Below, piece after piece: positions 1-64,000 of a DNA stretch of 64,000 bases. Origin of the DNA: a bacterium (GTDB lineage: Bacteria > Hinthialibacterota > Hinthialibacteria > Hinthialibacterales > Hinthialibacteraceae); contig CAXXSM010000149.1 in NCBI GenBank assembly GCA_963663405.2, positions 96,001 to 160,000 on the forward strand, in the 5' to 3' direction. A model generated the notes under the pieces. That model did not search any database, was not told where the DNA came from, and saw only the letters and a program-made list of their open reading frames with translations. The translations under genes were made by a program, and so were the position numbers. Positions within the stretch are counted from its first letter, which is position 1. The number at the start of each line of letters is the position of its first letter.

Positions 1-986
1 AATTCTTGTTCAATCCAATTTCGCCCAAAGTCGACATTCAAAGGAAAGGTTTGTTCAAATGCGGTTTTAGTGGAATCTTTTTCAACAAAACAGATTTGAA
101 GTGATACACTAGGATTTAGTTTTTTAATAGTCCAAGCGTTTTTAAATTGATGTTTCATGCCGCTGCCCCAACTGTGTAATTGATGTTGCAAGGATTGCGT
201 GTTCGCAAGGACTTCTATGTTAAGCCGTATAACCGCTTTGTCATTGGATAATGCTTGTGTAGTAAGAAAAGGCCTTTCGATATGGATTTTGGGCACAATT
301 TCAATGCGCGCGCCTTGCCACATCCCTACGGTATACCATGGTTCGGCGCCGGAGCCTCCCGTGAATTCCCATGGCTTAATAATTTTTCCGGGTGTTCTTG
401 AGTGATTTGGACTCTCTTTTTTCCCGGATTGTATTTCTATGATAATTTCATTTTTCTGCCCATATTGTATAGTCTCACTAATCTCAATTGCAGGACCCCC
501 AAACATCCCTTCATGCCGGCCGAGATAGGATCCGTTGATCCAAACTTTGGAAAGGTAATCAACACCATCAAAACAAAGAAATAGATAGTTGCCTTTTGAT
601 TCTTCTGGGATCGTCACTTTTTTACGATAGTACCACGTAACGTCTTCCACCCACTCATATTTTTTAGAATTGAGATGTTTATAAAAATCCGGTAATTTCC
701 CAGAGCGGTATAAAGCCCAATGAACTGTACCGGGTCTTTCTGCAATTATCCAATCCTCCACATTCTTTAAATCATTTAATGTATGAATTGGCGAATCCAA
801 ATGTCCAAGTTCCCAATCAGTTTCCAGCGAAATATGCTGATTCCCAATACGTGGTGTTATAAAAAAGGGTTGACATAGCATATCATTGGATTCGTTGGTT
901 TGTTCTGCGTCAATTAGGTTGACAAATGCAACCGTAATGATAAGAAGAAAGATGAATACTTTATACATACAATTTGACACAAACAT
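1..986 (-). CDS. GH2 family glycoside hydrolase (beta-mannosidase-like), N-terminal part; runs off the left edge
   Basis: Not in the ORF track; translated by hand from ATG at 986 (RBS AGGAGG ~992-997). Signal peptide MFVSNCMYKVFIFLLIITVAFVNLIDA, then GH2 sugar-binding-domain motifs WYYRKKV, LFLCFDGVDYLSKVWINGSYLGRHEGMF and GMWQGARIE. Confidence 0.8.
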   Translation of the reverse strand, partial: MFVSNCMYKVFIFLLIITVAFVNLIDAEQTNESNDMLCQPFFITPRIGNQHISLETDWELGHLDSPIHTLNDLKNVEDWIIAERPGTVHWALYRSGKLPDFYKHLNSKKYEWVEDVTWYYRKKVTIPEESKGNYLFLCFDGVDYLSKVWINGSYLGRHEGMFGGPAIEISETIQYGQKNEIIIEIQSGKKESPNHSRTPGKIIKPWEFTGGSGAEPWYTVGMWQGARIEIVPKIHIERPFLTTQALSNDKAVIRLNIEVLANTQSLQHQLHSWGSGMKHQFKNAWTIKKLNPSVSLQICFVEKDSTKTAFEQTFPLNVDFGRNWIEQE

Positions 987-1159
987 GAAATTCCTCCTTT
1001 TCTTTAATTTTAGTTTCAATTTCTTAACGCAACGCCAGTGACAATTGAATACTCTATCTAGAATAACCTAGGTGGGATTTTGAAATCAAGTGTCTTTCTT
1101 GGACAAGAATTCTATCACTTCAGCTGGCTGATCAATTACGTATTATTCAAACGATCACA

Positions 1160-2587
1160 TTACCGTTTCCCGACAAAATAACCGAAAGGTCCCATGTCAA
1201 ACGTTAGTTTGTTATTTGAAGCGTTAAACTTTGCGGCGTCTGAAAGAATTGGATGGAATTTCCCTGATAAGTCAATTTGGATGTTGTTTGGACGATTTGT
1301 TAAACTGATAACGATCAAAATTTCCTCCCCTTCTGCACAACGTAGAAACGAAATCACCGAGTCAGGTTGATCATTGTCAAGCCAGATCACTTCACCGGAA
1401 TTAAGGACTATCTCATTTCGACGCAGTTGACAAAGTTTCTGATAGAATGCGAACCTTATCTTTGCCTTCGGAAGACAAGCGGCTTCCCAACGCACTGGCC
1501 AAAATGTAAAGATTGTTTGTGGTGAAGTGTCGCCAATCTCCTGTCCGTTGTAAAGCATCGGCACGCCGTCAAGCATAAAATTCAGTACAGAGACAGCGGC
1601 CGCGCCTCGTTCGCTGAAGATCACCTCAGCGCGCATCCGATTGTTAACAATATCGTGATTCTCCGTATAGCGAATAAAACGAGCGCCACGCGGACGTTCG
1701 CTACGCATCTTATCCCAGGTTGTTTGTAATATGGATGCTGGTTCGCCGCGCAAAAATACGTCATGGATGGCGTTTAGCCATGTGAAACTGTAACTAATAT
1801 CAAAAGCTTTAATTTGATCTCTTTGCCGTTCACCCTCAGCGAGCAGCACTAGATCGGATCGGATCTTGACAAGCCGTTCACGGGCGCCCTCCCAGAAATC
1901 CAGCGGGATTCCACTCGAAACATCGCAGCGGAAACCATCCACATCAAAATCAATAATCCAATATTGCATGTTTGCCCAAAGGTATTCGCGAAGCTCTTGA
2001 TTGTTGAAATCGAGGACAGGAAAATTCCATTTGCCTTTCACGACATTCCCATCCGAATCTTGCTTGAGATATTCTGGATGCTTTTCCACCAAAACCGATG
2101 TCGGTCCGCAATGCAAGTAGACAAGATCCATTAGTACGCGCATTTCCAACTGATGAGCTTTATCGATAAATTTCCGTAAATCTTCTTTTGTTCCATATTC
2201 GGGATCGATACTGTAGTAGTCTTTGATGCGATACGGATTTCGTGGATTGTTTGTCCCGGATGCTTTTTGACGCGTACTCCAGAATTCCTTGCGCATGTCA
2301 TCATCCTGAAGATTAACCGGGCAAAGGTAGATGATGTTGGCCCCGAGTTCAGAAATCGTATCTAGGTAGTCAGTCGCAGCCTTAAACGGTTCCTCTGGCG
2401 AAAATGAGCGCAGAAAAACCTGGTACATAACGCCTTGGTTCAACCATTCCGGAGTAGATTTCGCATGGAGTGAGTTTAAATCCGTGGTTGATTCAGCGTA
2501 CAAACTGGATTGAATTGAAGTTTGAAAAATACCTGCCAAAATAACGATTAGAGTGATAAAAAATGGTCTGAGTTTCATCATCAACAC
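1160..2587 (-). CDS. Secreted GH13 alpha-amylase/cyclomaltodextrinase-like glycosidase
   Basis: Signal peptide; MYQVFLRSF, DYYSIDPEYGT, MDLVYLH, DGFRCDV (nucleophile), LLAE (acid/base), YTENHD, GVPMLYNGQE. Confidence 0.9.
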   Translation of the reverse strand: MLMMKLRPFFITLIVILAGIFQTSIQSSLYAESTTDLNSLHAKSTPEWLNQGVMYQVFLRSFSPEEPFKAATDYLDTISELGANIIYLCPVNLQDDDMRKEFWSTRQKASGTNNPRNPYRIKDYYSIDPEYGTKEDLRKFIDKAHQLEMRVLMDLVYLHCGPTSVLVEKHPEYLKQDSDGNVVKGKWNFPVLDFNNQELREYLWANMQYWIIDFDVDGFRCDVSSGIPLDFWEGARERLVKIRSDLVLLAEGERQRDQIKAFDISYSFTWLNAIHDVFLRGEPASILQTTWDKMRSERPRGARFIRYTENHDIVNNRMRAEVIFSERGAAAVSVLNFMLDGVPMLYNGQEIGDTSPQTIFTFWPVRWEAACLPKAKIRFAFYQKLCQLRRNEIVLNSGEVIWLDNDQPDSVISFLRCAEGEEILIVISLTNRPNNIQIDLSGKFHPILSDAAKFNASNNKLTFDMGPFGYFVGKR

Positions 2588-2657
2588 TTTTATCTCCTTT
2601 CAATGAGTTAAATAATTAAGTAGGCTGGGAATTCTGTCTCGTTTTCCAAGACATTGA

Positions 2658-4619
2658 CCTGAGTTTTCCAATCCGCCCCTATCCCCCTAAATAACACATT
2701 GATTTACAATCAGTTATGAGATTAGTTAGTGTATGGTAACCGCCTTTCTATGGAACCAAGATCGAACAGGTCCCAGAGTTGTTGTTGAACCGAACTCCGG
2801 TGTGACACATTCATGTCGACATTCTTGAGATCGTAAATCATCAGAATCTCTTTCAAATCGATCAATTCTTCTTTCAGCACGGCGGCGCTCATCTGGAGGC
2901 CAGCACGGGCGGTTTTCTGCAGCATGACTTGAATGAGAACCAACGCCATCACACAACAAAATCCAAACGCCCGGATTTTCGTATCCGTCCAATGCCGCCC
3001 CGGCCGCCAGCGGATTAATTCCGGATCTTTGAGCAGTTTGAAATCGTATTCAATACGTTCTTTGCTCAAGTATTGCGTGAGAATCCAATGACTTTCCGCC
3101 TTCGGATCCGAACAGAAAAGTAAGTTTTTTCCCCATCGTTTTCGTTGGCTGTCGACGGCCTCCGTTTCAGCAAAAACTAACTTTCCTTTTTTATACGCCA
3201 CCGTGATGTACTTGCCAAACCGGCTCTCCTCGATCCGGCGGCGAATTTTCTTGGGAATCCTTTTCGGACGGCGTTTGTAAGAATCCCATAGATTGACGAT
3301 CTCCCGCTTGAGCTTATCGATCCCATTCTGAAGGGTATGTTCTTGTTTCCGGGCTAAGTCTGGATTGTAGGTTAGTACCAGCGCGCAATCCACGCCAAAC
3401 ACAGTCCGTTGACAACGGTGAAAACGGTGCGTTGTTGTGGCTCCCTCGTAGTTCTTTAAGGGGAGATCGAGCAGATCTTGATAGTGCGAAGGGACCAAAC
3501 TGCCTACCCAGTGAAGTTTTCCGTGCAACGAGGTAAAATTGTCTTGGCTGTTATTGCCTTTATCCAAGACCAGAACCATGGTTTCGACCGTCTTGAAACT
3601 GGCTTGGAGACGGGCGATGAGATCGTCGATCAACCCGGCAAACGTTTTACTGTCATGCGCGTTGCCCCGGTAGAGAGTGTGGAACAGAGGAATCCCCCAT
3701 TCCTTCTCCACACACATCGCCAGTCCGACTTGTTTCAGGTGATGATGAGAGTCTTTATTGTGACCGGTCTTCGGCAAGAGAGCGCGGACCGGTTCTTCAA
3801 TGTATGTAAAAAAGTTTGTCGTGTCGTAGAAGAACACCTGTTTCGAGAGGTCGAATTGCTGCTGCAGATTGTCGATCAGGCTTTCTTCGATGGTTCGGAA
3901 AGTCGAATCCTCCAAGCCAACAAACAGGTCCTTGGCCAGTTCGGGATCTTCCTTCCGCCGTTCCCGCAACTCCTTTTCGCTGATGATGTCATCCGTGACG
4001 TACCAGAAGGTTTTGCTGTTGAATTTTTTGGGATCGAAATCGAGCAAGTCCGGCAAGATCGTCCCCGCCGCCCAATCGCCCATTTTTTGTTTGCTGGTCG
4101 CATGCTGCAATCGGTTGATGATGGGGAGGAGGAAGTAAAGCCAACGCGGCGCTCCGAAACGTTCACCGGGGATATGTTCTTTGAGAAGAGAAACGAGTCC
4201 GGTTTCGACCGCGGTTTGATAGACGGCCGCGACAAAGCCAAATTCTCGATGGCGCGTCTCCAGCGGTCCGTTTCGTTGTTTCAGCCGTTGGTAGATGGAT
4301 TCCGCCGTGCCGAGATATTCCGTGCGGGTGCGGACCCGGCTTTTCCCCGAGCCTCGCGTTTTCCCCCGCTGGTTCGGATCGATTTTCTCCCGCCAGGAGA
4401 TTTGGTAGTAATAGTAGGTGTTTCCATGAATGGTTTTCGCATAGAGATGACTGGCCATAATAGTCCCTCAACCGTAGAATGTAACATTACATAAGGTATT
4501 ATATACAATAATATCAATACAATCAATAACATTTTTGTAACACTACACTATTGGAGAGGATAACTCGAGTAAATTGAGCGTGTTGGACGATTTAATTATT
4601 TGTAAATAGAAAACTCAGG
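2658..4619 (-). mobile_element. IS1634-family insertion sequence, apparently intact (1962 bp)
   Basis: Terminal inverted repeats CCTGAGTTTTC (2658-2668) and GAAAACTCAGG (4609-4619); 5-bp target duplication ATTGA at 2653-2657 and 4620-4624; encloses a DDE transposase. Confidence 0.92.
2722..4458 (-). CDS. IS1634-family DDE transposase
   Basis: FYDTTNF, GHNKD..HLKQV, YRGNAHD, VLDKGN, Y..KERIEYDFKLLK, HWTDTKIRA motifs typical of IS1634. Confidence 0.92.
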   Translation of the reverse strand: MASHLYAKTIHGNTYYYYQISWREKIDPNQRGKTRGSGKSRVRTRTEYLGTAESIYQRLKQRNGPLETRHREFGFVAAVYQTAVETGLVSLLKEHIPGERFGAPRWLYFLLPIINRLQHATSKQKMGDWAAGTILPDLLDFDPKKFNSKTFWYVTDDIISEKELRERRKEDPELAKDLFVGLEDSTFRTIEESLIDNLQQQFDLSKQVFFYDTTNFFTYIEEPVRALLPKTGHNKDSHHHLKQVGLAMCVEKEWGIPLFHTLYRGNAHDSKTFAGLIDDLIARLQASFKTVETMVLVLDKGNNSQDNFTSLHGKLHWVGSLVPSHYQDLLDLPLKNYEGATTTHRFHRCQRTVFGVDCALVLTYNPDLARKQEHTLQNGIDKLKREIVNLWDSYKRRPKRIPKKIRRRIEESRFGKYITVAYKKGKLVFAETEAVDSQRKRWGKNLLFCSDPKAESHWILTQYLSKERIEYDFKLLKDPELIRWRPGRHWTDTKIRAFGFCCVMALVLIQVMLQKTARAGLQMSAAVLKEELIDLKEILMIYDLKNVDMNVSHRSSVQQQLWDLFDLGSIERRLPYTN

Positions 4620-4697
4620 ATTGAAATCCCAGCCCGTTTACGAAAGCAAATGATTTTCAATACGTAATGACTATCAAATCAATATTACAGGATTGAA

Positions 4698-7388
4698 TTA
4701 ATAAAGCGGCCAATTGCCAATGGGAGTATCTAACTGCATCAATTCGATGACAGCCCATCCCGTTTCGTCGTTTTTATAGGCGTCTGTGATCACGCCGTAA
4801 GCGTTCATGTGCCAATAAGCATAAAATCCATCAGAGGGATCGATCATTTTGAAATCAAAACCGATTATATTGCGGTCGGGTGGATCCAGCGCGACTGATT
4901 TATCTACGATGAATTCCACTACATAACCAGACATATCATCTTTGATGCGCGCTCCATAGTTCATATAGACGCCATTTGTCGTGTAATAAAAACCATCTCC
5001 TTCGATCGGAGTCGCTCCGTTGGGAACGGAACCATCGCCATAGTAGCCATGTCCATCAACGATAACTCCAATCCCAAATCCATACTGGTCTGCTTCTTTT
5101 CGGGTTAAACGTGAAAAATTGCCATCTAAATAAAGAACTGCTGAATCATTATTCCATCCTGTGCTTTGGTCGACAATAATATTAGGATCCAATACATCGG
5201 ATGCGATATAAATGAAATCCTGGTCATGAAGTAGATAGAGAACCGTATGCTGTACTTCAGGTGGATTTGTGTTGCCTGTGAGATGAACGCCAGGAGGTTC
5301 GCCGAATGGATTGTTCGCCGGATCTGGCACATAATTATCAAACATCTCTGTGTAAGCTTGGTCATATTCTCCATCACTGATTAAACCATCAAGAGTAATA
5401 TTGGCGTTTTCAACGAATGGCACACTGAAGATTATTGGTTGAATTTCATAATCACCAGCAATAGGGATTTCATCACCTGATGAATCAACGCTTGTTCCAT
5501 CGAACAATAAGCAAACTTTTTCAAAGCCACTAGCAGCCATATATTCAACATCATAGGACATTTGAGCGCTGCCGCTAAGATCGGATAGGGTCCATTCAAT
5601 CAAATCATCGGTTATAGAGAATTCACCATTGGTGACTGAAATATTCGTTGGAGTCACACCATCAGGTATGATTTCTTTAATGACTCCATTTATGGGAGAA
5701 TCTCCTGAAGAAACAGCATTGAGAATAATGTTTTCAATCACGCCATTTTCTGATGAATCATAATATGATACTGGAATTTCACGTGAAACATATAGATCAT
5801 ATTGAATGATTTCTACATCCGTGAAATCAGCAAAGCTGACATAATCCGGACCATTCCATGAAGTGACGCCAAGACCTACATAAACAGGATCTACTAAATT
5901 AAGTATATGGGTTTTAGCCAATTCTGTTTTTTCACCAGTTGAATAGTCCATGTAATAAACAGATACTACATCCCCTACTCGAAGGATTTCGATATCCCCG
6001 CCATGAACATCCACGGAAACATTTCCTACATTGTCCGCTTCTGTATCCGCCACTTTTTTTCTGGATTGCATTCGTAAATTATTGTTAGAAAGAAGTTGAG
6101 CGGAAGTATATACAGCGTCTGGCTCTAAGGAATCCCGGATAAACAATCCGGCGCGGGCATTGGCGCCGTCTCCAGATGCGAAATCTAAAAGTACATTGGC
6201 TTTCAACCGGAAGGGACCATTCATCTCATTAAATAGAAAATACATGTTGTCCGTACTCTCGATGCTTCCCCCTCCTGCGCTTAACTCATATCTACCATTT
6301 TCATATATGGGATCCAATCCTTGCAAGTCGGCGTTCCCAAGGAGTATTTGATGTTCAAAATCTCCCAAACCACCGGGTAACACGGCTTTTGTAAAATCGC
6401 CTAATATGGGAAGTTCACCGATTGTTCCGTATATACTCACCTGTTGATTGGAAATTATATCGACATTTTGAGGAATTAATTCGTAACTGACAGTAGTCAT
6501 TGAATCTGTCAAATTCCAAGTAATGGATGAGTCTGATAGAACACCACCATCACTTATATTCGATGTATCCCACCCATCGGGGATCATTTCTGTCAAAGTA
6601 GAGGAGGCTGGATTCGCAATATCGATGGATATTAGCGAAGGTTTTCCATTTTGGAATACTTCATCTTCGATCGTGCGCCATGCGATTGGAGATTGGAATT
6701 CATCGATAATGACATCCGTAATTTCTCCCACAGCTAAGAAATCGTCTTGTGAGTGACTGGTTATAGCGAATCCATAGGCTAATGTTTCTTCCATAGGCAA
6801 TACCATGGAATGACCTAACATCCAATTTTGACCATCGGTGGAAAATTCTGCAAATAACCAATCTTTTTCCGCCACCCGAGTAAGACGAAGCCACATCGAA
6901 CCACCATCAAGTGGAACAATATTTCCATCCTGATCTTGGAAGCGAGTGCGATCCACGCCAGGTGTTCCATCTAATTCCATACGCCATTGTGCGCTGGAGT
7001 ACTCCCATGTGCCTTTAGCCAAGGCGCCATAATACACTCCACCCGGTTCTTGGGGATGCTGTCGAATGATCGGACCGAATTTTGTCCAAGCTTCCGCTCC
7101 AGGATCGTTCCAAGTTACTTTTCCTGAAATGAAGTAACTCCCACTTCTTTCAGTGTAAGCAAAGAATCCTTCATCCTGGTTGTTCCAAATGTCACGGCCA
7201 TTTCCATAAATTGTGTAAATCGCGTCACGGCCAGAACCTTCAACAGTGATTTCTCCATCCGTTTTGTTTGTGTTTTCTTCCAATGTCCAATCTGCGGATT
7301 GGTCGAATAATCCAACGGCTCCGGAATTTTGGATAAAAATGAATAGTGCCAATAAAACAGTAGTGAAAAACAGTGATAGATATTTCAT
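4698..7388 (-). CDS. Large secreted acidic multidomain protein (two ConA/DUF1349-like modules, Ig-like spacers, C-terminal CBM9/DOMON-like module) ending in W-tail TPIGNWPLY
   Basis: Signal peptide; repeated GLFDQSADW..YTIYGNGRDIW..DEGFFAY / LGDFEHQ..YELSAGG..DNMYFLF modules; ITLDGLISDGEY..YLLHDQDFIYIA..D..LYLDG (CBM9-like). Domain names are by motif recall only. Confidence 0.75.
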   Translation of the reverse strand: MKYLSLFFTTVLLALFIFIQNSGAVGLFDQSADWTLEENTNKTDGEITVEGSGRDAIYTIYGNGRDIWNNQDEGFFAYTERSGSYFISGKVTWNDPGAEAWTKFGPIIRQHPQEPGGVYYGALAKGTWEYSSAQWRMELDGTPGVDRTRFQDQDGNIVPLDGGSMWLRLTRVAEKDWLFAEFSTDGQNWMLGHSMVLPMEETLAYGFAITSHSQDDFLAVGEITDVIIDEFQSPIAWRTIEDEVFQNGKPSLISIDIANPASSTLTEMIPDGWDTSNISDGGVLSDSSITWNLTDSMTTVSYELIPQNVDIISNQQVSIYGTIGELPILGDFTKAVLPGGLGDFEHQILLGNADLQGLDPIYENGRYELSAGGGSIESTDNMYFLFNEMNGPFRLKANVLLDFASGDGANARAGLFIRDSLEPDAVYTSAQLLSNNNLRMQSRKKVADTEADNVGNVSVDVHGGDIEILRVGDVVSVYYMDYSTGEKTELAKTHILNLVDPVYVGLGVTSWNGPDYVSFADFTDVEIIQYDLYVSREIPVSYYDSSENGVIENIILNAVSSGDSPINGVIKEIIPDGVTPTNISVTNGEFSITDDLIEWTLSDLSGSAQMSYDVEYMAASGFEKVCLLFDGTSVDSSGDEIPIAGDYEIQPIIFSVPFVENANITLDGLISDGEYDQAYTEMFDNYVPDPANNPFGEPPGVHLTGNTNPPEVQHTVLYLLHDQDFIYIASDVLDPNIIVDQSTGWNNDSAVLYLDGNFSRLTRKEADQYGFGIGVIVDGHGYYGDGSVPNGATPIEGDGFYYTTNGVYMNYGARIKDDMSGYVVEFIVDKSVALDPPDRNIIGFDFKMIDPSDGFYAYWHMNAYGVITDAYKNDETGWAVIELMQLDTPIGNWPLY

Positions 7389-7440
7389 CAGTAATCATTC
7401 CTCCTTAGTGGTCATGATTATACGAAGAACTGAATATAAG

Positions 7441-7548
7441 ATTATCAGACAAATTAGAGAAAGATTAACCGTTTGTCAATAGGATATTGAAACATTTTTA
7501 GAATTTTTTGATTTTCATCTTGATTTTTATTTTGTCTGATAATATGAT
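7441..7548. promoter_or_regulatory. Divergent sigma70-like promoters overlapped by two copies of a GntR/FadR-type operator
   Basis: TTTGTCTGATAAT at 7531-7543 (+) and 7441-7453 (-). Plus-strand promoter TTGATT(7520-7525)-17 bp-TATGAT(7543-7548); minus-strand promoter TTGACA(7479-7474)-17 bp-TAATTT(7456-7451). Confidence 0.65.
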
Positions 7549-7581
7549 AAATAGAATATCTCATAAAGAGGTGATTTTCAA

Positions 7582-8235
7582 ATGGGGATTATTAAAAATG
7601 GATTCACGTTAATTGAATTGTTAATCGTCGTTGCGATTATAGGTATTTTGGCGGCCATTGCTGTTCCCAATTTTATGAATGCGCAGGTTCGGGCCAAAAT
7701 AGCCAGATCTCAAGCGGATATGCGTTCGATCGGAACGGCGATTGAGTCATTTCGCATTGATAATGGCGCTTTATTGGTGGATTTTTATGATGAACAAGAT
7801 ACTGCGGCAATACAACGTTTACAAAAATGGGGATTATGTTCTGTTAACAATTTTGATGACGCCGTTAGGAATCAACGTTGCATATATGCTAATTTAACTT
7901 CTCCTGTAGCTTTTATTTCTGCAATACCTGATGATCCTTTTTTTGGTAAAATTAGCAACAATGTGACGGATCGTTTAATAGAGGCGTTTGCGGGTACTTA
8001 TATTTATTATGATAATGAAGCAGCCATCCCTGGAGATGACCATTATGTTCCGCTGTTGAGCGGTGATAATGGTAAGCCCTTCAATGTTAATCCTTTAGGA
8101 TTGAATCAATGGGTATTGTTGGGAATTGGTCCTGATTCGAGTATTGGCGACACAGATCTCAACAGAAGGGGAATCCCTTACGATGCGACAAATGGTCTTC
8201 GAAGTGAAGGCGATTTGATGACGAGAAGCGGGTGA
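7582..8235 (+). CDS. Prepilin-type N-terminal cleavage/methylation protein (GspG/pseudopilin-like), paralog 1
   Basis: KNG|FTLIELLIVVAIIGILAAIAVPNF class III signal peptide; LTSPVAFI..IPDDPF; GPD; YDATNGLRSEGDL. Confidence 0.88.
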   Translation: MGIIKNGFTLIELLIVVAIIGILAAIAVPNFMNAQVRAKIARSQADMRSIGTAIESFRIDNGALLVDFYDEQDTAAIQRLQKWGLCSVNNFDDAVRNQRCIYANLTSPVAFISAIPDDPFFGKISNNVTDRLIEAFAGTYIYYDNEAAIPGDDHYVPLLSGDNGKPFNVNPLGLNQWVLLGIGPDSSIGDTDLNRRGIPYDATNGLRSEGDLMTRSG

Positions 8236-8402
8236 TCAGATTCACTCAATTCATTGAATAATGAACATTCCATTGGTTTCTTCGAGTGTTTATATGTAAA
8301 TGAGTTCCTAAAGGCTTTCTCGTTCAAATTCGTTCCCGCAACTCATTTTCATTTGCAGGTTGTGATCTCGATCATGTTGGTTTATATGGATATAATACAT
8401 GA

Positions 8403-8417
8403 TTGTCTGATAATATG
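8403..8417 (+). promoter_or_regulatory. Third copy of the putative GntR operator, upstream of the regulator gene (autoregulation)
   Basis: TTGTCTGATAATATG is identical over 15 bp to 7532-7546. Confidence 0.65.
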
Positions 8418-8450
8418 TTATTTACTGACACGTTTAGAAGAAGGTAAAAA

Positions 8451-9209
8451 ATGTTCCAAGAATTGAAAAGAGAGAATCTGTCTAAGACTCTTGTTCGCGC
8501 ATTAAGCAAGTATATTTTAGAGAAAAATCTAAAACCGGGAGACAGGCTACCTACTGAGAAAGAATTATCCACGAGTTTTCAAGTTGGAAGAAGCGTAGTG
8601 CGTGAAGCATTGAAAGCATTGGAGATTATTGGATTAATCGTGTGCCGACCAGGTGTGGGAGCGGTTCTTTCGTCTGAGGGAGTCGATCCTTTCTTGCTGC
8701 CATTCGTTTTTGGATTTGTTCTTGAAGAATCCAAATTGAAAAGTTTATGCGAATTGCGATTAATCTTTGAACAAGGCGCCGCGCGATTGGCATGTGTTAA
8801 TTGCACTCTGGAAGAACAATCCAAATTAAAGGAAATCGCAGAAAATTTGGATGAAATCAAAGAAGTAACGTATGAAAATCCAACCGACGAAAACCAAAGG
8901 AAACTTTGTGAGTTGGAGATCAGTTTTCACCAGAAATTGGTACTTGCGTCGAAAAATTCTGTTCTAATGAAATTTGGCGCGCTATGGGAGATATTCTTCC
9001 TACATGCGTTGGAAACAGGTGATCTTGTTCGAGCGTCAAAAGCGGGACAGGAAAACCTTGTTACAAAGGTGAAACATACCGAAATCGTTGATGCGATATT
9101 AAAGAAGGAAGAAGATAAAGCCTCGGAACTGATCAAAATCCATCTGGTATACTGGCTGAAAAATTTAGCCTCTGTATCGAAAGAATCTTTGATTAAACTG
9201 ACTGGGTGA
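8451..9209 (+). CDS. GntR family (FadR/FCD) transcriptional regulator
   Basis: LKPGDRLPTEKELSTSFQVGRSVVREALKALE winged HTH; ELRLIFE and FHQKLVLASKN FCD motifs. Confidence 0.93.
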   Translation: MFQELKRENLSKTLVRALSKYILEKNLKPGDRLPTEKELSTSFQVGRSVVREALKALEIIGLIVCRPGVGAVLSSEGVDPFLLPFVFGFVLEESKLKSLCELRLIFEQGAARLACVNCTLEEQSKLKEIAENLDEIKEVTYENPTDENQRKLCELEISFHQKLVLASKNSVLMKFGALWEIFFLHALETGDLVRASKAGQENLVTKVKHTEIVDAILKKEEDKASELIKIHLVYWLKNLASVSKESLIKLTG

Positions 9210-9311
9210 CAATTTGTTATTACTGATGTATTAAACGATTCATTTTTTGATCTTAAACATATCTGGAATAGAGTTGTTTATTAGTAATTGGTAAGCCATC
9301 TGAAGTGATAG

Positions 9312-9425
9312 ATTCCTCTCCCAAGCCTGGGGGAGGTTAGCTGAGGGTTGATTCATCGATGTTCAACCCCCCTCTAACTCCCTCCAATAACAGGCGCTCG
9401 CGCCGGAGCATTAAGGGGGGAGAAT
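9312..9425. repeat. Intergenic imperfect palindromic (REP-like) element
   Basis: Inner arms GGAGGTTAGCTGAGGGTTGA and TCAACCCCCCTCTAACTCC; outer arms ATTCCTCTCCC and GGGGAGAAT. Confidence 0.5.
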
Positions 9426-9521
9426 TAGCTCAGCGACGCCTCGTAAATTGATTGTTGATATCTAATTATTTCATGTGACTGATATGATACAAAGTAACAA
9501 TCCAAATAAAAGAAGGTCATA

Positions 9522-10229
9522 ATGTCGAATACAAACTATAAACACGCTCCTTTAGAACTGGACTATGATGTAGTAAGCATAAATGAGAGATTCAGAAAAT
9601 TATATACGGGTTTGGTTTACGATGCTTGCGAACACTTTGGTTTACCGTGCACGGCAATGGAGAGTGGAATCTATCCTTTGATTCATACAATGAAAGTCGC
9701 AGGACCTGCATTCACGGTTCATTGTATATCCACGCCCAACCGAAATGAGGAGCTTCATGATATACGTCTTGGAATGTTGAAAAGCATGACGCCGGGTTGT
9801 ATCCAAATTCGGGACACACAAAACAACCAGAATTGCGGCCAGTTTGGTGAAATCAGCGCGACTGCCGCCCGTGCCGCTGGATGCGCTGGAGCTGTGATTG
9901 ATGGCAGTACGCGGGATAGCAATCACCTGATTGATATGGATTTTCCCACCTTTTGCCGGTTTCGAAATCCAGTCGAAGCGTTCGGACGGTTTATGGCTGT
10001 TGACTATCAGATTCCTATTTATGTTAAAGGAATTGACGGCCAGTTGATCGTTCACCCAGGAGATTACATCATTGGTGATAACGATGGGGTTGTTATTATT
10101 CCAAAGGATCACACTCTTCAAGTGTTGGAACAGGCCGAAACCTGGAAACAATCTGAATCCCAAAGCCGTGAAGCCATGGGAAATGGGATTGATCCCTTCG
10201 AAGTTTATGCAAAGTACGGGCGTTTTTAA
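9522..10229 (+). CDS. RraA-family / HMG-CHA aldolase-like protein
   Basis: KVAGPAFTV, FGEISATAA..AGCAGAVIDGSTRD, VHPGDYIIGDNDGVVIIP. Confidence 0.88.
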   Translation: MSNTNYKHAPLELDYDVVSINERFRKLYTGLVYDACEHFGLPCTAMESGIYPLIHTMKVAGPAFTVHCISTPNRNEELHDIRLGMLKSMTPGCIQIRDTQNNQNCGQFGEISATAARAAGCAGAVIDGSTRDSNHLIDMDFPTFCRFRNPVEAFGRFMAVDYQIPIYVKGIDGQLIVHPGDYIIGDNDGVVIIPKDHTLQVLEQAETWKQSESQSREAMGNGIDPFEVYAKYGRF

Positions 10230-10297
10230 CACATATACTTGCTCTTTCTTTTTTATCAAAAGAGAAAAGTATCTATCGACTTACAAGTAAGAATTTT

Positions 10298-11566
10298 ATG
10301 GGGGGAACTTACAAAATGACAAAGAAACATTTAATTCCCTATCAATGGGAAATGATAATTCTATTATGGTTTGCCTATTTTTTTAATCAAGGCGATCGTC
10401 AAATTTATAATGTGGTTTTGCCGTTAATCAAAACGGATTTACTATTGAGTGATGTACAATTGGGATTGGTTGTCACGATATTCACTCTCTGTTATGCCGT
10501 CCTGGTTCCTATTGCTGGCTATATTGGTGATGTTTATCGTCGAAAATGGGTTGTTTTTGTAAGTTTGCTCGTTTGGAGCACTGCCACCTTGTTTACTGGA
10601 ATCAGCACTGGAATCGTGCTCTTAATACTTTTCCGCGGTATAGCGACAGGAGGAGGAGAAGCGTTTTATTATCCGGCCGCCAACTCTCTAATCGGACAAT
10701 ATCATCATAAAACCCGGGCTCTCGCGATGTCCATACATCAAACTTCCCTTTATGCGGGAATTGTGGCCAGTGGATTTATCGCAGGATATATCGGAGAACA
10801 TTTTGGCTGGCGCATGGCGTTTTATCTCTTTGGGGTATTGGGAATACTTTTGGCTGGCGTCATTTATTTCAGACTAGAAGACACACCGCAACTCAATCAC
10901 GACCAAACAAACAGCGACTTGGACAACGAGCGGATTCCCATTTCATCGGTTCTAAAAAGCATTGCCTGCAAACCGACCGCGTTTATGCTGTGTATGGCTT
11001 TTGGTGGGATGGTCTTCGTTAACATCGGTTTCATGACCTGGATGCCGACATATCTTCATGAAGATTTTTCCCGTTCTCTAACCATGGCGGGTTTCGATTC
11101 CACTTTCTACCATTATTTATTTGCTTTTTTCGGTGTCTTGTTAGGCGGACAATTCTCCGATTACTTTGCCCAAAAACGACGGACCATCCGCTTGGAAACC
11201 GAATGTTTAGGTTTGTTATTAGGCGCGCCGTTTATCTATCTGATGGGCGCCACAGAAAACATGTTTCTATGTTATTTCGCCATGGCCGCATTCGGATTGT
11301 TTCGTGGAATCTATGATTCCAATCTTTTTGCCGCGTTGTTCGATGTGATAGAACCGAGAGTAAGGGCGTCTGCGGTTGGGATTATGATTGCTTTTGCCTT
11401 TATTGTAGGAGCGTTCGCTCCATTGATCCTTGGGTGGGTCAAAGAGAACTGGGGCTTGGCGATTGGAATATCCTCTTTGGGATATGTGTATTTCATCTCA
11501 GCATTAGTAATTTTATTCGCTCAGTTTTTCTTCTTCAAAAAAGATTATTACGAAGAGAAGGATTAA
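10298..11566 (+). CDS. MFS transporter (ACS/sugar-acid-like), paralog A; start may be ATG 10316
   Basis: NQGDRQ, AGYIGDVYRRK motif A, about 12 hydrophobic segments. Confidence 0.92.
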   Translation: MGGTYKMTKKHLIPYQWEMIILLWFAYFFNQGDRQIYNVVLPLIKTDLLLSDVQLGLVVTIFTLCYAVLVPIAGYIGDVYRRKWVVFVSLLVWSTATLFTGISTGIVLLILFRGIATGGGEAFYYPAANSLIGQYHHKTRALAMSIHQTSLYAGIVASGFIAGYIGEHFGWRMAFYLFGVLGILLAGVIYFRLEDTPQLNHDQTNSDLDNERIPISSVLKSIACKPTAFMLCMAFGGMVFVNIGFMTWMPTYLHEDFSRSLTMAGFDSTFYHYLFAFFGVLLGGQFSDYFAQKRRTIRLETECLGLLLGAPFIYLMGATENMFLCYFAMAAFGLFRGIYDSNLFAALFDVIEPRVRASAVGIMIAFAFIVGAFAPLILGWVKENWGLAIGISSLGYVYFISALVILFAQFFFFKKDYYEEKD

Positions 11567-11596
11567 TCTAAAAAAACAAGAATAGGAGATAGAAAA

Positions 11597-12964
11597 ATGA
11601 AATTGCTTTTTGTATTCAGGCCAATTTGGATTTTCGTTTTTGTATCAATCGTCATGTCTTCGTTTTCACTTCCTTGCTCCGCTGAATTATCCGAGCAATA
11701 TAAGGCTCTCTGGAACGATCTAGAGTTAAATCAAACAATAGAAAATAATATCGACGCCTATAGGAAGGGGCATCTTGCCTTGAAATTTGTTACGGAGGAT
11801 GGGCGCCCCGTTACAGACGCTAAGATAAAGGCTATACAGACAGGTCACGAATTCCTGTTCGGTTGTAATCTTTTCTTTTTAAAGGGATTCGATTCAGATG
11901 AGATGAATAAGAAATATGAAGAGGCATTCGTCAATTTATTCAACTTTGCCACAATGCCTTTTTACTGGTCAGATTTGGAGCCTGAACCAGGCAAAATTCG
12001 TTTCCAGAAAAATTCTCCTCCCATTTTTCGCCGTCCACCTCCCGATCTGCTGCTTGAGTTCGGATTCAAGCATAATTTAACATTAAAAGGCCATCCGTTG
12101 ATTTGGCACGCCTGGTATCCCGATTGGCTTCCTAACGATCAGGCCCAAGTAGAACGATATGCTCAAAAACGCTTTTCAGAAATCGCGGCGCGTTATAGCC
12201 AACATATTAAAATTTGGGATGTGGTGAATGAATCATTAGTTCGGCCGATGAATGTAACGTTACCTCGGGATTATGTTCCTTGGTCATTTAAGCAAGCCGA
12301 AAAAGTATTTCCGGATGACAACGTTTTAATGATCAACGAAGTAACATCTGTAAGCCATCAGTACAATAAATCGGAAACCAAGTATTATCTTCAAATTAAA
12401 AACCTGATCGCGCAAAACATACGGCTCAATGGGATTGGCTTTCAATTTCATATTTTCTCCGAAAATGGTATGAAAAATGTCGCCGCTGGGAAAGATTTCA
12501 CTCCGAAAAACATGATGCAAGTGTATGACCTCTATCGTGAATTCGATTTACCTCTCTACATAACCGAAATCACGATACCCAGTTTAGGAGAAACGGGCGA
12601 TGAAGAGCAGGCGGAAGTCGTAAAGAACTTCTATCGTTTATGGTTTAGCACGCCCAATATGGCGGGTATAACGTGGTGGAATCTTGGCGATGGAACGGCG
12701 GTTCCAAACGAAAATAAATGGTTGGGCGGTCTGATGGACAAAGATCTGAATCCTAAAAATTCCTATCAAGTCTTGGATCAATTAATCAATCATGAATGGA
12801 AAACCGAATATGAAGGACAAACCAACGATAAAGGGCGTGCGATTTTCTGTGGTTTTTATGGATCCTACTCCATCACCGTGGAAACCAGCGAAGGCGCACA
12901 AGAATTTATAATCAACCACTCCAAAGGAAAAAGCGGACATCATACAATTATCATTGAGGATTGA
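11597..12964 (+). CDS. Secreted GH10 family glycoside hydrolase (endo-xylanase-like)
   Basis: Signal peptide; KGHPLIWH, WDVVNE (acid/base), GIGFQFH, YITEI (nucleophile), GITWW. Confidence 0.88.
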   Translation: MKLLFVFRPIWIFVFVSIVMSSFSLPCSAELSEQYKALWNDLELNQTIENNIDAYRKGHLALKFVTEDGRPVTDAKIKAIQTGHEFLFGCNLFFLKGFDSDEMNKKYEEAFVNLFNFATMPFYWSDLEPEPGKIRFQKNSPPIFRRPPPDLLLEFGFKHNLTLKGHPLIWHAWYPDWLPNDQAQVERYAQKRFSEIAARYSQHIKIWDVVNESLVRPMNVTLPRDYVPWSFKQAEKVFPDDNVLMINEVTSVSHQYNKSETKYYLQIKNLIAQNIRLNGIGFQFHIFSENGMKNVAAGKDFTPKNMMQVYDLYREFDLPLYITEITIPSLGETGDEEQAEVVKNFYRLWFSTPNMAGITWWNLGDGTAVPNENKWLGGLMDKDLNPKNSYQVLDQLINHEWKTEYEGQTNDKGRAIFCGFYGSYSITVETSEGAQEFIINHSKGKSGHHTIIIED

Positions 12965-14157
12965 TCATGAAAATTGTCGATTTACGTGTCAGAACGGTGG
13001 CTATCCCTACCAATGCAATGCTGCGTCACAATACCGGTGTCCATCCGGGATATCTGATGCGCACCATTTTAGAATTGATAACAGACGAAGGAATTGTTGG
13101 ATTGGGGGAAGTGGGCGGAGGCGATCAACGGAGCGCTTTACTTCGTTTAAAGCCTCGCCTGGTTGGTATGAATCCTTTTCATCTGGAAGAAATTAAACTG
13201 AAAGTTCTTCGCAGTATATACTATCTTTCCAATGCGCGTCTCTATGGAGCGATCGAGATTGCCTGTTTAGATATACAAGGCAAAGCGTGCGGGATACCTA
13301 TGCATCAATTGATCGGAGGGAAACTGCGCGATGAAATCCCTATGATCGCGTACCTTTTCTGGAGATACGATCGTCCTGGCGGCGGGGATGACACATGCGC
13401 GGAAGATTTGGCTGACTATTGTGTTGAATTGCATGAAACGCTGGGCGTTACGGCTATGAAATTAAAAGCCGGTGTCCTTGATCCGATGGAGGAAGCGAGG
13501 GTACTTGAACTTTGCCATGAGCGATTGGGAGACACATTTGGACTGCGCATAGATCCGAATGGAGTATGGTCCGTCGCCACCGCCACGCAAGTGGGCCGCC
13601 GGCTGGAAGGTCTCAATTTACAGTACTACGAAGATCCCGCTTGGGGCTTAGAAGGAATGCGCTCTGTTCGCGAGCAGGTTCGCATTCCATTGGCTACGAA
13701 TATGTATCCTAACAAGTTTGATGATTTAGGACCCGCCATCCGATTGAACGGAATCGATATCATTCTGACTGATTTACATTATTGGGAAGGGCCTCGCGGA
13801 GTGAAAGATTTATGCGCAGTGTGCCGTACATTTAATCTTGGCGTCGCGATGCATTCGGGCGCGGAATTTGGAGTGGAACTCGCGGCGATGCTTCATACCG
13901 CCTCAACGATTCCGACCATGAACATGCCTGGTGACGCGCATTACCATTATTTGGAAGATGATATCATCGCAGGCGGAAAAATGCCTTATGTCAATGGATC
14001 GATTCGAGTGCCGGAAGGCGCTGGACTTGGTGTGGAATTGGATGAAGAAAAAATGGAAAAGTATGAGCGTTTTTATGAAGAAAAAGGTGATTATTACGCC
14101 CGGTTTCATCAAGACCCAAGACGCCCTGAATGGTATCCTGCTGTGGGAGGCTTATGA
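12961..14157 (+). CDS. Enolase-superfamily acid-sugar dehydratase (glucarate dehydratase-like)
   Basis: GLGE, AIEIACLDIQGK, KLKAG, RIDPNG, EDP, ATNM, MHS, VPEGAGLGVELD. Confidence 0.85.
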   Translation: MIMKIVDLRVRTVAIPTNAMLRHNTGVHPGYLMRTILELITDEGIVGLGEVGGGDQRSALLRLKPRLVGMNPFHLEEIKLKVLRSIYYLSNARLYGAIEIACLDIQGKACGIPMHQLIGGKLRDEIPMIAYLFWRYDRPGGGDDTCAEDLADYCVELHETLGVTAMKLKAGVLDPMEEARVLELCHERLGDTFGLRIDPNGVWSVATATQVGRRLEGLNLQYYEDPAWGLEGMRSVREQVRIPLATNMYPNKFDDLGPAIRLNGIDIILTDLHYWEGPRGVKDLCAVCRTFNLGVAMHSGAEFGVELAAMLHTASTIPTMNMPGDAHYHYLEDDIIAGGKMPYVNGSIRVPEGAGLGVELDEEKMEKYERFYEEKGDYYARFHQDPRRPEWYPAVGGL

Positions 14158-14160
14158 TAA

Positions 14161-14916
14161 ATGAGTTCTCTCTCAAACAAAATCGCGTTAGTGACCGGAG
14201 GGAGCCGGGGCATTGGAGCCGCGATTGCTTTGGAACTGGCTGAAGCCGGGGCGGATGTGGTTGTCAATTACAATCACTCCGAAGACAAAGCGCTTACGGT
14301 AGCGCGTCAGATAGAAGATAAGGGCAAAAAGGCTCTTGCCTTGCAAGCCGATATCAGCCAAGTCTCCTGTATACACGATCTATTTGATCAAATTGAAAAC
14401 CAATTGGGAACTGTGGATATTCTTGTCAACAACGCTGGATTGGAGATTCGGCGTTCCTTTCAGGAATTCGACGAGTCAACGTATGAGAAGATCATGAACA
14501 CGAATCTCAAAGGAGCGTTTTTCTGCGCCCAACGCGCGATCGGTGGCATGAAAACAAAACAATGGGGACGTGTCATTAATATTTCATCCGTTCACGAATT
14601 AACGCCGACACGTTTTTGCAGTGTATACAGTATGACAAAATCGGGAATGATCCTGATGATGCGGGAAATGGCTGTCGAGTTCAGCCAATATGGAATTACA
14701 ATCAATAATATCGCGCCGGGCGCGATACGAACGGATATCAACCGTGAAGTTCTTTCCGATCCTGCTTATGAACTCAAAGTGATTAACAAAATCCCGTCAC
14801 GTTTCATTGGCGAGCCGGAAGATGTGGCTAAAACAGCCGTATTCTTAGCTTCGGACAACGCGCGATATATCACAGGCGCATCTATTTTTATCGATGGGGG
14901 AATGCAATTGTTATAG
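14161..14916 (+). CDS. SDR family oxidoreductase (glucose 1-dehydrogenase-like)
   Basis: TGGSRGIG, NNAG, NISSVHE, YSMTK, IAPGAI. Confidence 0.92.
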   Translation: MSSLSNKIALVTGGSRGIGAAIALELAEAGADVVVNYNHSEDKALTVARQIEDKGKKALALQADISQVSCIHDLFDQIENQLGTVDILVNNAGLEIRRSFQEFDESTYEKIMNTNLKGAFFCAQRAIGGMKTKQWGRVINISSVHELTPTRFCSVYSMTKSGMILMMREMAVEFSQYGITINNIAPGAIRTDINREVLSDPAYELKVINKIPSRFIGEPEDVAKTAVFLASDNARYITGASIFIDGGMQLL

Positions 14917-17184
14917 GCTCAATGAATCCGATTGAAACAGAAAAACAGCAACCTGATTTGGTTGTGTTACTATTTTTTGATTGGCTTGTAGTTGTTTATA
15001 ATCCGTTTCTTCTAGATTCGGAATGAGTATTTTTTGCATGGAATAATGTTTCGCTGATACAATACATGTTTTACTTGTTGTTGAATGATTCCAGCATACA
15101 ACTGCCATTTCATCATTCAAGACAAACGCTCGCGCTTCAATTTCTTTATCACTGATTTGAAAACCTTGATTATCGATAAATTGACCTTTCAAAAGGATCG
15201 GATAATCTCGGCGAATTTGACATAGCTGATTCATGTAATTGGTATACTGATCAATATTACCTGACAGAAGAAATTCTTTGTTGACCGGGGGACCGGTAAT
15301 CTCCTGATAATCTTCGGTACTGGGACGTTTTCCTTCTTTCAATAATAGAACATCTGGAATATAACGGCTTTCTACATCAAAACGCATTCCATTGATAAAA
15401 GCGAATTTGGCATGGTCGACATCCATTATGGGAGATGGATATCGATTCGTGATTATAATTTCGGGGAAGGTATATCGAAACAACGCTGGAAACGCAATGG
15501 AATTATACATATAGCCTCTTCCCGAACCGTGGGTGAAATCGACGAAATGTCCAAAGGCGTCCGTTACCCCCTCCGATAGAACCGCAAAATCAGGATCGAC
15601 CGTTCGAAAGTGTTCTTGAATCCGTTGAAAATTGTGCAAAATACCCGGACCTGTAGCCAAAGCGGGTGAGTTGTGATTATGAGTAGGATCGAAACAGAAA
15701 GGCGCAGAACCCATTCCAATCTGATCGTACATAACGCCGTCACTTCCCAATCCATGAATGTATTCCGCCAATTCCAGCATTTTATTCGACCATTCCTGCG
15801 TCGTCTGACACATGAGGGCGTGCTTATAACCCGAATGATTCTTATATTTCTTCCAATGTTGCGTATAATGTTCGCCATTCCATTGCATGGCGGCGTATTT
15901 TTTGCCAATCGTTTGATAATAATCGGCGGTTGTATCGACCAGTTGACCGTTGGTGTAGAGCACTACTTTTCCACCATTTCGATGCACGGCTTCAATACTG
16001 GCCCGAATATCGACGGCGTTTCCCATGTTTGGATCGGGGCTGTAATCCGGATATAAATGATCGTGCCCACCGATTCCCCAACCAAATAAAGAGAGGAAAT
16101 CGAGACCTTCTTTTTTGGCTATGGGAAGAATCTGCGGGATTTCCGGATAACGCCACATCAAATTACCGTTCTGCTGTTTCAATATAACCAAAAACCAACC
16201 GTTGGTTTTTTGAATCCAATCGGGAACGCTCTGCTGACGCATCCAGGTTTTCGCCCATCGCCGGTATCGGTCGGCGCTGGTATGCCAGTCTCCAACGTGA
16301 GGCGAGATTACATAATTCGCTGAATTCCATTGTTCTCCACAGCCAATGAATGGGTATTTAGTCATTCCGAATGTTAACGTCTTCGAGTCCGGTTCGGGTA
16401 CCACACTCATGCCCGTGGTTTGTAAGGATTGGTCCAAGGACGCAAAATACAGCCCTTGCGTATCATTCCCATATTCAAACCACTGCATTGACATCCCACA
16501 TGGATATTGGCCTTTAAACGTGTTTTTTAGTTCGGCCGGATTTAAATATCGTTCGCCTGGTCGATTGGGCCAGTACAGAAAGTTTTTTGACGCGTCCATG
16601 TTGCCAATTCCACCAATCATAGGAAAATCGAAGGAATTGATTTGAAACTCACTGTTATTGGCCAGATAGGCGGAACAATGGAGTTCATCTCCAGACAATT
16701 CAAAAGTACATGTGATTGTTATGTTCAAGGACTTTCCATCAAGAGGAATGGAATTGGCCTGAAACTGAATCACATTATATTTTTGAGAGATATCGAAAGA
16801 ACATTGATTGGAGAAAACATCATGTGGCTTTCTATCTTGATCTTCCAAGCCCAATCTCCATAGGACATCGCCTGCATTTTTGATGATCTTCGTATCCGTA
16901 ATTCTGTTTTCCAATTGAGCGATCGCTCCGTTATCGTCAAAAGAGATCGCGATCCGTTCATTGCTCAAATTGAATGAAGAAGCGCCTGCGTTTGCGCCTA
17001 TCGAAAGAACGCATAGTAACAATACCAGAATGGAAAAAACGTTGCTATCGATTGTACGATTCAATGTCAGTTTTTTAGGTTGCTTCATGAGATACATGTT
17101 TGATCCTCTTATTAGTGTAAAATGGCAGTCTAATGAAAAGTATAGATACAAGATACGAAGTATTACCATCCAAGTTGGGAACAT
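14911..17184 (-). CDS. Secreted DUF6259-like putative glycoside hydrolase (TIM barrel); true start probably ~17097
   Basis: Hydrophobic signal segment VLLLCVLSIGANA; YPCGMSMQW, HVGDWHTSADRYR, GW..GGHDHLYPDY, YTNGQ, DGVMYDQIG, CFDPTHNH, LSEG. Confidence 0.7.
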   Translation of the reverse strand: MFPTWMVILRILYLYFSLDCHFTLIRGSNMYLMKQPKKLTLNRTIDSNVFSILVLLLCVLSIGANAGASSFNLSNERIAISFDDNGAIAQLENRITDTKIIKNAGDVLWRLGLEDQDRKPHDVFSNQCSFDISQKYNVIQFQANSIPLDGKSLNITITCTFELSGDELHCSAYLANNSEFQINSFDFPMIGGIGNMDASKNFLYWPNRPGERYLNPAELKNTFKGQYPCGMSMQWFEYGNDTQGLYFASLDQSLQTTGMSVVPEPDSKTLTFGMTKYPFIGCGEQWNSANYVISPHVGDWHTSADRYRRWAKTWMRQQSVPDWIQKTNGWFLVILKQQNGNLMWRYPEIPQILPIAKKEGLDFLSLFGWGIGGHDHLYPDYSPDPNMGNAVDIRASIEAVHRNGGKVVLYTNGQLVDTTADYYQTIGKKYAAMQWNGEHYTQHWKKYKNHSGYKHALMCQTTQEWSNKMLELAEYIHGLGSDGVMYDQIGMGSAPFCFDPTHNHNSPALATGPGILHNFQRIQEHFRTVDPDFAVLSEGVTDAFGHFVDFTHGSGRGYMYNSIAFPALFRYTFPEIIITNRYPSPIMDVDHAKFAFINGMRFDVESRYIPDVLLLKEGKRPSTEDYQEITGPPVNKEFLLSGNIDQYTNYMNQLCQIRRDYPILLKGQFIDNQGFQISDKEIEARAFVLNDEMAVVCWNHSTTSKTCIVSAKHYSMQKILIPNLEETDYKQLQANQKIVTQPNQVAVFLFQSDSLSL

Positions 17185-17263
17185 TAGAGGGGGATCGTCG
17201 GAACAATCCTATCTAATCGGCTCAACTTGGAGGAGGAATTGTTAACAAATCCAAAACAAAGGC

Positions 17264-19294
17264 TCAATACAAACTCCATTCACGAACGGGTGTTTCTTCG
17301 GTATAGATTTTGACGTTATCGATGAAATAATCACCACCGCTATTGGTGACATTCACTAAAAAGAGATTGTCAATACTGGATAATTGGTTGGTCTGCCAGA
17401 ACATCGCATCCGTTTCATATTGAACTAAAGTTGAAAAGGTGAGATCCCCTTCGTCTCCCTGCCAGAATTCATACGTGTTGGTTTTTGGATCAGCGATGAT
17501 TCGAATGGGGTACCAATGTTCGACTCCACTGTCCGGATCAGACGCTAGAATGGGAGTGGTTCTTAATTCTCCCGCATCTTCCACTCCATCCTTGTTGGTA
17601 TCTCCAATAAAGTTCCATTGAGCGCCATCGTAATAATTCGCCACGCCCGGTTCCAATTGTCCCCAAACCACATGCCCTCCTAACGTGGAATCTTGACGAA
17701 TGATCACTTGACAGGCTCGCGCTCCAGCGGCGCCGGTAACGGTTGACGCCATCAGAAAATCAATCGTTACGGGTTCGGTTTGACTGCCGAAATCGATAGA
17801 CAAGTTATCGACGCCGCTTCTAACCTTCAATGATTTATCGCCCACGGCGATAATCTCTTCTAATTCTCCTCCACCCGCGACCCGCTCGCTAGCTTCCGCT
17901 CCCCAAGCCCCTTCAAAATCCTGCTCGATAACGGTCTGACCGGATTTCGTAACAATGGATACGTTATCAACAAAGAAGTCACCCATCCCTCGTTCTTTGT
18001 TTTGAAATTGAATTCCATCAATGGAATCCAATAATCGCCAAAACCATAAATCGTCCCCATATTGAGTGAGATTTTCAAAATTCAAGTCGTTGGCAGGTCC
18101 CATAAAAAAATCAAAACTATGATTCGCAATATCAAGGTCCAATTGAACCGGGTACCATTTGGCCGATGTGGGATCTTCTGGATCCGTTATTTCAATAAGC
18201 GGTGGCCATGTTTCATCCCCGTCTTCCACAAGATTTTGATTGGTATCCCCGATTTGACGCCACGCTGTGCCATCGTAAAAGTTACTCGATCCCGGTTCGG
18301 TCTCTCCCCAACAAATGAACGTGACGATATTGGAGCCGGTATTCCCACCGTTCAACGTCCACACTTGCGCCGCGCGCTGATTTTTATAACCGCCCAAGGT
18401 TGTAAATGAAATTAGAAAACGAAACGTGAAATTTTCCAGGATTGGATCGAAATACGCGTAAGCGCCATCGATATCTTTGAGAAGCATCAATGAATGCTCA
18501 CCGATCGCAATCAATGAATCGTCACGTTCGGGAATGCCTTCAAAATCATTTTCGAATACCACGGCGCCGTCATGAGATATTTCCAAATTGTCTATAAAAT
18601 CACCGCTTGATGATGGATTAAAATAGAAACGATTGATTTCGGGAGGGAAATCCACGGTATAGAGGTCTTCGCCGTATAATTTCAGTGTGGAAAAAGACAT
18701 ATCGTTGGGGGCGCCTTGCCAATAATCGAAAATGGCTTCATCAATATTAATAACCAATTGTATAGGAATCCATTGCGCTTGATCGGGTTGATCCGGATCG
18801 GAGACCGGAAGAGCGGGAGGCCATTCCTCGCCATCATTTTCTATACCATCGAAGTTCGTATCCCCAATTTGCACCCAGCCGTCTAAATCCTGATACGCCG
18901 GTAATCCTTCGATCACATTACTCCATCGAATATCCGAAGCCACAATCGCGGTTTCTCCGGAAATTCCCTGGAGATAGACTCTTCCACCAGGGGAGTCTGG
19001 ATTCGAGGCGACAGTCGACGAAATCAAAAAACGTATGGTAATCGAACCGGAGACGGGAATAAAATCCTGACTATAATAGGTATTTCTCGAATATTCATCG
19101 ATCGCCAAGGCCGTCGGCGCGCGTTCCAATTCCGGTAGGGATTGAAATCCGGCTTGCGGACCTAACGAACTTAGATCATCGAAATCCTCTTCATATAAAA
19201 TATCAGTCTGCCCTGCGATCGCGCCGATGCTTGACAAAACACAACATACAAAAACGATACCCCATCTTTTTGTCTTGGTATACTTTTTCATCAT
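17264..19294 (-). CDS. Secreted acidic protein with three ~210-aa tandem ConA-like repeats, ending in W-tail TPVREWSLY
   Basis: Signal peptide; three copies of W.(Q/F)IGDTN..G/L.E..E...DP..W.P(I/V) and (F/Y)(I/F)(I/V)DN. Confidence 0.78.
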   Translation of the reverse strand: MMKKYTKTKRWGIVFVCCVLSSIGAIAGQTDILYEEDFDDLSSLGPQAGFQSLPELERAPTALAIDEYSRNTYYSQDFIPVSGSITIRFLISSTVASNPDSPGGRVYLQGISGETAIVASDIRWSNVIEGLPAYQDLDGWVQIGDTNFDGIENDGEEWPPALPVSDPDQPDQAQWIPIQLVINIDEAIFDYWQGAPNDMSFSTLKLYGEDLYTVDFPPEINRFYFNPSSSGDFIDNLEISHDGAVVFENDFEGIPERDDSLIAIGEHSLMLLKDIDGAYAYFDPILENFTFRFLISFTTLGGYKNQRAAQVWTLNGGNTGSNIVTFICWGETEPGSSNFYDGTAWRQIGDTNQNLVEDGDETWPPLIEITDPEDPTSAKWYPVQLDLDIANHSFDFFMGPANDLNFENLTQYGDDLWFWRLLDSIDGIQFQNKERGMGDFFVDNVSIVTKSGQTVIEQDFEGAWGAEASERVAGGGELEEIIAVGDKSLKVRSGVDNLSIDFGSQTEPVTIDFLMASTVTGAAGARACQVIIRQDSTLGGHVVWGQLEPGVANYYDGAQWNFIGDTNKDGVEDAGELRTTPILASDPDSGVEHWYPIRIIADPKTNTYEFWQGDEGDLTFSTLVQYETDAMFWQTNQLSSIDNLFLVNVTNSGGDYFIDNVKIYTEETPVREWSLY

Positions 19295-19416
19295 TTTTTC
19301 TCCCTAATCAAATTTGATTATAGAATTCCTAGAAGTGTTCTTTTTTATAATTTTCTAATAATGTTTTTGAATAGAATCTAACGGCGCCCAAGCCTTCCTC
19401 GAGAAGATTTGTGGAA

Positions 19417-20001
19417 TCAAGGACCAAAGCGATAAATATCCCCATCGCTGTTCAATCCATTGCTAGAGTCGAACCATTTCATAAAGTCGGATCCCCCCGC
19501 TCCCGGATCGGCTTCATAATCCCGATCCGGCGCAGCGCCCATCAGCACCCATCGCCCCCGCCGCTCTTGTTCTTCCGGCATATAAGCGAACCGGCGCGAT
19601 GAGAGTTTGATATTGTCCGTGGTTTCAGGATCCCATAGTGGATACGCGTTCGACATGTACGTATCATCGATATTGGTTCGAAACGGGTCCAAAGGAACAC
19701 TGTTCATATAACTGACCGGTGAGGTCATTTTTGCCAGTCTTCCATAACGCCAATCCCGTGTGCTCGAAGGAGCCGCCGGGGGATACATATTGTTGTCCAA
19801 TCGATACATTTCCAGCGCGCTCCCCAACGATCGCAGATCGGCTTCACAACGAGCGATAAGCGCCCGAACCCGCGCATTGATAAAATTGGGCACAGCAATG
19901 GCGGCCAGAATGCCAATGATCGCGACGACGATAAGCAATTCAATTAAGGTAAAACCGCGAAAAGGAGTTTTTTGATTGTTTGTCGATTTTTTTTCATTCA
20001 T
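19417..20001 (-). CDS. Prepilin-type N-terminal cleavage/methylation protein, paralog 2
   Basis: RG|FTLIELLIVVAIIGILAAIAVPNF; Y.LDNN.YPP; MTSPVSYM..VPLDPF; APD; FDSSNGLNSDGDI. Confidence 0.88.
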   Translation of the reverse strand: MNEKKSTNNQKTPFRGFTLIELLIVVAIIGILAAIAVPNFINARVRALIARCEADLRSLGSALEMYRLDNNMYPPAAPSSTRDWRYGRLAKMTSPVSYMNSVPLDPFRTNIDDTYMSNAYPLWDPETTDNIKLSSRRFAYMPEEQERRGRWVLMGAAPDRDYEADPGAGGSDFMKWFDSSNGLNSDGDIYRFGP

Positions 20002-20186
20002 CGTCCGTTTCCTTTAGGTTCCACAATCGCAACAGAAAGGCATAACATCAAAAAAAATTTTTTTTGATTGACGAAACGGAAAAAAGTAAAGGAGGGAAGT
20101 CCAATCTACAATATACAGATCCTATTGGAATGAGGTTATGCCATATAGAGAGATCGTTTCCAATTCCATCCACTTTCCCCCATCTC

Positions 20187-20370
20187 ATATTGTATACAAT
20201 ATATAAAAATAAGAGGGAAGTCAACAGGAAAAATTAAATTTTTGTTTGATTCATAAGTTTAATGTTATTAGGATATTTTTATAAGTTCAAATAAATCAAG
20301 GAAGTATTTCTCTATCATTTTTTTATCTGCCCATAGATTTTTTTTGATATTTTGTATATAATATATAAAA
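20187..20370. promoter_or_regulatory. Two GntR-type operator copies in the divergent intergenic region
   Basis: Perfect 16-bp palindrome ATATTGTATACAATAT (20187-20202); TTGTATA(C/T)AATATATAAAA at 20190-20208 and 20352-20370 (18/19 identical). Minus-strand promoter TTGACT(20224-20219)-17 bp-TATTGT overlaps the palindrome. Confidence 0.65.
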
Positions 20371-20391
20371 GTATCTTGATCTCAAACTGAA

Positions 20392-21675
20392 TTGCTGGAG
20401 AATATTCCTTTGAATACATATAATGATTCCTTGAATTCCAATTCCCGTTTTTATAAATGGGAATTGGTTTTCTGGTTGTGGCTGGCCTTTTTCTTCAACC
20501 AGGCGGATCGCCAAGTTTACAGTGTGGTCTTGCCTCAATTGCGAGACGATCTGCAGCTGACCGACGAACAATTAGGATTAATCGCTTCGGTCTTTATATG
20601 GACCTTGGCGATTATGGTTCCATTTGCAGGATACGCTGGGGATCGATTTCGTAAGAAATGGATCGTGACAGGCAGTATCCTGTTTTGGAGTGTGGCGACT
20701 CTTTTTACGGGATTCAGCGCTGGTTTCGTGTCCCTCATGGTGTTTCGAAGTATCGCGACAGGGGGAGGCGAGGCTTTTTACGCGCCGGCCGCCAGTGCCT
20801 ATATCGGTGAGTTTCATCGTAAAAGCAGAGCGACGGCCTTATCCATCCATCAAACTTCCTTATATGTTGGAGTCGTGGCAAGTGGTTTTTTATCCGGTTA
20901 TATCGCAGATCATTGGGGGTGGAAATCAGCCTTCTACGGCTTTGGCGCGGCAGGGATTCTATTGAGCGTCATTTTGCTGTTCCGCTTGAAAGACGCGCCA
21001 ACCGGAATTGGCGATGTTACGGATACATCCAATCGCGGTAATGTCACTTTCAAGAACGCTTTATCCAAATTTTTTCAAAAACCGACCGCCCTGTTTCTCA
21101 CGATGGCTTTTGCTGGGATGGTCTTCGTTAACATTGGTTATTTAACTTGGATGCCGACATTCTTGCACGAGCGATTCAACTTGTCTCTTGCGGAAGCTGG
21201 ATTCGCATCAATGTTCTATCATCACCTGTTCGCTTTCATCGGGGTTATGCTTGGAGGACAATTATCGGACCGATGGAGTCCGGCCTATCCAAAAGCGCGT
21301 CTGGGAATCCAAGCGGTGGGGTTGCTATTGGGAGCGCCTTTCATTTATTGTATGGGGCAGGGAAACACTCAATTTTATATCTATATCGCCCTAGCGGCTT
21401 TTGGATTTTTTCGTGGATTATATGATTCAAATATTTACGCTTCGCTTTACGAGGTGATCGAGCCAAAATATCGTTCTTCAACCTCGGGAATTATGATATT
21501 ATTTGCGTTCCTTACCGGCGCGTTTTCACCGTTGCTTTTAGGGATACTGAAACCGAACTTGGGGCTTTCTTTCGCACTGTCCAGTCTGTTTTTGTTTTAC
21601 ATTTTCGCCTCACTCTCAATCGTTGTGGCGTTGCTATTTTTCTTTGATCGAGACCGGATAGAACAACTATGTTAA
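20392..21675 (+). CDS. MFS transporter, paralog B (close paralog of 10298-11566)
   Basis: NQADRQ, AGYAGDRFRKK, FRSIATGGGEAFY, IHQTSLY, GMVFVNIG shared with paralog A. Confidence 0.92.
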   Translation: MLENIPLNTYNDSLNSNSRFYKWELVFWLWLAFFFNQADRQVYSVVLPQLRDDLQLTDEQLGLIASVFIWTLAIMVPFAGYAGDRFRKKWIVTGSILFWSVATLFTGFSAGFVSLMVFRSIATGGGEAFYAPAASAYIGEFHRKSRATALSIHQTSLYVGVVASGFLSGYIADHWGWKSAFYGFGAAGILLSVILLFRLKDAPTGIGDVTDTSNRGNVTFKNALSKFFQKPTALFLTMAFAGMVFVNIGYLTWMPTFLHERFNLSLAEAGFASMFYHHLFAFIGVMLGGQLSDRWSPAYPKARLGIQAVGLLLGAPFIYCMGQGNTQFYIYIALAAFGFFRGLYDSNIYASLYEVIEPKYRSSTSGIMILFAFLTGAFSPLLLGILKPNLGLSFALSSLFLFYIFASLSIVVALLFFFDRDRIEQLC

Positions 21676-21702
21676 TTTTCGAATAGTAAGGACAAAATTG
21701 TT

Positions 21703-22422
21703 ATGACCAGTACTGTTAAAAACGCTGAAATCAATCCGGAAATCCTCTCTTTCGGAGAGCCCGTTTACGCGCGCGTGTGCGAACATATTCGGCAGGATAT
21801 TCTCTCCGGCAAATTGGAAGCCGGATTTCGATTGAAGATCCATGGATTGTGCCAGCGATACAATGTCAGCCAAATGCCAATCCGGGAAGCCTTGCAGCAA
21901 TTGCAAGGGGAAGGTCTGATTGTTATCGAACCCAATCGCGGCGCTTACGTTCGCCGGGTGGACGAACATTTCATCAAGAATATGTATGACATTCGTGGAG
22001 CGATCGACGCGTTGCTGGCCCGTTTGGGAATACCGAATCTAACCGATGAATCTCTTGAAAAGATCCTGGAAATTCAAGAACGTTACGAAGAATTCGCGCA
22101 TGCGAAAGACACAAACGTTTTTCTGACAATTAACAAGCAATTTCATCACGAGTTCTATATGCTCGCCGATAATCCGGAAGCGCTTCAAATCATGGAACGT
22201 CAATGGGGATTGATTGATACCCTGCGAGCCAAATACGGATTCGGCCCCACCCGTTTGATCGAAATCATGAGCGAACACAGAGAGTTACTGGAAGCCTACG
22301 AACACCGGAATATCGCTTTGGCCGAAAGGATCGCGCGGGATCATTGCGAAAAAGCGAAAATCGACCTGCTTCAGCAAATACGAGACAAGAAAGGCTTCGA
22401 TAAAAAGGAGGATCGACCATGA
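21703..22422 (+). CDS. GntR family (FCD) transcriptional regulator
   Basis: IRQDILSGKLEAGFRL..YNVSQMPIREALQQLQGEGL..PNRGAYV; NKQFH. Confidence 0.93.
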   Translation: MTSTVKNAEINPEILSFGEPVYARVCEHIRQDILSGKLEAGFRLKIHGLCQRYNVSQMPIREALQQLQGEGLIVIEPNRGAYVRRVDEHFIKNMYDIRGAIDALLARLGIPNLTDESLEKILEIQERYEEFAHAKDTNVFLTINKQFHHEFYMLADNPEALQIMERQWGLIDTLRAKYGFGPTRLIEIMSEHRELLEAYEHRNIALAERIARDHCEKAKIDLLQQIRDKKGFDKKEDRP

Positions 22423-23171
22423 CCGATCTTTCGGGACAAGTGGCATTGGTAACCGGAGCGTCCCGCGGATTGGGAAAAGGGATCGCGCTGGTATTGGCCG
22501 AAGAGGGCGCGAACATCGTGGTTAATTATCGATCCTCGAAAAAAGAAGCGGAAGAAACAGCCGAAATGATCCGCTCCTTAGGACGTGAAGCGCTTCCGAT
22601 TCAAGCCGATGTCAGTAACGCCGAAGACGTCGCAAAAATGTTTATTGAAATTCAATCCTGTTTCCAAAAAATTGATATCCTAGTCAATAACGCTGGCACA
22701 ACTCAAGCGAAAGATATTTTTGAAATAAACGAGCAAGATTGGGATTTTATTCTCGATACCAATATGAAAAGTTGTTATCTTTGTTCAAAAGAAGCGTTCA
22801 AAATGATGAAACATCGCAAGCGGGGAAGAATCATCAATATCAGTTCCGTCGTAGGCGAGCAGGGAGCGCTGTACGGTCACGTCCATTACGCAACCACCAA
22901 AAGCGGGATGCTGGGCTTCACCAAAACCTTGGCGCGAACCGGCGCGCCATTCGGAATCACCGTCAACGCAATCGCGCCGGGGATCATTGAAACGGAATTG
23001 CTAATTCAAACCCATGGCCGGGAAAAAGTGGATCAACTTTCTAAACAAGTTCCCTTAGGATTGGGAACTCCACGAGACGTCGGATGCGCCGCCGCCTTTC
23101 TCTGTGGAGAAGGCGCGCGTTATATAACCGGAGCGACAATCGATGTGAACGGCGGAATGTATATGCGGTAA
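22419..23171 (+). CDS. SDR family oxidoreductase (FabG-like fold, probably a sugar oxidoreductase)
   Basis: TGASRGLG, NNAG, NISS, YATTK, IAPG, DVNGG. Confidence 0.9.
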   Translation: MTDLSGQVALVTGASRGLGKGIALVLAEEGANIVVNYRSSKKEAEETAEMIRSLGREALPIQADVSNAEDVAKMFIEIQSCFQKIDILVNNAGTTQAKDIFEINEQDWDFILDTNMKSCYLCSKEAFKMMKHRKRGRIINISSVVGEQGALYGHVHYATTKSGMLGFTKTLARTGAPFGITVNAIAPGIIETELLIQTHGREKVDQLSKQVPLGLGTPRDVGCAAAFLCGEGARYITGATIDVNGGMYMR

Positions 23172-23201
23172 TTATCCAAGTTATAAAGGAATTATGAAGT
23201 A

Positions 23202-24371
23202 ATGAAAATCACGGATATCAAAACATTTATTTGTCATGCCTATCGAACCAATTGGGTGTTTGTCAAAGTTTACACCGATTCTGGATTGTATGGAGTTGGT
23301 GAAGCTACGTTAGAAATGCGTGAACTGACTGTGATGGAAGCAATCAGTGAAATTAAAAGGGGATTGGTTGGGAAAGATCCTGAGAATATAGAAGGTCTTT
23401 GGCTTACAATTTACCGCGATACCTATTGGCGGGGCGGGCCGGTCCTCATGTCGGCTTTGGCGGGTGTTGAAATGGCGTTGTGGGATATAAAGGGCAAGAG
23501 TTTAGGCGTACCGGTTTATCAATTATTGGGTGGGAAAGTACGGGATAAAGCCCCATGTTACGCGAATGGTTGGTTTGCTGGAGCGCGTACTCCGCAAAAA
23601 TTTGCCCAAAAAGCGAAAGAGACGATACAACTCGGTTTTCAAGCCTTGAAATGGGATCCATTTGGTTCCGCTTATCTTAATTTATCCGCAAGAGAATTTC
23701 AGGAAGCCCTTCGCTGTATCGCCGCTATACGGGAAGCCGTTGGCAGCGAGGTGGATTTGATTATCGAAGGACATGGACGTTTTAATCTCCCTACAGCAAA
23801 ACGTTTGGGACATGCCATGAAGGAGTTTCAAATCCTTTGGTTTGAAGAACCATTATGCCCGGAGAGTCATGAAAGTTTAGCCGACTTGCGTCAACAGATA
23901 CCGATTCCGGTCGCCGCGGGAGAGCGGATTTACAGCCGATGGGATTTTTATGATTTTCTTACCAAAAAAAGCGCAGATATTATCCAACCGGACGTCTCGC
24001 ATGTGGGGGGAATTATGGAAATGAAGAAAATCGCCGCGATGGCGGAATGTTGTCAAATCCCTTTATGTCCCCATAATCCAAGCGGCCCTGTCGCTCATGC
24101 GGCGACTCTGCATCTTGCCGCATGTATAACCAATTTCTATTTGTTGGAAACCATGAGCGCCGATGTGGATTACCGGAATCAAATTTGTACTGAAAATCTA
24201 CTCTTTGAAGATGGAATGATCCATATCAGTAATGAACCCGGATTAGGAATTGACATTAATGAAGACGCCATACTGAACTACCCATATAAACCTTGCGAAT
24301 TGAGACATTACAATGGAGATTTAACCGAAATTCGTCCACGCAGCGCGAAGATGTATATGCAGAGAATTTGA
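23202..24371 (+). CDS. Galactonate dehydratase (DgoD)-like mandelate racemase/MLE family enzyme
   Basis: NWVFVKV.TD.G..GVGEAT, YWRGGPV, EMALWDIKGK, YANGW, KWDPF, EGHGR, WFEEP, GERI, QPDVSHVGG, PHNPSGP. Confidence 0.88.
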   Translation: MKITDIKTFICHAYRTNWVFVKVYTDSGLYGVGEATLEMRELTVMEAISEIKRGLVGKDPENIEGLWLTIYRDTYWRGGPVLMSALAGVEMALWDIKGKSLGVPVYQLLGGKVRDKAPCYANGWFAGARTPQKFAQKAKETIQLGFQALKWDPFGSAYLNLSAREFQEALRCIAAIREAVGSEVDLIIEGHGRFNLPTAKRLGHAMKEFQILWFEEPLCPESHESLADLRQQIPIPVAAGERIYSRWDFYDFLTKKSADIIQPDVSHVGGIMEMKKIAAMAECCQIPLCPHNPSGPVAHAATLHLAACITNFYLLETMSADVDYRNQICTENLLFEDGMIHISNEPGLGIDINEDAILNYPYKPCELRHYNGDLTEIRPRSAKMYMQRI

Positions 24372-24415
24372 TGTAAATACAATTATGACTGAATGTATAA
24401 ATTACCATTCATTGA

Positions 24416-26056
24416 TTGAAAGGAAAATGCATGATGTTATCAATTAAACAAATAACTTGCTTACTGATATTTTCTTGTTTTACTATGATCGCTACTCTGT
24501 CTGTGACAAGTGGTGACTTGATAGCAACTGATGAAAATGTAAAGAAAAACATTTCTCCAATTGCGCTGATTCAAGAGAATAATCCTGCGCAAGGAAAAGA
24601 GATTGACTCATCGTCTAATAGTCAAGTTAAAGTTACCAGCATATCCCGAACAATTGACGCTTCTAAATATTCTAATCGATTTCCCGATCTAGCCGCGTAC
24701 CGGAATACTTCAATACAAAAAGCGCCTGCGCCTGCGCTTGCTGAATTAAGCGCGAACGAGTTTGGCATAGCGAAAATCACCCGGTGTTGGTTAAACCTCG
24801 ATGAAATGTGGGATTATCGAACGCGAGAATATAACTACAACTATACAATTGGAGTTCACAAGTACGATGATGTCTCGGAGAAACACGAGGAATCTTGGGG
24901 ATGGGTCACAGAGACCAATGTGCCATTTTATGATTACTTGAGCGCATTCAGTAAGTATAGTGATGAAATCATGTTGACCATCCGGCGATATGAACGGGAT
25001 ATTTTGGATGGGAAACTTGACGTTACGATGAATGACTGGAAAAGAATTTTTAAAAACGCTGTAATTCATTATAAAGGAATTTGTTCCAATCTTCGTTATA
25101 TTGAAGTATGCAACGAATATGCTATTAAAGGTTTTATCGGATGCACGGCGGATGAATACTATCAGTTTTACAAACTCGCATATGAAGCCGTTAATGAAGC
25201 CAACGCAGAGATGAACTTAAAGGACGATAACCGAATTCTGGTGGGAGGTCCTGTGGTGACCGGCGACATTATTAAGAAACTAAATCTCTTTTTTGAAAAT
25301 TATAGCAGGGACACATCGGCAAATAAGAAAATGGATTTTGTTTCGTGGCATGAATATAGCAAAAGCTATGACGCAATCGCTCATCGAGAAAAACAGGTTC
25401 GAGAGATGATGGATCAACATGGTCTCAAAGAAGACATCCCCTTATTTATCAGCGAACACGATCCCTATCATCCTCCGGCGGGGAGTAGAGAGTACAATCT
25501 TATCAATGGCGCGGGATTAGTTAAGTCACTTTATTTTACGAATTATTTCAGTCCCGGAATTAAAATCATGCCTTGGGTACAATATCACAACGCTGAGATT
25601 CAAACACGGTTCATGTGGTTTGGTGGTCCCAACGAACCGGATACTAAAACTAAAGAATTGCGAATGCTGCCGGCTGGTTGCTCAATGAAGTTTCTTAGCA
25701 TGCACAAAGATTGGGAAATAGAAGTTGACAATGCGCTCGATAAAGATGAGATTGTGTTGGCTTCGATCCAAAATGACGGAATCGTCGTTCATGTGGTCAA
25801 TTATGACAAGCCGCGAGCTGTACAAATCCGGCTGGACAATATCCCAAAATCGTTTTTAAATTTGAAGGATGGAAAAATAAAAGCAGTCAAATATCTCATC
25901 GATCAGCAGCACTGTAACTGCGTGGCCAATCCCGACTATTCTGGCGGAATTGAAAAGGTAGGAGATGAGTGGATAGAATTGAACGGAGGTTCAATCACAC
26001 TCTCACACTCCAAACTTACAAAAAACGGAATACTGTTGTGGGAATTGATCCCATGA
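24416..26056 (+). CDS. Secreted clan-A glycoside hydrolase (GH39-like)
   Basis: Signal peptide; YIEVCNEY (acid/base), VGGP, DFVSWHEY, LFISEH (nucleophile). Confidence 0.7.
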   Translation: MKGKCMMLSIKQITCLLIFSCFTMIATLSVTSGDLIATDENVKKNISPIALIQENNPAQGKEIDSSSNSQVKVTSISRTIDASKYSNRFPDLAAYRNTSIQKAPAPALAELSANEFGIAKITRCWLNLDEMWDYRTREYNYNYTIGVHKYDDVSEKHEESWGWVTETNVPFYDYLSAFSKYSDEIMLTIRRYERDILDGKLDVTMNDWKRIFKNAVIHYKGICSNLRYIEVCNEYAIKGFIGCTADEYYQFYKLAYEAVNEANAEMNLKDDNRILVGGPVVTGDIIKKLNLFFENYSRDTSANKKMDFVSWHEYSKSYDAIAHREKQVREMMDQHGLKEDIPLFISEHDPYHPPAGSREYNLINGAGLVKSLYFTNYFSPGIKIMPWVQYHNAEIQTRFMWFGGPNEPDTKTKELRMLPAGCSMKFLSMHKDWEIEVDNALDKDEIVLASIQNDGIVVHVVNYDKPRAVQIRLDNIPKSFLNLKDGKIKAVKYLIDQQHCNCVANPDYSGGIEKVGDEWIELNGGSITLSHSKLTKNGILLWELIP

Positions 26057-26129
26057 CCTGCGATCGAATAGGTAAAATGTGCAATTCTCAAAAATCAGTA
26101 ATAATAATTCAGTCGTGTGAAGTGAGAGC

Positions 26130-26257
26130 AGGAGGAACGGGAAGGGAATTGATTTCGCATCTCTGCCTAATGGATCTTTTTGTCGGTTAGAATGAGCTTC
26201 ATTGGGAGTTCTTCCCTCAAATCGATAATGTGGCCGCCATTCGTTGTACCATTTCAA
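26130..26257 (-). pseudogene. Remnant of the C-terminus of an integrase-core (IS3/IS481-type) transposase
   Basis: KWYNEWRPHYRFEGRTPNE matches the YN..RPH..L.G.TP motif; no intact upstream DDE region. Left boundary is approximate. Confidence 0.6.
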
Positions 26258-26966
26258 ATTCGATCGTGTAAAAGTCGAATCTCAACTTCCCAATTCGCAT
26301 CTCGACCGATGAAATTTTGATTAGTCCTGGACAATCACATGATGATTCATAATCCACACTTTTTAAATTCCTGCATTTTTTCCCGAAATTCCTGATATTC
26401 CCTATCCAGCGTATATAATCCCACAATTTAATTGTAAAAAATGTTGAAAATGGAAACAACGATGGACACATCGAATTAAACAAAATTAAATCCAATTTTC
26501 GTTCAAGGAATTCAAATATCAACTTCAAGATTTTCCAACCCTAATTTCCCCATTTTTGAGGATGCTTCGCTTTTCCTTCTCCGATATATTAAAACACGAA
26601 TGATTTGAATCAAAACGAAATTGCTTTGTTTAAATCATCTAATTTGAAAAGGAGAAGGGTAATGATGAGTCTAATCAAACGAACATTTCTTATTCTGATG
26701 ATTGTTGTTGCATTGAATGACTTTAGTTTGGGGAATATGGAGATTCAGTGGAAAACAGCCTGTTCAACGTGGAATAATCACATCAGCATGATATCACATT
26801 CCATCAACAAAAAACTGATGAAAGGGATGAAAGATCTTGAAGATCAAATTATCTATCATTGCTACAACAACATTTCAATTTACCCAAATCAGTAAAAAGG
26901 AATTCATGGTTGCATACAAGAAATACGAAAAGAAAGGGGGTGAATTCTTGTCTAAGGTAATAACAA

Positions 26967-27584
26967 ATGTTTATTGAAGAGAATTTGAAATTTGTTGAGA
27001 TGCTTAAAATCATTAAAAGGAGAAAAACGATGTCAAACAACAATCAAGGTATGATCGAACGGTTGGCGCGAGTGGAACGGAAAAACCGTCAACTAGGTAA
27101 AGGACTCGGGATCGCTCTGATCGTGTTGTGTTCGTTGGCGTTCATGGCCATGTCCGACGCGCAAACCGAGAAAGTCCTCAAAGTCAAAGGCATTGCGATT
27201 GTCGATGAAGCGGGAGAAACCGTGGCCTATTTTGGTGTCGACAAAGAGGGAGTCACATCTCTTTCATTTCTCGAAAAGGATGGATTCAGGCAGGAATTGA
27301 GCAATAGAGGAATCGGTATTTATTCTGAAAACCATACCATTGGAATTGGATTTAGCGATGCGGGATTTGGGATTGGCGTTTACGATAAGAATAATGTTGG
27401 CCGAGTCGCTTTAGGCGGTTCACTGACGAGAGAAGTGTATGGAGTAGCCGTCAGCGACAAGAACGACAAAAGGCGAGTCGCTTTGGGGCAAGGGAGCGAT
27501 GAGGTTTTTGGATTCAGCGTGATGGATGCGGAAGGGAAGCCGCACTATTCCGTTCCCGAAAATTTTGACTTGTCTAAAAAATAA
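26967..27584 (+). CDS. Hypothetical single-TM protein with Gly-rich beta-strand repeats; likely start ~27030
   Basis: RBS AAGGAG before MSNNNQ; coiled coil ERLARVERKNRQL, then a TM segment, then repeats D.N..RVALG. Confidence 0.7.
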   Translation: MFIEENLKFVEMLKIIKRRKTMSNNNQGMIERLARVERKNRQLGKGLGIALIVLCSLAFMAMSDAQTEKVLKVKGIAIVDEAGETVAYFGVDKEGVTSLSFLEKDGFRQELSNRGIGIYSENHTIGIGFSDAGFGIGVYDKNNVGRVALGGSLTREVYGVAVSDKNDKRRVALGQGSDEVFGFSVMDAEGKPHYSVPENFDLSKK

Positions 27585-27596
27585 TGATTCACTGCG

Positions 27597-27635
27597 GTGT
27601 AAGGTGGGATTTCATTCGAACATCCCACCTTACAC
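27597..27635. repeat. Perfect 14-bp hairpin (REP-like or terminator)
   Basis: GTGTAAGGTGGGAT - 11 nt - ATCCCACCTTACAC. Confidence 0.7.
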
Positions 27636-27671
27636 ACTACATCACACACGATTTTTAAAGGAGATTCAATC

Positions 27672-29069
27672 ATGAAAAACAGAACCAAAGTTATTACGCT
27701 TTTATCCATTTTGTCTTTCAGCGTCACCTCTGTGTCACTCACGCAGGAGTCAAATAGTACAAATACCATCGGCATTTTTGAGGATCATCATGATTGGGTG
27801 GCTGGCATGGCTCCCGGTGAGGCCGCATACGATCCAAATACGGGCGAGTATATGATACAAGGATCGAGCGCTCTCTATATTGATGAAGAAAATCGTGAAA
27901 TTGGTATGGGTGGACACGTCGCCTGTTCATGGATTTGTAATGATAGCAATTTTGAGTTAGAAGCCCATGTCACAGCGGAATTTGTGTCCAGTGGGAGTAT
28001 TTTTTCCAGCGCGGTTCTTTTTGTCAGTGAATATGATCCACCGGAAACGATTGATTTATACAACTGTGGCGCGGCGTTTGGAATTGGAGTTACTTCCAAA
28101 TTCAACAGTCTTATCTGTTATTACCAGGAAAAGAGAGGCCCCTATGATATGTCGGTTATTGATGATGAAGTGTATCACGAGGGGCGTCTCAAGTTAGTTA
28201 AAGATGGAAACACTATACAAGCCTTCTTCTTTGATCCATTTTTGGAAGAATGGGTGTTATACGGCGAACACGAAATGGAATTTAATACTCCTGAATTGAC
28301 TGTTGGTTTAGTCGCTAGTTCAGGGAATTCTGTCAATTTATACACTATTGGACGTTTTACTGAGGTAAAGTTGACGATCGATGACACCCCCGGTGGATCG
28401 GATATTCCATCATCGGTTTCAGAACCAGTCGGTATGTTCGAAAACCATCGGGATGTGTTTCCCGGCCTCATGGCCGCCGGTGAAACCAGTTATGATCCAG
28501 ACACTGACGAATATGTAATTATTGGATCATCTTACAATAATAATTATGGGCATATCGCCTATTCAACATTCAATAGTCAGGATGATTTCATATTCGAAGG
28601 TGAAATCCTTTCAGAGCATATCGACAGTGACGATGAATGGGGTGGAGCCAGCTTATACATTCAAGAAGGGGATCCTGCCAGCACGCTCGATGACATCGAG
28701 AATTACAGCGCTTTTTATTGTGTCGGCATAGCTGCCAAAACTCAACTCATTTCAGTGTGGTATCAAGAGATTCAAGGGCCTTACGCTGTTTCGTATCCGG
28801 CGAATATCGGCTTGGAATGCAATCACGATGGACGTATAAAAATTGTAAAAGAGGGTGAGATTTTCAGTTCCTATTTTTTTGATCCGGATTTGGATGATTG
28901 GATTTTGCGAGATGAACGGATTCTTCTATTTTCGGAACCCACGATGGTGATTGGTATTTTTGTAGGTTCTAGTATCGACAATAAATACTCAAAGGGAACA
29001 TTTAGAAATTTAAAACTCACTGTTAATGGTATACAAAGCGGTGTTGAAGATTGGACAATGTATAGATAA
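27672..29069 (+). CDS. Secreted acidic protein with two tandem ConA/DUF1349-like repeats, ending in W-tail SGVEDWTMYR
   Basis: Signal peptide; repeats IGIFEDHHD..GEAAYDPNTGEY.IQGS and VGMFENHRD..GETSYDPDTDEY.IIGS; HEGRLKLVKDG / HDGRIKIVKEG; FFDP. Confidence 0.78.
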   Translation: MKNRTKVITLLSILSFSVTSVSLTQESNSTNTIGIFEDHHDWVAGMAPGEAAYDPNTGEYMIQGSSALYIDEENREIGMGGHVACSWICNDSNFELEAHVTAEFVSSGSIFSSAVLFVSEYDPPETIDLYNCGAAFGIGVTSKFNSLICYYQEKRGPYDMSVIDDEVYHEGRLKLVKDGNTIQAFFFDPFLEEWVLYGEHEMEFNTPELTVGLVASSGNSVNLYTIGRFTEVKLTIDDTPGGSDIPSSVSEPVGMFENHRDVFPGLMAAGETSYDPDTDEYVIIGSSYNNNYGHIAYSTFNSQDDFIFEGEILSEHIDSDDEWGGASLYIQEGDPASTLDDIENYSAFYCVGIAAKTQLISVWYQEIQGPYAVSYPANIGLECNHDGRIKIVKEGEIFSSYFFDPDLDDWILRDERILLFSEPTMVIGIFVGSSIDNKYSKGTFRNLKLTVNGIQSGVEDWTMYR

Positions 29070-29087
29070 ACAAGGTAATATCATCTA

Positions 29088-29135
29088 ACCATCGTGTATC
29101 AATTTATGTTACAATTGTAAACGATACACGATGGT
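29088..29135. terminator. 13-bp perfect inverted repeat after the W-tail gene (attenuator/terminator-like, no U-tract)
   Basis: ACCATCGTGTATC (29088-29100) and GATACACGATGGT (29123-29135); the loop contains the palindrome TTACAATTGTAA. Confidence 0.45.
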
Positions 29136-29158
29136 CAGAAAAATAATCAGGACATAAA

Positions 29159-32100
29159 ATGATGAAACCAGTATTCCGAATCATTGTAATGTTGTTGACC
29201 TATCTGATATCTTCCCCATATGCAATCTTTTCACAAGATACAGGTAACTGGAATGTATGGACAACGGCGGATGGATTGACGCATACCGCAGTACGAGTTA
29301 TCCGTGTGGGTGATTCGGGCCGTGTGTATATCTCTCCACTCACAGATATTGGAATTAATGTCTATGATGGATATTCCATGATTCAACTTCCAGATCTTCC
29401 AAATGAACTTGCCGTTCTCGAAGGCGCTGAAGGAGAACTCTGGGCTCCTTATCTAATGAATCAGAAAATAGCCGGTGTTCAACAATACAAATATCCATCA
29501 GAAAATATCGCTGGGGGAGAATGGATTGCGCATGAAATTCGGGAAGCTTCTGAAGCCGATTTTTACGATCACCAGTGTAACCGGAATTGGAGCGATTTTC
29601 GTTATCATAAATATGGGAAACTGCTGCCGCTCAAACAAAACCGGATCCTTCTTCTTCTCCCAGACAAATTAATTGAATTTAATTCAGAAACCAAAACGAC
29701 GAAAACCGTATTGCGGGTTGAAGATACGGTTTTAGATCGATTCAACGAGATGGCTCCATCAATGAATGGCAATATTTGGATTGTCGGCCATTACAATATA
29801 ATAAAAGTCGACCGTCTGGCCATTGAAGAATCGACACAACCAACATGCGCGCCATATCTCAATACGCCATTAGATGAAAACTATTTTTTCTTTCGATACG
29901 CCGGTCAATTTTGCCAGTTACCGTTCGAGAATGTCGCTAACGAACTTTTCATGCCCACCACATCTAAAAAAGACCAAGCGTTGTTTGTGGCTCATTTAAA
30001 AAATCATTCTGTCCAGTGGATTAAACCTCAATTTGCCAAGCATGTGCTCGATGGTGTAAGTGGGAACAATGGCAGTTATTGGGTAACCGAATGGGGGCAA
30101 ACCGGCGAGGGCTATCATTTGTTGCAATACAACCATTTCAATGAAGTGATCCAACATCGAGAAGATAAAGGTTGGATTAATGCGGTAGAGCCGAATGAAA
30201 TTTTTTGGGTATGTAATAACGCGGGAATGGAACGTCATGCCCCTTCGCTTTGGCAACCCCTTCCGGCAATGAACAACCACGCGTTAGCTCATACGATCGA
30301 TAAGCAAGGACGGCTGTGGATCGCTTCATTATTAAAACTTTACTGCTATGAAAATGGCATATGGAAAGAGCCGTTTGAATTTCCGAACGATTTCTTTGAT
30401 CCCAAATTGTTTCGTGGAACCTCTTTTCATATACACGATATCGCCTGTTTGCAGGATGGCCGTTTACTCATTCCGACATTTTGTAATATTTTCCTGCTCT
30501 TCGATCCTTCCACTGAGCAGTTTGAAATCATACCTCATCCCGATAAAACACGAAAAATCGGTGAATTTGTTCATCCACGTATGGATGGAACCGCATGGAT
30601 TATCTCTCATGCGTCAGAACAAACCACGATTTTTTCCTTTCAATTAGAAATCTTTGATGGGAAAGAAGCCCGTCCCTTTCTACAAGGCAAAGAAGATTGG
30701 AACATCGGCAGATTATTCGTAATACTCGAATCCAAAAACGGAGATATTTGGTTAGGTGGTAGTCGAGGCGCCGGACTGTATAAATCCGGAGAATACCGGC
30801 TGTTGGATCAAACTTCCGGTTTCCCCGGCAGTGGTGGTCTCGCGATCGCCGAATTACAAAATGGCAATATCTGGATCGCGGACGATACCAGCGTTTATGA
30901 ATTTGATGGTGAGCAATGGACTATAGTCCTCGATGGATTGCAATACGTCGAAAATATATTTCAAAGCAGCGACGGTAGTATTTGGGTAACGACAACAACG
31001 GGTGTTTATCGTTTTTACAACAATTGCTGGATTAAATATACAGAAGAAAATGGTCTTCGCAATTCCATCACCCATTTTACGTTTGAATATCCGCAAGGTC
31101 AAATTTGGATTTCTCAACGATCTGATGGTTTGTGCCAGTTTCATCCTGAAAACGATCCTGATCCACCGGTCGGACTCATTTTGGACAAAAAAAACTTGCG
31201 TCAAATCGCTCCCGGTGGTGACACATTGATTGTCTATTCAGGTATGGATAAATGGAAATACACAAAAACTGAAGAATTGTTGTATCGCTATCGTATCGAC
31301 GCAAGCGACTGGTGTGATTATACGCATGACACTCTCGCCTTTTTCCGTTCGCTCCATTCAGGCAGGCATCGCTTTGAATTGCAAGTCATGGATCAAAATT
31401 TTAACCTCTCAAAATCGATTTTTTGGGATTTCGAAGTCTTATGGCCGTGGTACAAACAATCCATATTTTGGATTTTGTTCTCATTTACTGGAACGATTAT
31501 ACTCCTCCTCCTTGGTTTTCATCTCTTCCATCATTTCAACCTTGAACGCCTTGTCGCTCAACGCACAGAACACCTTTCAAAAGCGAATGAACAACTCCAT
31601 GACAACCAAACTAAACTCCGCACGCTCTCGCAGGAACTCTCGATTGCAGAAGAACGTGAGCGGCGGCAGATTGCAACTGACTTACATGATCAAATCGGTC
31701 AATCGCTGGCGTTGTGTAAAATCCAAACTCAATCCATCCACGCTTTATCCACCGGAACCGGTCTGGAAGACAACTTAATCCAGCTGCGCGATTCCATTCA
31801 TCAAACCATTCAAGACACTCGCTCTCTGACGTTCGAAATCAGCCCTCCTGTTCTGTACGAAATTGGCCTGTCAGCCGCAGTTACGTGGCTTGCACGAAAT
31901 TTGCAGGAAAAATTCGGCTTGGAAATTGTTGTGCAAGAAGACGATCCCTTCGATCAGCTCAACGAAGATCTTCGTTCATTCCTGTTTCGAGCCATTCGCG
32001 AATGCGTTATTAATGCAATCAAACATGCGCAAGCTAAAAAAGTCATCGTGCTTTTAAACCAGGATAAAAACGTTATTAAATTCCGCATTGAGGATGACGG

Positions 32101-32266
32101 CGCCGGTATGAAAGCGGAAAGTGAACGGTCCAGAAAGGGATTTGGGCTTTACGCTATTCAGGAACGCCTTCGCTTGTTGGGCGGAACGTTTACTATTGAT
32201 TCGGTTTTGGGGGAAGGGACAAAAATCTGTATATCAATTCCAGGAAATATTACTATGGAGGAATGA
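29159..32266 (+). CDS. Sensor histidine kinase: periplasmic beta-propellers + Y_Y_Y-like domain + TM + HisKA_3/HATPase
   Basis: WTTADGL, repeated G.IW blades, LYRYRID..W..Y..L.SGRHRFELQVMD, PWYKQ-TM, EERERRQIATDLHDQIGQ, E..NAIKHA, DDGAG, GFGL. Confidence 0.9.
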   Translation: MMKPVFRIIVMLLTYLISSPYAIFSQDTGNWNVWTTADGLTHTAVRVIRVGDSGRVYISPLTDIGINVYDGYSMIQLPDLPNELAVLEGAEGELWAPYLMNQKIAGVQQYKYPSENIAGGEWIAHEIREASEADFYDHQCNRNWSDFRYHKYGKLLPLKQNRILLLLPDKLIEFNSETKTTKTVLRVEDTVLDRFNEMAPSMNGNIWIVGHYNIIKVDRLAIEESTQPTCAPYLNTPLDENYFFFRYAGQFCQLPFENVANELFMPTTSKKDQALFVAHLKNHSVQWIKPQFAKHVLDGVSGNNGSYWVTEWGQTGEGYHLLQYNHFNEVIQHREDKGWINAVEPNEIFWVCNNAGMERHAPSLWQPLPAMNNHALAHTIDKQGRLWIASLLKLYCYENGIWKEPFEFPNDFFDPKLFRGTSFHIHDIACLQDGRLLIPTFCNIFLLFDPSTEQFEIIPHPDKTRKIGEFVHPRMDGTAWIISHASEQTTIFSFQLEIFDGKEARPFLQGKEDWNIGRLFVILESKNGDIWLGGSRGAGLYKSGEYRLLDQTSGFPGSGGLAIAELQNGNIWIADDTSVYEFDGEQWTIVLDGLQYVENIFQSSDGSIWVTTTTGVYRFYNNCWIKYTEENGLRNSITHFTFEYPQGQIWISQRSDGLCQFHPENDPDPPVGLILDKKNLRQIAPGGDTLIVYSGMDKWKYTKTEELLYRYRIDASDWCDYTHDTLAFFRSLHSGRHRFELQVMDQNFNLSKSIFWDFEVLWPWYKQSIFWILFSFTGTIILLLLGFHLFHHFNLERLVAQRTEHLSKANEQLHDNQTKLRTLSQELSIAEERERRQIATDLHDQIGQSLALCKIQTQSIHALSTGTGLEDNLIQLRDSIHQTIQDTRSLTFEISPPVLYEIGLSAAVTWLARNLQEKFGLEIVVQEDDPFDQLNEDLRSFLFRAIRECVINAIKHAQAKKVIVLLNQDKNVIKFRIEDDGAGMKAESERSRKGFGLYAIQERLRLLGGTFTIDSVLGEGTKICISIPGNITMEE

Positions 32267-32925
32267 TGTCGATACGTGTTTTAGTTGTTGATGATCATCA
32301 AGTCGTTCGTGAAGGATTCTGTGCGCTACTGGAAAACCAAGAGGATATGCAAGTCGTGGGTCAGGCCGGCGAAGGCCGCACGGCCATCCAACTCAACCGC
32401 GATCTGCTCCCGCATGTCGTTTTATTGGACATCTCCATGCCTGACATGAACGGTATCGAGGCAGCCCGGCAGATTCACTTGGAATTTCCCGACACAAAAA
32501 TCATCATCCTTTCCATTCATTCCACCAAAGAGTATGTGGAAAAGGCCCTGAAATCTGGTGTGCGGGGATATTTACAAAAAGATTGCGCCTTCGATGAATT
32601 GGTCAATGCCATCCGAACCGTCATGTCGAATCGTATCTATCTCAGTTCCGTTATCACTGACGTGGTTATCGATGATTACCTTAATCCACGAAATTCAGCG
32701 GACAGTACGGATGTTTCTGCTGATGCGCTCACTCCTCGAGAACGCGAAGTTCTCCAACTGATATCCGAAGGGCATTCCTCCAAAGATATCGCGGATAAAC
32801 TCAGTGTCAGCGTAACCACAATCGATAGCCATCGAAAAAAGATCATGGACAAACTCAACATCCACAACCTTGCCCTATTAGTCAAATACGCCATCCGTCA
32901 AGGACTCACTGATCTTGAGCATTAA
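32263..32925 (+). CDS. NarL/LuxR-family response regulator
   Basis: VVDDH, LLDISMPDMNG, LTPREREVLQLISEG..SKDIA.KL.VS..TIDSHR. Confidence 0.95.
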   Translation: MMSIRVLVVDDHQVVREGFCALLENQEDMQVVGQAGEGRTAIQLNRDLLPHVVLLDISMPDMNGIEAARQIHLEFPDTKIIILSIHSTKEYVEKALKSGVRGYLQKDCAFDELVNAIRTVMSNRIYLSSVITDVVIDDYLNPRNSADSTDVSADALTPREREVLQLISEGHSSKDIADKLSVSVTTIDSHRKKIMDKLNIHNLALLVKYAIRQGLTDLEH

Positions 32926-33159
32926 TAATAGAACACGTACTACGCTTTTGCATCGGCGTACTATGCTCGTTAACTGTTTCAATTTAATAACTTGAGATTC
33001 ATAGATATCCGGGATATCCCATTATTACAACAAATCTCCTTTTCGGACAATCAAAAAGTTCAAGTTTTTCATCATTTTGGTCATTGACATGTGAAAAGAA
33101 TAATGAGATTTTGAAATTGGCGAAACAATTAATACGCCAATTTTATTCAATGGAGGAGA

Positions 33160-35043
33160 ATGATGAAAAGAGTATTGAAGTATTGTCCAATTGCGCTCCT
33201 GTTATTATGCCCGTTGATTTCCATGGGACAGACTGAAATGTTCTACGATGATTTCAGTGGCGACCTTGCAAAGTGGCAAGAACTGGGAAACGTGGGAACC
33301 CCCCAAGTGGCGGATGGTGAACTACGCCTCGAATGGGGTTACGCGCCGAACTGGTTTGTCACTAATGATACATTTAATTTTGGTTCGGAAGCGTTGCAAT
33401 TCGATTTCACCTTTGTGGAAGGTGGATACCAGGCAACAGCCAACTACAAACAAAACTATATCCAACCACTGTTGGGCGCCAATGATTTAGAGTCGGATAA
33501 CGGAGCCGTGCGCGCCCGCTTTAGCGCCGACTTCTTCGAATTGGAACGCTACAACGCCGATGGTACTTGGAGCGATATTCCATTTACAAGCGATGAGGAA
33601 AACCTCACTGTCGATCCTGGTGACCGGGTACGCTTTGAAATTGACTCAACCGGTCAAAAAGGTGTGATGTATGTTAATGGAGAATCCGCAATCGCGTTTG
33701 AAACCAACGAAATCCTATCCGGTAGTATCGGATTCCGGGTTGTGACAGATTCTCGAAACGTGATCGTAGACGATGTGTATTTTGCGCAAATTGACGGCGG
33801 CGGCGCTGAAACCGTCATTTTAGACGATTCATTTGAACGCGCTGATGTGGGAGCCGATTGGGTAAATGAAACCCTCGCCGATGACAGCAGCCCCGGTCCC
33901 TTGCTCGCGTTTATTGAAAACGGGCAGTTGCATCTCACCAGTGACGGTTCCGGTGACGCGTGGTTACGCATTGACGCCGACGTGACCTTCGAAGGCGGCA
34001 CAACCGTATTTGAATACACATTTGTTGACTATATCGGAGACAACACCTACAGACCTTCTCCGGTGTTAGGTGTAAAAGCCTATGAATCCGGTATAACCAG
34101 TGGAGTGATCTTGATCGATAACGGTTCCGGCGTTAATTATGGTTTAGTTGATGGAGGATGGGCTCAGGGACAAGCCTCCGAAATCGGCGGGAACCGCAAC
34201 GGTATGAGAGTCCAAATCGTCGTCAATCCCGGCGGCCAATCCGGCCACATAGTCCGCGACGGCATAGAAGGCATCAACTTCTTCAACATCGGACCAACCT
34301 TTTCCGGCGGATTTGCGTTCCGTCTCATTGCCGGCCGGGATATTACTCTCGATGATTTATTTATCTATGCCCTTGAACCGGATGGCGGTAAAACCACATT
34401 GTATGAGGACAACTATAACCGTGATGAGTTAGGGGATGATTGGATTTTGGAAGCGCTCACCCCAGACGCCCCTCCAGGCGCCGTCTTCATTGAAATGGGA
34501 GACTTTGATGGAGACGGTGATAATGAAGTATTATTCGATCATGATGGATCGCTGGATGATGAGTGGATTCGCCTGCAATCCGACCTTCCATTTGGTGGAG
34601 ATAAACCGGTCGTGATTGAAATGACGGTTGTGGAATTCATCGACTATGCGTCGGTCGTTATCGGCACAAACGAATTCAATTCAGAATTGTATGGCCCCAT
34701 TTTGTTGGATAATATGGAATCACCATGGGTAATGGATACACGCGGTGGAAATGTATGGGTTCGTCCCGGCCCGGTCGGAGGATCAAACATTTCCTTAAAA
34801 GTAAATGCTGATGGCCGCAGCGGTTCGTTTCTAGTAAATGATGTTATCATCCGAGATTGGGAATTCGCCGAAGGCGAAGCGCCCATCCCGGTTGGCGCGG
34901 TTGGATTTGAAGATCCATTCGATTCTCCTCACACAAATACTGTCCCGCCGGCTGAACCGGATACGGTCGCCACAGCGGTTTATGATGATGTCCGCGTGAC
35001 GGCGGTTGAAGATACATCGGTCAACAATTGGATGATTCATTAA
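33160..35043 (+). CDS. Secreted acidic protein with three ConA/DUF1080-like repeats, ending in W-tail TSVNNWMIH
   Basis: RBS GGAGG; signal peptide; repeat starts FYDDFS / LDDSFE / YEDNYN and repeat ends GSIGFR..VDDV / GGFAFR..LDDL / GAVGFE..YDDV. Confidence 0.8.
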   Translation: MMKRVLKYCPIALLLLCPLISMGQTEMFYDDFSGDLAKWQELGNVGTPQVADGELRLEWGYAPNWFVTNDTFNFGSEALQFDFTFVEGGYQATANYKQNYIQPLLGANDLESDNGAVRARFSADFFELERYNADGTWSDIPFTSDEENLTVDPGDRVRFEIDSTGQKGVMYVNGESAIAFETNEILSGSIGFRVVTDSRNVIVDDVYFAQIDGGGAETVILDDSFERADVGADWVNETLADDSSPGPLLAFIENGQLHLTSDGSGDAWLRIDADVTFEGGTTVFEYTFVDYIGDNTYRPSPVLGVKAYESGITSGVILIDNGSGVNYGLVDGGWAQGQASEIGGNRNGMRVQIVVNPGGQSGHIVRDGIEGINFFNIGPTFSGGFAFRLIAGRDITLDDLFIYALEPDGGKTTLYEDNYNRDELGDDWILEALTPDAPPGAVFIEMGDFDGDGDNEVLFDHDGSLDDEWIRLQSDLPFGGDKPVVIEMTVVEFIDYASVVIGTNEFNSELYGPILLDNMESPWVMDTRGGNVWVRPGPVGGSNISLKVNADGRSGSFLVNDVIIRDWEFAEGEAPIPVGAVGFEDPFDSPHTNTVPPAEPDTVATAVYDDVRVTAVEDTSVNNWMIH

Positions 35044-35056
35044 AATGGTTTCAAAT

Positions 35057-35097
35057 GGGGGAGGAAACTGATTATGGTTTTCTCCTCTTTTTTTTTT
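35057..35097 (+). terminator. Rho-independent terminator
   Basis: Stem GGGGAGGAAAC / GTTTTCTCCTC followed by T10. Confidence 0.8.
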
Positions 35098-35306
35098 GGA
35101 AAAAATGGTGTGCTATGCAGGATTGCTGGATATATCAAGCGAGGCGGGATTAATCGGTCCATTTTCGTTTTTGTACATAATGCATTTGAGCGCTTTATGC
35201 CTATCCTCGTGAGGTCAAAAAAGTCGACCGAACTGCAATCATCTTTTATTATAAGACTTAGAAAAATGACTTTAACATAGTTTCTTTCCCTATCGTCTAA
35301 AGGAAT

Positions 35307-35894
35307 TTATTGATTCATAATACCCATGCCGGTTATGATTAGATCGCCTAGGCTATTGAGTCCGTTTGATGAATCGTATAAGTAATTTCGGCCTGCTTGA
35401 TTGCGCTCTTTTAAATTCAAGCAAGCGCTCTCTCCCCATGGATATTGCAAAGACCGGTCCGGCGCGAAACTGATAATGACATATCCAACATTATAAATAT
35501 GATAGAAACTGCTTTGTTTATCGGCAAAACGCGCGCTGCCTCCACCATAATCATAAAAATTCCGTATAAAACCACCCTCATCGGAACGTCCGGCTTTACT
35601 GGTGAAATAATCGCGGAAAATCTCAAGGTTATTCACATACGCTATTGGGCTAGTCAAAACGCGATAAGAAAGAGTTTCGTCATTCGGGCCGGTAACATCT
35701 GGGGGATAATCATTGTTATCCAAGTAATATAATTCCATTGCAGTGGAGATTGCCTTAAAATCAGCTTTGACTCTTGATACACCCGCTCGAACTTGAGCGT
35801 TTAAAAAGTTGGGAACAGCAATTGCCGCTAAGATACCAATGATGGCGACCACAATCAATAATTCGATCAGAGTAAACGCACCCGGTTTTTTCAT
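35307..35894 (-). CDS. Prepilin-type N-terminal cleavage/methylation protein, paralog 3
   Basis: PGA|FTLIELLIVVAIIGILAAIAVPNF; YYLDNNDYPP; LTSPIAYV; APD; YDSSNGLNSLGDL. Confidence 0.88.
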   Translation of the reverse strand: MKKPGAFTLIELLIVVAIIGILAAIAVPNFLNAQVRAGVSRVKADFKAISTAMELYYLDNNDYPPDVTGPNDETLSYRVLTSPIAYVNNLEIFRDYFTSKAGRSDEGGFIRNFYDYGGGSARFADKQSSFYHIYNVGYVIISFAPDRSLQYPWGESACLNLKERNQAGRNYLYDSSNGLNSLGDLIITGMGIMNQ

Positions 35895-36014
35895 TCTAAC
35901 CTCCCTTCCAAATGGAATTATTTTTTATTCGAGTTTTTAGACCTTACGCGGTTCAATTTCGTGAGATTTCAAACTATTGGTGATAGTATAAAATGATTAT
36001 GAATTCATTGTTTG

Positions 36015-37911
36015 TTATTCAGTAGTAAATCTGAATGGAGGCCCCCATTTCCCCTGGACTTCCCGGCTGTCTATGGCTTTTACCCGCCAATAATAGGTTG
36101 TATTTCGGTTGAGCCAGCCATTATCCAATTTCCATTCCGGTTTGCCCGATTTTGTTTCTCTCAGCAGAGACGTTGATACTGGCCAGCGGCATTTTGGATC
36201 CAATGAGATCATAATACAATAACCGGCGATTTCATCTTGGGAGTCCAAATCTTCGGCGGGGTGCCACTTGAACAGTGGAGCTAGAGAGTTCCCGGAACTT
36301 CCATCCTGGGGAGCGATCGCTTGCTGCGGCGCCTGTGGAGGATGATTATCCGAGCGTTCTCGCCAGATATGGGTGATCTTCACCTTATGGGAACCGGGAG
36401 TCTCATCTCGATAACGGATAACATTCTTCCCTAAAGAAAGGGCGGGTAGCGAATTGGGCGCGCACTGGATATCGGTTGTCATTTCAAGCGATTCCACTCC
36501 TGTTTGAGTGGGAGGATTATTCTTTTCGTTGGCGGTAAACTCGAAGCGGACAGCGTAATGGCGCCGGCCCCGTTCTCCCGTGGGATAAAGCAGCTCATCC
36601 AAGTTAACGTCAACATCCATGTTTCCTGTTACTCCAGATGGCGCCCACCAAACCGTTTGCCGGTCCACGCCGCGTGGATGATTGCTAGCCAAGACCGAAA
36701 TGCGGTCCCATTGTGTGGCGGCGCCGCGGTATACACGGGCTTTGAGCCCGCCACCGATAATCGTATAGGGCGTGTGGACCGAAAACATGGCGAAGGAGGG
36801 AACATCATAGATTCCCCCGTGTTTATGCTTCACATGAATCGCTGGTTCGAGTCCGTCTTCAGAGGAAAACATGGTATAATATTCAGGCTCTAACTCGGGT
36901 ATCTCCCCGCCAAGATAGGATCGGGAGTCTTTCCGTTTTAGATCCGGCTTCCAAATGATTTGGCCGTGTCCGGGACGAATCGGTTTTCTCCACGGTTGTG
37001 GATCTCTCTCATAATTGGCATTATGCCTTTTGTAGTCGTAAAAGACCGGCCTTCCCTTCCAATGACGTATCAGTTTCTCATTGGGCCGCAAGGTCATCGC
37101 CATGGTGTGTGGTTCATACGTATAATAATCGTAATACTCTTGAACGTAGCAATGGTCATCATAAAAGTAGCGGATACCCCTTTGCCGCTCCCCGTCCTGA
37201 TATTCATAAACCGGTTGGCCCTCGATATCGGTATAGACCGCGCGCAGGCACTTGTTGCGGCCGGAGAATTTCGTCAAAGTGGCGTTCTCAACTTTACCGC
37301 CCGATATTTTCTGATCTGCCCAGAGTTGTTCGATCGAGGCCACGGTCCGGTTGTCATTCATTAAATAATAGAGTTCGATGTCGCTGTCGATCATGTGCCA
37401 GGCATTGTTGTACCAATACTCGTTAACCGTATGATGCCACACTTCCCACACGCGGGCCTTCATGCCAAGCGCCCGCGCCAGGGCCACTGATGTGGCGGAA
37501 TGAAAAGCGCAATTGCCATAGCCGTATACATTAAAAAAAAACAACCGGATTGAGCGCTTCCCGATCACCGGGTGGCGAGAGATGCTGGGACTGGGCTCGG
37601 ACAAAATTAAAAATCGCGAACGCACGCTCCTCATCGGTTTGGCATCCTCTCGTGGCCTCCCGCGCGATGGATTCGGTGTCGAACCAGTCATAGCGATCAT
37701 TGACGGTGATTCGTGGATTCACAATCGGTTTCTCTCCCAGATTCTCGATGATAATTGTTTCATTCACCGGATCTCGAAATCCGTCCACCTCGATCTCGTA
37801 GGTATAGTCATTCACCGTGATAATTTGGCTGTGCTCTTTTGTGAAGGCAATACTCGCCGCGAAAAGAAGTAAACTAAAAATAAGAGCCAGATACATTGTT
37901 GTACGATTCAT
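36015..37911 (-). pseudogene. Secreted transglutaminase-like protein with C-terminal FN3-like domain, frameshifted at a T9 tract
   Basis: ORF 37531-37911 (signal peptide, ends LNPVVFF*) and ORF 36015-37700 (FNVYGYGNC..HTVNE..WHMIDSD; TYYWRVKAID) join if one base of the A9 run at 37533-37541 is removed. Confidence 0.7.
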
Positions 37912-37983
37912 AACAAATCACCCTAAAAAATGAGATTGGTATTTATTCATCTACTATACGCCTGTTTCCATACACGGTTATTC

Positions 37984-39075
37984 CTAATCCAGCGAATCGA
38001 TCCAGGGCCGTTCCATAATCCACTTTTCATTCAATTCGGCGTGCTTGATATGAGTCCGCCGGAATGTATAGGTTACATGGATTCGGTCATCCGGGCTTTG
38101 CGCGAGAGCCGGGTAAGAAAAGCGGCCGGGACCGTTTTCCAGTGTCCGCTTGTACTTCCAGGTCCGGCCATCATCAAGCGATAACGCCAGGCAAAGAGGT
38201 GAGCGAGTTTCGTGGCTGTCATTAAAGGCCAGTACGACATGGCCGCTTTGGAGTTTAAGAAGTTCGATGGCGGATGATGGATTTTTTATGTTTGTTCGTT
38301 TGGCTTCAGTCCATGTGCGGCCGCTATCGAAAGACTCGCATTGCCAAAGAAAACGGTCAGTGGGATCGCGGTCATAAGGACGCATATAAGCCAGCAGGGA
38401 ACCGTCCGAACGCTGGAATAGCGCCGGTTCATTGTTTCCGGGATTCGTGCGGACCAGGTTTGTTCTTTTCCAAGTTTTTCCATGATCTTCAGAATATATA
38501 AATACTGTCTGGGCGCGTGATAACTGCAGTTTCGGCGAGTCGCGCGTCAAAGCAGGGATCACAATCGTTCCATTCTGGAGGCGAATGATCCGGTTTCGAA
38601 GAGTCCAACCCGGCTCGTTTATAAACGGCTCTGGTTGGGTCCAAGTTTCACCCTCGTCGGTTGATCTCATCCATAGTATTTTTGCCCAAGGAAAACCCGT
38701 CCGGTAAAATAGCCACAGTTCATCACGGGATGGCATGAAAAAGACTGGATTGCCCTCCGTGGAGTTCGGTGTATCAGCCAGAATCACAGGAGATTCCCAT
38801 CTATCCTTACCCGGCAGGCGGCGCGCGCCTCGTATCACCAGATCTTTACCGGCCTCTTCCGATCCGTTCCACCAGGCGGCGATCAAACTTCCGTCAAGCA
38901 GCGCGTACACCTGCGAGGAATGGCAGCGGGGAAATCGCATCGTAGGCGCGCTTATCATTTGCGCTTTGTAGAATGGTGTTTCATTCAAAGCGTAAGCAGA
39001 GAATTGCATGCGTGATTTAGAATACGCCGATGCCAATAAGAAAAAAACGATGATCCATTGGATTGAATACCGCAT
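37984..39075 (-). CDS. Secreted BNR/Asp-box sialidase-like (GH33-like) protein
   Basis: Asp-boxes STDEGETW, SEDHGKTW, SFDSGRTW, SLDDGRTW; EGNPV; FSYP. Confidence 0.85.
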   Translation of the reverse strand: MRYSIQWIIVFFLLASAYSKSRMQFSAYALNETPFYKAQMISAPTMRFPRCHSSQVYALLDGSLIAAWWNGSEEAGKDLVIRGARRLPGKDRWESPVILADTPNSTEGNPVFFMPSRDELWLFYRTGFPWAKILWMRSTDEGETWTQPEPFINEPGWTLRNRIIRLQNGTIVIPALTRDSPKLQLSRAQTVFIYSEDHGKTWKRTNLVRTNPGNNEPALFQRSDGSLLAYMRPYDRDPTDRFLWQCESFDSGRTWTEAKRTNIKNPSSAIELLKLQSGHVVLAFNDSHETRSPLCLALSLDDGRTWKYKRTLENGPGRFSYPALAQSPDDRIHVTYTFRRTHIKHAELNEKWIMERPWIDSLD

Positions 39076-39082
39076 TTGAACC

Positions 39083-40177
39083 TCAGGGATTGGCGTTGTT
39101 GTCAGGCTTGTCTATTATCCAGGATTCATCCAGTTCGACATGCTTGATATGGATGTCCCTGGAGATAAACACGACTTGTATACGATTATCTTTTGAAATC
39201 GCGAATCCTGGATCACGTATATTCCATTTGCCGGTTTCCAAATTTCGCTTATAGGGGAAACTCTCTCCCTCGTCCGTGGATAGAGCGACCGTTAATGGAC
39301 TTAGCCATTGTTCATGATCGTTATACAAAAGAATCAAGTGTCCGTTATTCATTCGAAGAAGTTGAATGGGGCCGCCGGGATTCAAAAGACTCATGGGCGC
39401 CGGTTGCGTCCACGTGTGGCCATTGTCATTTGATTCCGATTTCCATAAAACATGTTTGCGTTCACTTTTCTCATGGGGCCTGAGTATTGTTATAAGGTGG
39501 CCGGAAGACAACTCAGTTACTACGGGATCCACCAAGCCGGGCGGTTCATTCAACCGGGCGAGTTCATTCCAGTAGGCTCCTCCATCTCTTGAAATGAGAA
39601 ATATGGATTCCTGATTTCGACGGTCTGTGATGGGGAGAATAATACCGCCGTCCGATCGTTTCAACACGCGCCCACTCGGAACAAAGCCGGATTCCGGAAC
39701 CAGGAAAAAGTCAGGACTCCATGTTTGCCCCCCATCATGGGAATCCTTGTATTTTATATGCCAGGCGGCCATGTCCATTCCGGGAGGAACTTTACGTTTA
39801 TCACGGTAATACGTGGAATAAAAAAGTCGAAGCGCGTCATTCGGAAGCATGCAAAGCAGGGGGTAATTGTCCGGAAATCCAAACTCGTCCGCAACAATTA
39901 CCGGCGCGGCCCAATCGTTGATTCCATTCGGTTTGAATGAGATTTTTATCGAGGTGTCCAAGGCCCGTGGACCGGAACCTTCCGCCCATGCGCAGGCGAG
40001 ATCACCATTCGGCAAACAGACCAAAGAGGGATGGTAACGTTCGGGAATCAGCGCGGACGTCCGGACTACATAAGAGATCCGGAAATAGGGTTCTTCAGCA
40101 GCCCAAGCGCAAAACGCCCCGGCGAACAAAAGTCCGAGACTCATGAAAATTACCTTGTAGTGCGAATGAGATGACAT
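39083..40177 (-). CDS. Secreted BNR/Asp-box sialidase-like protein (paralog of the downstream gene)
   Basis: SHDGGQTW, SRDGGAYW, SNDNGHTW, STDEGESF; C-terminus IKHVELDESWI parallels IKHAELNEKWI. Confidence 0.82.
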   Translation of the reverse strand: MSSHSHYKVIFMSLGLLFAGAFCAWAAEEPYFRISYVVRTSALIPERYHPSLVCLPNGDLACAWAEGSGPRALDTSIKISFKPNGINDWAAPVIVADEFGFPDNYPLLCMLPNDALRLFYSTYYRDKRKVPPGMDMAAWHIKYKDSHDGGQTWSPDFFLVPESGFVPSGRVLKRSDGGIILPITDRRNQESIFLISRDGGAYWNELARLNEPPGLVDPVVTELSSGHLITILRPHEKSERKHVLWKSESNDNGHTWTQPAPMSLLNPGGPIQLLRMNNGHLILLYNDHEQWLSPLTVALSTDEGESFPYKRNLETGKWNIRDPGFAISKDNRIQVVFISRDIHIKHVELDESWIIDKPDNNANP

Positions 40178-40410
40178 GCTTCTATAGCGGTTTCCAAAAC
40201 TATGTTCGGTTCTAGAGCGCGTTTCGATCCAAAAATTTTGGACCTATTTTGACTTGACACACACGTGAACCAATCCGAGTATAACACCCATACGCTGCAT
40301 CATGTCAAAAATCCGAAATACATTCAATAGCGGTTTATCAATATAATTCGTCCCTATATCGCGAAATCCTATTATTGAGTGATGTTACGTAAATTTATTG
40401 ATTAAGATTT

Positions 40411-40553
40411 TTGTCTGAATCCGGATGGACAGGATAAGCAGGATATACAGGATAGGTATTTTCTGAGTGATATTGATCATCGAATGGTATAATTCGTAAT
40501 TAAAGTTTTTATCCTGGTTATCCTTTTCATCTTGGGTATCCAGATTCAGACAA
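40411..40553. repeat. Palindromic element with TTGTCTGAA..TTCAGACAA termini and 9-bp periodic arms (copy 1)
   Basis: Termini are complementary at 15/16; GGAT at 40423, 40432, 40441, 40450; ATC at 40511, 40520, 40529, 40538. Confidence 0.8.
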
Positions 40554-40601
40554 TAACTGATTCTGATAAGAACTTCAATCTATTGGTTTGCGTAACATTA
40601 G

Positions 40602-42650
<2,049 letters not shown>

Positions 42651-43682
42651 TCAGGTTACCAGTCCACTAGTTCCCGGACAAGATAAAATTTGGGAAAAAG
42701 CAGATTATTGTTTTCTTCCATAAAACCATCGACAACAGCATGTTGCGCAAGGTTTGTTGCTGGATAAATACGAATTCCCACGATAGGAGTTTTGTATCCT
42801 TTTTTTTTGTATCCCCTTTGATTTTCGATGTTCTTCATTCATCGATAAATCGTCAATCGAGCCACACTGAGACGTTTCGTCATCTCACGAGTTGAAATTT
42901 GAAAAAAACCCTTGTATAAAAGAATCCATAACCGTTCTCGGAGTGAATAACGGGGTTTATGATTCATCTTTTTTCGTTGGCGCCGGTAAATTTCCAATTC
43001 CGTTTTTAATTGGAAAATTCGATCGTGTTAAATCGAATCTCAACTTCTCGATTCTCATCTTGATCAATAGAATTTTGGAATTGTCGGATCCAATCCCTCC
43101 CCACCCAACACGCAGATAATATTAGCGCCTACAAAATCAATGGTATCGCTGCTTGAATAATCTCCATAGTGGTTATGTTTATGAGTATTAACTGAATCAT
43201 ACATATTAACATTAAATGAATGAAACTCAGTTACCTGTTGTTGCTCTCGATTTCCCCCACCCGCGATAGTGAGCGATGAAAGGCGCCATGGCTATAAAAT
43301 GAATTTCATTGTATCCCTGGTTTCAAAGTGATTGCCATAGAATCGGGGAAGGGAAGTGGTATGACAATGCGCCGGAATCAAGGCTGGGACATTTTTCCAA
43401 GTCTTGAAATAAAGGATGCTTACAGTTTAGTCAACTTTTTTGACCATATGGGATACAAGAAAGTGAAAACGAGGCGTATGATGACACTTCTCCTTCGAAG
43501 GATCAACGAATCGAAAGTACAAAGGGATAAGGAGATACCTTGCACCATTTCTCTTTTATTTCTAAGTTATGATAAGCGAGGGCGCCTAGGGCAAGGCTTT
43601 TTTCTATCCTGGCCTTATTCTCACAAACCAAATGGAATGCGGGCCCTGGGTAAGTACCTGCGCTCGCCCCAGAGCCTTTACT

Positions 43683-44900
43683 TTATTCACCCGATTTGGA
43701 AAGATAGACGCGCAGCGCTTTGACGAGATCATAACCAAACGCCTTCAGGTTATCCGCTGTAATCACTTGCCCGCTTGCTTCCGCGTAAGGGATTTCGATG
43801 GAAGAGGAAAAACGAATACCGGGGAGTTCCGACGCCCAACGGGCGGCGCTTTTTCCTGCAGTGAAATTACTATCCTTGTTCCACGAGACTCCATAGGGCA
43901 GATTGTTTTTTGCTTCGAAAAGCAGGGGGCCGGTCCGTGTTTGTTCTAAGATTTTGCTAAACTGTTCTACTTGTTCCCAGATTATTTTGTTAGGGCCACC
44001 GACAAAATAGATCCATTCGTTATAATTCCCCCGGATATATGGATTATGAAAGTCCAGAAAAAAAGTCAGTTTTCCATTTGACCATTGGGGCGCGTATTCC
44101 CGCAGCGCTTTTACGGAAGGGTATAGGCTCGTTCCAACATAATCGCGGCAGTGATCTCTTGGTTTTCTGTTTTTGCCTTGATCGCCGTCTTCCACGCCGT
44201 CTTTATCCATAAAAGGAATAATGAGGAATTCGACGTGTTCCCGCAACCATGCGCCCGCTGGATTCTCCGTGAGAATCGTTTCCATGATTCCTTCAATTGT
44301 GTAGCTGGCGGTCATTTCACAGGAATGATGCCGGCAAGTCAACAGCACACGATAGTCGCAGTTCCCATCCAATCGGCCCAAATATATACGTTCTACTGGC
44401 CGGCCTTTTTTTGTGTGACAAAGGGTGTCTGCTTTTAGGTAAGGGGAATTCTGATATTTCTTCAGGAAGCGCCGCAAGTCTTCCTCTTGATAGGGGATCG
44501 ATAAACAGAAACGGACTTCGGAGGAGTCTTGGGGAAAGGTGTATGAAAAGGATTGATCCGCGAAAGACTCTTTTCCGAGCCAGGACCATGTGGCGCCTCG
44601 ATCGAGGCTGACGGCCGGGCCCATTACTCCAATCACATTGCTTTTTGTAAAATGGAATCGCAGCGTTCGTCCTTCGGCGCCGCGCACGCGGAAATACCAA
44701 TAGAACCAATCCCCTTCTGTATCCCGGAGATCTTGATGGAGATAGACATCCTGACCCGCGATTCGTTCAACGATGATGTTTCCACCAGGAAAATCGCAGT
44801 CGATTGAGATATCCGTATCGCAGAATGAGGCCGGACAGAGGAAAAGCAGGAGAGCGATTATTCCAATTGTCTGTACATTAACACGCAGCGCTGGTTTCAT
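43683..44900 (-). CDS. Secreted M14 family zinc carboxypeptidase-like protein
   Basis: DFPGGN, WFYWYF, RHHSCE (HxxE), PFMDKDGV..G..GKNR, LDFH, IEIPY. Confidence 0.82.
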   Translation of the reverse strand: MKPALRVNVQTIGIIALLLFLCPASFCDTDISIDCDFPGGNIIVERIAGQDVYLHQDLRDTEGDWFYWYFRVRGAEGRTLRFHFTKSNVIGVMGPAVSLDRGATWSWLGKESFADQSFSYTFPQDSSEVRFCLSIPYQEEDLRRFLKKYQNSPYLKADTLCHTKKGRPVERIYLGRLDGNCDYRVLLTCRHHSCEMTASYTIEGIMETILTENPAGAWLREHVEFLIIPFMDKDGVEDGDQGKNRKPRDHCRDYVGTSLYPSVKALREYAPQWSNGKLTFFLDFHNPYIRGNYNEWIYFVGGPNKIIWEQVEQFSKILEQTRTGPLLFEAKNNLPYGVSWNKDSNFTAGKSAARWASELPGIRFSSSIEIPYAEASGQVITADNLKAFGYDLVKALRVYLSKSGE

Positions 44901-45075
44901 GATAGATCACCTTCGATGATGATTGTCTTGGTTGGTATGGCTCAGTTTTTCCCTTTTGTAATTTAAGAACAAATTATTATAAACATATAGCGGGAAAAGA
45001 AAGAAATGGTGGAAGAAAATCAAAAAACCTGTACACTAAAGTTAATTATTCCACTCTATTATACCAGGACAGCCT

Positions 45076-46281
45076 ATGGGATCAGAGAGTTACAATCCAC
45101 AAGCGAATGTAGAAAGCGTTCTCGCGGAACGCGCGTTTCTGGTGAATGTTCGCTTCCCTGAGCAAGATGAAAGCGATAGCAACGCCGTGAAGGAAGAGAT
45201 GACCCGTCTGGCGGAAACCGCCGGATTAACTACGTCACAATCCGTCACCCAGCATCTGAAGAAGATCAATCCCAAGACGTTGATAGGAAAAGGGAAGGTG
45301 GAGGAAATCGCCGAACGAATCCGTATGGGACCCGAAATCGACGCGTTTCAGCGTGGAGAACAGAATCGGGGGATCGATATCGTCGTGTTCAACTGCGATC
45401 TCTCACCCGTTCATCAACGCAATCTGGAAAAATCGTTGGGACGGCGTGTGATTGATCGTTCAGAGTTGATCCTTGATATTTTCGCGCAACACGCGGAAAC
45501 GCGGGATGGGAAGATCCAAGTTGAATTGGCCCAATTACAATACTTGAAGCCGCGATTAACGGGCCGGGGTGTGACACTCTCGCGCCTTGGTGGTGGAATC
45601 GGCACACGGGGGCCGGGGGAAACGAAACTGGAAATCGACCGGCGTAAAATTGACGGCCGCATTCGAAAATTGAAAAATGAGTATGATAAACGGCGGGCGG
45701 TGGGCCGCATCCAGCGTCAGGGGCGAAAACGAAATGGCGCCGTCTCTATGGCGCTGGTCGGATATACGAACGCGGGGAAATCGACCATTCTGAACCGGTT
45801 GACGAAATCGCAGTTGGTTGTGAAAGATCAGCTGTTCTGCACATTGGACACAACGACCCGGCGGCTCTATCTGCCGGATGGAACGCGTGTGCTGCTCTCG
45901 GACACGGTTGGATTCATCGAAAACCTGCCGCCTTCTCTGCTGGGCGCGTTCCGTGCGACGCTGGCGGAAGTGGAGGAAGCGGACGCGTTGATTCATGTGC
46001 TGGACGCGTCCAGTGAAGACGCGGAACGGCAGATTGAAGCCGTGATGGAAACCCTCGACGATTTAAAAGCGTTGAATAAACCAACACTCACTCTCTTGAA
46101 CAAACGCGACGCGGTCAAAGATCCGGTCCAACTGCGCCGCTTGGAACGGATGTGTGAGCCCGCTCTTTCGTTTTCCGCCTTGTATGAAGACGATCTCGAT
46201 GTTTTTTTCGATGCTTTGATACAACTGGCGGAAGAAACGCGCAATCAACCTACTGTGAAAGAAGAATTCGTTTCAATTTAA
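45076..46281 (+). CDS. hflX: GTPase HflX
   Basis: LILDIFAQHA, QVELAQLQY, GGIGTRGPGETKLEIDRR, GYTNAGKST, FCTLD, DTVGFI, NKRD. Confidence 0.97.
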   Translation: MGSESYNPQANVESVLAERAFLVNVRFPEQDESDSNAVKEEMTRLAETAGLTTSQSVTQHLKKINPKTLIGKGKVEEIAERIRMGPEIDAFQRGEQNRGIDIVVFNCDLSPVHQRNLEKSLGRRVIDRSELILDIFAQHAETRDGKIQVELAQLQYLKPRLTGRGVTLSRLGGGIGTRGPGETKLEIDRRKIDGRIRKLKNEYDKRRAVGRIQRQGRKRNGAVSMALVGYTNAGKSTILNRLTKSQLVVKDQLFCTLDTTTRRLYLPDGTRVLLSDTVGFIENLPPSLLGAFRATLAEVEEADALIHVLDASSEDAERQIEAVMETLDDLKALNKPTLTLLNKRDAVKDPVQLRRLERMCEPALSFSALYEDDLDVFFDALIQLAEETRNQPTVKEEFVSI

Positions 46282-46323
46282 ACACCCACTGATTTGGATA
46301 CGAAGGAATATGAGTGACTCCCT

Positions 46324-47022
46324 ATGCGCATTGAAGTCATTATTCCCGCGTTGAATGAAGAGCGCTCCATTGAACGGGTGATTCAAGCGATTCCAACAGA
46401 CATAGTGGAACGAGTGATCGCTGTTGACAACGGATCCACCGACGCGACGGCGGAACGGGCGCGGAACGCGGGCGCTGTGGTGATTTCTGAACCGGAACGT
46501 GGATATGGGAGCGCTTGTCTGCGGGGTGTCGAGGAAGCCCGGCGGGCGGATATTCTCGTATTTCTCGACGCGGATTCTAGCGACGATCCAAGGGAATTGC
46601 CTCTTCTAGTTGATCCCATTCAGAATGAGGAAGCGGAATTTGTTGTTGGCTCTCGTGTTCGGGGAAACCGGGAACTAGGAGCGATGCCTATTCATGCGCT
46701 CTTTGGGAATCGATTGGCTTGTTTTCTGATCTGGATTCTCTTTGGAAAACGATTCACCGACCTGGGTCCGTTTCGCGCTATCCGCCGTGACACGTTTGAT
46801 CGTCTCGCTATGCAAGACCGGACCTATGGATGGACGGTGGAAATGCAGGCGAAGGTCGCGATTCTAGGGATATCCAGCTGCGAAATACCCGTTTCGTACC
46901 GCAAGCGAGTAGGGCGTTCTAAGATTTCTGGCACAGTATGGGGGAGTGTGAATGCGGGTTTGATGATTCTGTGGACGATATTCAAACTGTGGTTACAGAG
47001 GAATCGAATTCGGTATAGGTAG
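46324..47022 (+). CDS. Glycosyltransferase family 2 (DPM1-like)
   Basis: IIPALNEE, VDNGSTD, GYGSAC, FLDAD, TDLGPFRAIR, YGWTVEMQ. Confidence 0.93.
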   Translation: MRIEVIIPALNEERSIERVIQAIPTDIVERVIAVDNGSTDATAERARNAGAVVISEPERGYGSACLRGVEEARRADILVFLDADSSDDPRELPLLVDPIQNEEAEFVVGSRVRGNRELGAMPIHALFGNRLACFLIWILFGKRFTDLGPFRAIRRDTFDRLAMQDRTYGWTVEMQAKVAILGISSCEIPVSYRKRVGRSKISGTVWGSVNAGLMILWTIFKLWLQRNRIRYR

Positions 47023-47112
47023 AGATTTATACAATTAAGGTAGGAATGAGTTTGGGGATGCGGTATAAAGGGATTAAATACGTCTATAACACAAGTTCGG
47101 AGGTATAAAACA

Positions 47113-48468
47113 ATGCGTTTGATTTGGGCTGAAATTTCTTTATTCGTTCTGTTTTTCAGTTTATTTTGCGTAGTGGATGGATTATCCATTCATGAAACGT
47201 CGGCGTTTGAGGTGGGTGTGGCTAAAGTTGATATCACGCCACCGTTGGGGATGCCGATGCGCGGATACGCCGCGCGGAAAGAACCCTCGAATGGAATCTG
47301 GGATCCGCTGATTGCGAAAGCGCTTCTCATGGATGATGGAAAAATCCGGGTAATTCTATTCGCCTTCGATCTAATCGCTCCCCCTCCAAAAGAGATCTGT
47401 GACCGGATTCGCGAAACAGCGCGGGAGCGATATGGTGTTTCCGCCATTTTCTTCGCCGCCAGTCATACGCATTCCGGCCCCAGTCTAAAACCAGGATTGC
47501 CGAAGGCGGACGCGCCTTGGCTGGATGAATTGGAAAGGAAACTGATTACAATCGCAGGGCAGGCGTTCTCTTCGAAAACGCCTGCCGTTATGGAGGTTGG
47601 ATATGGCAAGTCGGATATCTCATTCGATCGCCGTGTCGTGAATCCAGACGGAAGCGTGACTATGAAATGGAGAAACGCCGAACGGACTCCGACCGCTCCA
47701 ATCGATCAGACTGTCGGTGTTGTAGGATTCAAAGATGGGGAAGGGAGTCGGATTGCGACGCTGGTTCATTTCGCTTGCCATCCAGTGATCATGGGTGGGA
47801 AGAATTTGAAATACAGCGCGGATTTTCCCGGCGCGATGCGGGCGTACGTCGAAGAACGGCTGGGAGGTGAATGTCTATTTTTACAGGGCGCTTGTGGGAA
47901 CGCCAATCCCTATCCACCTACAGAACCGGATGAAGCGGGATACGCGGCGTTGAAGCAGGAAGGAATTGCACTCGCGAAAGAAGTGATCCGTATCTCTTCA
48001 TTTATGAATCCCATCCTGGAAGAATCGCTTACTCTAACAACGCATTCCTTCAAAACCCAATTTGATTACCGGTTTGATTTTAAGGATGAAAAAGTTAAAG
48101 AGTATTATGTCTCGCGATATGGACAGGAATATTTTGATGAGTTTTATTCGAAACTTCCACCCGTTCTCACGATCGAAACACCGATGCTGCTCGTTGGGAA
48201 CTCCGTCGCATGGGTCGGATTTCCGGGAGAATTCTTTAATGATTTTCAAGTGGAATTACATAAACGTTCCCCAATTCCTAATACCTTTTTCCTGGGATAT
48301 TGCGACGAACTGCACTCCTACTTTCCGACGATCCAAGCGGCCGCAGAAGGAGGGTATGGAGCGAGTTATGCGACGTATGTGGAAGTGGGCGCTGGGGAGC
48401 GATTAGTTGACAAAGCGGTGGTGAGTCTGCATACACTAGCAGGGAATTTGCAGGCGCTCCCACGATGA
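47113..48468 (+). CDS. Neutral/alkaline ceramidase-like amidohydrolase
   Basis: VDITPP, ASHTHSGP, HFACHP, SADFPG, FLQGACGN, GFPGEFF, GGYGA. Confidence 0.82.
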   Translation: MRLIWAEISLFVLFFSLFCVVDGLSIHETSAFEVGVAKVDITPPLGMPMRGYAARKEPSNGIWDPLIAKALLMDDGKIRVILFAFDLIAPPPKEICDRIRETARERYGVSAIFFAASHTHSGPSLKPGLPKADAPWLDELERKLITIAGQAFSSKTPAVMEVGYGKSDISFDRRVVNPDGSVTMKWRNAERTPTAPIDQTVGVVGFKDGEGSRIATLVHFACHPVIMGGKNLKYSADFPGAMRAYVEERLGGECLFLQGACGNANPYPPTEPDEAGYAALKQEGIALAKEVIRISSFMNPILEESLTLTTHSFKTQFDYRFDFKDEKVKEYYVSRYGQEYFDEFYSKLPPVLTIETPMLLVGNSVAWVGFPGEFFNDFQVELHKRSPIPNTFFLGYCDELHSYFPTIQAAAEGGYGASYATYVEVGAGERLVDKAVVSLHTLAGNLQALPR

Positions 48469-48544
48469 GGGGAGATTAACGCTTTGTGATTGATCTAACA
48501 GGATTGGTGTAGGTTATCGTATCCGGTTCTATAATGTTAATCTG

Positions 48545-48850
48545 TTAAAAAGAGTCAATATCATCAAATTCATGACTCACCCGCCGTTCTCGAGTCTCTT
48601 TTTTTTTGACGACACGCTCTCCTTTTTGCCATTCTTCGGACCATAAATAGGCTTGATCTGGATCAATCAAGCCAGCCTTGACCGCGGCTTCAATTTCCTT
48701 TCGGGATAACCCCCTGGAGTTCATGAGATCCTCATTCATGAGTTCCATTTTCTTTTTTACCCGTTCGAGGGCTTTTTTTTCTGAGGCTGTTAGTTTTACG
48801 ACCGGTTTTTCTTCGCTGGATTGATTGTGATTGATTCTGGTTGATGTCAT
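48545..48850 (-). CDS. Small protein resembling AbrB/MazE-type antitoxin C-termini; possibly degenerate
   Basis: IDPDQAYLWSEEWQKGER resembles the DQAWFWTEEWQ.GE motif; no adjacent toxin ORF seen. Confidence 0.5.
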   Translation of the reverse strand: MTSTRINHNQSSEEKPVVKLTASEKKALERVKKKMELMNEDLMNSRGLSRKEIEAAVKAGLIDPDQAYLWSEEWQKGERVVKKKETRERRVSHEFDDIDSF

Positions 48851-49099
48851 GACGCTTCTCTTTTGATACGGTAGTTACCAAGGTCCTGTAAGACGAAACT
48901 TACCAAATATATTGTGCAAAGCATGATACTCAATAACTCTATCAATGGGTAAATATTTTAAGTTTCGGCTTTTACCGTTTCATCCTTTTTGGGAATGATT
49001 TGCTATCTTGAATAGCTTAGTTGAGTCAATTTTTTTTGTCAAATCATTACTAAGAATTATAATGAGATGAACGAGACATTAAATAGTTTTCTCTCATAA

Positions 49100-51001
49100 T
49101 TATAAAGAGAGTAGATATTCTTCAAGGTCTGTGATCTCTCTTGGGGTAAGGTGGGATGTTTTTCCATGTTCGTCTCGTGGATTGTTTGTTGTAAGAATAT
49201 CCCGGAGCGTGCCGCTGCGTCCGTCATGCAGGTAGGGGGCGGTGCGCCAAATTTCAATGAGCGTGGGCGTATCGAAGGCGTTTTGACGGTCCAACTCACC
49301 ACGCGTTCCGACGTTGTATGAATTCAAGTCAGTGTACGCAGGGCCGCTGTGACACGACGCGCATCCCACATCATCGCGATGAAATAGTTCTTTTCCTCTC
49401 GCGATCGCTTCCTGATAACAAGCGCTGTTTTGCGTTGGACTTGGCGCAGCGCGCATTGATTTGAGATAGTCGTCTATCGCAATGGCGTCTTCTTCAGGAC
49501 GAACCATAAAAAGAATATGCTTAATGCCCGAACGTACAGCCATCTCCGCGGTGAGACGGACACCGGTACCCATTGAAGGTGGCGTTTCGTGGGATAGCAA
49601 AAGGGATTTTGTGTTTTTCGGATTTCCTACGCCATCGTTCAGCAGATCCCAATTCAGCCCATCGGCGCGGCCATCGGGATGGCAGCTGGCGCAGCTCTGC
49701 CAGCCTTGAAAACAGAGACCGGCGTCGTTGAAATAGATTTCTCCCTGACGGATGGAATCGATTTCCTTCTTGGGGCCAAGGGAAATCGTTTCGGGGCGCA
49801 TTCGTGATCCAGGGCGGATATCCACTACGTTGAGATCGTCTGAATAATAATTTGTCGTATAGACATTACAGTTGACTACCGCGAGCGCACGTGGCCCCTT
49901 ACCTGGAAGCCGGACACGTCTTCTGATATCAACAAGAAACGATAGATCGTTGGGAACGTCCGAAGCCGTCATGGAGGTGGGCGCGTTGCTGTAATCCAGT
50001 GGTTGGATCGCACTCGAATCCTTGGGCAATTTATTCAATTTTGAAATAAGGGCGGACGCGTCGATGACGCTTAACTCATGTGTCCCGGCGTGAGTGACGC
50101 AGATCGTTTTTCCATCATTCGCAAACGAGACGCCCCACGGATTCGCCGCGCCTCGATCGATGTCGTCCACCAAAACAGTATTTAGTAGTGTCTGCGTGGT
50201 CAGATCAATGATACTTAACGCGTTGGTATTCATCCACCCGCGATCCAGCTGAAACGTAGGCAACTGGTATCGGGCGAGCACATGAGTGACGCACGCGTAT
50301 TTGCCACAGGGCGCAATGGCGATCTCTCTTACGTTGACACTGCCATTCGGAAGTGGGATTTCTTTTATCACTCGCAAGGAGAGCGTATCGATGACGGAGA
50401 CCTTTGCGGAAATGGATAACGCGGTTGAGGGGCCGTCCGGCAAGTGATTGGCGGCAAGGAGATAGCGTCCACATGGCGTTAACGCCGCGCTCACAGGTTC
50501 ACGAACAACGGGAATTCGCGTGATTTCCGTTAAGGTGTTTAAATCAATTACCCCTATGTCATTGTCAAATCGATTGCATGTGTATAATCGCTTTCCATCA
50601 TTGCTGATTACGGGCGAGCAAACGCCGTTTCCTGCTTTGAGAGTGTATGCGATGCTCTGTGTGTTTACATCGATGGCCACAATTCGCGGCGCCGGATCTG
50701 GGCAGGCGGCGAATAGGATGGATTCATCCGGCGCCAGGGCCAATCCAGTGGGCTCCGCTGGAAGGGGAATGGAACTGATAACTTTGTGAGCGCCGGGGTG
50801 GATCAAAGAGATTCGCTGAGCGGTTTTTTCCGCAACGTAGAGTATCTTTCCATCAGCGGAAGCGAGTATGTCAATAGGGGAACGGTAAACAGGGGCCGTT
50901 TCAGAAACGGCCGACACAACTGATAATCCGGCGAGGGTGAGCGCGCATAGGATGAATTTTTTCATTGGTTTCCTTTTTTTATAATTTAGTGTTTTCAACA
51001 T
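49100..51001 (-). CDS. Secreted YVTN-type beta-propeller fused to a di-haem cytochrome c (CcP/MauG-like) domain; likely start ~50965
   Basis: Repeated propeller blades (..DGK.LY..), two CxxCH (CASCH twice), KNTKSL, FDTPTL..WRTAPYLHDG. Confidence 0.85.
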   Translation of the reverse strand: MLKTLNYKKRKPMKKFILCALTLAGLSVVSAVSETAPVYRSPIDILASADGKILYVAEKTAQRISLIHPGAHKVISSIPLPAEPTGLALAPDESILFAACPDPAPRIVAIDVNTQSIAYTLKAGNGVCSPVISNDGKRLYTCNRFDNDIGVIDLNTLTEITRIPVVREPVSAALTPCGRYLLAANHLPDGPSTALSISAKVSVIDTLSLRVIKEIPLPNGSVNVREIAIAPCGKYACVTHVLARYQLPTFQLDRGWMNTNALSIIDLTTQTLLNTVLVDDIDRGAANPWGVSFANDGKTICVTHAGTHELSVIDASALISKLNKLPKDSSAIQPLDYSNAPTSMTASDVPNDLSFLVDIRRRVRLPGKGPRALAVVNCNVYTTNYYSDDLNVVDIRPGSRMRPETISLGPKKEIDSIRQGEIYFNDAGLCFQGWQSCASCHPDGRADGLNWDLLNDGVGNPKNTKSLLLSHETPPSMGTGVRLTAEMAVRSGIKHILFMVRPEEDAIAIDDYLKSMRAAPSPTQNSACYQEAIARGKELFHRDDVGCASCHSGPAYTDLNSYNVGTRGELDRQNAFDTPTLIEIWRTAPYLHDGRSGTLRDILTTNNPRDEHGKTSHLTPREITDLEEYLLSL

Positions 51002-51085
51002 TGTTTTTGGGATATTACAAAGGCATTAAAAATCAATACGCGGCGCAAGACCTGTGCTTGCCCTTGTCACTCATTCGTGATCACA

Positions 51086-53695
51086 TTAATTGATTGTCGA
51101 ATCGGATTTCTGGAGATTTTTTCGCACTTTTTCTTCGCGTTCCATTTGCATGGCGTATTTTTCTTCTTTTTCCTTATCGCATTCGAGAAGTTGGGCGCCG
51201 GGCATATCCATTCGCGGTTTCTGCGCTAACATTTTTTGACCTTCGAGGATGATGGCCAGCGCCTCTTGATAGGCGGTGGGATTTTTCTCCTTTAAATCCG
51301 TCAAGCAGGGACTGCATTCCGGGCGGGTGAAACTGATTTGTGAGCCCTGTAATTCCGTGCTAATATCGCCTACATTTATCCCTGTCAGTTTTCGCAGTGT
51401 ATCAATTTGCCAATTATTTAACGGCGAGCGGCCAAAGACGTTGTCTGGATAGACGCTCGCGTAGGAGCCATAATACGGCGCGTTCATGTCAATCCAAGTG
51501 ACGATGCGGTCCATGCTTTCTCTGTCAAGTTTGACTCCATGATGTCTTCGCTGAATAACATCCACAAGCCGGCTGCGGTGTGATCCCCAGGAATACGCGG
51601 GCAGCCATTCCGCCGGCCCATCATCGACCGCTTTGACCAGGAGTTTTTTGGCTCCGGTTGGATCGGGGAACCAGCGCAAGGCGGATTTTGTCCGTAATTC
51701 TAGATAGGATGTATTGAATACAAGACCAAGATCCCCCGCAAGGTTTAATCTCAGGCCCGCTCGTTTTCCATAATCGTGACATTGGACGCAGTGTTTATCA
51801 AAGACGGGCTGTACTTCCGTCAGATAGTTAAAATCCCTTGGGAAGCCGTACCATGAATTGAGCGTACTGGGCGGGCGTTGTGTGGCGAGGGGGGGCGCTT
51901 TAGGGGTGATCGTTGTCAGACGATTTTCATGACAGCCAACGCAGCCAAGTGTTTCTCCCGGCAGCGCGATTGTCCCGCTGCGCATGCTTTGAATCATCAT
52001 TCCATTCTCATCCAATAATTGAAAGAAAACGAATTTATCAGCGGGTACGGAAAAATACGCGGAACCGTCTTTCTCGATGGGGACGGTTCCAAGTATACGT
52101 TTGTTATTCGTGCAATTGAAATTCATCGCGGGCGCTTGGGTTGCGTCCAGATTCCAATTTGTTTGGGTCCAGAACTTTTTAACCGGCGCTTCCACAACGC
52201 GAAGCGATTTAACCGCGCCGCGTTTGACCGACTCCATACCGGTTCCCGTGTACACATCCGTAACGTAAAAGAAACCTTCTTTTTTTGCATAGTCCGTATG
52301 GGATGGCAACACCGGCGGACGGGGGCTTGGGATGATCGGCATTGGATCGTAACAGCCGGGGTCTTCCGTATGCAGGAGAATTTCATTCCCGAATACATCG
52401 AGCAGATAAATCCCCATCGTTTCTCCTTCAACCATCCGGGAACAGAGGAAATATTTCTCGGATAGCGGATAGGGATCTTCATACTTGATGGATAATTGCT
52501 TGAAATTATCGATTTGACCCCCAGCGGGGTGATTACGGCTGGAGCCGTTTCCGTAGTCTTTTTGGTTTGTAATATATTTTTTGATATCGGGTGGCCAACT
52601 TCGCTCGATCGGTTCAACGCCATCCAGGCCCTTTCTACGATCGAGAATCACGATCGCGCCCCAGGGACGGTCGTGGCAGGAACTGAATGTGGCGATTGTC
52701 AAATCTGTGTTTGGAATGATCCGCGCGTCCACGATCGCGCCGGGCGCCCAGGCGTTGTTGCCATAATAGACGGCGTGGTTTGTTCCATCTGGATTCACTG
52801 TCCAGAGACCGAAGGCGGGGCCAAAGTGTTTATCCACATATTCCCAACGGTCGTAGAGAATCCGTCCATCAGGCATCAGGCTTGGATGTCCCTCGAAAAG
52901 GGAATTGCGTCCAATTTGGCGGATGTGTCCACCTTCCCGGTCCATCTTGAACAGGTTGCCCATAATATGGCGGTTGCATTGGCAGTATTTCGGTTCACGG
53001 GTGGATACGAAGACGATTGAGTCGTCTGGAAGATAAACGGGATCGATATCCGAAAGTTGTTCGCCGAAGGTCAATTGAGTTAAATTCAAATGATCGAGAT
53101 CAAGCGAATAGATGTGATAGTCATCATTTATGTTCCGCCGCATGGAAAAGAGGACTTGATCGCCTTCATAACTGATTTCTGGATCGCGGGCGGCGCCATC
53201 CGGAACTTCAAGAAGCGTCCTGATTCCGCCGTTTTCGCCAAAGTGGATGGTTTTCAGGGCTCCTCCACCCGTGAAACTTCTTGTGTTGATTTCACCGTTC
53301 TGGAACATCGTCGCCGTGCTGTGGTGATCCGGGCGGTATTGATGGCGGACGGTAAAGAGGATCGGTTGATCGCAAACGAGGGGATTCGCAATCAACGCGG
53401 CATGGCGCAGGTCATTAAATTCAACGATTGTTTGTTCTAAAGCGTCTGGCGCCGTGTTACGGACAGTATCTTCTAAGGACGCAAGCTGTTGAAGAAATTG
53501 GGCGCCGTTCGGATACTGTTTACCGAAATCATTGGTTAAATCGAGAATCGCGGATCGGAGGTTTGTCATTTCCTTTTGCAAAGATTCCCGCTTTACTTCA
53601 TCGCTCTGTTCTTGAGAAACTCCATTAAGAGACGCGGTTTCCAATCCACAGAATAGTCCGATAAATAAAATCCAGCGCAGCAGAGTTTGATTCAT
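51086..53695 (-). CDS. Secreted hydrazine synthase alpha-subunit-like protein (TolB-like propeller + HZS_alpha middle domain + two haem c)
   Basis: DIDPVYLPD..IVFVSTR, DGRILYDRWEYVD, LWTVNPDGT, LGTVPIEKDGSAYF.VPA..FFQLLDENGM.IQSMRS, CVGCHE, VQPVFDKHCVQCH, WIDMNAPYY. Confidence 0.85.
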   Translation of the reverse strand: MNQTLLRWILFIGLFCGLETASLNGVSQEQSDEVKRESLQKEMTNLRSAILDLTNDFGKQYPNGAQFLQQLASLEDTVRNTAPDALEQTIVEFNDLRHAALIANPLVCDQPILFTVRHQYRPDHHSTATMFQNGEINTRSFTGGGALKTIHFGENGGIRTLLEVPDGAARDPEISYEGDQVLFSMRRNINDDYHIYSLDLDHLNLTQLTFGEQLSDIDPVYLPDDSIVFVSTREPKYCQCNRHIMGNLFKMDREGGHIRQIGRNSLFEGHPSLMPDGRILYDRWEYVDKHFGPAFGLWTVNPDGTNHAVYYGNNAWAPGAIVDARIIPNTDLTIATFSSCHDRPWGAIVILDRRKGLDGVEPIERSWPPDIKKYITNQKDYGNGSSRNHPAGGQIDNFKQLSIKYEDPYPLSEKYFLCSRMVEGETMGIYLLDVFGNEILLHTEDPGCYDPMPIIPSPRPPVLPSHTDYAKKEGFFYVTDVYTGTGMESVKRGAVKSLRVVEAPVKKFWTQTNWNLDATQAPAMNFNCTNNKRILGTVPIEKDGSAYFSVPADKFVFFQLLDENGMMIQSMRSGTIALPGETLGCVGCHENRLTTITPKAPPLATQRPPSTLNSWYGFPRDFNYLTEVQPVFDKHCVQCHDYGKRAGLRLNLAGDLGLVFNTSYLELRTKSALRWFPDPTGAKKLLVKAVDDGPAEWLPAYSWGSHRSRLVDVIQRRHHGVKLDRESMDRIVTWIDMNAPYYGSYASVYPDNVFGRSPLNNWQIDTLRKLTGINVGDISTELQGSQISFTRPECSPCLTDLKEKNPTAYQEALAIILEGQKMLAQKPRMDMPGAQLLECDKEKEEKYAMQMEREEKVRKNLQKSDSTIN

Positions 53696-53798
53696 GCATG
53701 ACTCCCATGATCGAATTAATGTGAGATTAATTTTACATTAGAAGGTAATGGGATGAAGGAGAGTAGAAGGGCAAATGGATGACGTATCAAGTCTTCGA

Positions 53799-54860
53799 TC
53801 AGCGTTGTTTCCAGTCAACGTCCGTGTCCTTGGGCTGAATCGGTCCGATGTATTGATCCGCGACGATAATGTCGTCAAACCAGACTTTACTCGTATGACC
53901 GGCGGGGGCTTTCGTGATGTATAGATATGTCCAAATATAATTGACAGCTAAATCTTCCACACTGCGCCATTGGAAGCCTTCAAACGCGCTGTCACTGGTG
54001 TGATTGGGGCTCCACCATCCGCCCGTCCAGCGCCCTTTGGGAAATCCTTTTCCTATATGACTGACGATTTGGCCGTTTACACGCCAAAGTTTTCCATTGA
54101 TCCAGAAAGCCTGTTCACCGTTTGAACTGGTCACTGGATCGTTGACTTTGACCATCATTTCGACGCAAATCCATTGGCCGCGTTTCACTTCCGGTTTGGC
54201 CACGCCGGAGAGAAACGGCGTGCCCCAATAGTTGCCATCGCCATGCACATGCATGCCTTGCCAGTACGTATAGAAATCCCAATTCCAATCGAGTCCATAC
54301 GGTTCCACGCCCGTGGTGAAGCGTTTGTCTCCATCCGGTTTTGTTCCCGCGCCTCCCTGAGGCCAGGGTGTAGAGGGATTGAATCCACCAAGGTGCGTTC
54401 CAAAATGATGGATCTGCGCGCAGTCCGGATCAAATTTAACATAAAAGCGCGCGAATACCTGTTTGTAACCGGGCAGCAGGCGCCGGTAGAGATGGGAACC
54501 CGTCCCCTGGCCGCCGGTATAGGTCATCAAGAGCGACTGAGCGCCTGCGCTATCGGCAGGGAGATCTTTGGAGAAGGAAAGGTTCTCTGGATCCTGCACG
54601 CTTTCCCAACGATCCCGCAATACGGCAAGTGATTCTTCTTCGAAGGCCTCGGAAAAGATGACATGAGGATCGCTCTCAATACCGATATCGCTGGGATACT
54701 TTGAAGCGAGGCCTAAAGGCCCTTCGGGAAGGTTTGACTGGCTTTCTTGGGCTTGGGCGGCCATAGGCAATAAAATGACTAAGCCTAGCAGCGCATGAAA
54801 AAGAACTATTTTCTGTCTCATATTTCTTTCCTTTCCAATATCCAATTCATTGTATCTCAT
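53799..54860 (-). CDS. Secreted polysaccharide-lyase-like beta-jelly-roll protein with a variant W-tail (TDVDWKQR); likely start ~54821
   Basis: Signal peptide; FARFYVKF, WICVEMMVKVN..NGEQAFWING, VWFDDIIVA..YIGP. Confidence 0.7.
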   Translation of the reverse strand: MRYNELDIGKERNMRQKIVLFHALLGLVILLPMAAQAQESQSNLPEGPLGLASKYPSDIGIESDPHVIFSEAFEEESLAVLRDRWESVQDPENLSFSKDLPADSAGAQSLLMTYTGGQGTGSHLYRRLLPGYKQVFARFYVKFDPDCAQIHHFGTHLGGFNPSTPWPQGGAGTKPDGDKRFTTGVEPYGLDWNWDFYTYWQGMHVHGDGNYWGTPFLSGVAKPEVKRGQWICVEMMVKVNDPVTSSNGEQAFWINGKLWRVNGQIVSHIGKGFPKGRWTGGWWSPNHTSDSAFEGFQWRSVEDLAVNYIWTYLYITKAPAGHTSKVWFDDIIVADQYIGPIQPKDTDVDWKQR

Positions 54861-54874
54861 TAGATGGATTGTTT

Positions 54875-54965
54875 TTGTCTGAACCTTGATTTACTTGATT
54901 GACTTGATACTTCTGATTTTAAAATCATGGAAATCCTATAATCTTTAGAATCATGGTTCAGACAA
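54875..54965. repeat. Palindromic element with TTGTCTGAA..TTCAGACAA termini and 9-bp periodic arms (copy 2)
   Basis: Termini are complementary at 16/17; TGAT at 54887, 54896, 54905, 54914; ATC at 54924, 54933, 54941, 54950. Confidence 0.8.
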
Positions 54966-54975
54966 TACTCTATTA

Positions 54976-55419
54976 TTATTTAAAATACTTCATCCGCCCG
55001 GGTATTTTTTCACAATGAACTATCCTGCTTATCCCATAGCCGCCAAAGTATAAAGGGCACATTTCCACTGTTAGTTTATATGTATATTGTCCTTCGCTCT
55101 TCATGGCTGAATCGACGAGAGCGTAGTACTCTTTTCGGCTGATCCAGAACTTTTTTTTCGTACCTGTGTCATCAATAAGAAACGCATGCCGATGGCCATG
55201 AAATCTTTCAAAATAATGACGGAAATCGAATTCAGCGATAATGATATGGTGGAATAATTCACCTTCTATCGTGATTGGATCTCCATCCGGGATTCTATAC
55301 ATGAGCCAAAGGGCCGTCCAAAGACAGCATAGGATGCATATATAACCCAGTATTATTTTATATACGAGGGAGAATTTTTTCCGTTTTGGCGTCTCTATAT
55401 CTTTTTCTTCACTTATCAT
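54976..55419 (-). CDS. Hypothetical membrane-anchored protein
   Basis: 147-aa ORF directly downstream of the DUF1080 gene; one N-terminal TM segment after a basic stretch. Confidence 0.6.
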   Translation of the reverse strand: MISEEKDIETPKRKKFSLVYKIILGYICILCCLWTALWLMYRIPDGDPITIEGELFHHIIIAEFDFRHYFERFHGHRHAFLIDDTGTKKKFWISRKEYYALVDSAMKSEGQYTYKLTVEMCPLYFGGYGISRIVHCEKIPGRMKYFK

Positions 55420-55423
55420 TGGT

Positions 55424-56725
55424 TTACTCTAATTCCTTGATGTAAATATTCGCGAATTGGATGGGATCGCCGTGATGCTGAAGAGCGATGGGGCCTTTTT
55501 TGGGGATGCCTGGAAGGTGAGCTTTATCAATGACGGTTTTCCCGTTTAGGATCACGGTGATGGTTTCATCGATCAGCGTGATCTCGAAACGGTTCCATTG
55601 GCCAACCGGATTATCCGCGTTCAAAATCGGTGTGGCGCCGCGCCGCACTTCAGGCGGCTGGTTCGAATCGAGCCGGTAGCCCCAAATCTCTCCTGAACCA
55701 CACGGCCACTGCCAGATATTGATTTGGCTTTTCGAACTGCCCCGCAGATAGATTCCACTATCTCCCGCGTCTTCAACCGCGGCGGTGACTTGATTTCCTT
55801 CTTCGTCCATCAGATACGAGCCGTCAGGTAGAATGATGGGGACATTTTCAACAACGGGTTTGCGCGGCATCCGCCAATCAACGATCAGCGTAAAGTTTTT
55901 ATATTCTTTTTCCGTCCAGAGATTCTTGTCTTCCGCTTCACTCTTGCCATCGTATTCCAGCCGCCAATCATTCGCTTTCCAATGGCCTTCATGACCGGGA
56001 TCCCAACGCCAGCCGCGAAAATCAATCCCGTTATATAAGGATTGAAAACCACGATCCTCTTGCGCAACGACACAGGCGGGTGGATTCGTGCCGGGAAGTT
56101 CGTGAATGCGGATATTACGGAAATGCGCTTCGCTGCCTTCCGATTCAAGGCAGATATATCCCTTGCGCGGGACGCAATGATAGCCGCGTGTGACGATCTT
56201 TCCATTCAACGCGAGTGTAATATTTCCCTGATCGCTAATGACGCGGTAATGATTCCATTGTCCCACCGGTTTTTGACGGTTCTCGGAAGGAAGAGAACGC
56301 ATGCCCCACCCTTTGGGGTGCGGTTTATCCGGTTTCATGAACGCTCCATGAATGGCGAAGACATCCCCCCCATTGCCATCCATGACTTGGCACTCGATCG
56401 AACGCGTGAACGGTTGTCCCACCGCCGTGATATCCCACGAATTAAGAAACAGCCCCGCGTTTCCTTTCGGTTTCATATGCCGGTAATCCAACTCAAGGAT
56501 GTAATTCTCATACATCCGGTCCGTGCGAAGAACGCCGGTAGGGATGCCTGTGCAGACAATCATCCCATCACGGACCGTCCAAGTCTCCGGCGCGCAATTG
56601 ACGTTGATCCATCCATCCAAGTTTTTCCCATTGAAGAGATCTGTGAACGTTTGTTCGTTTTCCGAAGCGTGGATCATTAATACGGAAAAAGCGAATCCAA
56701 ATAGAACGAGAACTTTCGTTTTCAT
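55424..56725 (-). CDS. Secreted tandem DUF1080 (3-keto-disaccharide hydrolase-like) protein
   Basis: Two domains: LFNGKNLDGW..WNHY..GYICLESEG..FRNIRI and LYNGIDFRGW..DSGIYLRG..WNRF..GPIALQHHG..FANIYI. Confidence 0.9.
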   Translation of the reverse strand: MKTKVLVLFGFAFSVLMIHASENEQTFTDLFNGKNLDGWINVNCAPETWTVRDGMIVCTGIPTGVLRTDRMYENYILELDYRHMKPKGNAGLFLNSWDITAVGQPFTRSIECQVMDGNGGDVFAIHGAFMKPDKPHPKGWGMRSLPSENRQKPVGQWNHYRVISDQGNITLALNGKIVTRGYHCVPRKGYICLESEGSEAHFRNIRIHELPGTNPPACVVAQEDRGFQSLYNGIDFRGWRWDPGHEGHWKANDWRLEYDGKSEAEDKNLWTEKEYKNFTLIVDWRMPRKPVVENVPIILPDGSYLMDEEGNQVTAAVEDAGDSGIYLRGSSKSQINIWQWPCGSGEIWGYRLDSNQPPEVRRGATPILNADNPVGQWNRFEITLIDETITVILNGKTVIDKAHLPGIPKKGPIALQHHGDPIQFANIYIKELE

Positions 56726-56874
56726 TTCAAATTCCTTTCTGTATTGGATTGAAGAGATAGAATCGATTCTTCAATTCTTTTGGATAGAGTACCTCATTCG
56801 CTCTTTTAAGGCTACTACCAGACAAACGCCTATGACCATAGCCGGTCCCACTTTTCATTACGCCATTTAGAAAT

Positions 56875-57522
56875 ATGATAGTGAGCATTATGGAATATTT
56901 ACTCTCTGCTCTTGTCTTTGGTCTTAGCGCAGGATTCTCACCAGGGCCTTTATTGACCTTGATTATCCTGCAGACGCTTCAGTTTGGAAAACAAGAAGGA
57001 GTCAAAGTCGCCATTGCGCCTTTATTTACCGATTTCCCGATCGTACTGATCAGCGTATTGGTGTTGGCGCGGGTCTCGGAAGTGGATGCGATCTTAGGAA
57101 TACTGTCGTTTCTTGGCGGTTTGTATTTAGGCTGGCTTGGTTATCAGAGCCTGCGTATTCAAGGTGTGGAACTCAACATAGAGAGTGTGAAACCACAATC
57201 GTACCGCAAGGGAATTATTACCAATTTCCTGAGCCCCAATCCCTACATGTTCTGGTTTTCCATCGGCGGTCCCATGACGATCGAGGCATACAAGGCGAGT
57301 CTGTTTTACATGATTCTCTTTTTGTGTGTCTTTTATTTTTGTTTGGTTGGAGGCAAAGTTCTAACCGCGATGATCGTAGGGATGTCCCGCCAATTTTTGA
57401 AAAGCCGCCTCTATATATACATCAACCGGTTTCTTGGCGCGCTTCTCTTGCTCTACGCCTGCATTTTTTTATGGGACGCGTATCGTACACTTTCCGCTGT
57501 CATTTTTGGGCAAGCGGGATAG
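56875..57522 (+). CDS. LysE/RhtB family translocator
   Basis: GLSAGFSPGPL, GGLYLGWLG, TNFLSPNPYMFW. Confidence 0.9.
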   Translation: MIVSIMEYLLSALVFGLSAGFSPGPLLTLIILQTLQFGKQEGVKVAIAPLFTDFPIVLISVLVLARVSEVDAILGILSFLGGLYLGWLGYQSLRIQGVELNIESVKPQSYRKGIITNFLSPNPYMFWFSIGGPMTIEAYKASLFYMILFLCVFYFCLVGGKVLTAMIVGMSRQFLKSRLYIYINRFLGALLLLYACIFLWDAYRTLSAVIFGQAG

Positions 57523-57575
57523 ACGCAGAATTCAACAAACAGATCCAGAGAATCGCTCCCACTCAATTCCAGGCC

Positions 57576-57604
57576 TCGACGGAAGCGAATTCATCATTTA
57601 TAAT
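57576..57604 (+). promoter_or_regulatory. Putative sigma70 promoter of tRNA-Leu
   Basis: TCGACG (57576-57581) - 17 bp - TATAAT (57599-57604), 22 bp before the tRNA. Confidence 0.55.
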
Positions 57605-57626
57605 GTCTAGATCATACCCAAAATCA

Positions 57627-57708
57627 GCGAGGATGGCGGAATTGGCAGACGCGCTAGACTTAGGATCTAGTGTCTTCGGACGTGGGGGTTCAAATCCCCC
57701 TCCTCGCA
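57627..57708 (+). tRNA. tRNA-Leu (anticodon TAG), CCA not encoded
   Basis: Acceptor stem GCGAGGA/TCCTCGC+A; D-arm TGGCGGAATTGGCAGACGC; anticodon arm CTAGA-CTTAGGA-TCTAG; long variable arm; T-arm GGGGG-TTCAAAT-CCCCC. Confidence 0.96.
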
Positions 57709-57772
57709 ACCTCCCTTAAAATAAGAACTTAGAAGTAATTTCTTCTTTCTATAAAATCCACGATTTTACTCC

Positions 57773-57794
57773 TTGGTTACATATTTGGTTACAT
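57773..57794 (+). repeat. 10-bp direct repeat downstream of the tRNA (integrase arm-site-like)
   Basis: TTGGTTACAT at 57773-57782 and 57785-57794. Confidence 0.5.
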
Positions 57795-57929
57795 TACTTT
57801 TTTCAATCTATCCATCGGCGATAGTTTAAATAGGTTCCTATCGTTCACACAATTATCAATAAATTTAAAGCGATACGAAGCTATGAACCGGTAATAAATT
57901 CCCGAAAAAAAGACCCTGTCACTATGTCG

Positions 57930-58031
57930 CGCCCTCTCCTGGGCTTCTGTTTTCCGGGGGTACCCCCCTCGCATTGAGGAACCCAGGCATCATTAGTAAT
58001 CCCACGAAATAATCCAGCCCAGGAGAGGGCG
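57930..58031. repeat. REP-like element with 16-bp perfect inverted arms
   Basis: CGCCCTCTCCTGGGCT (57930-57945) and AGCCCAGGAGAGGGCG (58016-58031). Confidence 0.7.
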
Positions 58032-58276
58032 TCAGGCGCTACGTTATTTCAATTTTTTTGGATTTGAGGTTAGTATCTCAAAAGGGCATAGTCGTCAGTT
58101 ATTTTTGCTCTCTCAATATTTCCTATTGGACGAAGCGGCTCCGCCGCAGAGTGTCGTACGCCGAATTTTCTAGTTGAACAATCCCCTTGCAAAATCTCCT
58201 GAGTTGTCATGTATTTCTTCTGAGAAGGCAGTGGCTGTAAGACTGCCAACCACTACTTATTTACAGGAGAAAGATC

Positions 58277-59124
58277 ATGAAATCATTACGGAAACGCATG
58301 ATCGAAGACATGACGTTAGCTGGACTGAGCGAAGGCACGCAAAAAGCATACGTCCGAGCCGTCGCCTCATTCGCTCTAGAATTTGATCGCTCGCCAGAAT
58401 GCATTAGCGAGGAACTCGTCCGGGTCTATTTACTGAATTTGCGAGACGTGAAGAAAGTCGCTCTCGGAACGTTTCAGGTTCACTACAGCGCGCTGAAATT
58501 TCTTTATCAAACCACGCTGGATCTGGGGTGGCCGTTGTTTGCAAAAAAAAGATTCGTAAGCCTCGTCAAAAGCGCCTGCCTCATCCATTAACCCATTCCC
58601 AGGTTCTCGCCCTCCTGGCCGTTGTCAGGAAATCGCCCTATCGAGTAGCTCTGGCTCTGATGTACGCGTGCGGTCTCCGGACCAGTGAAGTCATATCGCT
58701 TCCGGTTCGCCAGATCGATTCCACCCAAATGAGTATACGGATTATTGGGAAGGGCGATAAAGAGCGAATCGTTCCTCTCCCGAACACCTTGTTGGAGCCG
58801 ATGCGTGAACTCTGGTTGATGCACCGTCACCCTACTTGGTTGTTCCCCAACCTACAAGGCTCCAACCACATTCCCTCATCGACACTCGGCAAAGCGTTTC
58901 GCTTGGCCTGCAACGCTACCGGGCTGACAGACGATGTGAAGCCGCATTCGCTCCGTCACGGATTCGCCACCCGGATGCTGGAAAATGGCGAGAGCATACG
59001 AGTCGTCCAGATTCTTCTCGGTCATTCCAGCCTTCGTTCGACGCAAATCTACACCCATTTGACTGAGCCGCTTCGCCACGAGGTGCAGGATCGTATCAAC
59101 GCCGTGTTCGCCGATCTGATGTGA
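58277..59124 (+). CDS. Tyrosine recombinase/integrase, split by a -1 frameshift at A8 (58543-58550)
   Basis: SAM-like N-domain (LRKRMIEDMTLAGLSEGTQKAY) in ORF 58277-58591; catalytic domain (GLRTSE, GKGDK, HSLRH, LLGH, TQIY) in ORF 58528-59124. Confidence 0.85.
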
Positions 59125-59133
59125 GGAGGAATC

Positions 59134-60300
59134 ATGAATTGCACTTCATCGAACCTCGAACTCGGCGATGTGGTTCGCCGGTTTGGCCCGGCTTACATCA
59201 AAAAGAAAGGCAAGCGTCTCTTACCGTCGCAACGCAAAGCGCTGCACGATATCATGGCCTGCCATACGGCGGAACTAGGGGGGCATCGGTATCACTGTCA
59301 GGACTGCGGCGAAAACTTCTGGGTGTATCACGGGTGTGGCAATCGATCCTGTCCGTCCTGTCATTCCCAGGCGATGCGGAAATGGATCGAGAAGCGGGAA
59401 GACCAGATGCTTGGCTGCCGTTACTTTCATGTGATCGTCACGGTTCCCCAGCCCATCCGGGCGGCCTTTTTGGCTCATCAGAAGATTCTCTATGGATTGT
59501 TGATGACGACGGTGGCTTCCTGTGTCATGGATCTGATGCGCAATCCAAAAGTCGTTGGCGGGACCCCGGCGATCCTGGCCGTGCTGCACACTTGGCGGGG
59601 AGATCTGGAATTGCATCCGCATGTCCATCTGTTGGTCAGCGCCGGCGCCGTGAGTGAGGACGGCCACTCTTGGATGGATCTCCGCCACCCGAAATGGCTC
59701 CTCCATGTGGGAACGCTCAGTTTGCTCGTTCGCAGGCGTTTTAAAGAACAGCTCGAAAAAGCGGCGCCGGAGATCTTCCAAAACATCGAGACCAAGGTCT
59801 GGAATGCGGGCTGGAACTCGTTTTGCAAACCGTATGGGAAAGGCGTGAAAGCTATCTTGAACTACCTGGGACGCTATGTCTATCGCATCGCGATCTCCAA
59901 CCACCGGCTTCTGGCAATGGACGCTACCCACGTGACGTTCCGCTACAAGACCTTCAAAGAGAAGCATTGGCGAACTCTCCGCTTGCGGGGCGAAGAATTT
60001 CTGCGGCGCTTCGTGATGCATGTGCTCCCCCGCGGCTTCCATAAAGTCCGCTACTATGGGCTGTGGCATCACTGTCATCGGGACACACGCAATCGAATCC
60101 GTTTGCTCCTCGCCCCCAAGGCGGAGAGCGTTTCTATTCCCGAATCGGTTGAGAATTCCATCGTTTCAAAAGAGACCAACGACAAAGCAGTATTCGATCG
60201 GACCGGCCAAGAATCGGCGCCGGAATGGCCTAAATGTCCGCGTTGCAAAAGCTGTAACGTGATTGTCATTGAAACCCTCAATCGGAATCGAAGCCCCTGA
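59134..60300 (+). CDS. IS91-family transposase
   Basis: Zn-binding CQDC..CGNRSCPSC, YFHVIVTVP, HTW..HPHVH (HUH), YLGRY (Y2), HVLPRGF.KVRYYG. Confidence 0.93.
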   Translation: MNCTSSNLELGDVVRRFGPAYIKKKGKRLLPSQRKALHDIMACHTAELGGHRYHCQDCGENFWVYHGCGNRSCPSCHSQAMRKWIEKREDQMLGCRYFHVIVTVPQPIRAAFLAHQKILYGLLMTTVASCVMDLMRNPKVVGGTPAILAVLHTWRGDLELHPHVHLLVSAGAVSEDGHSWMDLRHPKWLLHVGTLSLLVRRRFKEQLEKAAPEIFQNIETKVWNAGWNSFCKPYGKGVKAILNYLGRYVYRIAISNHRLLAMDATHVTFRYKTFKEKHWRTLRLRGEEFLRRFVMHVLPRGFHKVRYYGLWHHCHRDTRNRIRLLLAPKAESVSIPESVENSIVSKETNDKAVFDRTGQESAPEWPKCPRCKSCNVIVIETLNRNRSP

Positions 60301-60937
60301 TCGATTCCGATTGTAAGCATCGCGATGGTAATATAAAGAAATTATAACTTTACGCGGGAAGATTTTTTACTTTTCTTGCCGTGAGGGGATTTCTATAGCT
60401 TCAAGAGGATTTTCTCTTTCTAAACTATCAACTTCTCTTCCTCAATTAAGCCGTTTCGCGAATAAATGGCGTGTTATTGGTTCTCACATTCCCCCCGCAC
60501 TTCGTCCAATAGAGTTTGTATCTCGGCTTCGCTCGATAAAAACTCCTATCTATTTAAAGAAACAAATAGAATTATATAAATAAATAACATATAAACAGAA
60601 TTGAGGTGTACCCCATTGTCAAGACAGGAATCAAGGAAATTTAAAGTAGGTTTTCAACCTCGATTTCGTTCAACTCAAGTCTCCTTATTTGGGATCCGGA
60701 AATCATGATGATTCCAGATTCTCATAAAACTTTCCGATATTATACACTACCAGGAGAAACGGAGATCGGTTCTGCTGTAGAGCAACCGGTCAAGGGATAT
60801 CCTGGTGCGTGTGCGACGGATTGCCGTCAGGGAGACGTATCAGATCATCCCCTTTTTTCGATCATTTCAAGATAATCCAGAGCATTTGCCAATGCCTTAA
60901 AAAACTCAAACGCAAAGTTCTTGGACCGTCAAGTTTT

Positions 60938-61696
60938 CTAGTGTTCTCTATAAACCTGAAGCGGCGTCTTATATCCCAAGGCTTGGTGTAGACGCTCATT
61001 ATTGTAGAACTGAAAATAATCCGTTAGTCCGCGCACACAATCATTCACCGTTTCGTAACTTTTGATATAGACCTCCTCATATTTCACTGACCGCCATAAC
61101 CGTTCGACGAAAATATTATCGAACACTCGGCCTCTTCCATCCATGCTGATGAGAGTCCTCTCTTTCTTCAAGCGACTCGTAAAATCCGTGCTTGTGAATT
61201 GAGAGCCTTGGTCACTGTTGAAGATCGTTGGCTTATCAATTTCAAAAGCCATCTCCAACGCTTCGAGGCAAAAGTCAACCTCCATCGAAGTGGAGACTTT
61301 CCATGACACCACATAACGACTAAACCAGTCTAAGATCGCCACCAGGTAAACAAATCCTTGGCGCATACGTATATAGGTGATATCGGTGCTCCACACGTGA
61401 TTGGGTCTTTCGATTTTCACTCCCTTCAACAGGTATGGATATTTCTTATGCTGAACATTTCCGAGGCTCAAACGAGGCTTCGGGTAGATCGTCTCCAAGC
61501 CCATCACTCGCATTAAACGACCGATTCGTTTCTTATTCACAACCCGTCCTAGAGTTCTCAACCATTTCTGCATTTTCCGAATTCCGTAAAACGGTGTCCG
61601 GGTATATTGTTCATCAAGCAGGTTCATCAGCGCTACATTTTCGGCTGATTCGCCCACGGGTTGATAATAAAATCCTGAACGAGACAACCCCAGCAA
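60938..61696 (-). CDS. IS3-family transposase OrfB (frame stays open upstream to the A9 tract at ~61777)
   Basis: WSTDITY, YLVAILDWFSR, FNSDQGSQF, DNIFVERLWRSVKYE, YNNERLHQALGYKTP. Confidence 0.93.
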   Translation of the reverse strand: MLGLSRSGFYYQPVGESAENVALMNLLDEQYTRTPFYGIRKMQKWLRTLGRVVNKKRIGRLMRVMGLETIYPKPRLSLGNVQHKKYPYLLKGVKIERPNHVWSTDITYIRMRQGFVYLVAILDWFSRYVVSWKVSTSMEVDFCLEALEMAFEIDKPTIFNSDQGSQFTSTDFTSRLKKERTLISMDGRGRVFDNIFVERLWRSVKYEEVYIKSYETVNDCVRGLTDYFQFYNNERLHQALGYKTPLQVYREH

Positions 61697-61757
61697 TTCA
61701 CATTGCCTCTTTATTGAAATCTCAGAATTAGTTAGTTCGATCCAACTTCGTCTTTTC

Positions 61758-62057
61758 TTAACTGAGCACGTTAGACTTTTTTTTTACCCAATCAAGTTCG
61801 ACTTTCATTTGCCCAATCTGGCGGTAAAGTTCCGACGTCAGTTCTTCGGCTTCCGCTTGACTCTTTTCTTGCTTGCGTGAAAACAAGCCTGGGATTTCTT
61901 CCAACAGGCGCTTTTTCCACTGTCGAATCTGGCTCACATGAATTTTGTAATCGCTCGCTATCTGGGTTAAGGTCTTCTCTCCTTTGATTGCCTCCAGTGC
62001 CACTTTGCCTTTGAACGCTCCATCAAAATTTTTTCGCATTTTCATCATTTGGTTCAC
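61758..62057 (-). CDS. IS3-family transposase OrfA (HTH)
   Basis: FKGKVALEAIKGEKTLTQIA..IH..QIRQWKK; LYRQIGQMKVELDWVKKKS. Confidence 0.92.
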   Translation of the reverse strand: MNQMMKMRKNFDGAFKGKVALEAIKGEKTLTQIASDYKIHVSQIRQWKKRLLEEIPGLFSRKQEKSQAEAEELTSELYRQIGQMKVELDWVKKKSNVLS

Positions 62058-62262
62058 CTCTTCTACCTATTGTCGGCTTCGAGGTAACCTACCTTAGATG
62101 GCTGTCCGAATTTTGGGGTACAGTATACATCTATTATTTTGTTCTGGAATTAATAAAAAATAAAGATAAAACGAAATCAAGGATATCAAATCGAGGATGA
62201 GTCTACAAAAATCATATCAATGACTTATTGATACAAACATCATTCCTATTTCGTTTGACGGG

Positions 62263-63690
62263 TCATAGATCCCTTAAGTACCGATCGGCGCCTTTGGCTG
62301 CTTGGCGGCCGTCCCAAATGGCCCAGACGACTAAGGAGGCGCCGCGTGACATATCGCCTGCGGCGAATACGCCGGAAACGCTGGTCATCGAATTCTCATC
62401 AATTTGGACCGCCCATCGAGGGGTGTATTCGACGCCGAGATCGTTGAGAAGACCTTCTTTTACAGGCCCCGTGAATCCCATCGCGAGCAGAACCAATTGT
62501 GTTTCCACTTCGAATTCACTGCCGGGAACCTTGGTCATGGGCTGACGGCCATCCGGGCCGGGTTCCCCGAATTCGACGTGAACGGCGTGGAGTCTCTCCA
62601 CTTGTCCGTTGGATCCGGTTAAGCGTTTTGTGCAGACTTTCCAATCCCGAATCCCTCCTTCCTCGTGCGAGGTGGAATTGCGCAGAATGAAAGGCCATGC
62701 CGGCCAGGGCATATTCTCGGTTCGTTCGGTAGGTGGTTTGGGCAGAATTTCGAATTGATACACTTTCTTCGCGCCCTGGCGAATTGACGTGCCTAAGCAG
62801 TCGGAACCGGTATCGCCTCCACCGATAATCACAACGGTTTTATCCTTGGCGGAAATGAGTTTCTCTTCGGGGATCGGGATACCGGCGTTTCGCCGGTTTT
62901 GCTGCGCGAGGAATTCCATCGCGAAGTGAACGCCTTTCAGATCACGTCCTTCAACGGGAAGATCGCGGGGTTGCATGGCGCCGCCGGTCAGAACGATGAC
63001 GTCAAATTTTTCGCGCAGTTCATCAGCAGTGATATCAACGCCCGCGTGCGTGTTGGTTTTAACAATGACACCTTCTTCCACCATTAACGCCAAACGGCGG
63101 TCGATCAATTCTTTTTCAAGTTTGAAATCAGGGATTCCAAAACGCAAGAGGCCGCCAACCCGTTCCGCTTTTTCAAACAAGGTGACAGTATGTCCCGCCC
63201 GGTTGAGTTGCTGGGCCGCCGCCATTCCCGCCGGCCCACCGCCGATGACGGCCGCGGTTTTCCCTGTACGGACTTTGGGAGGCTCCGCTTTCACCCAGCC
63301 TTCCGCAAACGCGCGATCGATAATGGCTCGTTCGATTTCCTTGATGGTCACAGGATCATCGATGATCGATACCACACAGGCGGCCTCGCAGGGAGCGGGA
63401 CAAACCCGCCCGGTAAATTCCGGAAAGTTATTGGTTTTGTGCAGGCGTTTGATCGCCTCTTCCCAGCGCCCCCGGTAGACCAGATCGTTGAAGTCGGGAA
63501 TGAGATTCCCCAGCGGACAGCCGGAATGACAAAATGGAATTCCACAATCCATGCACCGCGCGCCTTGGGTCTTCAGTTTCTCTTCGGGTAGGTGACCGTG
63601 AAACTCCTTAAAATGCTGGATCCGCTCTTCGATAGGAGAGTCAGCGGGAGTTTCTCTGTTATATTCCATAAAACCGGTTTTTTTTCCCAT
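62263..63690 (-). CDS. gltD: Glutamate synthase small (beta) subunit
   Basis: MGK.TGFMEY, RCMDCGIPFC, CPLGNLIPD, TNNFPEFTGRVCPAPCE, GGGDTGSDC, AGDMSRGASLVVWAI. Confidence 0.97.
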   Translation of the reverse strand: MGKKTGFMEYNRETPADSPIEERIQHFKEFHGHLPEEKLKTQGARCMDCGIPFCHSGCPLGNLIPDFNDLVYRGRWEEAIKRLHKTNNFPEFTGRVCPAPCEAACVVSIIDDPVTIKEIERAIIDRAFAEGWVKAEPPKVRTGKTAAVIGGGPAGMAAAQQLNRAGHTVTLFEKAERVGGLLRFGIPDFKLEKELIDRRLALMVEEGVIVKTNTHAGVDITADELREKFDVIVLTGGAMQPRDLPVEGRDLKGVHFAMEFLAQQNRRNAGIPIPEEKLISAKDKTVVIIGGGDTGSDCLGTSIRQGAKKVYQFEILPKPPTERTENMPWPAWPFILRNSTSHEEGGIRDWKVCTKRLTGSNGQVERLHAVHVEFGEPGPDGRQPMTKVPGSEFEVETQLVLLAMGFTGPVKEGLLNDLGVEYTPRWAVQIDENSMTSVSGVFAAGDMSRGASLVVWAIWDGRQAAKGADRYLRDL

Positions 63691-63692
63691 TG

Positions 63693-64000
63693 TTAAGACA
63701 CCTCTTTCAATGCCAATTCTTCTTGACGGGCGCGAGCGGCTTGTTCCATCAACACACGGCGGTAATCTCTCGGCATGACCTTCACAAATTGAGGCAGCGC
63801 GCGATCCCAGCGGTTTAGGATACCTTCCGCAACGGTACTCTTTGTGAATGTGAGGTGGCGTTCGATCATGCTCTTTAGTTCTTCGATATCGTCCGGTTCA
63901 GTAACCGGTTCAAGATCGACCATGCCTTTATTGCAGTGTGTTTCGAAGGTTCCGTCTTCGTCGTAGACGTACGCGGTTCCACCACTCATTCCCGCTGCAA
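63693..64000 (-). CDS. gltB: Glutamate synthase large (alpha) subunit, C-terminal end (partial)
   Basis: AGMSGGTAYVYD..CNKGMVDLE..FVKVMPRDYRR, immediately upstream of gltD. Confidence 0.95.
   Translation of the reverse strand, partial: AAGMSGGTAYVYDEDGTFETHCNKGMVDLEPVTEPDDIEELKSMIERHLTFTKSTVAEGILNRWDRALPQFVKVMPRDYRRVLMEQAARARQEELALKEVS

Follow-up and report, generated by a model that had tools for sequence, protein, structure and literature searches.

C-terminal signals of exported proteins

C-terminal sorting tags have repeatedly led to new envelope machineries, namely sortases, exosortases, rhombosortases and the T9SS. The tripartite signals (LPXTG/sortase, PEP-CTERM/exosortase, GlyGly-CTERM/rhombosortase and MYXO-CTERM/myxosortase) resemble the tail described here in that a short C-terminal motif is found on many unrelated signal-peptide proteins per lineage. 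According to a preprint, they were discovered by the same comparative logic and are carried by choice-of-anchor families (bioRxiv 10.1101/2023.06.07.544157). In these signals a transmembrane helix and a basic cluster come after the motif, and a membrane-bound sorting enzyme does the cutting, whereas a protein bearing the tail ends three residues past a tryptophan and has no hydrophobic segment. The T9SS type A sorting domain (TIGR04183) of Bacteroidota and relatives is, like the tail, lineage-restricted and located at the extreme C-terminus of unrelated Sec-exported enzymes and adhesins. It is, however, a folded beta-sandwich of ~70-100 residues and not an unstructured peptide of 9-10 residues.

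More distant parallels exist. Peroxisomal targeting signal 1 is a C-terminal SKL read by the TPR domain of PEX5. As is proposed for the tail, a few free C-terminal residues address folded proteins to a translocon, but the organelle is eukaryotic, sequence and receptor are unrelated, and the parallel is conceptual only. Type IVb pilus-secreted proteins use terminal peptides that bind a minor pilin (CofJ-CofB, TcpF-TcpB). They share with the proposal a short flexible terminal peptide, a pilin-linked gene and a pilus-type export machine. Their peptides are N-terminal, with one cargo per system, whereas the tail is C-terminal and is carried by ~150 cargo proteins alongside ~100 pseudopilin paralogues. 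In the dockerin-cohesin system, dockerins are also C-terminal add-ons to varied polysaccharide-active proteins, but they are calcium-binding modules of ~60-70 residues; the tails have no such repeats and, in the ten proteins searched, no Pfam match, and a dockerin identity was rejected. The WxL cell-wall-binding domain of Firmicutes is C-terminal and spans roughly 150-200 residues with two WxL motifs. This identity was discarded as well, since only one W-x-L is present, in a 10-residue tail, and the last 40 residues of the ten proteins searched have no Pfam match.

Identification of the tail motif

The window, i.e. the whole stretch of 64,000 nucleotides that was analysed, belongs to a draft genome of 170 contigs (8.4 Mb, 82% complete) from the phylum Hinthialibacterota (OLB16). 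An earlier note on this DNA had singled out four secreted proteins of the window sharing a C-terminal tail. The four ORFs are indeed present with these ends and with signal-peptide-like starts (Table 1; numbered here in order of position), and the neighbouring GH10 (11597-12964) and GH39-like (24416-26056) enzymes lack the tail, as had been noted. The first product has weak Pfam matches to CBM9_1, DUF1349 and LRR_adjacent, and its full-length homologues of ~900 aa begin with similar signal peptides. In two other genera the orthologues of the second finish with ...EETPVQEWYLY and ...EETPVELWQLY. The third had no relatives in a word-indexed protein search and clusters by C-terminal context with five proteins of its own genome.

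Table 1. Tail genes, their tails and the adjacent pseudopilin genes in the window (positions count from its first nucleotide)
Feature	Position	Strand	Remarks
First tail gene: 896-aa exported protein, CBM9-like last domain	4698..7388	-	ORF and translation
Tail TPIGNWPLY	4701..4727	-	last 9 codons before the stop
GspG-like pseudopilin paralogue	7582..8235	+	divergent neighbour of first tail gene; N_methyl motif, partial GspG/PilA model matches
Second tail gene: 676-aa exported protein, three internal repeats	17264..19294	-	no Pfam family
Tail TPVREWSLY	17267..17293	-	conserved in both orthologues
GspG-like pseudopilin paralogue	19417..20001	-	122 bp upstream of second tail gene, same strand
Third tail gene: 465-aa exported protein	27672..29069	+	no Pfam family
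Tail SGVEDWTMYR	29037..29066	+	one residue beyond the aromatic; minority class with 1-2 extra residues
Fourth tail gene: 627-aa exported protein	33160..35043	+	no Pfam family
Tail TSVNNWMIH	35014..35040	+	
GspG-like pseudopilin paralogue	35307..35894	-	convergent neighbour of fourth tail gene

The motif was counted genome-wide in 6,628 non-overlapping ORFs of at least 100 aa (2,394,635 residues) predicted by a crude ORF caller written for the purpose. The strict motif, [TS]-x-[VIL]-x-x-W-x-[LMIV]-[YHFW], occurs 128 times: 83 occurrences lie at the exact C-terminus, 15 are followed by 1-3 trailing residues and 30 lie deeper inside. The internal occurrences are at about chance level (30 in 2.39 million positions), and at this rate ~0.08 terminal matches would be expected against the 83 observed. 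Not one of the 6,042 overlapping 'shadow' ORFs has the strict motif at its end, and a looser ending, W-x-[LMIV]-[YHF], was found on 143 kept ORFs vs 4 shadow ORFs. The motif is thus essentially confined to the extreme C-terminus, and the equal internal frequency that would have spoken against the earlier proposal is not seen. Among 177 tail proteins, 143 end with the aromatic position and 34 continue for 1-2 residues, so that the terminal carboxylate is not always at that position; the last tail residue is Y in 107, F in 39 and H in 31. The consensus reads [E/P/G]-x-[T/S/V]-[S/P/A]-V-x-[D/N]-W-x-L-[Y/F/H]-COOH. Synonymous sites of the coding DNA vary and both TAA and TGA stops are used, which indicates selection on the tail peptide.

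Carriers of the tail and their export

A slightly wider pattern identified 145 proteins genome-wide, falling into 65 unrelated BLAST clusters and 81 different C-terminal sequence contexts. Pfam assigns 61 families to the 64 representatives, among them sulfatase, GH5, S8 peptidase, esterase, CotH, LRR, beta-propellers, CBM9 and cohesin. Could the tail serve a shared biochemical role apart from location, e.g. common ligand binding or oligomerisation? Many carriers bind or act on polysaccharides, which would suit such a role. The carriers nevertheless also include LRR proteins, CotH kinases, propellers, SnoaL-like proteins and peptidases, and neither the strict end position nor the exchange with sorting domains described below would be expected of a ligand-binding motif. 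This explanation is very improbable.

Export was assessed with a crude heuristic signal-peptide script of our own. A signal-peptide-like N-terminus was found in 114/143 exact-end proteins (~80%) vs 2,487/6,628 overall (37.5%). Several of the proteins that failed are visibly fragments or have weak signal peptides, and one carries a Tat-like RR motif. The motif is therefore enriched on signal-peptide proteins and not equally frequent on cytoplasmic ones. A type I secretion C-terminal signal, which serves the one-step export of proteins that have no N-terminal signal peptide, was rejected given that ~80% of tail proteins have a signal-peptide-like N-terminus by this crude test. A lipobox is depleted in tail proteins (1/114 vs 165/2,277 other signal-peptide proteins, p=0.004). 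Altogether the tail set amounts to ~2% of the proteome (145-177 proteins) and roughly 6% of exported soluble proteins.

Predicted structure of the tail

The last 240 aa of the first tail protein (CBM9-like) were modelled with AlphaFold2. The last strand covers residues 223-226, and residues 231-240, which hold the tail, are coil with a mean pLDDT of 63 vs 90 for the whole model. The model of an LRR protein (pLDDT 92.9) likewise places the tail after the last strand as coil, with a pLDDT of 58. The positions preceding the tail are rich in E, P, G and T and linker-like. Both models thus indicate a flexible tail outside the fold of the last domain. Together with the 81 C-terminal contexts and 61 Pfam families, the low-confidence coil of the two models argues against an integral strand of a shared terminal domain, the other finding that would have contradicted the earlier proposal. 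The described lack of a transmembrane helix or basic tail was also borne out: the chain stops 3-5 residues after the invariant tryptophan and contains no hydrophobic stretch.

The terminal aromatic or histidine, with hydrophobic residues close upstream, recalls the C-terminal beta-signal of outer-membrane proteins, and a tail mimicking it might use BAM or TAM to reach the surface. The conserved positions (V -7, W -4, L -2, Y -1) do not, however, show the alternation typical of a membrane strand, the models make the tail a coil, and the cargo consists of soluble enzyme and binding domains with no barrels. The BAM signal is moreover universal in diderms, whereas the tail motif is lineage-specific. 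Very little credence can be given to this reading.

Relation to known signals and exchange with other modules

When the last 40 residues of 10 tail proteins were compared with NCBIfam and Pfam, no credible match was obtained at E values up to 10, in agreement with the earlier note, which knew of no named model for the tail. Of the 63 NCBIfam families that the 64 full-length proteins match, the 25 most frequent include no CTERM model, and two tail proteins match the NCBIfam choice-of-anchor X and Q families. A tripartite signal (LPXTG, PEP-CTERM, GlyGly-CTERM and similar) was rejected, the tail having no transmembrane helix or basic cluster and, in these two comparisons, no CTERM-model match. 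The T9SS sorting domain was rejected on the grounds that no TIGR04183 match exists in the window's genome and that the tails are 9-10 residues of predicted coil. TIGR04183 is absent from 31/35 genomes of Hinthialibacterota and gives 0-1 matches per Sumerlaeota genome.

Homologues show what can stand in place of the tail. Of the 52 proteins homologous to the CBM9-like end domain, 26 carry the tail at their end, five distant ones have a T9SS type A sorting domain (TIGR04183) there, and one stops just after the CBM9-like domain. Two CBM9-like-domain homologues from a tail-negative Sumerlaeota genome end in dockerin-like repeats at the tail position. These repeats suit another explanation, by which the tail is a non-covalent anchor instead of an export address. 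Another route would take the proteins out of the periplasm, and the tail would then dock them to a surface scaffold or envelope polymer in the manner of dockerins and other wall-binding modules. The cohesin domains of 2/64 tail-protein representatives would fit such docking, as would the two aromatic residues of the tail and the flexible linker beneath. Ten residues are nonetheless very short for stable anchoring, a conserved partner domain was not found, and the T9SS sorting domain that occupies the same position in other homologues also acts as an export signal. Anchoring is thus considered unlikely.

Distribution across lineages

Genomes were screened with a 24-nt degenerate pattern for which controls were near zero. 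Matches were obtained in 33/35 genomes of Hinthialibacterota and 39/75 of Sumerlaeota, and in 0/57 genomes of other phyla. Some Hinthialibacterota genomes (G023, G026, G028) have few tails. When the whole genome collection was scanned, 13/15 Sumerlaeota and 3/3 OLB16/SURF_12 matches ended long signal-peptide ORFs; in other taxa, 23/26 matches lay in frames of at most 39 aa.

This distribution bears on the possibility that the tail is a site for a periplasmic PDZ protease (S41 C-terminal processing or HtrA type), serving maturation by removal of a C-terminal propeptide, or quality control. PDZ domains read short C-terminal peptides with hydrophobic or aromatic ends, and the PDZ proteases of the genome comprise two S41 peptidases and four of HtrA-like type. 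Such proteases are nevertheless near-universal while the tail is limited to two phyla, and a 563-aa S41 peptidase, the one protease tested, matches 68/75 Sumerlaeota genomes with similar scores in tail-positive and tail-negative ones. Additionally, the aromatic is the last residue in 143/177 tails but not in the other 34, and a degradation tag on 2% of the proteome, on many different enzymes, has no obvious rationale. Proteolytic processing is decidedly unlikely.

Linkage to pseudopilin genes

The window's genome contains 102 GspG-like pseudopilin genes, three of them next to tail genes of the window (Table 1). A GspG-like gene is the immediate neighbour of 18/145 tail genes vs 60/1,839 other signal-peptide genes (odds ratio 4.2, p=6e-6), and 13/18 of these pairs are on the same strand. 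The pair formed by the second tail gene and its pseudopilin gene recurs in two other genera, where ~60 bp separate the two genes. At Sumerlaeota loci, 3/13 tail genes have a GspG-like neighbour, two of them being mutual orthologues. Tail-negative Sumerlaeota have as many pseudopilin paralogues as tail-positive ones (e.g. 41-130 copies with 0 tails), and the Hinthialibacterota genome G023 has 161 copies with ~2 tails. Expansion of the pseudopilin family in itself therefore does not follow the distribution of the tail. None of the PDZ proteins annotated in the genome was recognised as GspC-like. Adjacency to pilin-like genes would also suit attachment to a fibre, in line with an anchoring role.

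Proposed function and significance

The tail probably works as a very short sorting signal at the C-terminus, in Hinthialibacterota (OLB16) and in about half of Sumerlaeota, and would be read by a dedicated receptor. At the level of sequence comparison, the lineage distribution, the exchange with T9SS and dockerin modules, the choice-of-anchor matches and the pseudopilin linkage are consistent with a sorting or recognition tag. The sorting-signal idea of the earlier note stands to this extent; beta-strand addition, outer-membrane translocation and pilus attachment, which it suggested, would be candidate mechanisms, and no receptor, peptidase or translocon was found. A tail protein would be exported through its N-terminal signal peptide by Sec or Tat and would then fold in the periplasm with the flexible tail hanging off its last domain. 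A dedicated putative receptor would recognise the tail and move the folded protein across or onto the outer membrane. As for the machine, a type II secretion-like system built on pseudopilins is the foremost guess. Since the tail contains neither a membrane helix nor a folded domain, the receptor is likely of a new type. The presence of the tail in 39 and its absence from 36 of the 75 Sumerlaeota genomes offer a ready phylogenetic profile for a receptor search.

A bolder proposal, doubtful though conceivable, is that of an outer-membrane secretion or surface-display pathway new to science in Hinthialibacterota and part of Sumerlaeota, in which folded periplasmic proteins are addressed by a free C-terminal peptide of 9-10 residues to a pseudopilin-based (type II-like) machine with ~100 specialised paralogues. 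If true, a type II-like system would for the first time have a linear targeting signal, and the tail would parallel, in bacteria, the C-terminal tripeptides that address proteins to eukaryotic organelles. As annotation libraries have no model of the tail, the motif is a candidate for a curated one, and it allows the secreted or surface enzymes of these lineages to be predicted in a simple way. Overall, the tag is common to two uncultured candidate phyla, and the genome in which it was characterized is specialised in polysaccharide breakdown.

A motif concentrated at protein ends

The four window proteins in which the earlier note had read a common C-terminal tail are all present in the translation, with signal-peptide-like N-termini and the ends TPIGNWPLY, TPVREWSLY, SGVEDWTMYR and TSVNNWMIH. 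The motif was then counted over the whole 8.44-Mb draft genome (170 contigs, 82% complete), whose six-frame translation yielded 12,670 ORFs of at least 100 aa, 6,628 non-overlapping ones that were kept and 6,042 overlapping ones that served as a control (shadow ORFs). In the 2.39 million residues of the kept ORFs, [TS]-x-[VIL]-x-x-W-x-[LMIV]-[YHFW] occurs 128 times, 83 times at the exact end, 15 times followed by one to three residues and 30 times internally. From the internal rate about 0.08 terminal matches would be expected, which makes the excess roughly thousand-fold, and none of the 6,042 shadow ORFs ends in this strict motif. An equal frequency inside proteins, which the earlier note had named as contrary to a sorting role, is thus not what was found. 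The looser end W-x-[LMIV]-[YHF] is carried by 143 kept ORFs versus 4 shadow ORFs, and 34 further kept ORFs have it with one or two extra residues after the aromatic one, making 177 sequences together.

Anchored on the tryptophan, the profile of these 177 sequences shows T, S or V at -5, S, P or A at -4, V at -3 (120/177), D or N at -1, E, S or A at +1, L at +2 (111) and Y, F or H at +3 (107, 39 and 31, respectively). From -9 to -6 the sequences are linker-like, with many E, P, G and T residues, and no conservation is seen further upstream. The tail-coding DNA shows synonymous variation, and TAA as well as TGA serves as its stop codon, which indicates that the constraint acts on the peptide and not on a nucleic-acid element.

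Carriers of the tail and their export signals

A consensus regular expression retrieved 145 tail proteins from the genome. Without their last 14 residues they fall into 65 BLAST clusters, 45 of which are singletons; clustering by similarity that reaches the C-terminal 30 residues gives 81. The 64 representatives match 61 Pfam families, including CBM9, Laminin_G_3, FG-GAP, CotH, LTD, beta-helix, cohesin, LRR, WD40/NHL/PD40 propellers, SnoaL, sulfatase, subtilase, esterase and GH5. In NCBIfam, choice-of-anchor X and choice-of-anchor Q are matched once each and ScyD/E-type proteins also appear, with no CTERM-type model among the 25 families listed for the representatives. The comparison with curated models suggested in the earlier note gave the same picture for the tail itself, nothing credible being matched in NCBIfam or Pfam by the last 40 residues of ten tail proteins at E-values up to 10. 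The four window proteins have almost no Pfam match and no NCBIfam match, and the 465-aa one has no homologue at E<=1e-5 in a homologous-protein search. For the 896-aa one, a public representative is identical over the last 240 residues and has only 698 aa, starting inside the ORF; the longer reading has a signal peptide and the length of the approximately 900-aa homologues, so the public gene call is probably too short.

A crude test for a hydrophobic stretch found a signal-peptide-like N-terminus in 114 of the 143 exact-end proteins (80%) versus 37.5% of all ORFs, the Sec enrichment that the earlier note had proposed to look for. Among the 31 of 145 tail proteins that fail this test, several are obvious gene fragments or start with a weak signal peptide; a Tat-like RR motif is present in one sulfatase. 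A lipobox is rarer on tail proteins (1/114 versus 165/2,277, p=0.004). Tails are borne by 112 of 1,951 signal-peptide-like soluble proteins. A role of the tail unrelated to localisation is very improbable.

The tail is predicted to lie outside the fold and alternates with other C-terminal modules

Structure prediction covered two families that could be aligned. In one, the C-terminal 240 residues of the 896-aa window protein were folded together with 31 homologues at a mean pLDDT of 90; the final strand spans residues 223-226 of the model, and the last ten residues are strandless with a mean pLDDT of 63. A 337-aa protein of the genome's 17-member LRR family, folded with 14 paralogues, gave a mean pLDDT of 92.9, with the final strand at residues 315-320 and residues 331-337 in coil (pLDDT 58). 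The tail is coil in both models and follows diverse domains, which disposes of the possibility, raised in the earlier note, that it is a strand belonging to a terminal domain which the carriers have in common. That it mimics the signal recognised by BAM is a reading of only slight probability.

A HMMER search with the 240-residue end domain of the 896-aa protein against 1.84 billion representatives returned 52 matches. W-x-[LMIV]-[YHF] ends 26 of the 52, and 23 of the 31 with E<=1e-10; three more of the 52 have near-variant tails. In five distant homologues the C-terminus is a T9SS type A sorting domain, with a score above the cut-off of TIGR04183, and one homologue terminates directly after the end domain. 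In tail-less Sumerlaeota, two homologues of the CBM9-like domain from one genome (G120, loci L365 and L371) end in dockerin-like repeats and one further end-domain homologue has no C-terminal addition. Different lineages have thus put a sorting domain, a docking module or the tail at the same position of one domain family, the same exchange of C-terminal modules that defines the choice-of-anchor families. The tail of the 676-aa window protein is kept in orthologues from two other genera. A tag for docking or retention, acting once the protein has been exported, is the main rival to a sorting signal, and is rather unlikely. The L365 and L371 proteins each have two repeats (GDADGDGS..N..D...FNWTLGN), a sequence pattern that hints at a system of the cohesin-dockerin type in the lineage of G120.

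Taxonomic distribution

With a degenerate 24-nt pattern that encodes V-x-[DN]-W-x-L-Y-stop, the genome under study gave 11 matches versus one for the reversed control. The pattern matches 33 of 35 genomes of the phylum Hinthialibacterota (one class, six families), with controls at 0-1 per genome, and tails or variants are present even in the two pattern-negative genomes and in one with few matches. In one relative, G023, the orthologue of the 676-aa window protein ends in SSVTEWPCY. In another, G028, all three matches to a loose pattern end in V-x-x-W-R-[LV]-Y, perhaps a form of the tail peculiar to that lineage. No match was found in 57 genomes of other phyla, which include Poribacteria, Omnitrophota, Planctomycetota, Verrucomicrobiota, Kiritimatiellia, Lentisphaeraceae, Fibrobacteres, Bacteroidota, Acidobacteriota, Firmicutes and Proteobacteria.

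A 30-nt pattern was also run against 185,579 species genomes, for which about 139 chance matches were calculated, and at least 107 matching stretches were obtained. The 80 matches listed are labelled as 'Candidatus Hinthialibacteria bacterium OLB16' (2 loci), Omnitrophota MAGs (8, including SURF_12), 'bacterium' MAGs (30), Candidatus Sumerlaeota MAGs (14) and unrelated taxa (26 single loci). Among the matches listed, 23 of the 26 in unrelated taxa sit in frames of at most 39 aa, 13 of 15 in Sumerlaeota terminate long signal-peptide ORFs (the remaining two are cut by the locus edge), and so do all three in OLB16 and SURF_12. According to a passage of PMC9324843, OLB16 and SURF_12 belong to phylum OLB16, i.e. 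Ca. Hinthialibacterota, previously placed in Ca. Omnitrophota. Over the 75 genomes of the phylum Sumerlaeota, 39 are matched at least once (24 of them three or more times, the maximum being 14) and 36 not at all, with 2 control matches in all.

Gene neighbourhoods and candidate machinery

The window tail genes sit in loci resembling those for polysaccharide or sugar-acid utilisation, with GntR/FCD regulators, MFS transporters, enolase-superfamily dehydratases, SDRs, a GH10, one GH39-like protein and a hybrid sensor kinase with regulator. Two sugar-acid units are paralogous, and both have tail-protein and pseudopilin genes at their flanks. The GH10 protein of the first unit has a signal peptide and no tail, in agreement with the earlier note, which had described the neighbouring GH10 as tail-free. 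The GH39-like exported protein ends in GILLWELIP, a sequence with W-E-L near the end that lies outside the consensus but resembles a decayed or variant tail. Two transposase-like ORFs, whose N-termini recur nearly identically on other contigs, suggest multi-copy insertion sequences.

Features of the window and related loci on other contigs (C) of the same genome
Feature	Position	Strand	Remarks
Tail gene	4698-7388	-	896 aa
Tail gene	17264-19294	-	676 aa
Tail gene	27672-29069	+	465 aa
Tail gene	33160-35043	+	627 aa
GspG-like pseudopilin	7582-8235	+	
GspG-like pseudopilin	19417-20001	-	
GspG-like pseudopilin	35307-35894	-	
Sugar-acid unit	8451-14916		GntR/FCD regulator, MFS transporter, enolase-superfamily dehydratase, SDR
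Sugar-acid unit	20392-24371		GntR/FCD regulator, MFS transporter, enolase-superfamily dehydratase, SDR
GH39-like exported protein	24416-26056	+	
Transposase-like ORF	59134-60300	+	N-terminus recurs at C118:107422-108588
Transposase-like ORF	60938-61696	-	N-terminus recurs at C103:30304-31062
Beta-helix-PDZ protein	C22:1011-2429		about 4 kb from a tail-bearing LRR gene

Three of the four window tail genes adjoin a gene whose product, about 200 aa long, carries a prepilin N-terminal methylation motif and is partially similar to GspG/PilA. This pseudopilin family has 102 members in the genome by its N-terminal pattern and 145 by BLAST, and tens to more than 150 copies per genome throughout Hinthialibacterota and Sumerlaeota. 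Its N-terminus is near-invariant (FTLIELLIVVAIIGILAAIAVPNF) and a motif SNG..S.GD is conserved near the C-terminus. A pseudopilin gene is the immediate neighbour of 18 of 145 tail genes, versus 60 of 1,839 other signal-peptide genes and 109 of 4,542 remaining genes (odds ratio 4.2, p=6e-6; random gene sets, mean 4.2, maximum 12). The two genes share a strand in 13 of the 18 pairs, mostly 15-230 bp apart. The order of pseudopilin followed by the 676-aa tail protein is retained in two other genera, and in Sumerlaeota a pseudopilin lies directly upstream on the same strand in 3 of 13 tail genes, two of the three being mutually orthologous. Genome-wide, no other neighbour family is in clear, well-supported excess, response regulators and others reaching at most about fourfold with 3-14 genes each.

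As a co-distributed marker, pseudopilin copy number was rejected, being uncoupled from tail presence in Sumerlaeota and in G023, which has 161 copies and hardly any tails. A one-to-one partnership is disfavoured because the paralogues are numerous in both phyla with or without tails. A predicted complex between the soluble part of the 19417-20001 pseudopilin and the last 137 residues of the 17264-19294 protein scored 0.00, from alignments of 5 and 3 rows, with an uncertain partner fold and no controls, and weighs on neither side as regards binding.

At least six full-length secretin genes were found together with fragments (contigs C118, C109, C18, C29, C60, C23, C133 and C38), which implies several type II, type IV pilus or Tad-like systems in one genome; their neighbourhoods have no visible link to tail genes. 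In Vibrio, GspC recognises cargo in a PDZ-dependent manner, according to an excerpt of PMC12369372. None of the ten PDZ proteins of the genome is GspC-like: the eight annotated ones are four HtrA-like proteases, two S41 peptidases, one M61 and one beta-helix-PDZ protein, and the other two resemble RseP- and BlaR1-type proteins by eye. In the beta-helix-PDZ protein, an unusual combination, the PDZ domain is C-terminal to a right-handed beta-helix. T9SS sorting domains are absent from this genome and nearly absent from both phyla; a complementary distribution of tail and sorting domain was accordingly rejected for Sumerlaeota, where the domain is near-absent from tail-positive and tail-negative genomes alike.

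Were the tail a recognition tag for a protease, a dedicated processing peptidase could be expected to follow its distribution. However, homologues of the one S41 peptidase tested as tail processor are equally good in Sumerlaeota with and without tails, and the protease tag is quite unlikely.

A candidate sorting signal

The tail probably functions as a minimal sorting signal at the C-terminus of folded proteins. In favour of this are its strict end position, its occurrence as a module on at least 65 unrelated families, its confinement to exported proteins other than lipoproteins, its flexibility, its positional exchange with known sorting or docking modules and its lineage-wide conservation. 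The protein would first be exported by Sec or Tat and fold, and the tail would then serve for sorting. Within this sorting reading, a pseudopilin-based, type II secretion-like route is the best lead, since tail genes are linked to GspG-like genes, and it is put forward tentatively. No description of the motif was found in a search of the literature on Hinthialibacterota/OLB16, Sumerlaeota, Hydrogenedentes and sorting signals. Overall, the tail belongs with the sorting tags at the C-terminus of exported proteins, a known kind, but shows neither of their known architectures, and the chance that it marks a new pathway is a real one.

Follow-up and report, generated by a model that had tools for sequence, protein, structure and literature searches.

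A stretch of 64,000 nucleotides of bacterial DNA (the window) holds three pilin genes, A, B and C, each directly adjoining a gene for a large acidic exported protein with the same short, tryptophan-containing C-terminal tail (W-A, W-B and W-C; Table 1). The host is an uncultured, sugar-polymer-eating bacterium, probably of the Hinthialibacterota. This raises the question as to whether pilins and W-tailed partners here take the place that SusC/SusD pairs hold elsewhere, as an earlier reading of the sequence (the original prediction) proposed: substrate-induced, exchangeable pilins with cognate surface glycan-binding proteins, forming a type IV filament- or T2SS-based device for glycan capture or uptake. 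That interpretation is, overall, partly supported. The data are best explained by a modular type IV filament system that captures nutrients, a reading to which we give an even chance of being correct.

Table 1. Features of the three loci, in positions of the window; G015 is a relative belonging to a second genus.
Feature	Position	Strand	Remarks
W-A	4698-7388	-	896 aa, acidic, exported, W-tail; DUF1349-like and CBM9-like domains (weak Pfam matches)
Operator-like repeat 1, GntR(FadR)-type	7442-7452		W-A side; kept in G015 with one mismatch
Operator-like repeat 2	7532-7542		within spacer of predicted pilin A promoter (7520-7548); kept, inverted, in G015
Pilin A	7582-8235	+	orphan GspG-like family; divergent from W-A
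Operator-like repeat 3	8403-8413		upstream of gntR; kept in G015
Locus A catabolic run	8451-14916	+	FadR-type GntR, RraA/HMG-aldolase-like, MFS, GH10, enolase-superfamily dehydratase, SDR
DUF6259 protein	14911-17184	-	downstream of W-B
W-B	17264-19294	-	676 aa; three tandem ConA/galectin-type jelly-roll domains (model), then free W-tail
Pilin B	19417-20001	-	AlphaFold model pLDDT 83.8; closest EpsG/PulG
Operator-like 15-mer	20190-20204		over predicted pilin B promoter
Operator-like 15-mer, second copy	20352-20366		before MFS gene
Locus B catabolic run	20392-26056	+	MFS, GntR, SDR, galactonate dehydratase (NF010624, above cut-off), GH39-like
W-D	27672-29069	+	W-tail protein upstream of sensor kinase, without adjacent pilin
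Sensor kinase (propeller/Y_Y_Y, HisKA_3) and NarL-type regulator	29159-32925	+	
W-C	33160-35043	+	627-aa W-tail protein
Pilin C	35307-35894	-	convergent with W-C

All open reading frames named in the original prediction lie where it placed them, as a check of the window's ORFs showed, including the three adjacent pairs and a fourth W-tail protein, W-D. The flanking regulators, hydrolases and permeases of loci A and B and the propeller kinase/NarL pair of locus C were likewise as described, the GH39 assignment in locus B being marginal (27.2 bits for a cut-off of 26). Regulator, CAZymes and permease stand together in loci A and B, and locus C has the two-component pair only. The 41 window proteins scanned gave no match to a TonB-dependent receptor or an ABC transporter, in keeping with what had been claimed, and none to SusD. 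The geometry of the pairs differs: A is divergent, B co-directional with the pilin first and C convergent. The arrangement of pilin A and W-A recurs in G015, where the pilin head is 79% identical and the catabolic run is syntenic as far as the contig stretch compared reaches, and in the two relatives for which gene context is available, a pilin stands immediately upstream of W-B.

In locus A, the operator-like repeat TT[AG]TC[AT]GA[CT]AA occurs three times. As the genome holds only nine intergenic copies versus 5.6 after shuffling, the case for an operator rests on the clustering of these copies and on their conservation in G015. The 15-mer of locus B has no further copies in the genome and is absent from G015, where pilin B has another context. 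As predicted for both loci, an operator-like repeat overlaps a putative pilin promoter (the 7532 and 20190 repeats over sigma-70-like sites at 7520-7548(+) and 20224-20196(-), matches of a kind that occurs near chance level). The pattern supports a putative GntR-type operator common to the W protein, the pilin and the regulator of locus A. GntR as a general partner of pilins was considered and rejected; the genome has five GntR genes, two of them in the window.

The three pilins belong to one family of about 150 GspG-fold pilins in the genome (148 prepilin genes in the adjacency count below), with 29 to 109+ matches per genome in 31 of 31 genomes. Pilins A, B and C carry a class III leader (PF07963, with TIGR02532 on all three), fall below the TIGR01710 equivalog cut-off (52.7, 63.6 and 56 bits versus 88.85) and lie outside any gsp operon, among catabolic genes. 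Across 125 family sequences there is little or no variation at the processing site, F1, E5, P22 and most of the helix, as expected for filament assembly, and the C-terminus carries the motif Y-x-x-S-N-G-x-x-S-x-G-D-I. The pilin B model superposes on EpsG (Z 8.6, rmsd 2.3, 95 aligned residues) and PulG (Z 7.7), with a best Foldseek E of 7.5e-3. Orthologous heads are 61-87% identical versus 27% between paralogues, which fits fixed functions; since that identity holds across genera, a reading as antigenic variation was rejected. Enrichment of the heads in Trp/Tyr was rejected as well, the level being that of canonical GspG.

As the original prediction required, GspE/PilB, GspF/PilC, prepilin peptidase and secretin genes are all present in the genome. 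Two T2SS operons (C29 and C118) each have a T2SSG match; a third (C133) reads gspE-F-H-I-J-K-L-M-C-D with no T2SSG match, its H, I, J, L and C being named from prepilin motif and position. This conserved gspG-less operon is new here: the gene after F is H at each of 23 orthologous loci, GspG is absent from 14 of 14 long stretches of this type (four of them from another order), and in all five genomes compared exactly two GspG score above the cut-off, one next to each of the two remaining gspF genes. As those two operons keep their gspG, the orphan pilins are the likely filament of the C133 operon. Its secretin is in pieces in the host assembly (G000) and long in G015 (963 aa, five N-domain matches). 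On the negative side, no operon of this kind turned up in G009 (91% complete and with the tail), G022, G025 or G032, and neither operon nor W-tail was found in G027 (84% complete, 29 family matches).

A rather unlikely alternative is that the pilins are exchangeable major subunits of a retractile type IVa-like pilus that attaches to particles or pulls substrate to the cell, built from a dispersed PilB-PilT-PilB, PilC and PilM/secretin locus and a giant minor-pilin cassette, the W proteins being adhesins or cargo of another export route. That dispersed system, too, is without a local major pilin. The N-terminal helix of the family scores best against T4aP PilA, and the best PDB sequence matches of its A1 profile are the Geobacter and Myxococcus PilA helices; PilT-like genes occur in G000 and PilB-PilT-PilB in G009 and G027, in stretches without prepilin; G027 keeps the pilins with tail and C133 operon undetected; and a secretin-coaE-rho neighbourhood in the host (C23) is as described for Akkermansia MUL2 (PMC13174399). 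However, head fold and motifs are GspG-like and not PilA-like, the empty gspG slot is left unexplained, and G000 (82% complete) yielded no PilB of that system.

The tail marks 156 acidic exported proteins of the genome, ending T-x-V-x-D-W-x-L-Y, and the pattern was found in 34 of 35 genomes. It spans about 11 residues and ends two to four residues after the W, without hydrophobic helix or basic cluster. A lipobox pattern occurs in three of the 156. The description of these proteins as lectin-like stacks of β-sandwiches holds for the modelled jelly-rolls of W-B (Z 15.8 to the BT_1020 sialidase domain and 12.5 to galectins, rmsd 2.4-2.9), a model of pLDDT 68.5 built on an alignment of four sequences and showing a fold common to LamG, lyases and hydrolases as well as ConA/galectin-type lectins; it does not extend to all bearers, the tail being found also on LRR, CotH and SnoaL proteins. 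W-A matches the CBM9 of a xylanase (E 0.005) and belongs to a family with about 20 matches per genome; only four of 25 W proteins away from pilins match CBM9 or LamG. None of the four W proteins of the window has an NCBIfam match, and W-B and W-C fall in unnamed ESM Atlas clusters only, with weak 3-keto-disaccharide-hydrolase-like leads. By eye, the tail strand (V/I at -3, W, L/V at +2) resembles the last strand of the C133 GspK; a tail copied from GspK was rejected, GspK being negative on the W-tail profile.

Adjacency of the two families, predicted to exceed that under shuffled gene order, does so: 25 of the 148 prepilin genes have a W-tail gene as direct neighbour, versus 5.7±2.3 in 1000 shuffles (maximum 14; 6.5±2.4 when shuffled within contigs). 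A family pilin adjoins 27 of 156 W proteins versus 53 of 1119 other secreted proteins picked by a crude signal-peptide rule (p=1.5e-7), and in 79 related loci the pairing recurs (24/190 vs 3/395). It is also partial and labile, and the three pairs of the window are not the equivalent cognate pairs first supposed. No W gene adjoins 123 of the 148 pilins; W-B is partnered with a different pilin in G003; relatives of pilin A adjoin W-A in one of 13 loci and those of pilin C adjoin W-C in none of 13. Of six loci with W-C orthologues, two have another pilin, three have none adjacent and one lies on too short a contig, and the pairing of pilin C with W-C is probably incidental. A complex prediction for pilin B (residues 24-178) and W-B domain 3 with tail scored 0.01, uninformative either way.

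It is improbable that the pairing reflects co-regulation or a shared insertion habit only, two independently expanded families clustering in accessory regions and the window loci being ordinary hexuronate/aldonate catabolic clusters with MFS uptake. The mixed orientations (19 co-directional, 4 divergent, 2 convergent), the incidental pair C, the swapping of partners and the overall lack of sugar-gene enrichment near pilins speak for this reading. Against it, the enrichment is specific to W-tail proteins and is not seen for secreted or acidic secreted ones (11/207 of the latter adjoin a pilin), it falls to background three genes away, both best matches lie within three genes of each other in G000 for eight of 31 pairs from relatives, and the genes of locus A have operator-like repeats in common.

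Enrichment of sugar genes near pilins across the genome was looked for and not found: 30 of 114 eligible pilins and 30 control genes, compared over two neighbours on each side annotated by reading, gave nine versus seven loci and 12/97 versus 9/89 genes (p about 0.7). Neighbour families clustering near pilins (uncorrected p<0.01) were ECF-sigma-like (named by eye), GFO oxidoreductase and small clusters only. Several loci in relatives place a W protein and a pilin in the SusC/D slot, as proposed: an L-rhamnose locus of G004 and G015 with AraC, the W-C orthologue, a different pilin and GH106-like or RhaT genes (L143, L144); a sialidase gene with W, pilin, SSF and a DHDPS-family lyase (L051); W, pilin and the chelatase CbiX (L018, L056); and W, pilin and ABC permease (L046). 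With pairs beside CbiX genes, a pilin 3' of a cobalamin riboswitch, the tail on non-lectins and no overall sugar enrichment, a strictly glycan-specific system is not upheld. The expected lack of SusC/D is matched by very few TonB receptors, two in G000, both outside the window, and 1, 1, 1, 1 and 7 in five relatives. Least probable among the alternatives are pilins that form no long filaments. They would be binding or sensing proteins of the periplasm (SusD- or SBP-like), anchored in the inner membrane, built on the GspG head and co-regulated with the loci they serve. This reading is favoured by heads fused without leader to BlaR1/M56 peptidase and AhpC/TSA domains, by one pilin directly 3' of a sugar-type ABC ATPase and permease and by a scarcity of SBP_bac_1 proteins (10 in one genome, 2-3 in each of four others), and opposed by the near-invariant processing site, Glu5, Pro22 and helix and by heads no richer in Trp/Tyr than ordinary GspG.

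In the preferred modular filament system, the pilins would be major subunits that derive from GspG and are processed, combining a constant assembly helix with heads that differ between lineages. They would serve a shared machine in trans, most likely that of the gspG-less operon. A minority of pilin genes would be wired into substrate regulons (GntR, AraC, kinase/NarL, cobalamin riboswitch) that also carry acidic, often lectin-fold proteins whose W-tail may be a sorting or docking tag. Upon induction, the matching pilin would polymerise, the W-tail binding protein would be exported or displayed and would retain the nutrient, whether glycan or not, at the cell surface, hydrolases would cut it, and MFS, SSF, RhaT or ABC permeases would import the products. 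Going further, one secretin-based machine might be reprogrammed by a choice among 30-150 substrate-specific major pilins throughout the phylum. W-tailed proteins would dock by their terminal strand and hand over their ligands (glycans, sialic acid, cobamides or metals) to a filament that moves these through the secretin. Such TonB-independent import is unlikely; if it were real, a type IV filament would be doing the work of SusC/SusD, and the system would serve as a model for the expansion of pseudopilins and of DUF1559 proteins in PVC and related phyla. The findings link three phylum-wide features (a gspG-less T2SS operon, 100+ GspG-like pilins and about 150 exported proteins sharing a short C-terminal tag). 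They bear on how diderm polysaccharide degraders without SusC/D move glycans across the outer membrane and on why pilin-like genes run to dozens or hundreds in several phyla that are uncultured or little studied. Predictions follow on specific substrates (L-rhamnose, sialic acid, aldonates/uronates and cobamide), on specific operators and on a single machine.

In terms of known systems, Bacteroidota PULs combine SusC/SusD with surface glycan-binding proteins. As there, a regulator, a binding-type protein, hydrolases and an inner-membrane permease are brought together here, one locus per substrate; unlike there, a pilin stands in the slot of TonB receptor and SusD, the W proteins mostly lack the lipobox of lipoprotein surface binders, and the pairing is loose. 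With the T2SS of GspG/PulG/EpsG (TIGR01710, PF08334; PDB 4lw9, 5wda) the system shares the class III leader, the GspG fold, a full E-F-H-I-J-K-L-M-C-D operon and a link to carbohydrate-induced surface proteins, the Klebsiella Pul system belonging to the maltose regulon. Known T2SS have one gspG per operon, whereas here one operon has none and 100+ larger (~190-aa) paralogues are dispersed, beside a long secretin and candidate cargo with a common linear tail. The DUF1559/H-X9-DG proteins of Planctomycetota are alike in their large prepilin-type expansion of unknown role; the family described here differs in its C-terminal motif and its GspG-type head, and the suggested link failed, with no PF07596 match (E<=0.01) and no match to the H-X9-DG domain model TIGR04294 (NCBIfam, E<=0.1).

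The tripartite sorting signals (LPXTG, PEP-CTERM, GlyGly-CTERM, MYXO-CTERM) consist of motif, transmembrane helix and basic tail, unlike the W-tail. A further comparison is with PilC/PilY1-type strand donors, in which some ten terminal residues of a large exported protein dock on a type IV filament and complete the sheet of a PilK homologue without a strand of its own; the W-tail is a free terminal strand in the W-B model. By comparison, the C133 GspK supplies its strand in cis, about 150 unrelated proteins share the tail, and the PilC β-propeller is not seen in W-B, nor is there a PilC Pfam match on W-A, W-C or W-D.

Titles and abstract openings of the literature, most subscription papers being outside reach, gave nothing on the pilin family, the W-tail or the gspG-less operon in this phylum. 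Among published parallels, the Sulfolobus bindosome captures sugar with type IV pilin-like machinery, and in the parts of the account available its sugar-binding proteins themselves have the class III leader, with ABC transporters and no outer membrane (PMC3047682). The type IV-like pilus of Akkermansia MUL2, tied to glycan attachment and uptake, shares the C23 neighbourhood noted above, and differs in being a single four-gene locus with no paralogue expansion described (PMC13174399); the cohesin-domain protein at C23 has no sequence match to Amuc_1102 and no PDB sequence match below E 0.1. Verruconatronum alginivorum, of a different phylum and likened here by its pulG-like expansion, has a pulG-like pseudopilin with 67 homologues, one inside an alginate-upregulated cluster, and another pseudopilin over-expressed on alginate; its authors read the expansion as T2SS export of lyases and, in the portions of the paper available, mention neither tail nor gspG-less operon (PMC13274419). 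The questions raised here can also be put to cultured species in which pilin-like genes have expanded in a similar way, Verruconatronum among them.

Orphan GspG-like pilins and acidic exported proteins ending in a T-x-V-x-D-W-x-L-Y-like tail (W proteins) constitute a real, phylum-wide phenomenon of the T2SS/type IV filament kind, with a PUL-like role at some loci. In the source genome (8.44 Mb, 170 contigs, 82% complete), a custom gene-calling script yielded 7055 genes and recovered the window ORFs, certain starts being shifted. The prepilin leader pattern is carried by 148 genes, 130 of them with one common N-terminal signature, and a pilin HMM gives 154 matches at ≥45 bits, two ordinary GspG and some fusions included. 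A tail profile retrieves 156 proteins ending in approximately [TV]-[SPA]-V-x-D-W-x-L-[YFH], with about 0.5 false matches expected; each of the 156 is acidic, a property shared by 514 of the 1543 other proteins whose N-terminus has a hydrophobic stretch, and three of the 156 fit a lipobox pattern. As Y or F replaces W in the tails of further acidic exported proteins, 156 is a lower bound; additional recurrent C-termini also occur genome-wide. The tail DNA pattern is present in 34 of the 35 genomes compared across the phylum (52 matches in the source genome vs 3 in a reversed control), and the pilin profile matches 29 to at least 109 places per genome in 31 genomes and 3087 cluster representatives at E≤1e-30. 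On contigs C4, C110, C164 and C86, repeated ORFs adjoin four divergent pilin-like genes that are almost identical to one another and possibly carried by a mobile element.

Positions of the features discussed
Feature	Sequence	Position	Strand	Remarks
W-A	window	4698..7388		weak matches to DUF1349 and CBM9
W-B	window	17264..19294		
W-C	window	33160..35043		
W-D	window	27672..29069		
Pilin A	window	7582-8235	+	
Pilin B	window	19417-20001	-	
Pilin C	window	35307-35894	-	
Locus A repeat	window	7442; 7532; 8403		before W-A; in predicted pilin promoter spacer; before gntR
Locus B 15-mer	window	20190; 20352		20190 copy over predicted pilin promoter
578-aa ORF	window	2722-4458		between W-A and GH13 gene; no Pfam match; DDE transposase-like by eye, presumably IS1634-like
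Genes upstream of pilin C	window	36015-40177	-	transglutaminase-like ORF (apparently split, 36015-37911), two BNR/sialidase-like genes
gspG-less T2SS operon (L081)	C133	23456-36810		E-F-H-I-J-K-L-M-C-D
Secretin neighbourhood (L085)	C23	59895-75319		cohesin-domain protein, PilM-like gene, large secretin, then polA, coaE, rho
T2SSE-type ATPase (L080)	C132	67942-72975		fused C-terminally to predicted signal peptide, TPR repeats and membrane helices; two family pilins lie upstream
Sugar-type ABC genes (L211)	C123	37114-40205		ATPase, permease, then family pilin directly; no adjoining binding-protein gene seen
Probable sialic-acid locus	L051	1773-11040		AraC, sialidase-like BNR protein / W protein, pilin, SSF symporter, DHDPS-family lyase
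Cobalamin riboswitches	L018	9437-9648; 7543-7675		one immediately before a pilin; three pilins, four W-tail ORFs and CbiX gene in locus

A pilin B model built from 125 sequences (pLDDT 83.8) most resembles EpsG (Z 8.6, rmsd 2.3 over 95 residues), with PulG next; pilins A, B and C all fall under the GspG cut-off, and the N-terminal helix alone scores highest against the T4aP PilA. A link to the DUF1559 family is not borne out, none of the three pilins having a DUF1559 or H-X9-DG match. Beyond the helix, paralogues are 27% identical and orthologues across genera 61-87%, frequently above the identity of their W partners.

The genome contains matches to T2SSE (7), secretin above cut-off (8) and prepilin peptidase (2), so that a lack of assembly genes cannot be held against the original prediction. 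Of its three T2SS operons, two (C29 and C118) include a GspG, which the third (C133) lacks. An orthologue of the C133-type gspF was found in all but two (G009 and G022) of the 25 genomes from the order, the next gene in all 23 being an H-type pilin, and 14 long stretches of such operons (four from another order) contain no GspG, their prepilins being H, I and J only. Above-cut-off GspG number exactly two in each of five genomes, at the other two operons, among the best 150 candidates in two of these genomes; in one relative (G002), the C133-type gspE has a family pilin about 2.4 kb upstream. Most simply, the vacant gspG slot would be filled by the orphan family. The C133 secretin of the source genome is in pieces, probably owing to assembly errors; in relatives it measures 935-1003 aa, and G026 has a 1774-aa N-domain ORF. 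The operon is followed by a conserved 630-660-aa protein lacking a Pfam match, intact in relatives and fragmented here. ATPase ORFs similar in length (885-911 aa) to the L080 fusion occur in G009 and G022.

Caution on the gspG-slot reading comes from a dispersed type IVa-like set (PilT-like genes, PilC, PilM and secretin on C23, giant minor pilins on C143), which likewise has no local major pilin; PilB-PilT-PilB occurs in G009 and G027. With PilT-like genes and the PilA-like helix on one side and the EpsG-like model on the other, it is rather unlikely that the family pilins are retractile type IVa-like pili. In several relatives (L337, L338, L339, L343), an MSHA-like operon encodes a 120-aa major pilin of its own; no such operon was found in the source genome. 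In G027 (84% complete) and G025 (90% complete), the C133-type operon was not found, pilins are retained, and the W-tail is absent or nearly so (0 and 2 DNA-pattern matches); these two genomes hint at a co-occurrence of tail and operon.

The ORFs, domains and neighbours named in the window were as first described, pair A being divergent, B co-directional and C convergent, and the adjacency exceeds chance: a W gene directly adjoins 25 of the 148 prepilin genes vs 5.7±2.3 in 1000 shuffles of gene order (19 co-directional, 4 divergent, 2 convergent). A family pilin is touched by 27/156 W proteins vs 53/1119 other predicted secreted proteins. In 79 loci of relatives, which as kin are not independent, the tail is found on 24/190 direct pilin neighbours vs 3/395 genes at least three away. 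An equivalence of the three pairs was not supported. Related genome G015 retains W-A (76%), pilin A (79%) and the catabolic run; it also has W-B and an orthologous pilin B side by side, ahead of gntR and GH2. Its locus matching that of the 578-aa ORF is without this ORF, the GH13 gene being followed by pilin B and W-B. In G003, W-B lies downstream of another pilin and adjoins GH97. Among six full W-C orthologues, a pilin other than pilin C comes next in two (AraC / W-C, pilin, (GH106-like), RhaT), none is adjacent in three and the contig is too short in one. Within 1.5-kb flanks in relatives, pilin C stands by W-C in 0/13 loci, pilin A by W-A in 1/13 and pilin B by W-B in 1/11; a further 14 loci of more distant W-A paralogues include one with an adjacent pilin and two with a pilin two genes off. 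Because partners are swapped or missing in these loci, pair C is probably incidental and the partnerships younger than the pilin lineages. Rather than with W-C, pilin C may be grouped with the transglutaminase-like and BNR/sialidase-like genes upstream of it. Pairs are partly cognate, both best source-genome matches lying at most three genes apart for 8/31 pairs from relatives; swapped partners would suit mere co-regulation, which, set beside this retention, is quite improbable.

The locus A repeat, TT[AG]TC[AT]GA[CT]AA, recurs at corresponding places in G015, and the locus B 15-mer is absent elsewhere in the source genome; position and shape suggest that both are GntR operators. In the W-B model (4 sequences, pLDDT 68.5), three jelly-roll domains of the ConA/galectin type precede the tail, which is not part of the last of them; terminal β-strand addition is described in PMC13533445. 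The tail is not restricted to lectins: 25 W proteins not adjoining pilins gave CBM9 (3), LRR (2), LamG, cohesin, SnoaL, CotH, PPC/PKD, PPDK_N and PQQ_2 (1 each) and no match (13).

The placing of pilins at the core of sugar loci does not extend to pilins overall: with loci classed by reading annotations, a CAZyme, sulfatase, sugar catabolic gene or sugar permease lies within two genes in 9/30 sampled pilin loci vs 7/30 control loci (p=0.77), and many pilins are located among housekeeping genes. It stands better for W-pilin pairs, of which 14/21 scanned loci, read by eye and with no matched control, have a sugar-type gene within three genes. The L051 pair is also kept in the source genome (C18); elsewhere the order is W, pilin, ABC permease (L046) or W, pilin, CbiX (two loci). 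TonB receptors are rare (2 in the source genome; 1, 7, 1, 1 and 1 in five relatives), as are SBP_bac_1 proteins (2, 3, 3, 2 and 10 in five genomes).

Nutrient capture by a gspG-less T2SS-type machine, an expressed family pilin and a W-tailed binding protein is a proposal we regard as evenly poised. The shared machine would polymerise any family pilin expressed; substrate regulons would co-express a pilin with a W-tailed binding protein, whose export or display would lead to capture, and hydrolases and permeases would complete uptake. Import through the secretin, a bold sub-case, is unlikely. That the pilins are non-polymerised periplasmic binding or sensing proteins, as heads fused to BlaR1/M56 peptidase, AhpC/TSA or redoxin domains without prepilin leader (L332, L092, L333, L334; contigs C132, C22, C92) might suggest, is very improbable.

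The gspG-less operon, the genome-wide sugar-gene null result and the lability of W-pilin pairs are new here; by title or abstract start, with most subscription papers outside the search, no publication on the pilin family, W-tail or gspG-less operon was found. The Pul secretion system has a link to maltose. The published account of Hinthialibacter (PMC9324843) lists many GHs together with 39 sulfatases, Tad pili and flagella; the terms "TonB" and "type II secretion" do not occur in its main text. A pulG-like gene with 67 homologues is located in an alginate-upregulated cluster (PMC13274419), a T2SS is upregulated on fucoidan (PMC11685898), and Sulfolobus has a bindosome (PMC3047682). The L085 neighbourhood has the secretin, coaE and rho described for Akkermansia MUL2 (PMC13174399), a likeness in gene order.
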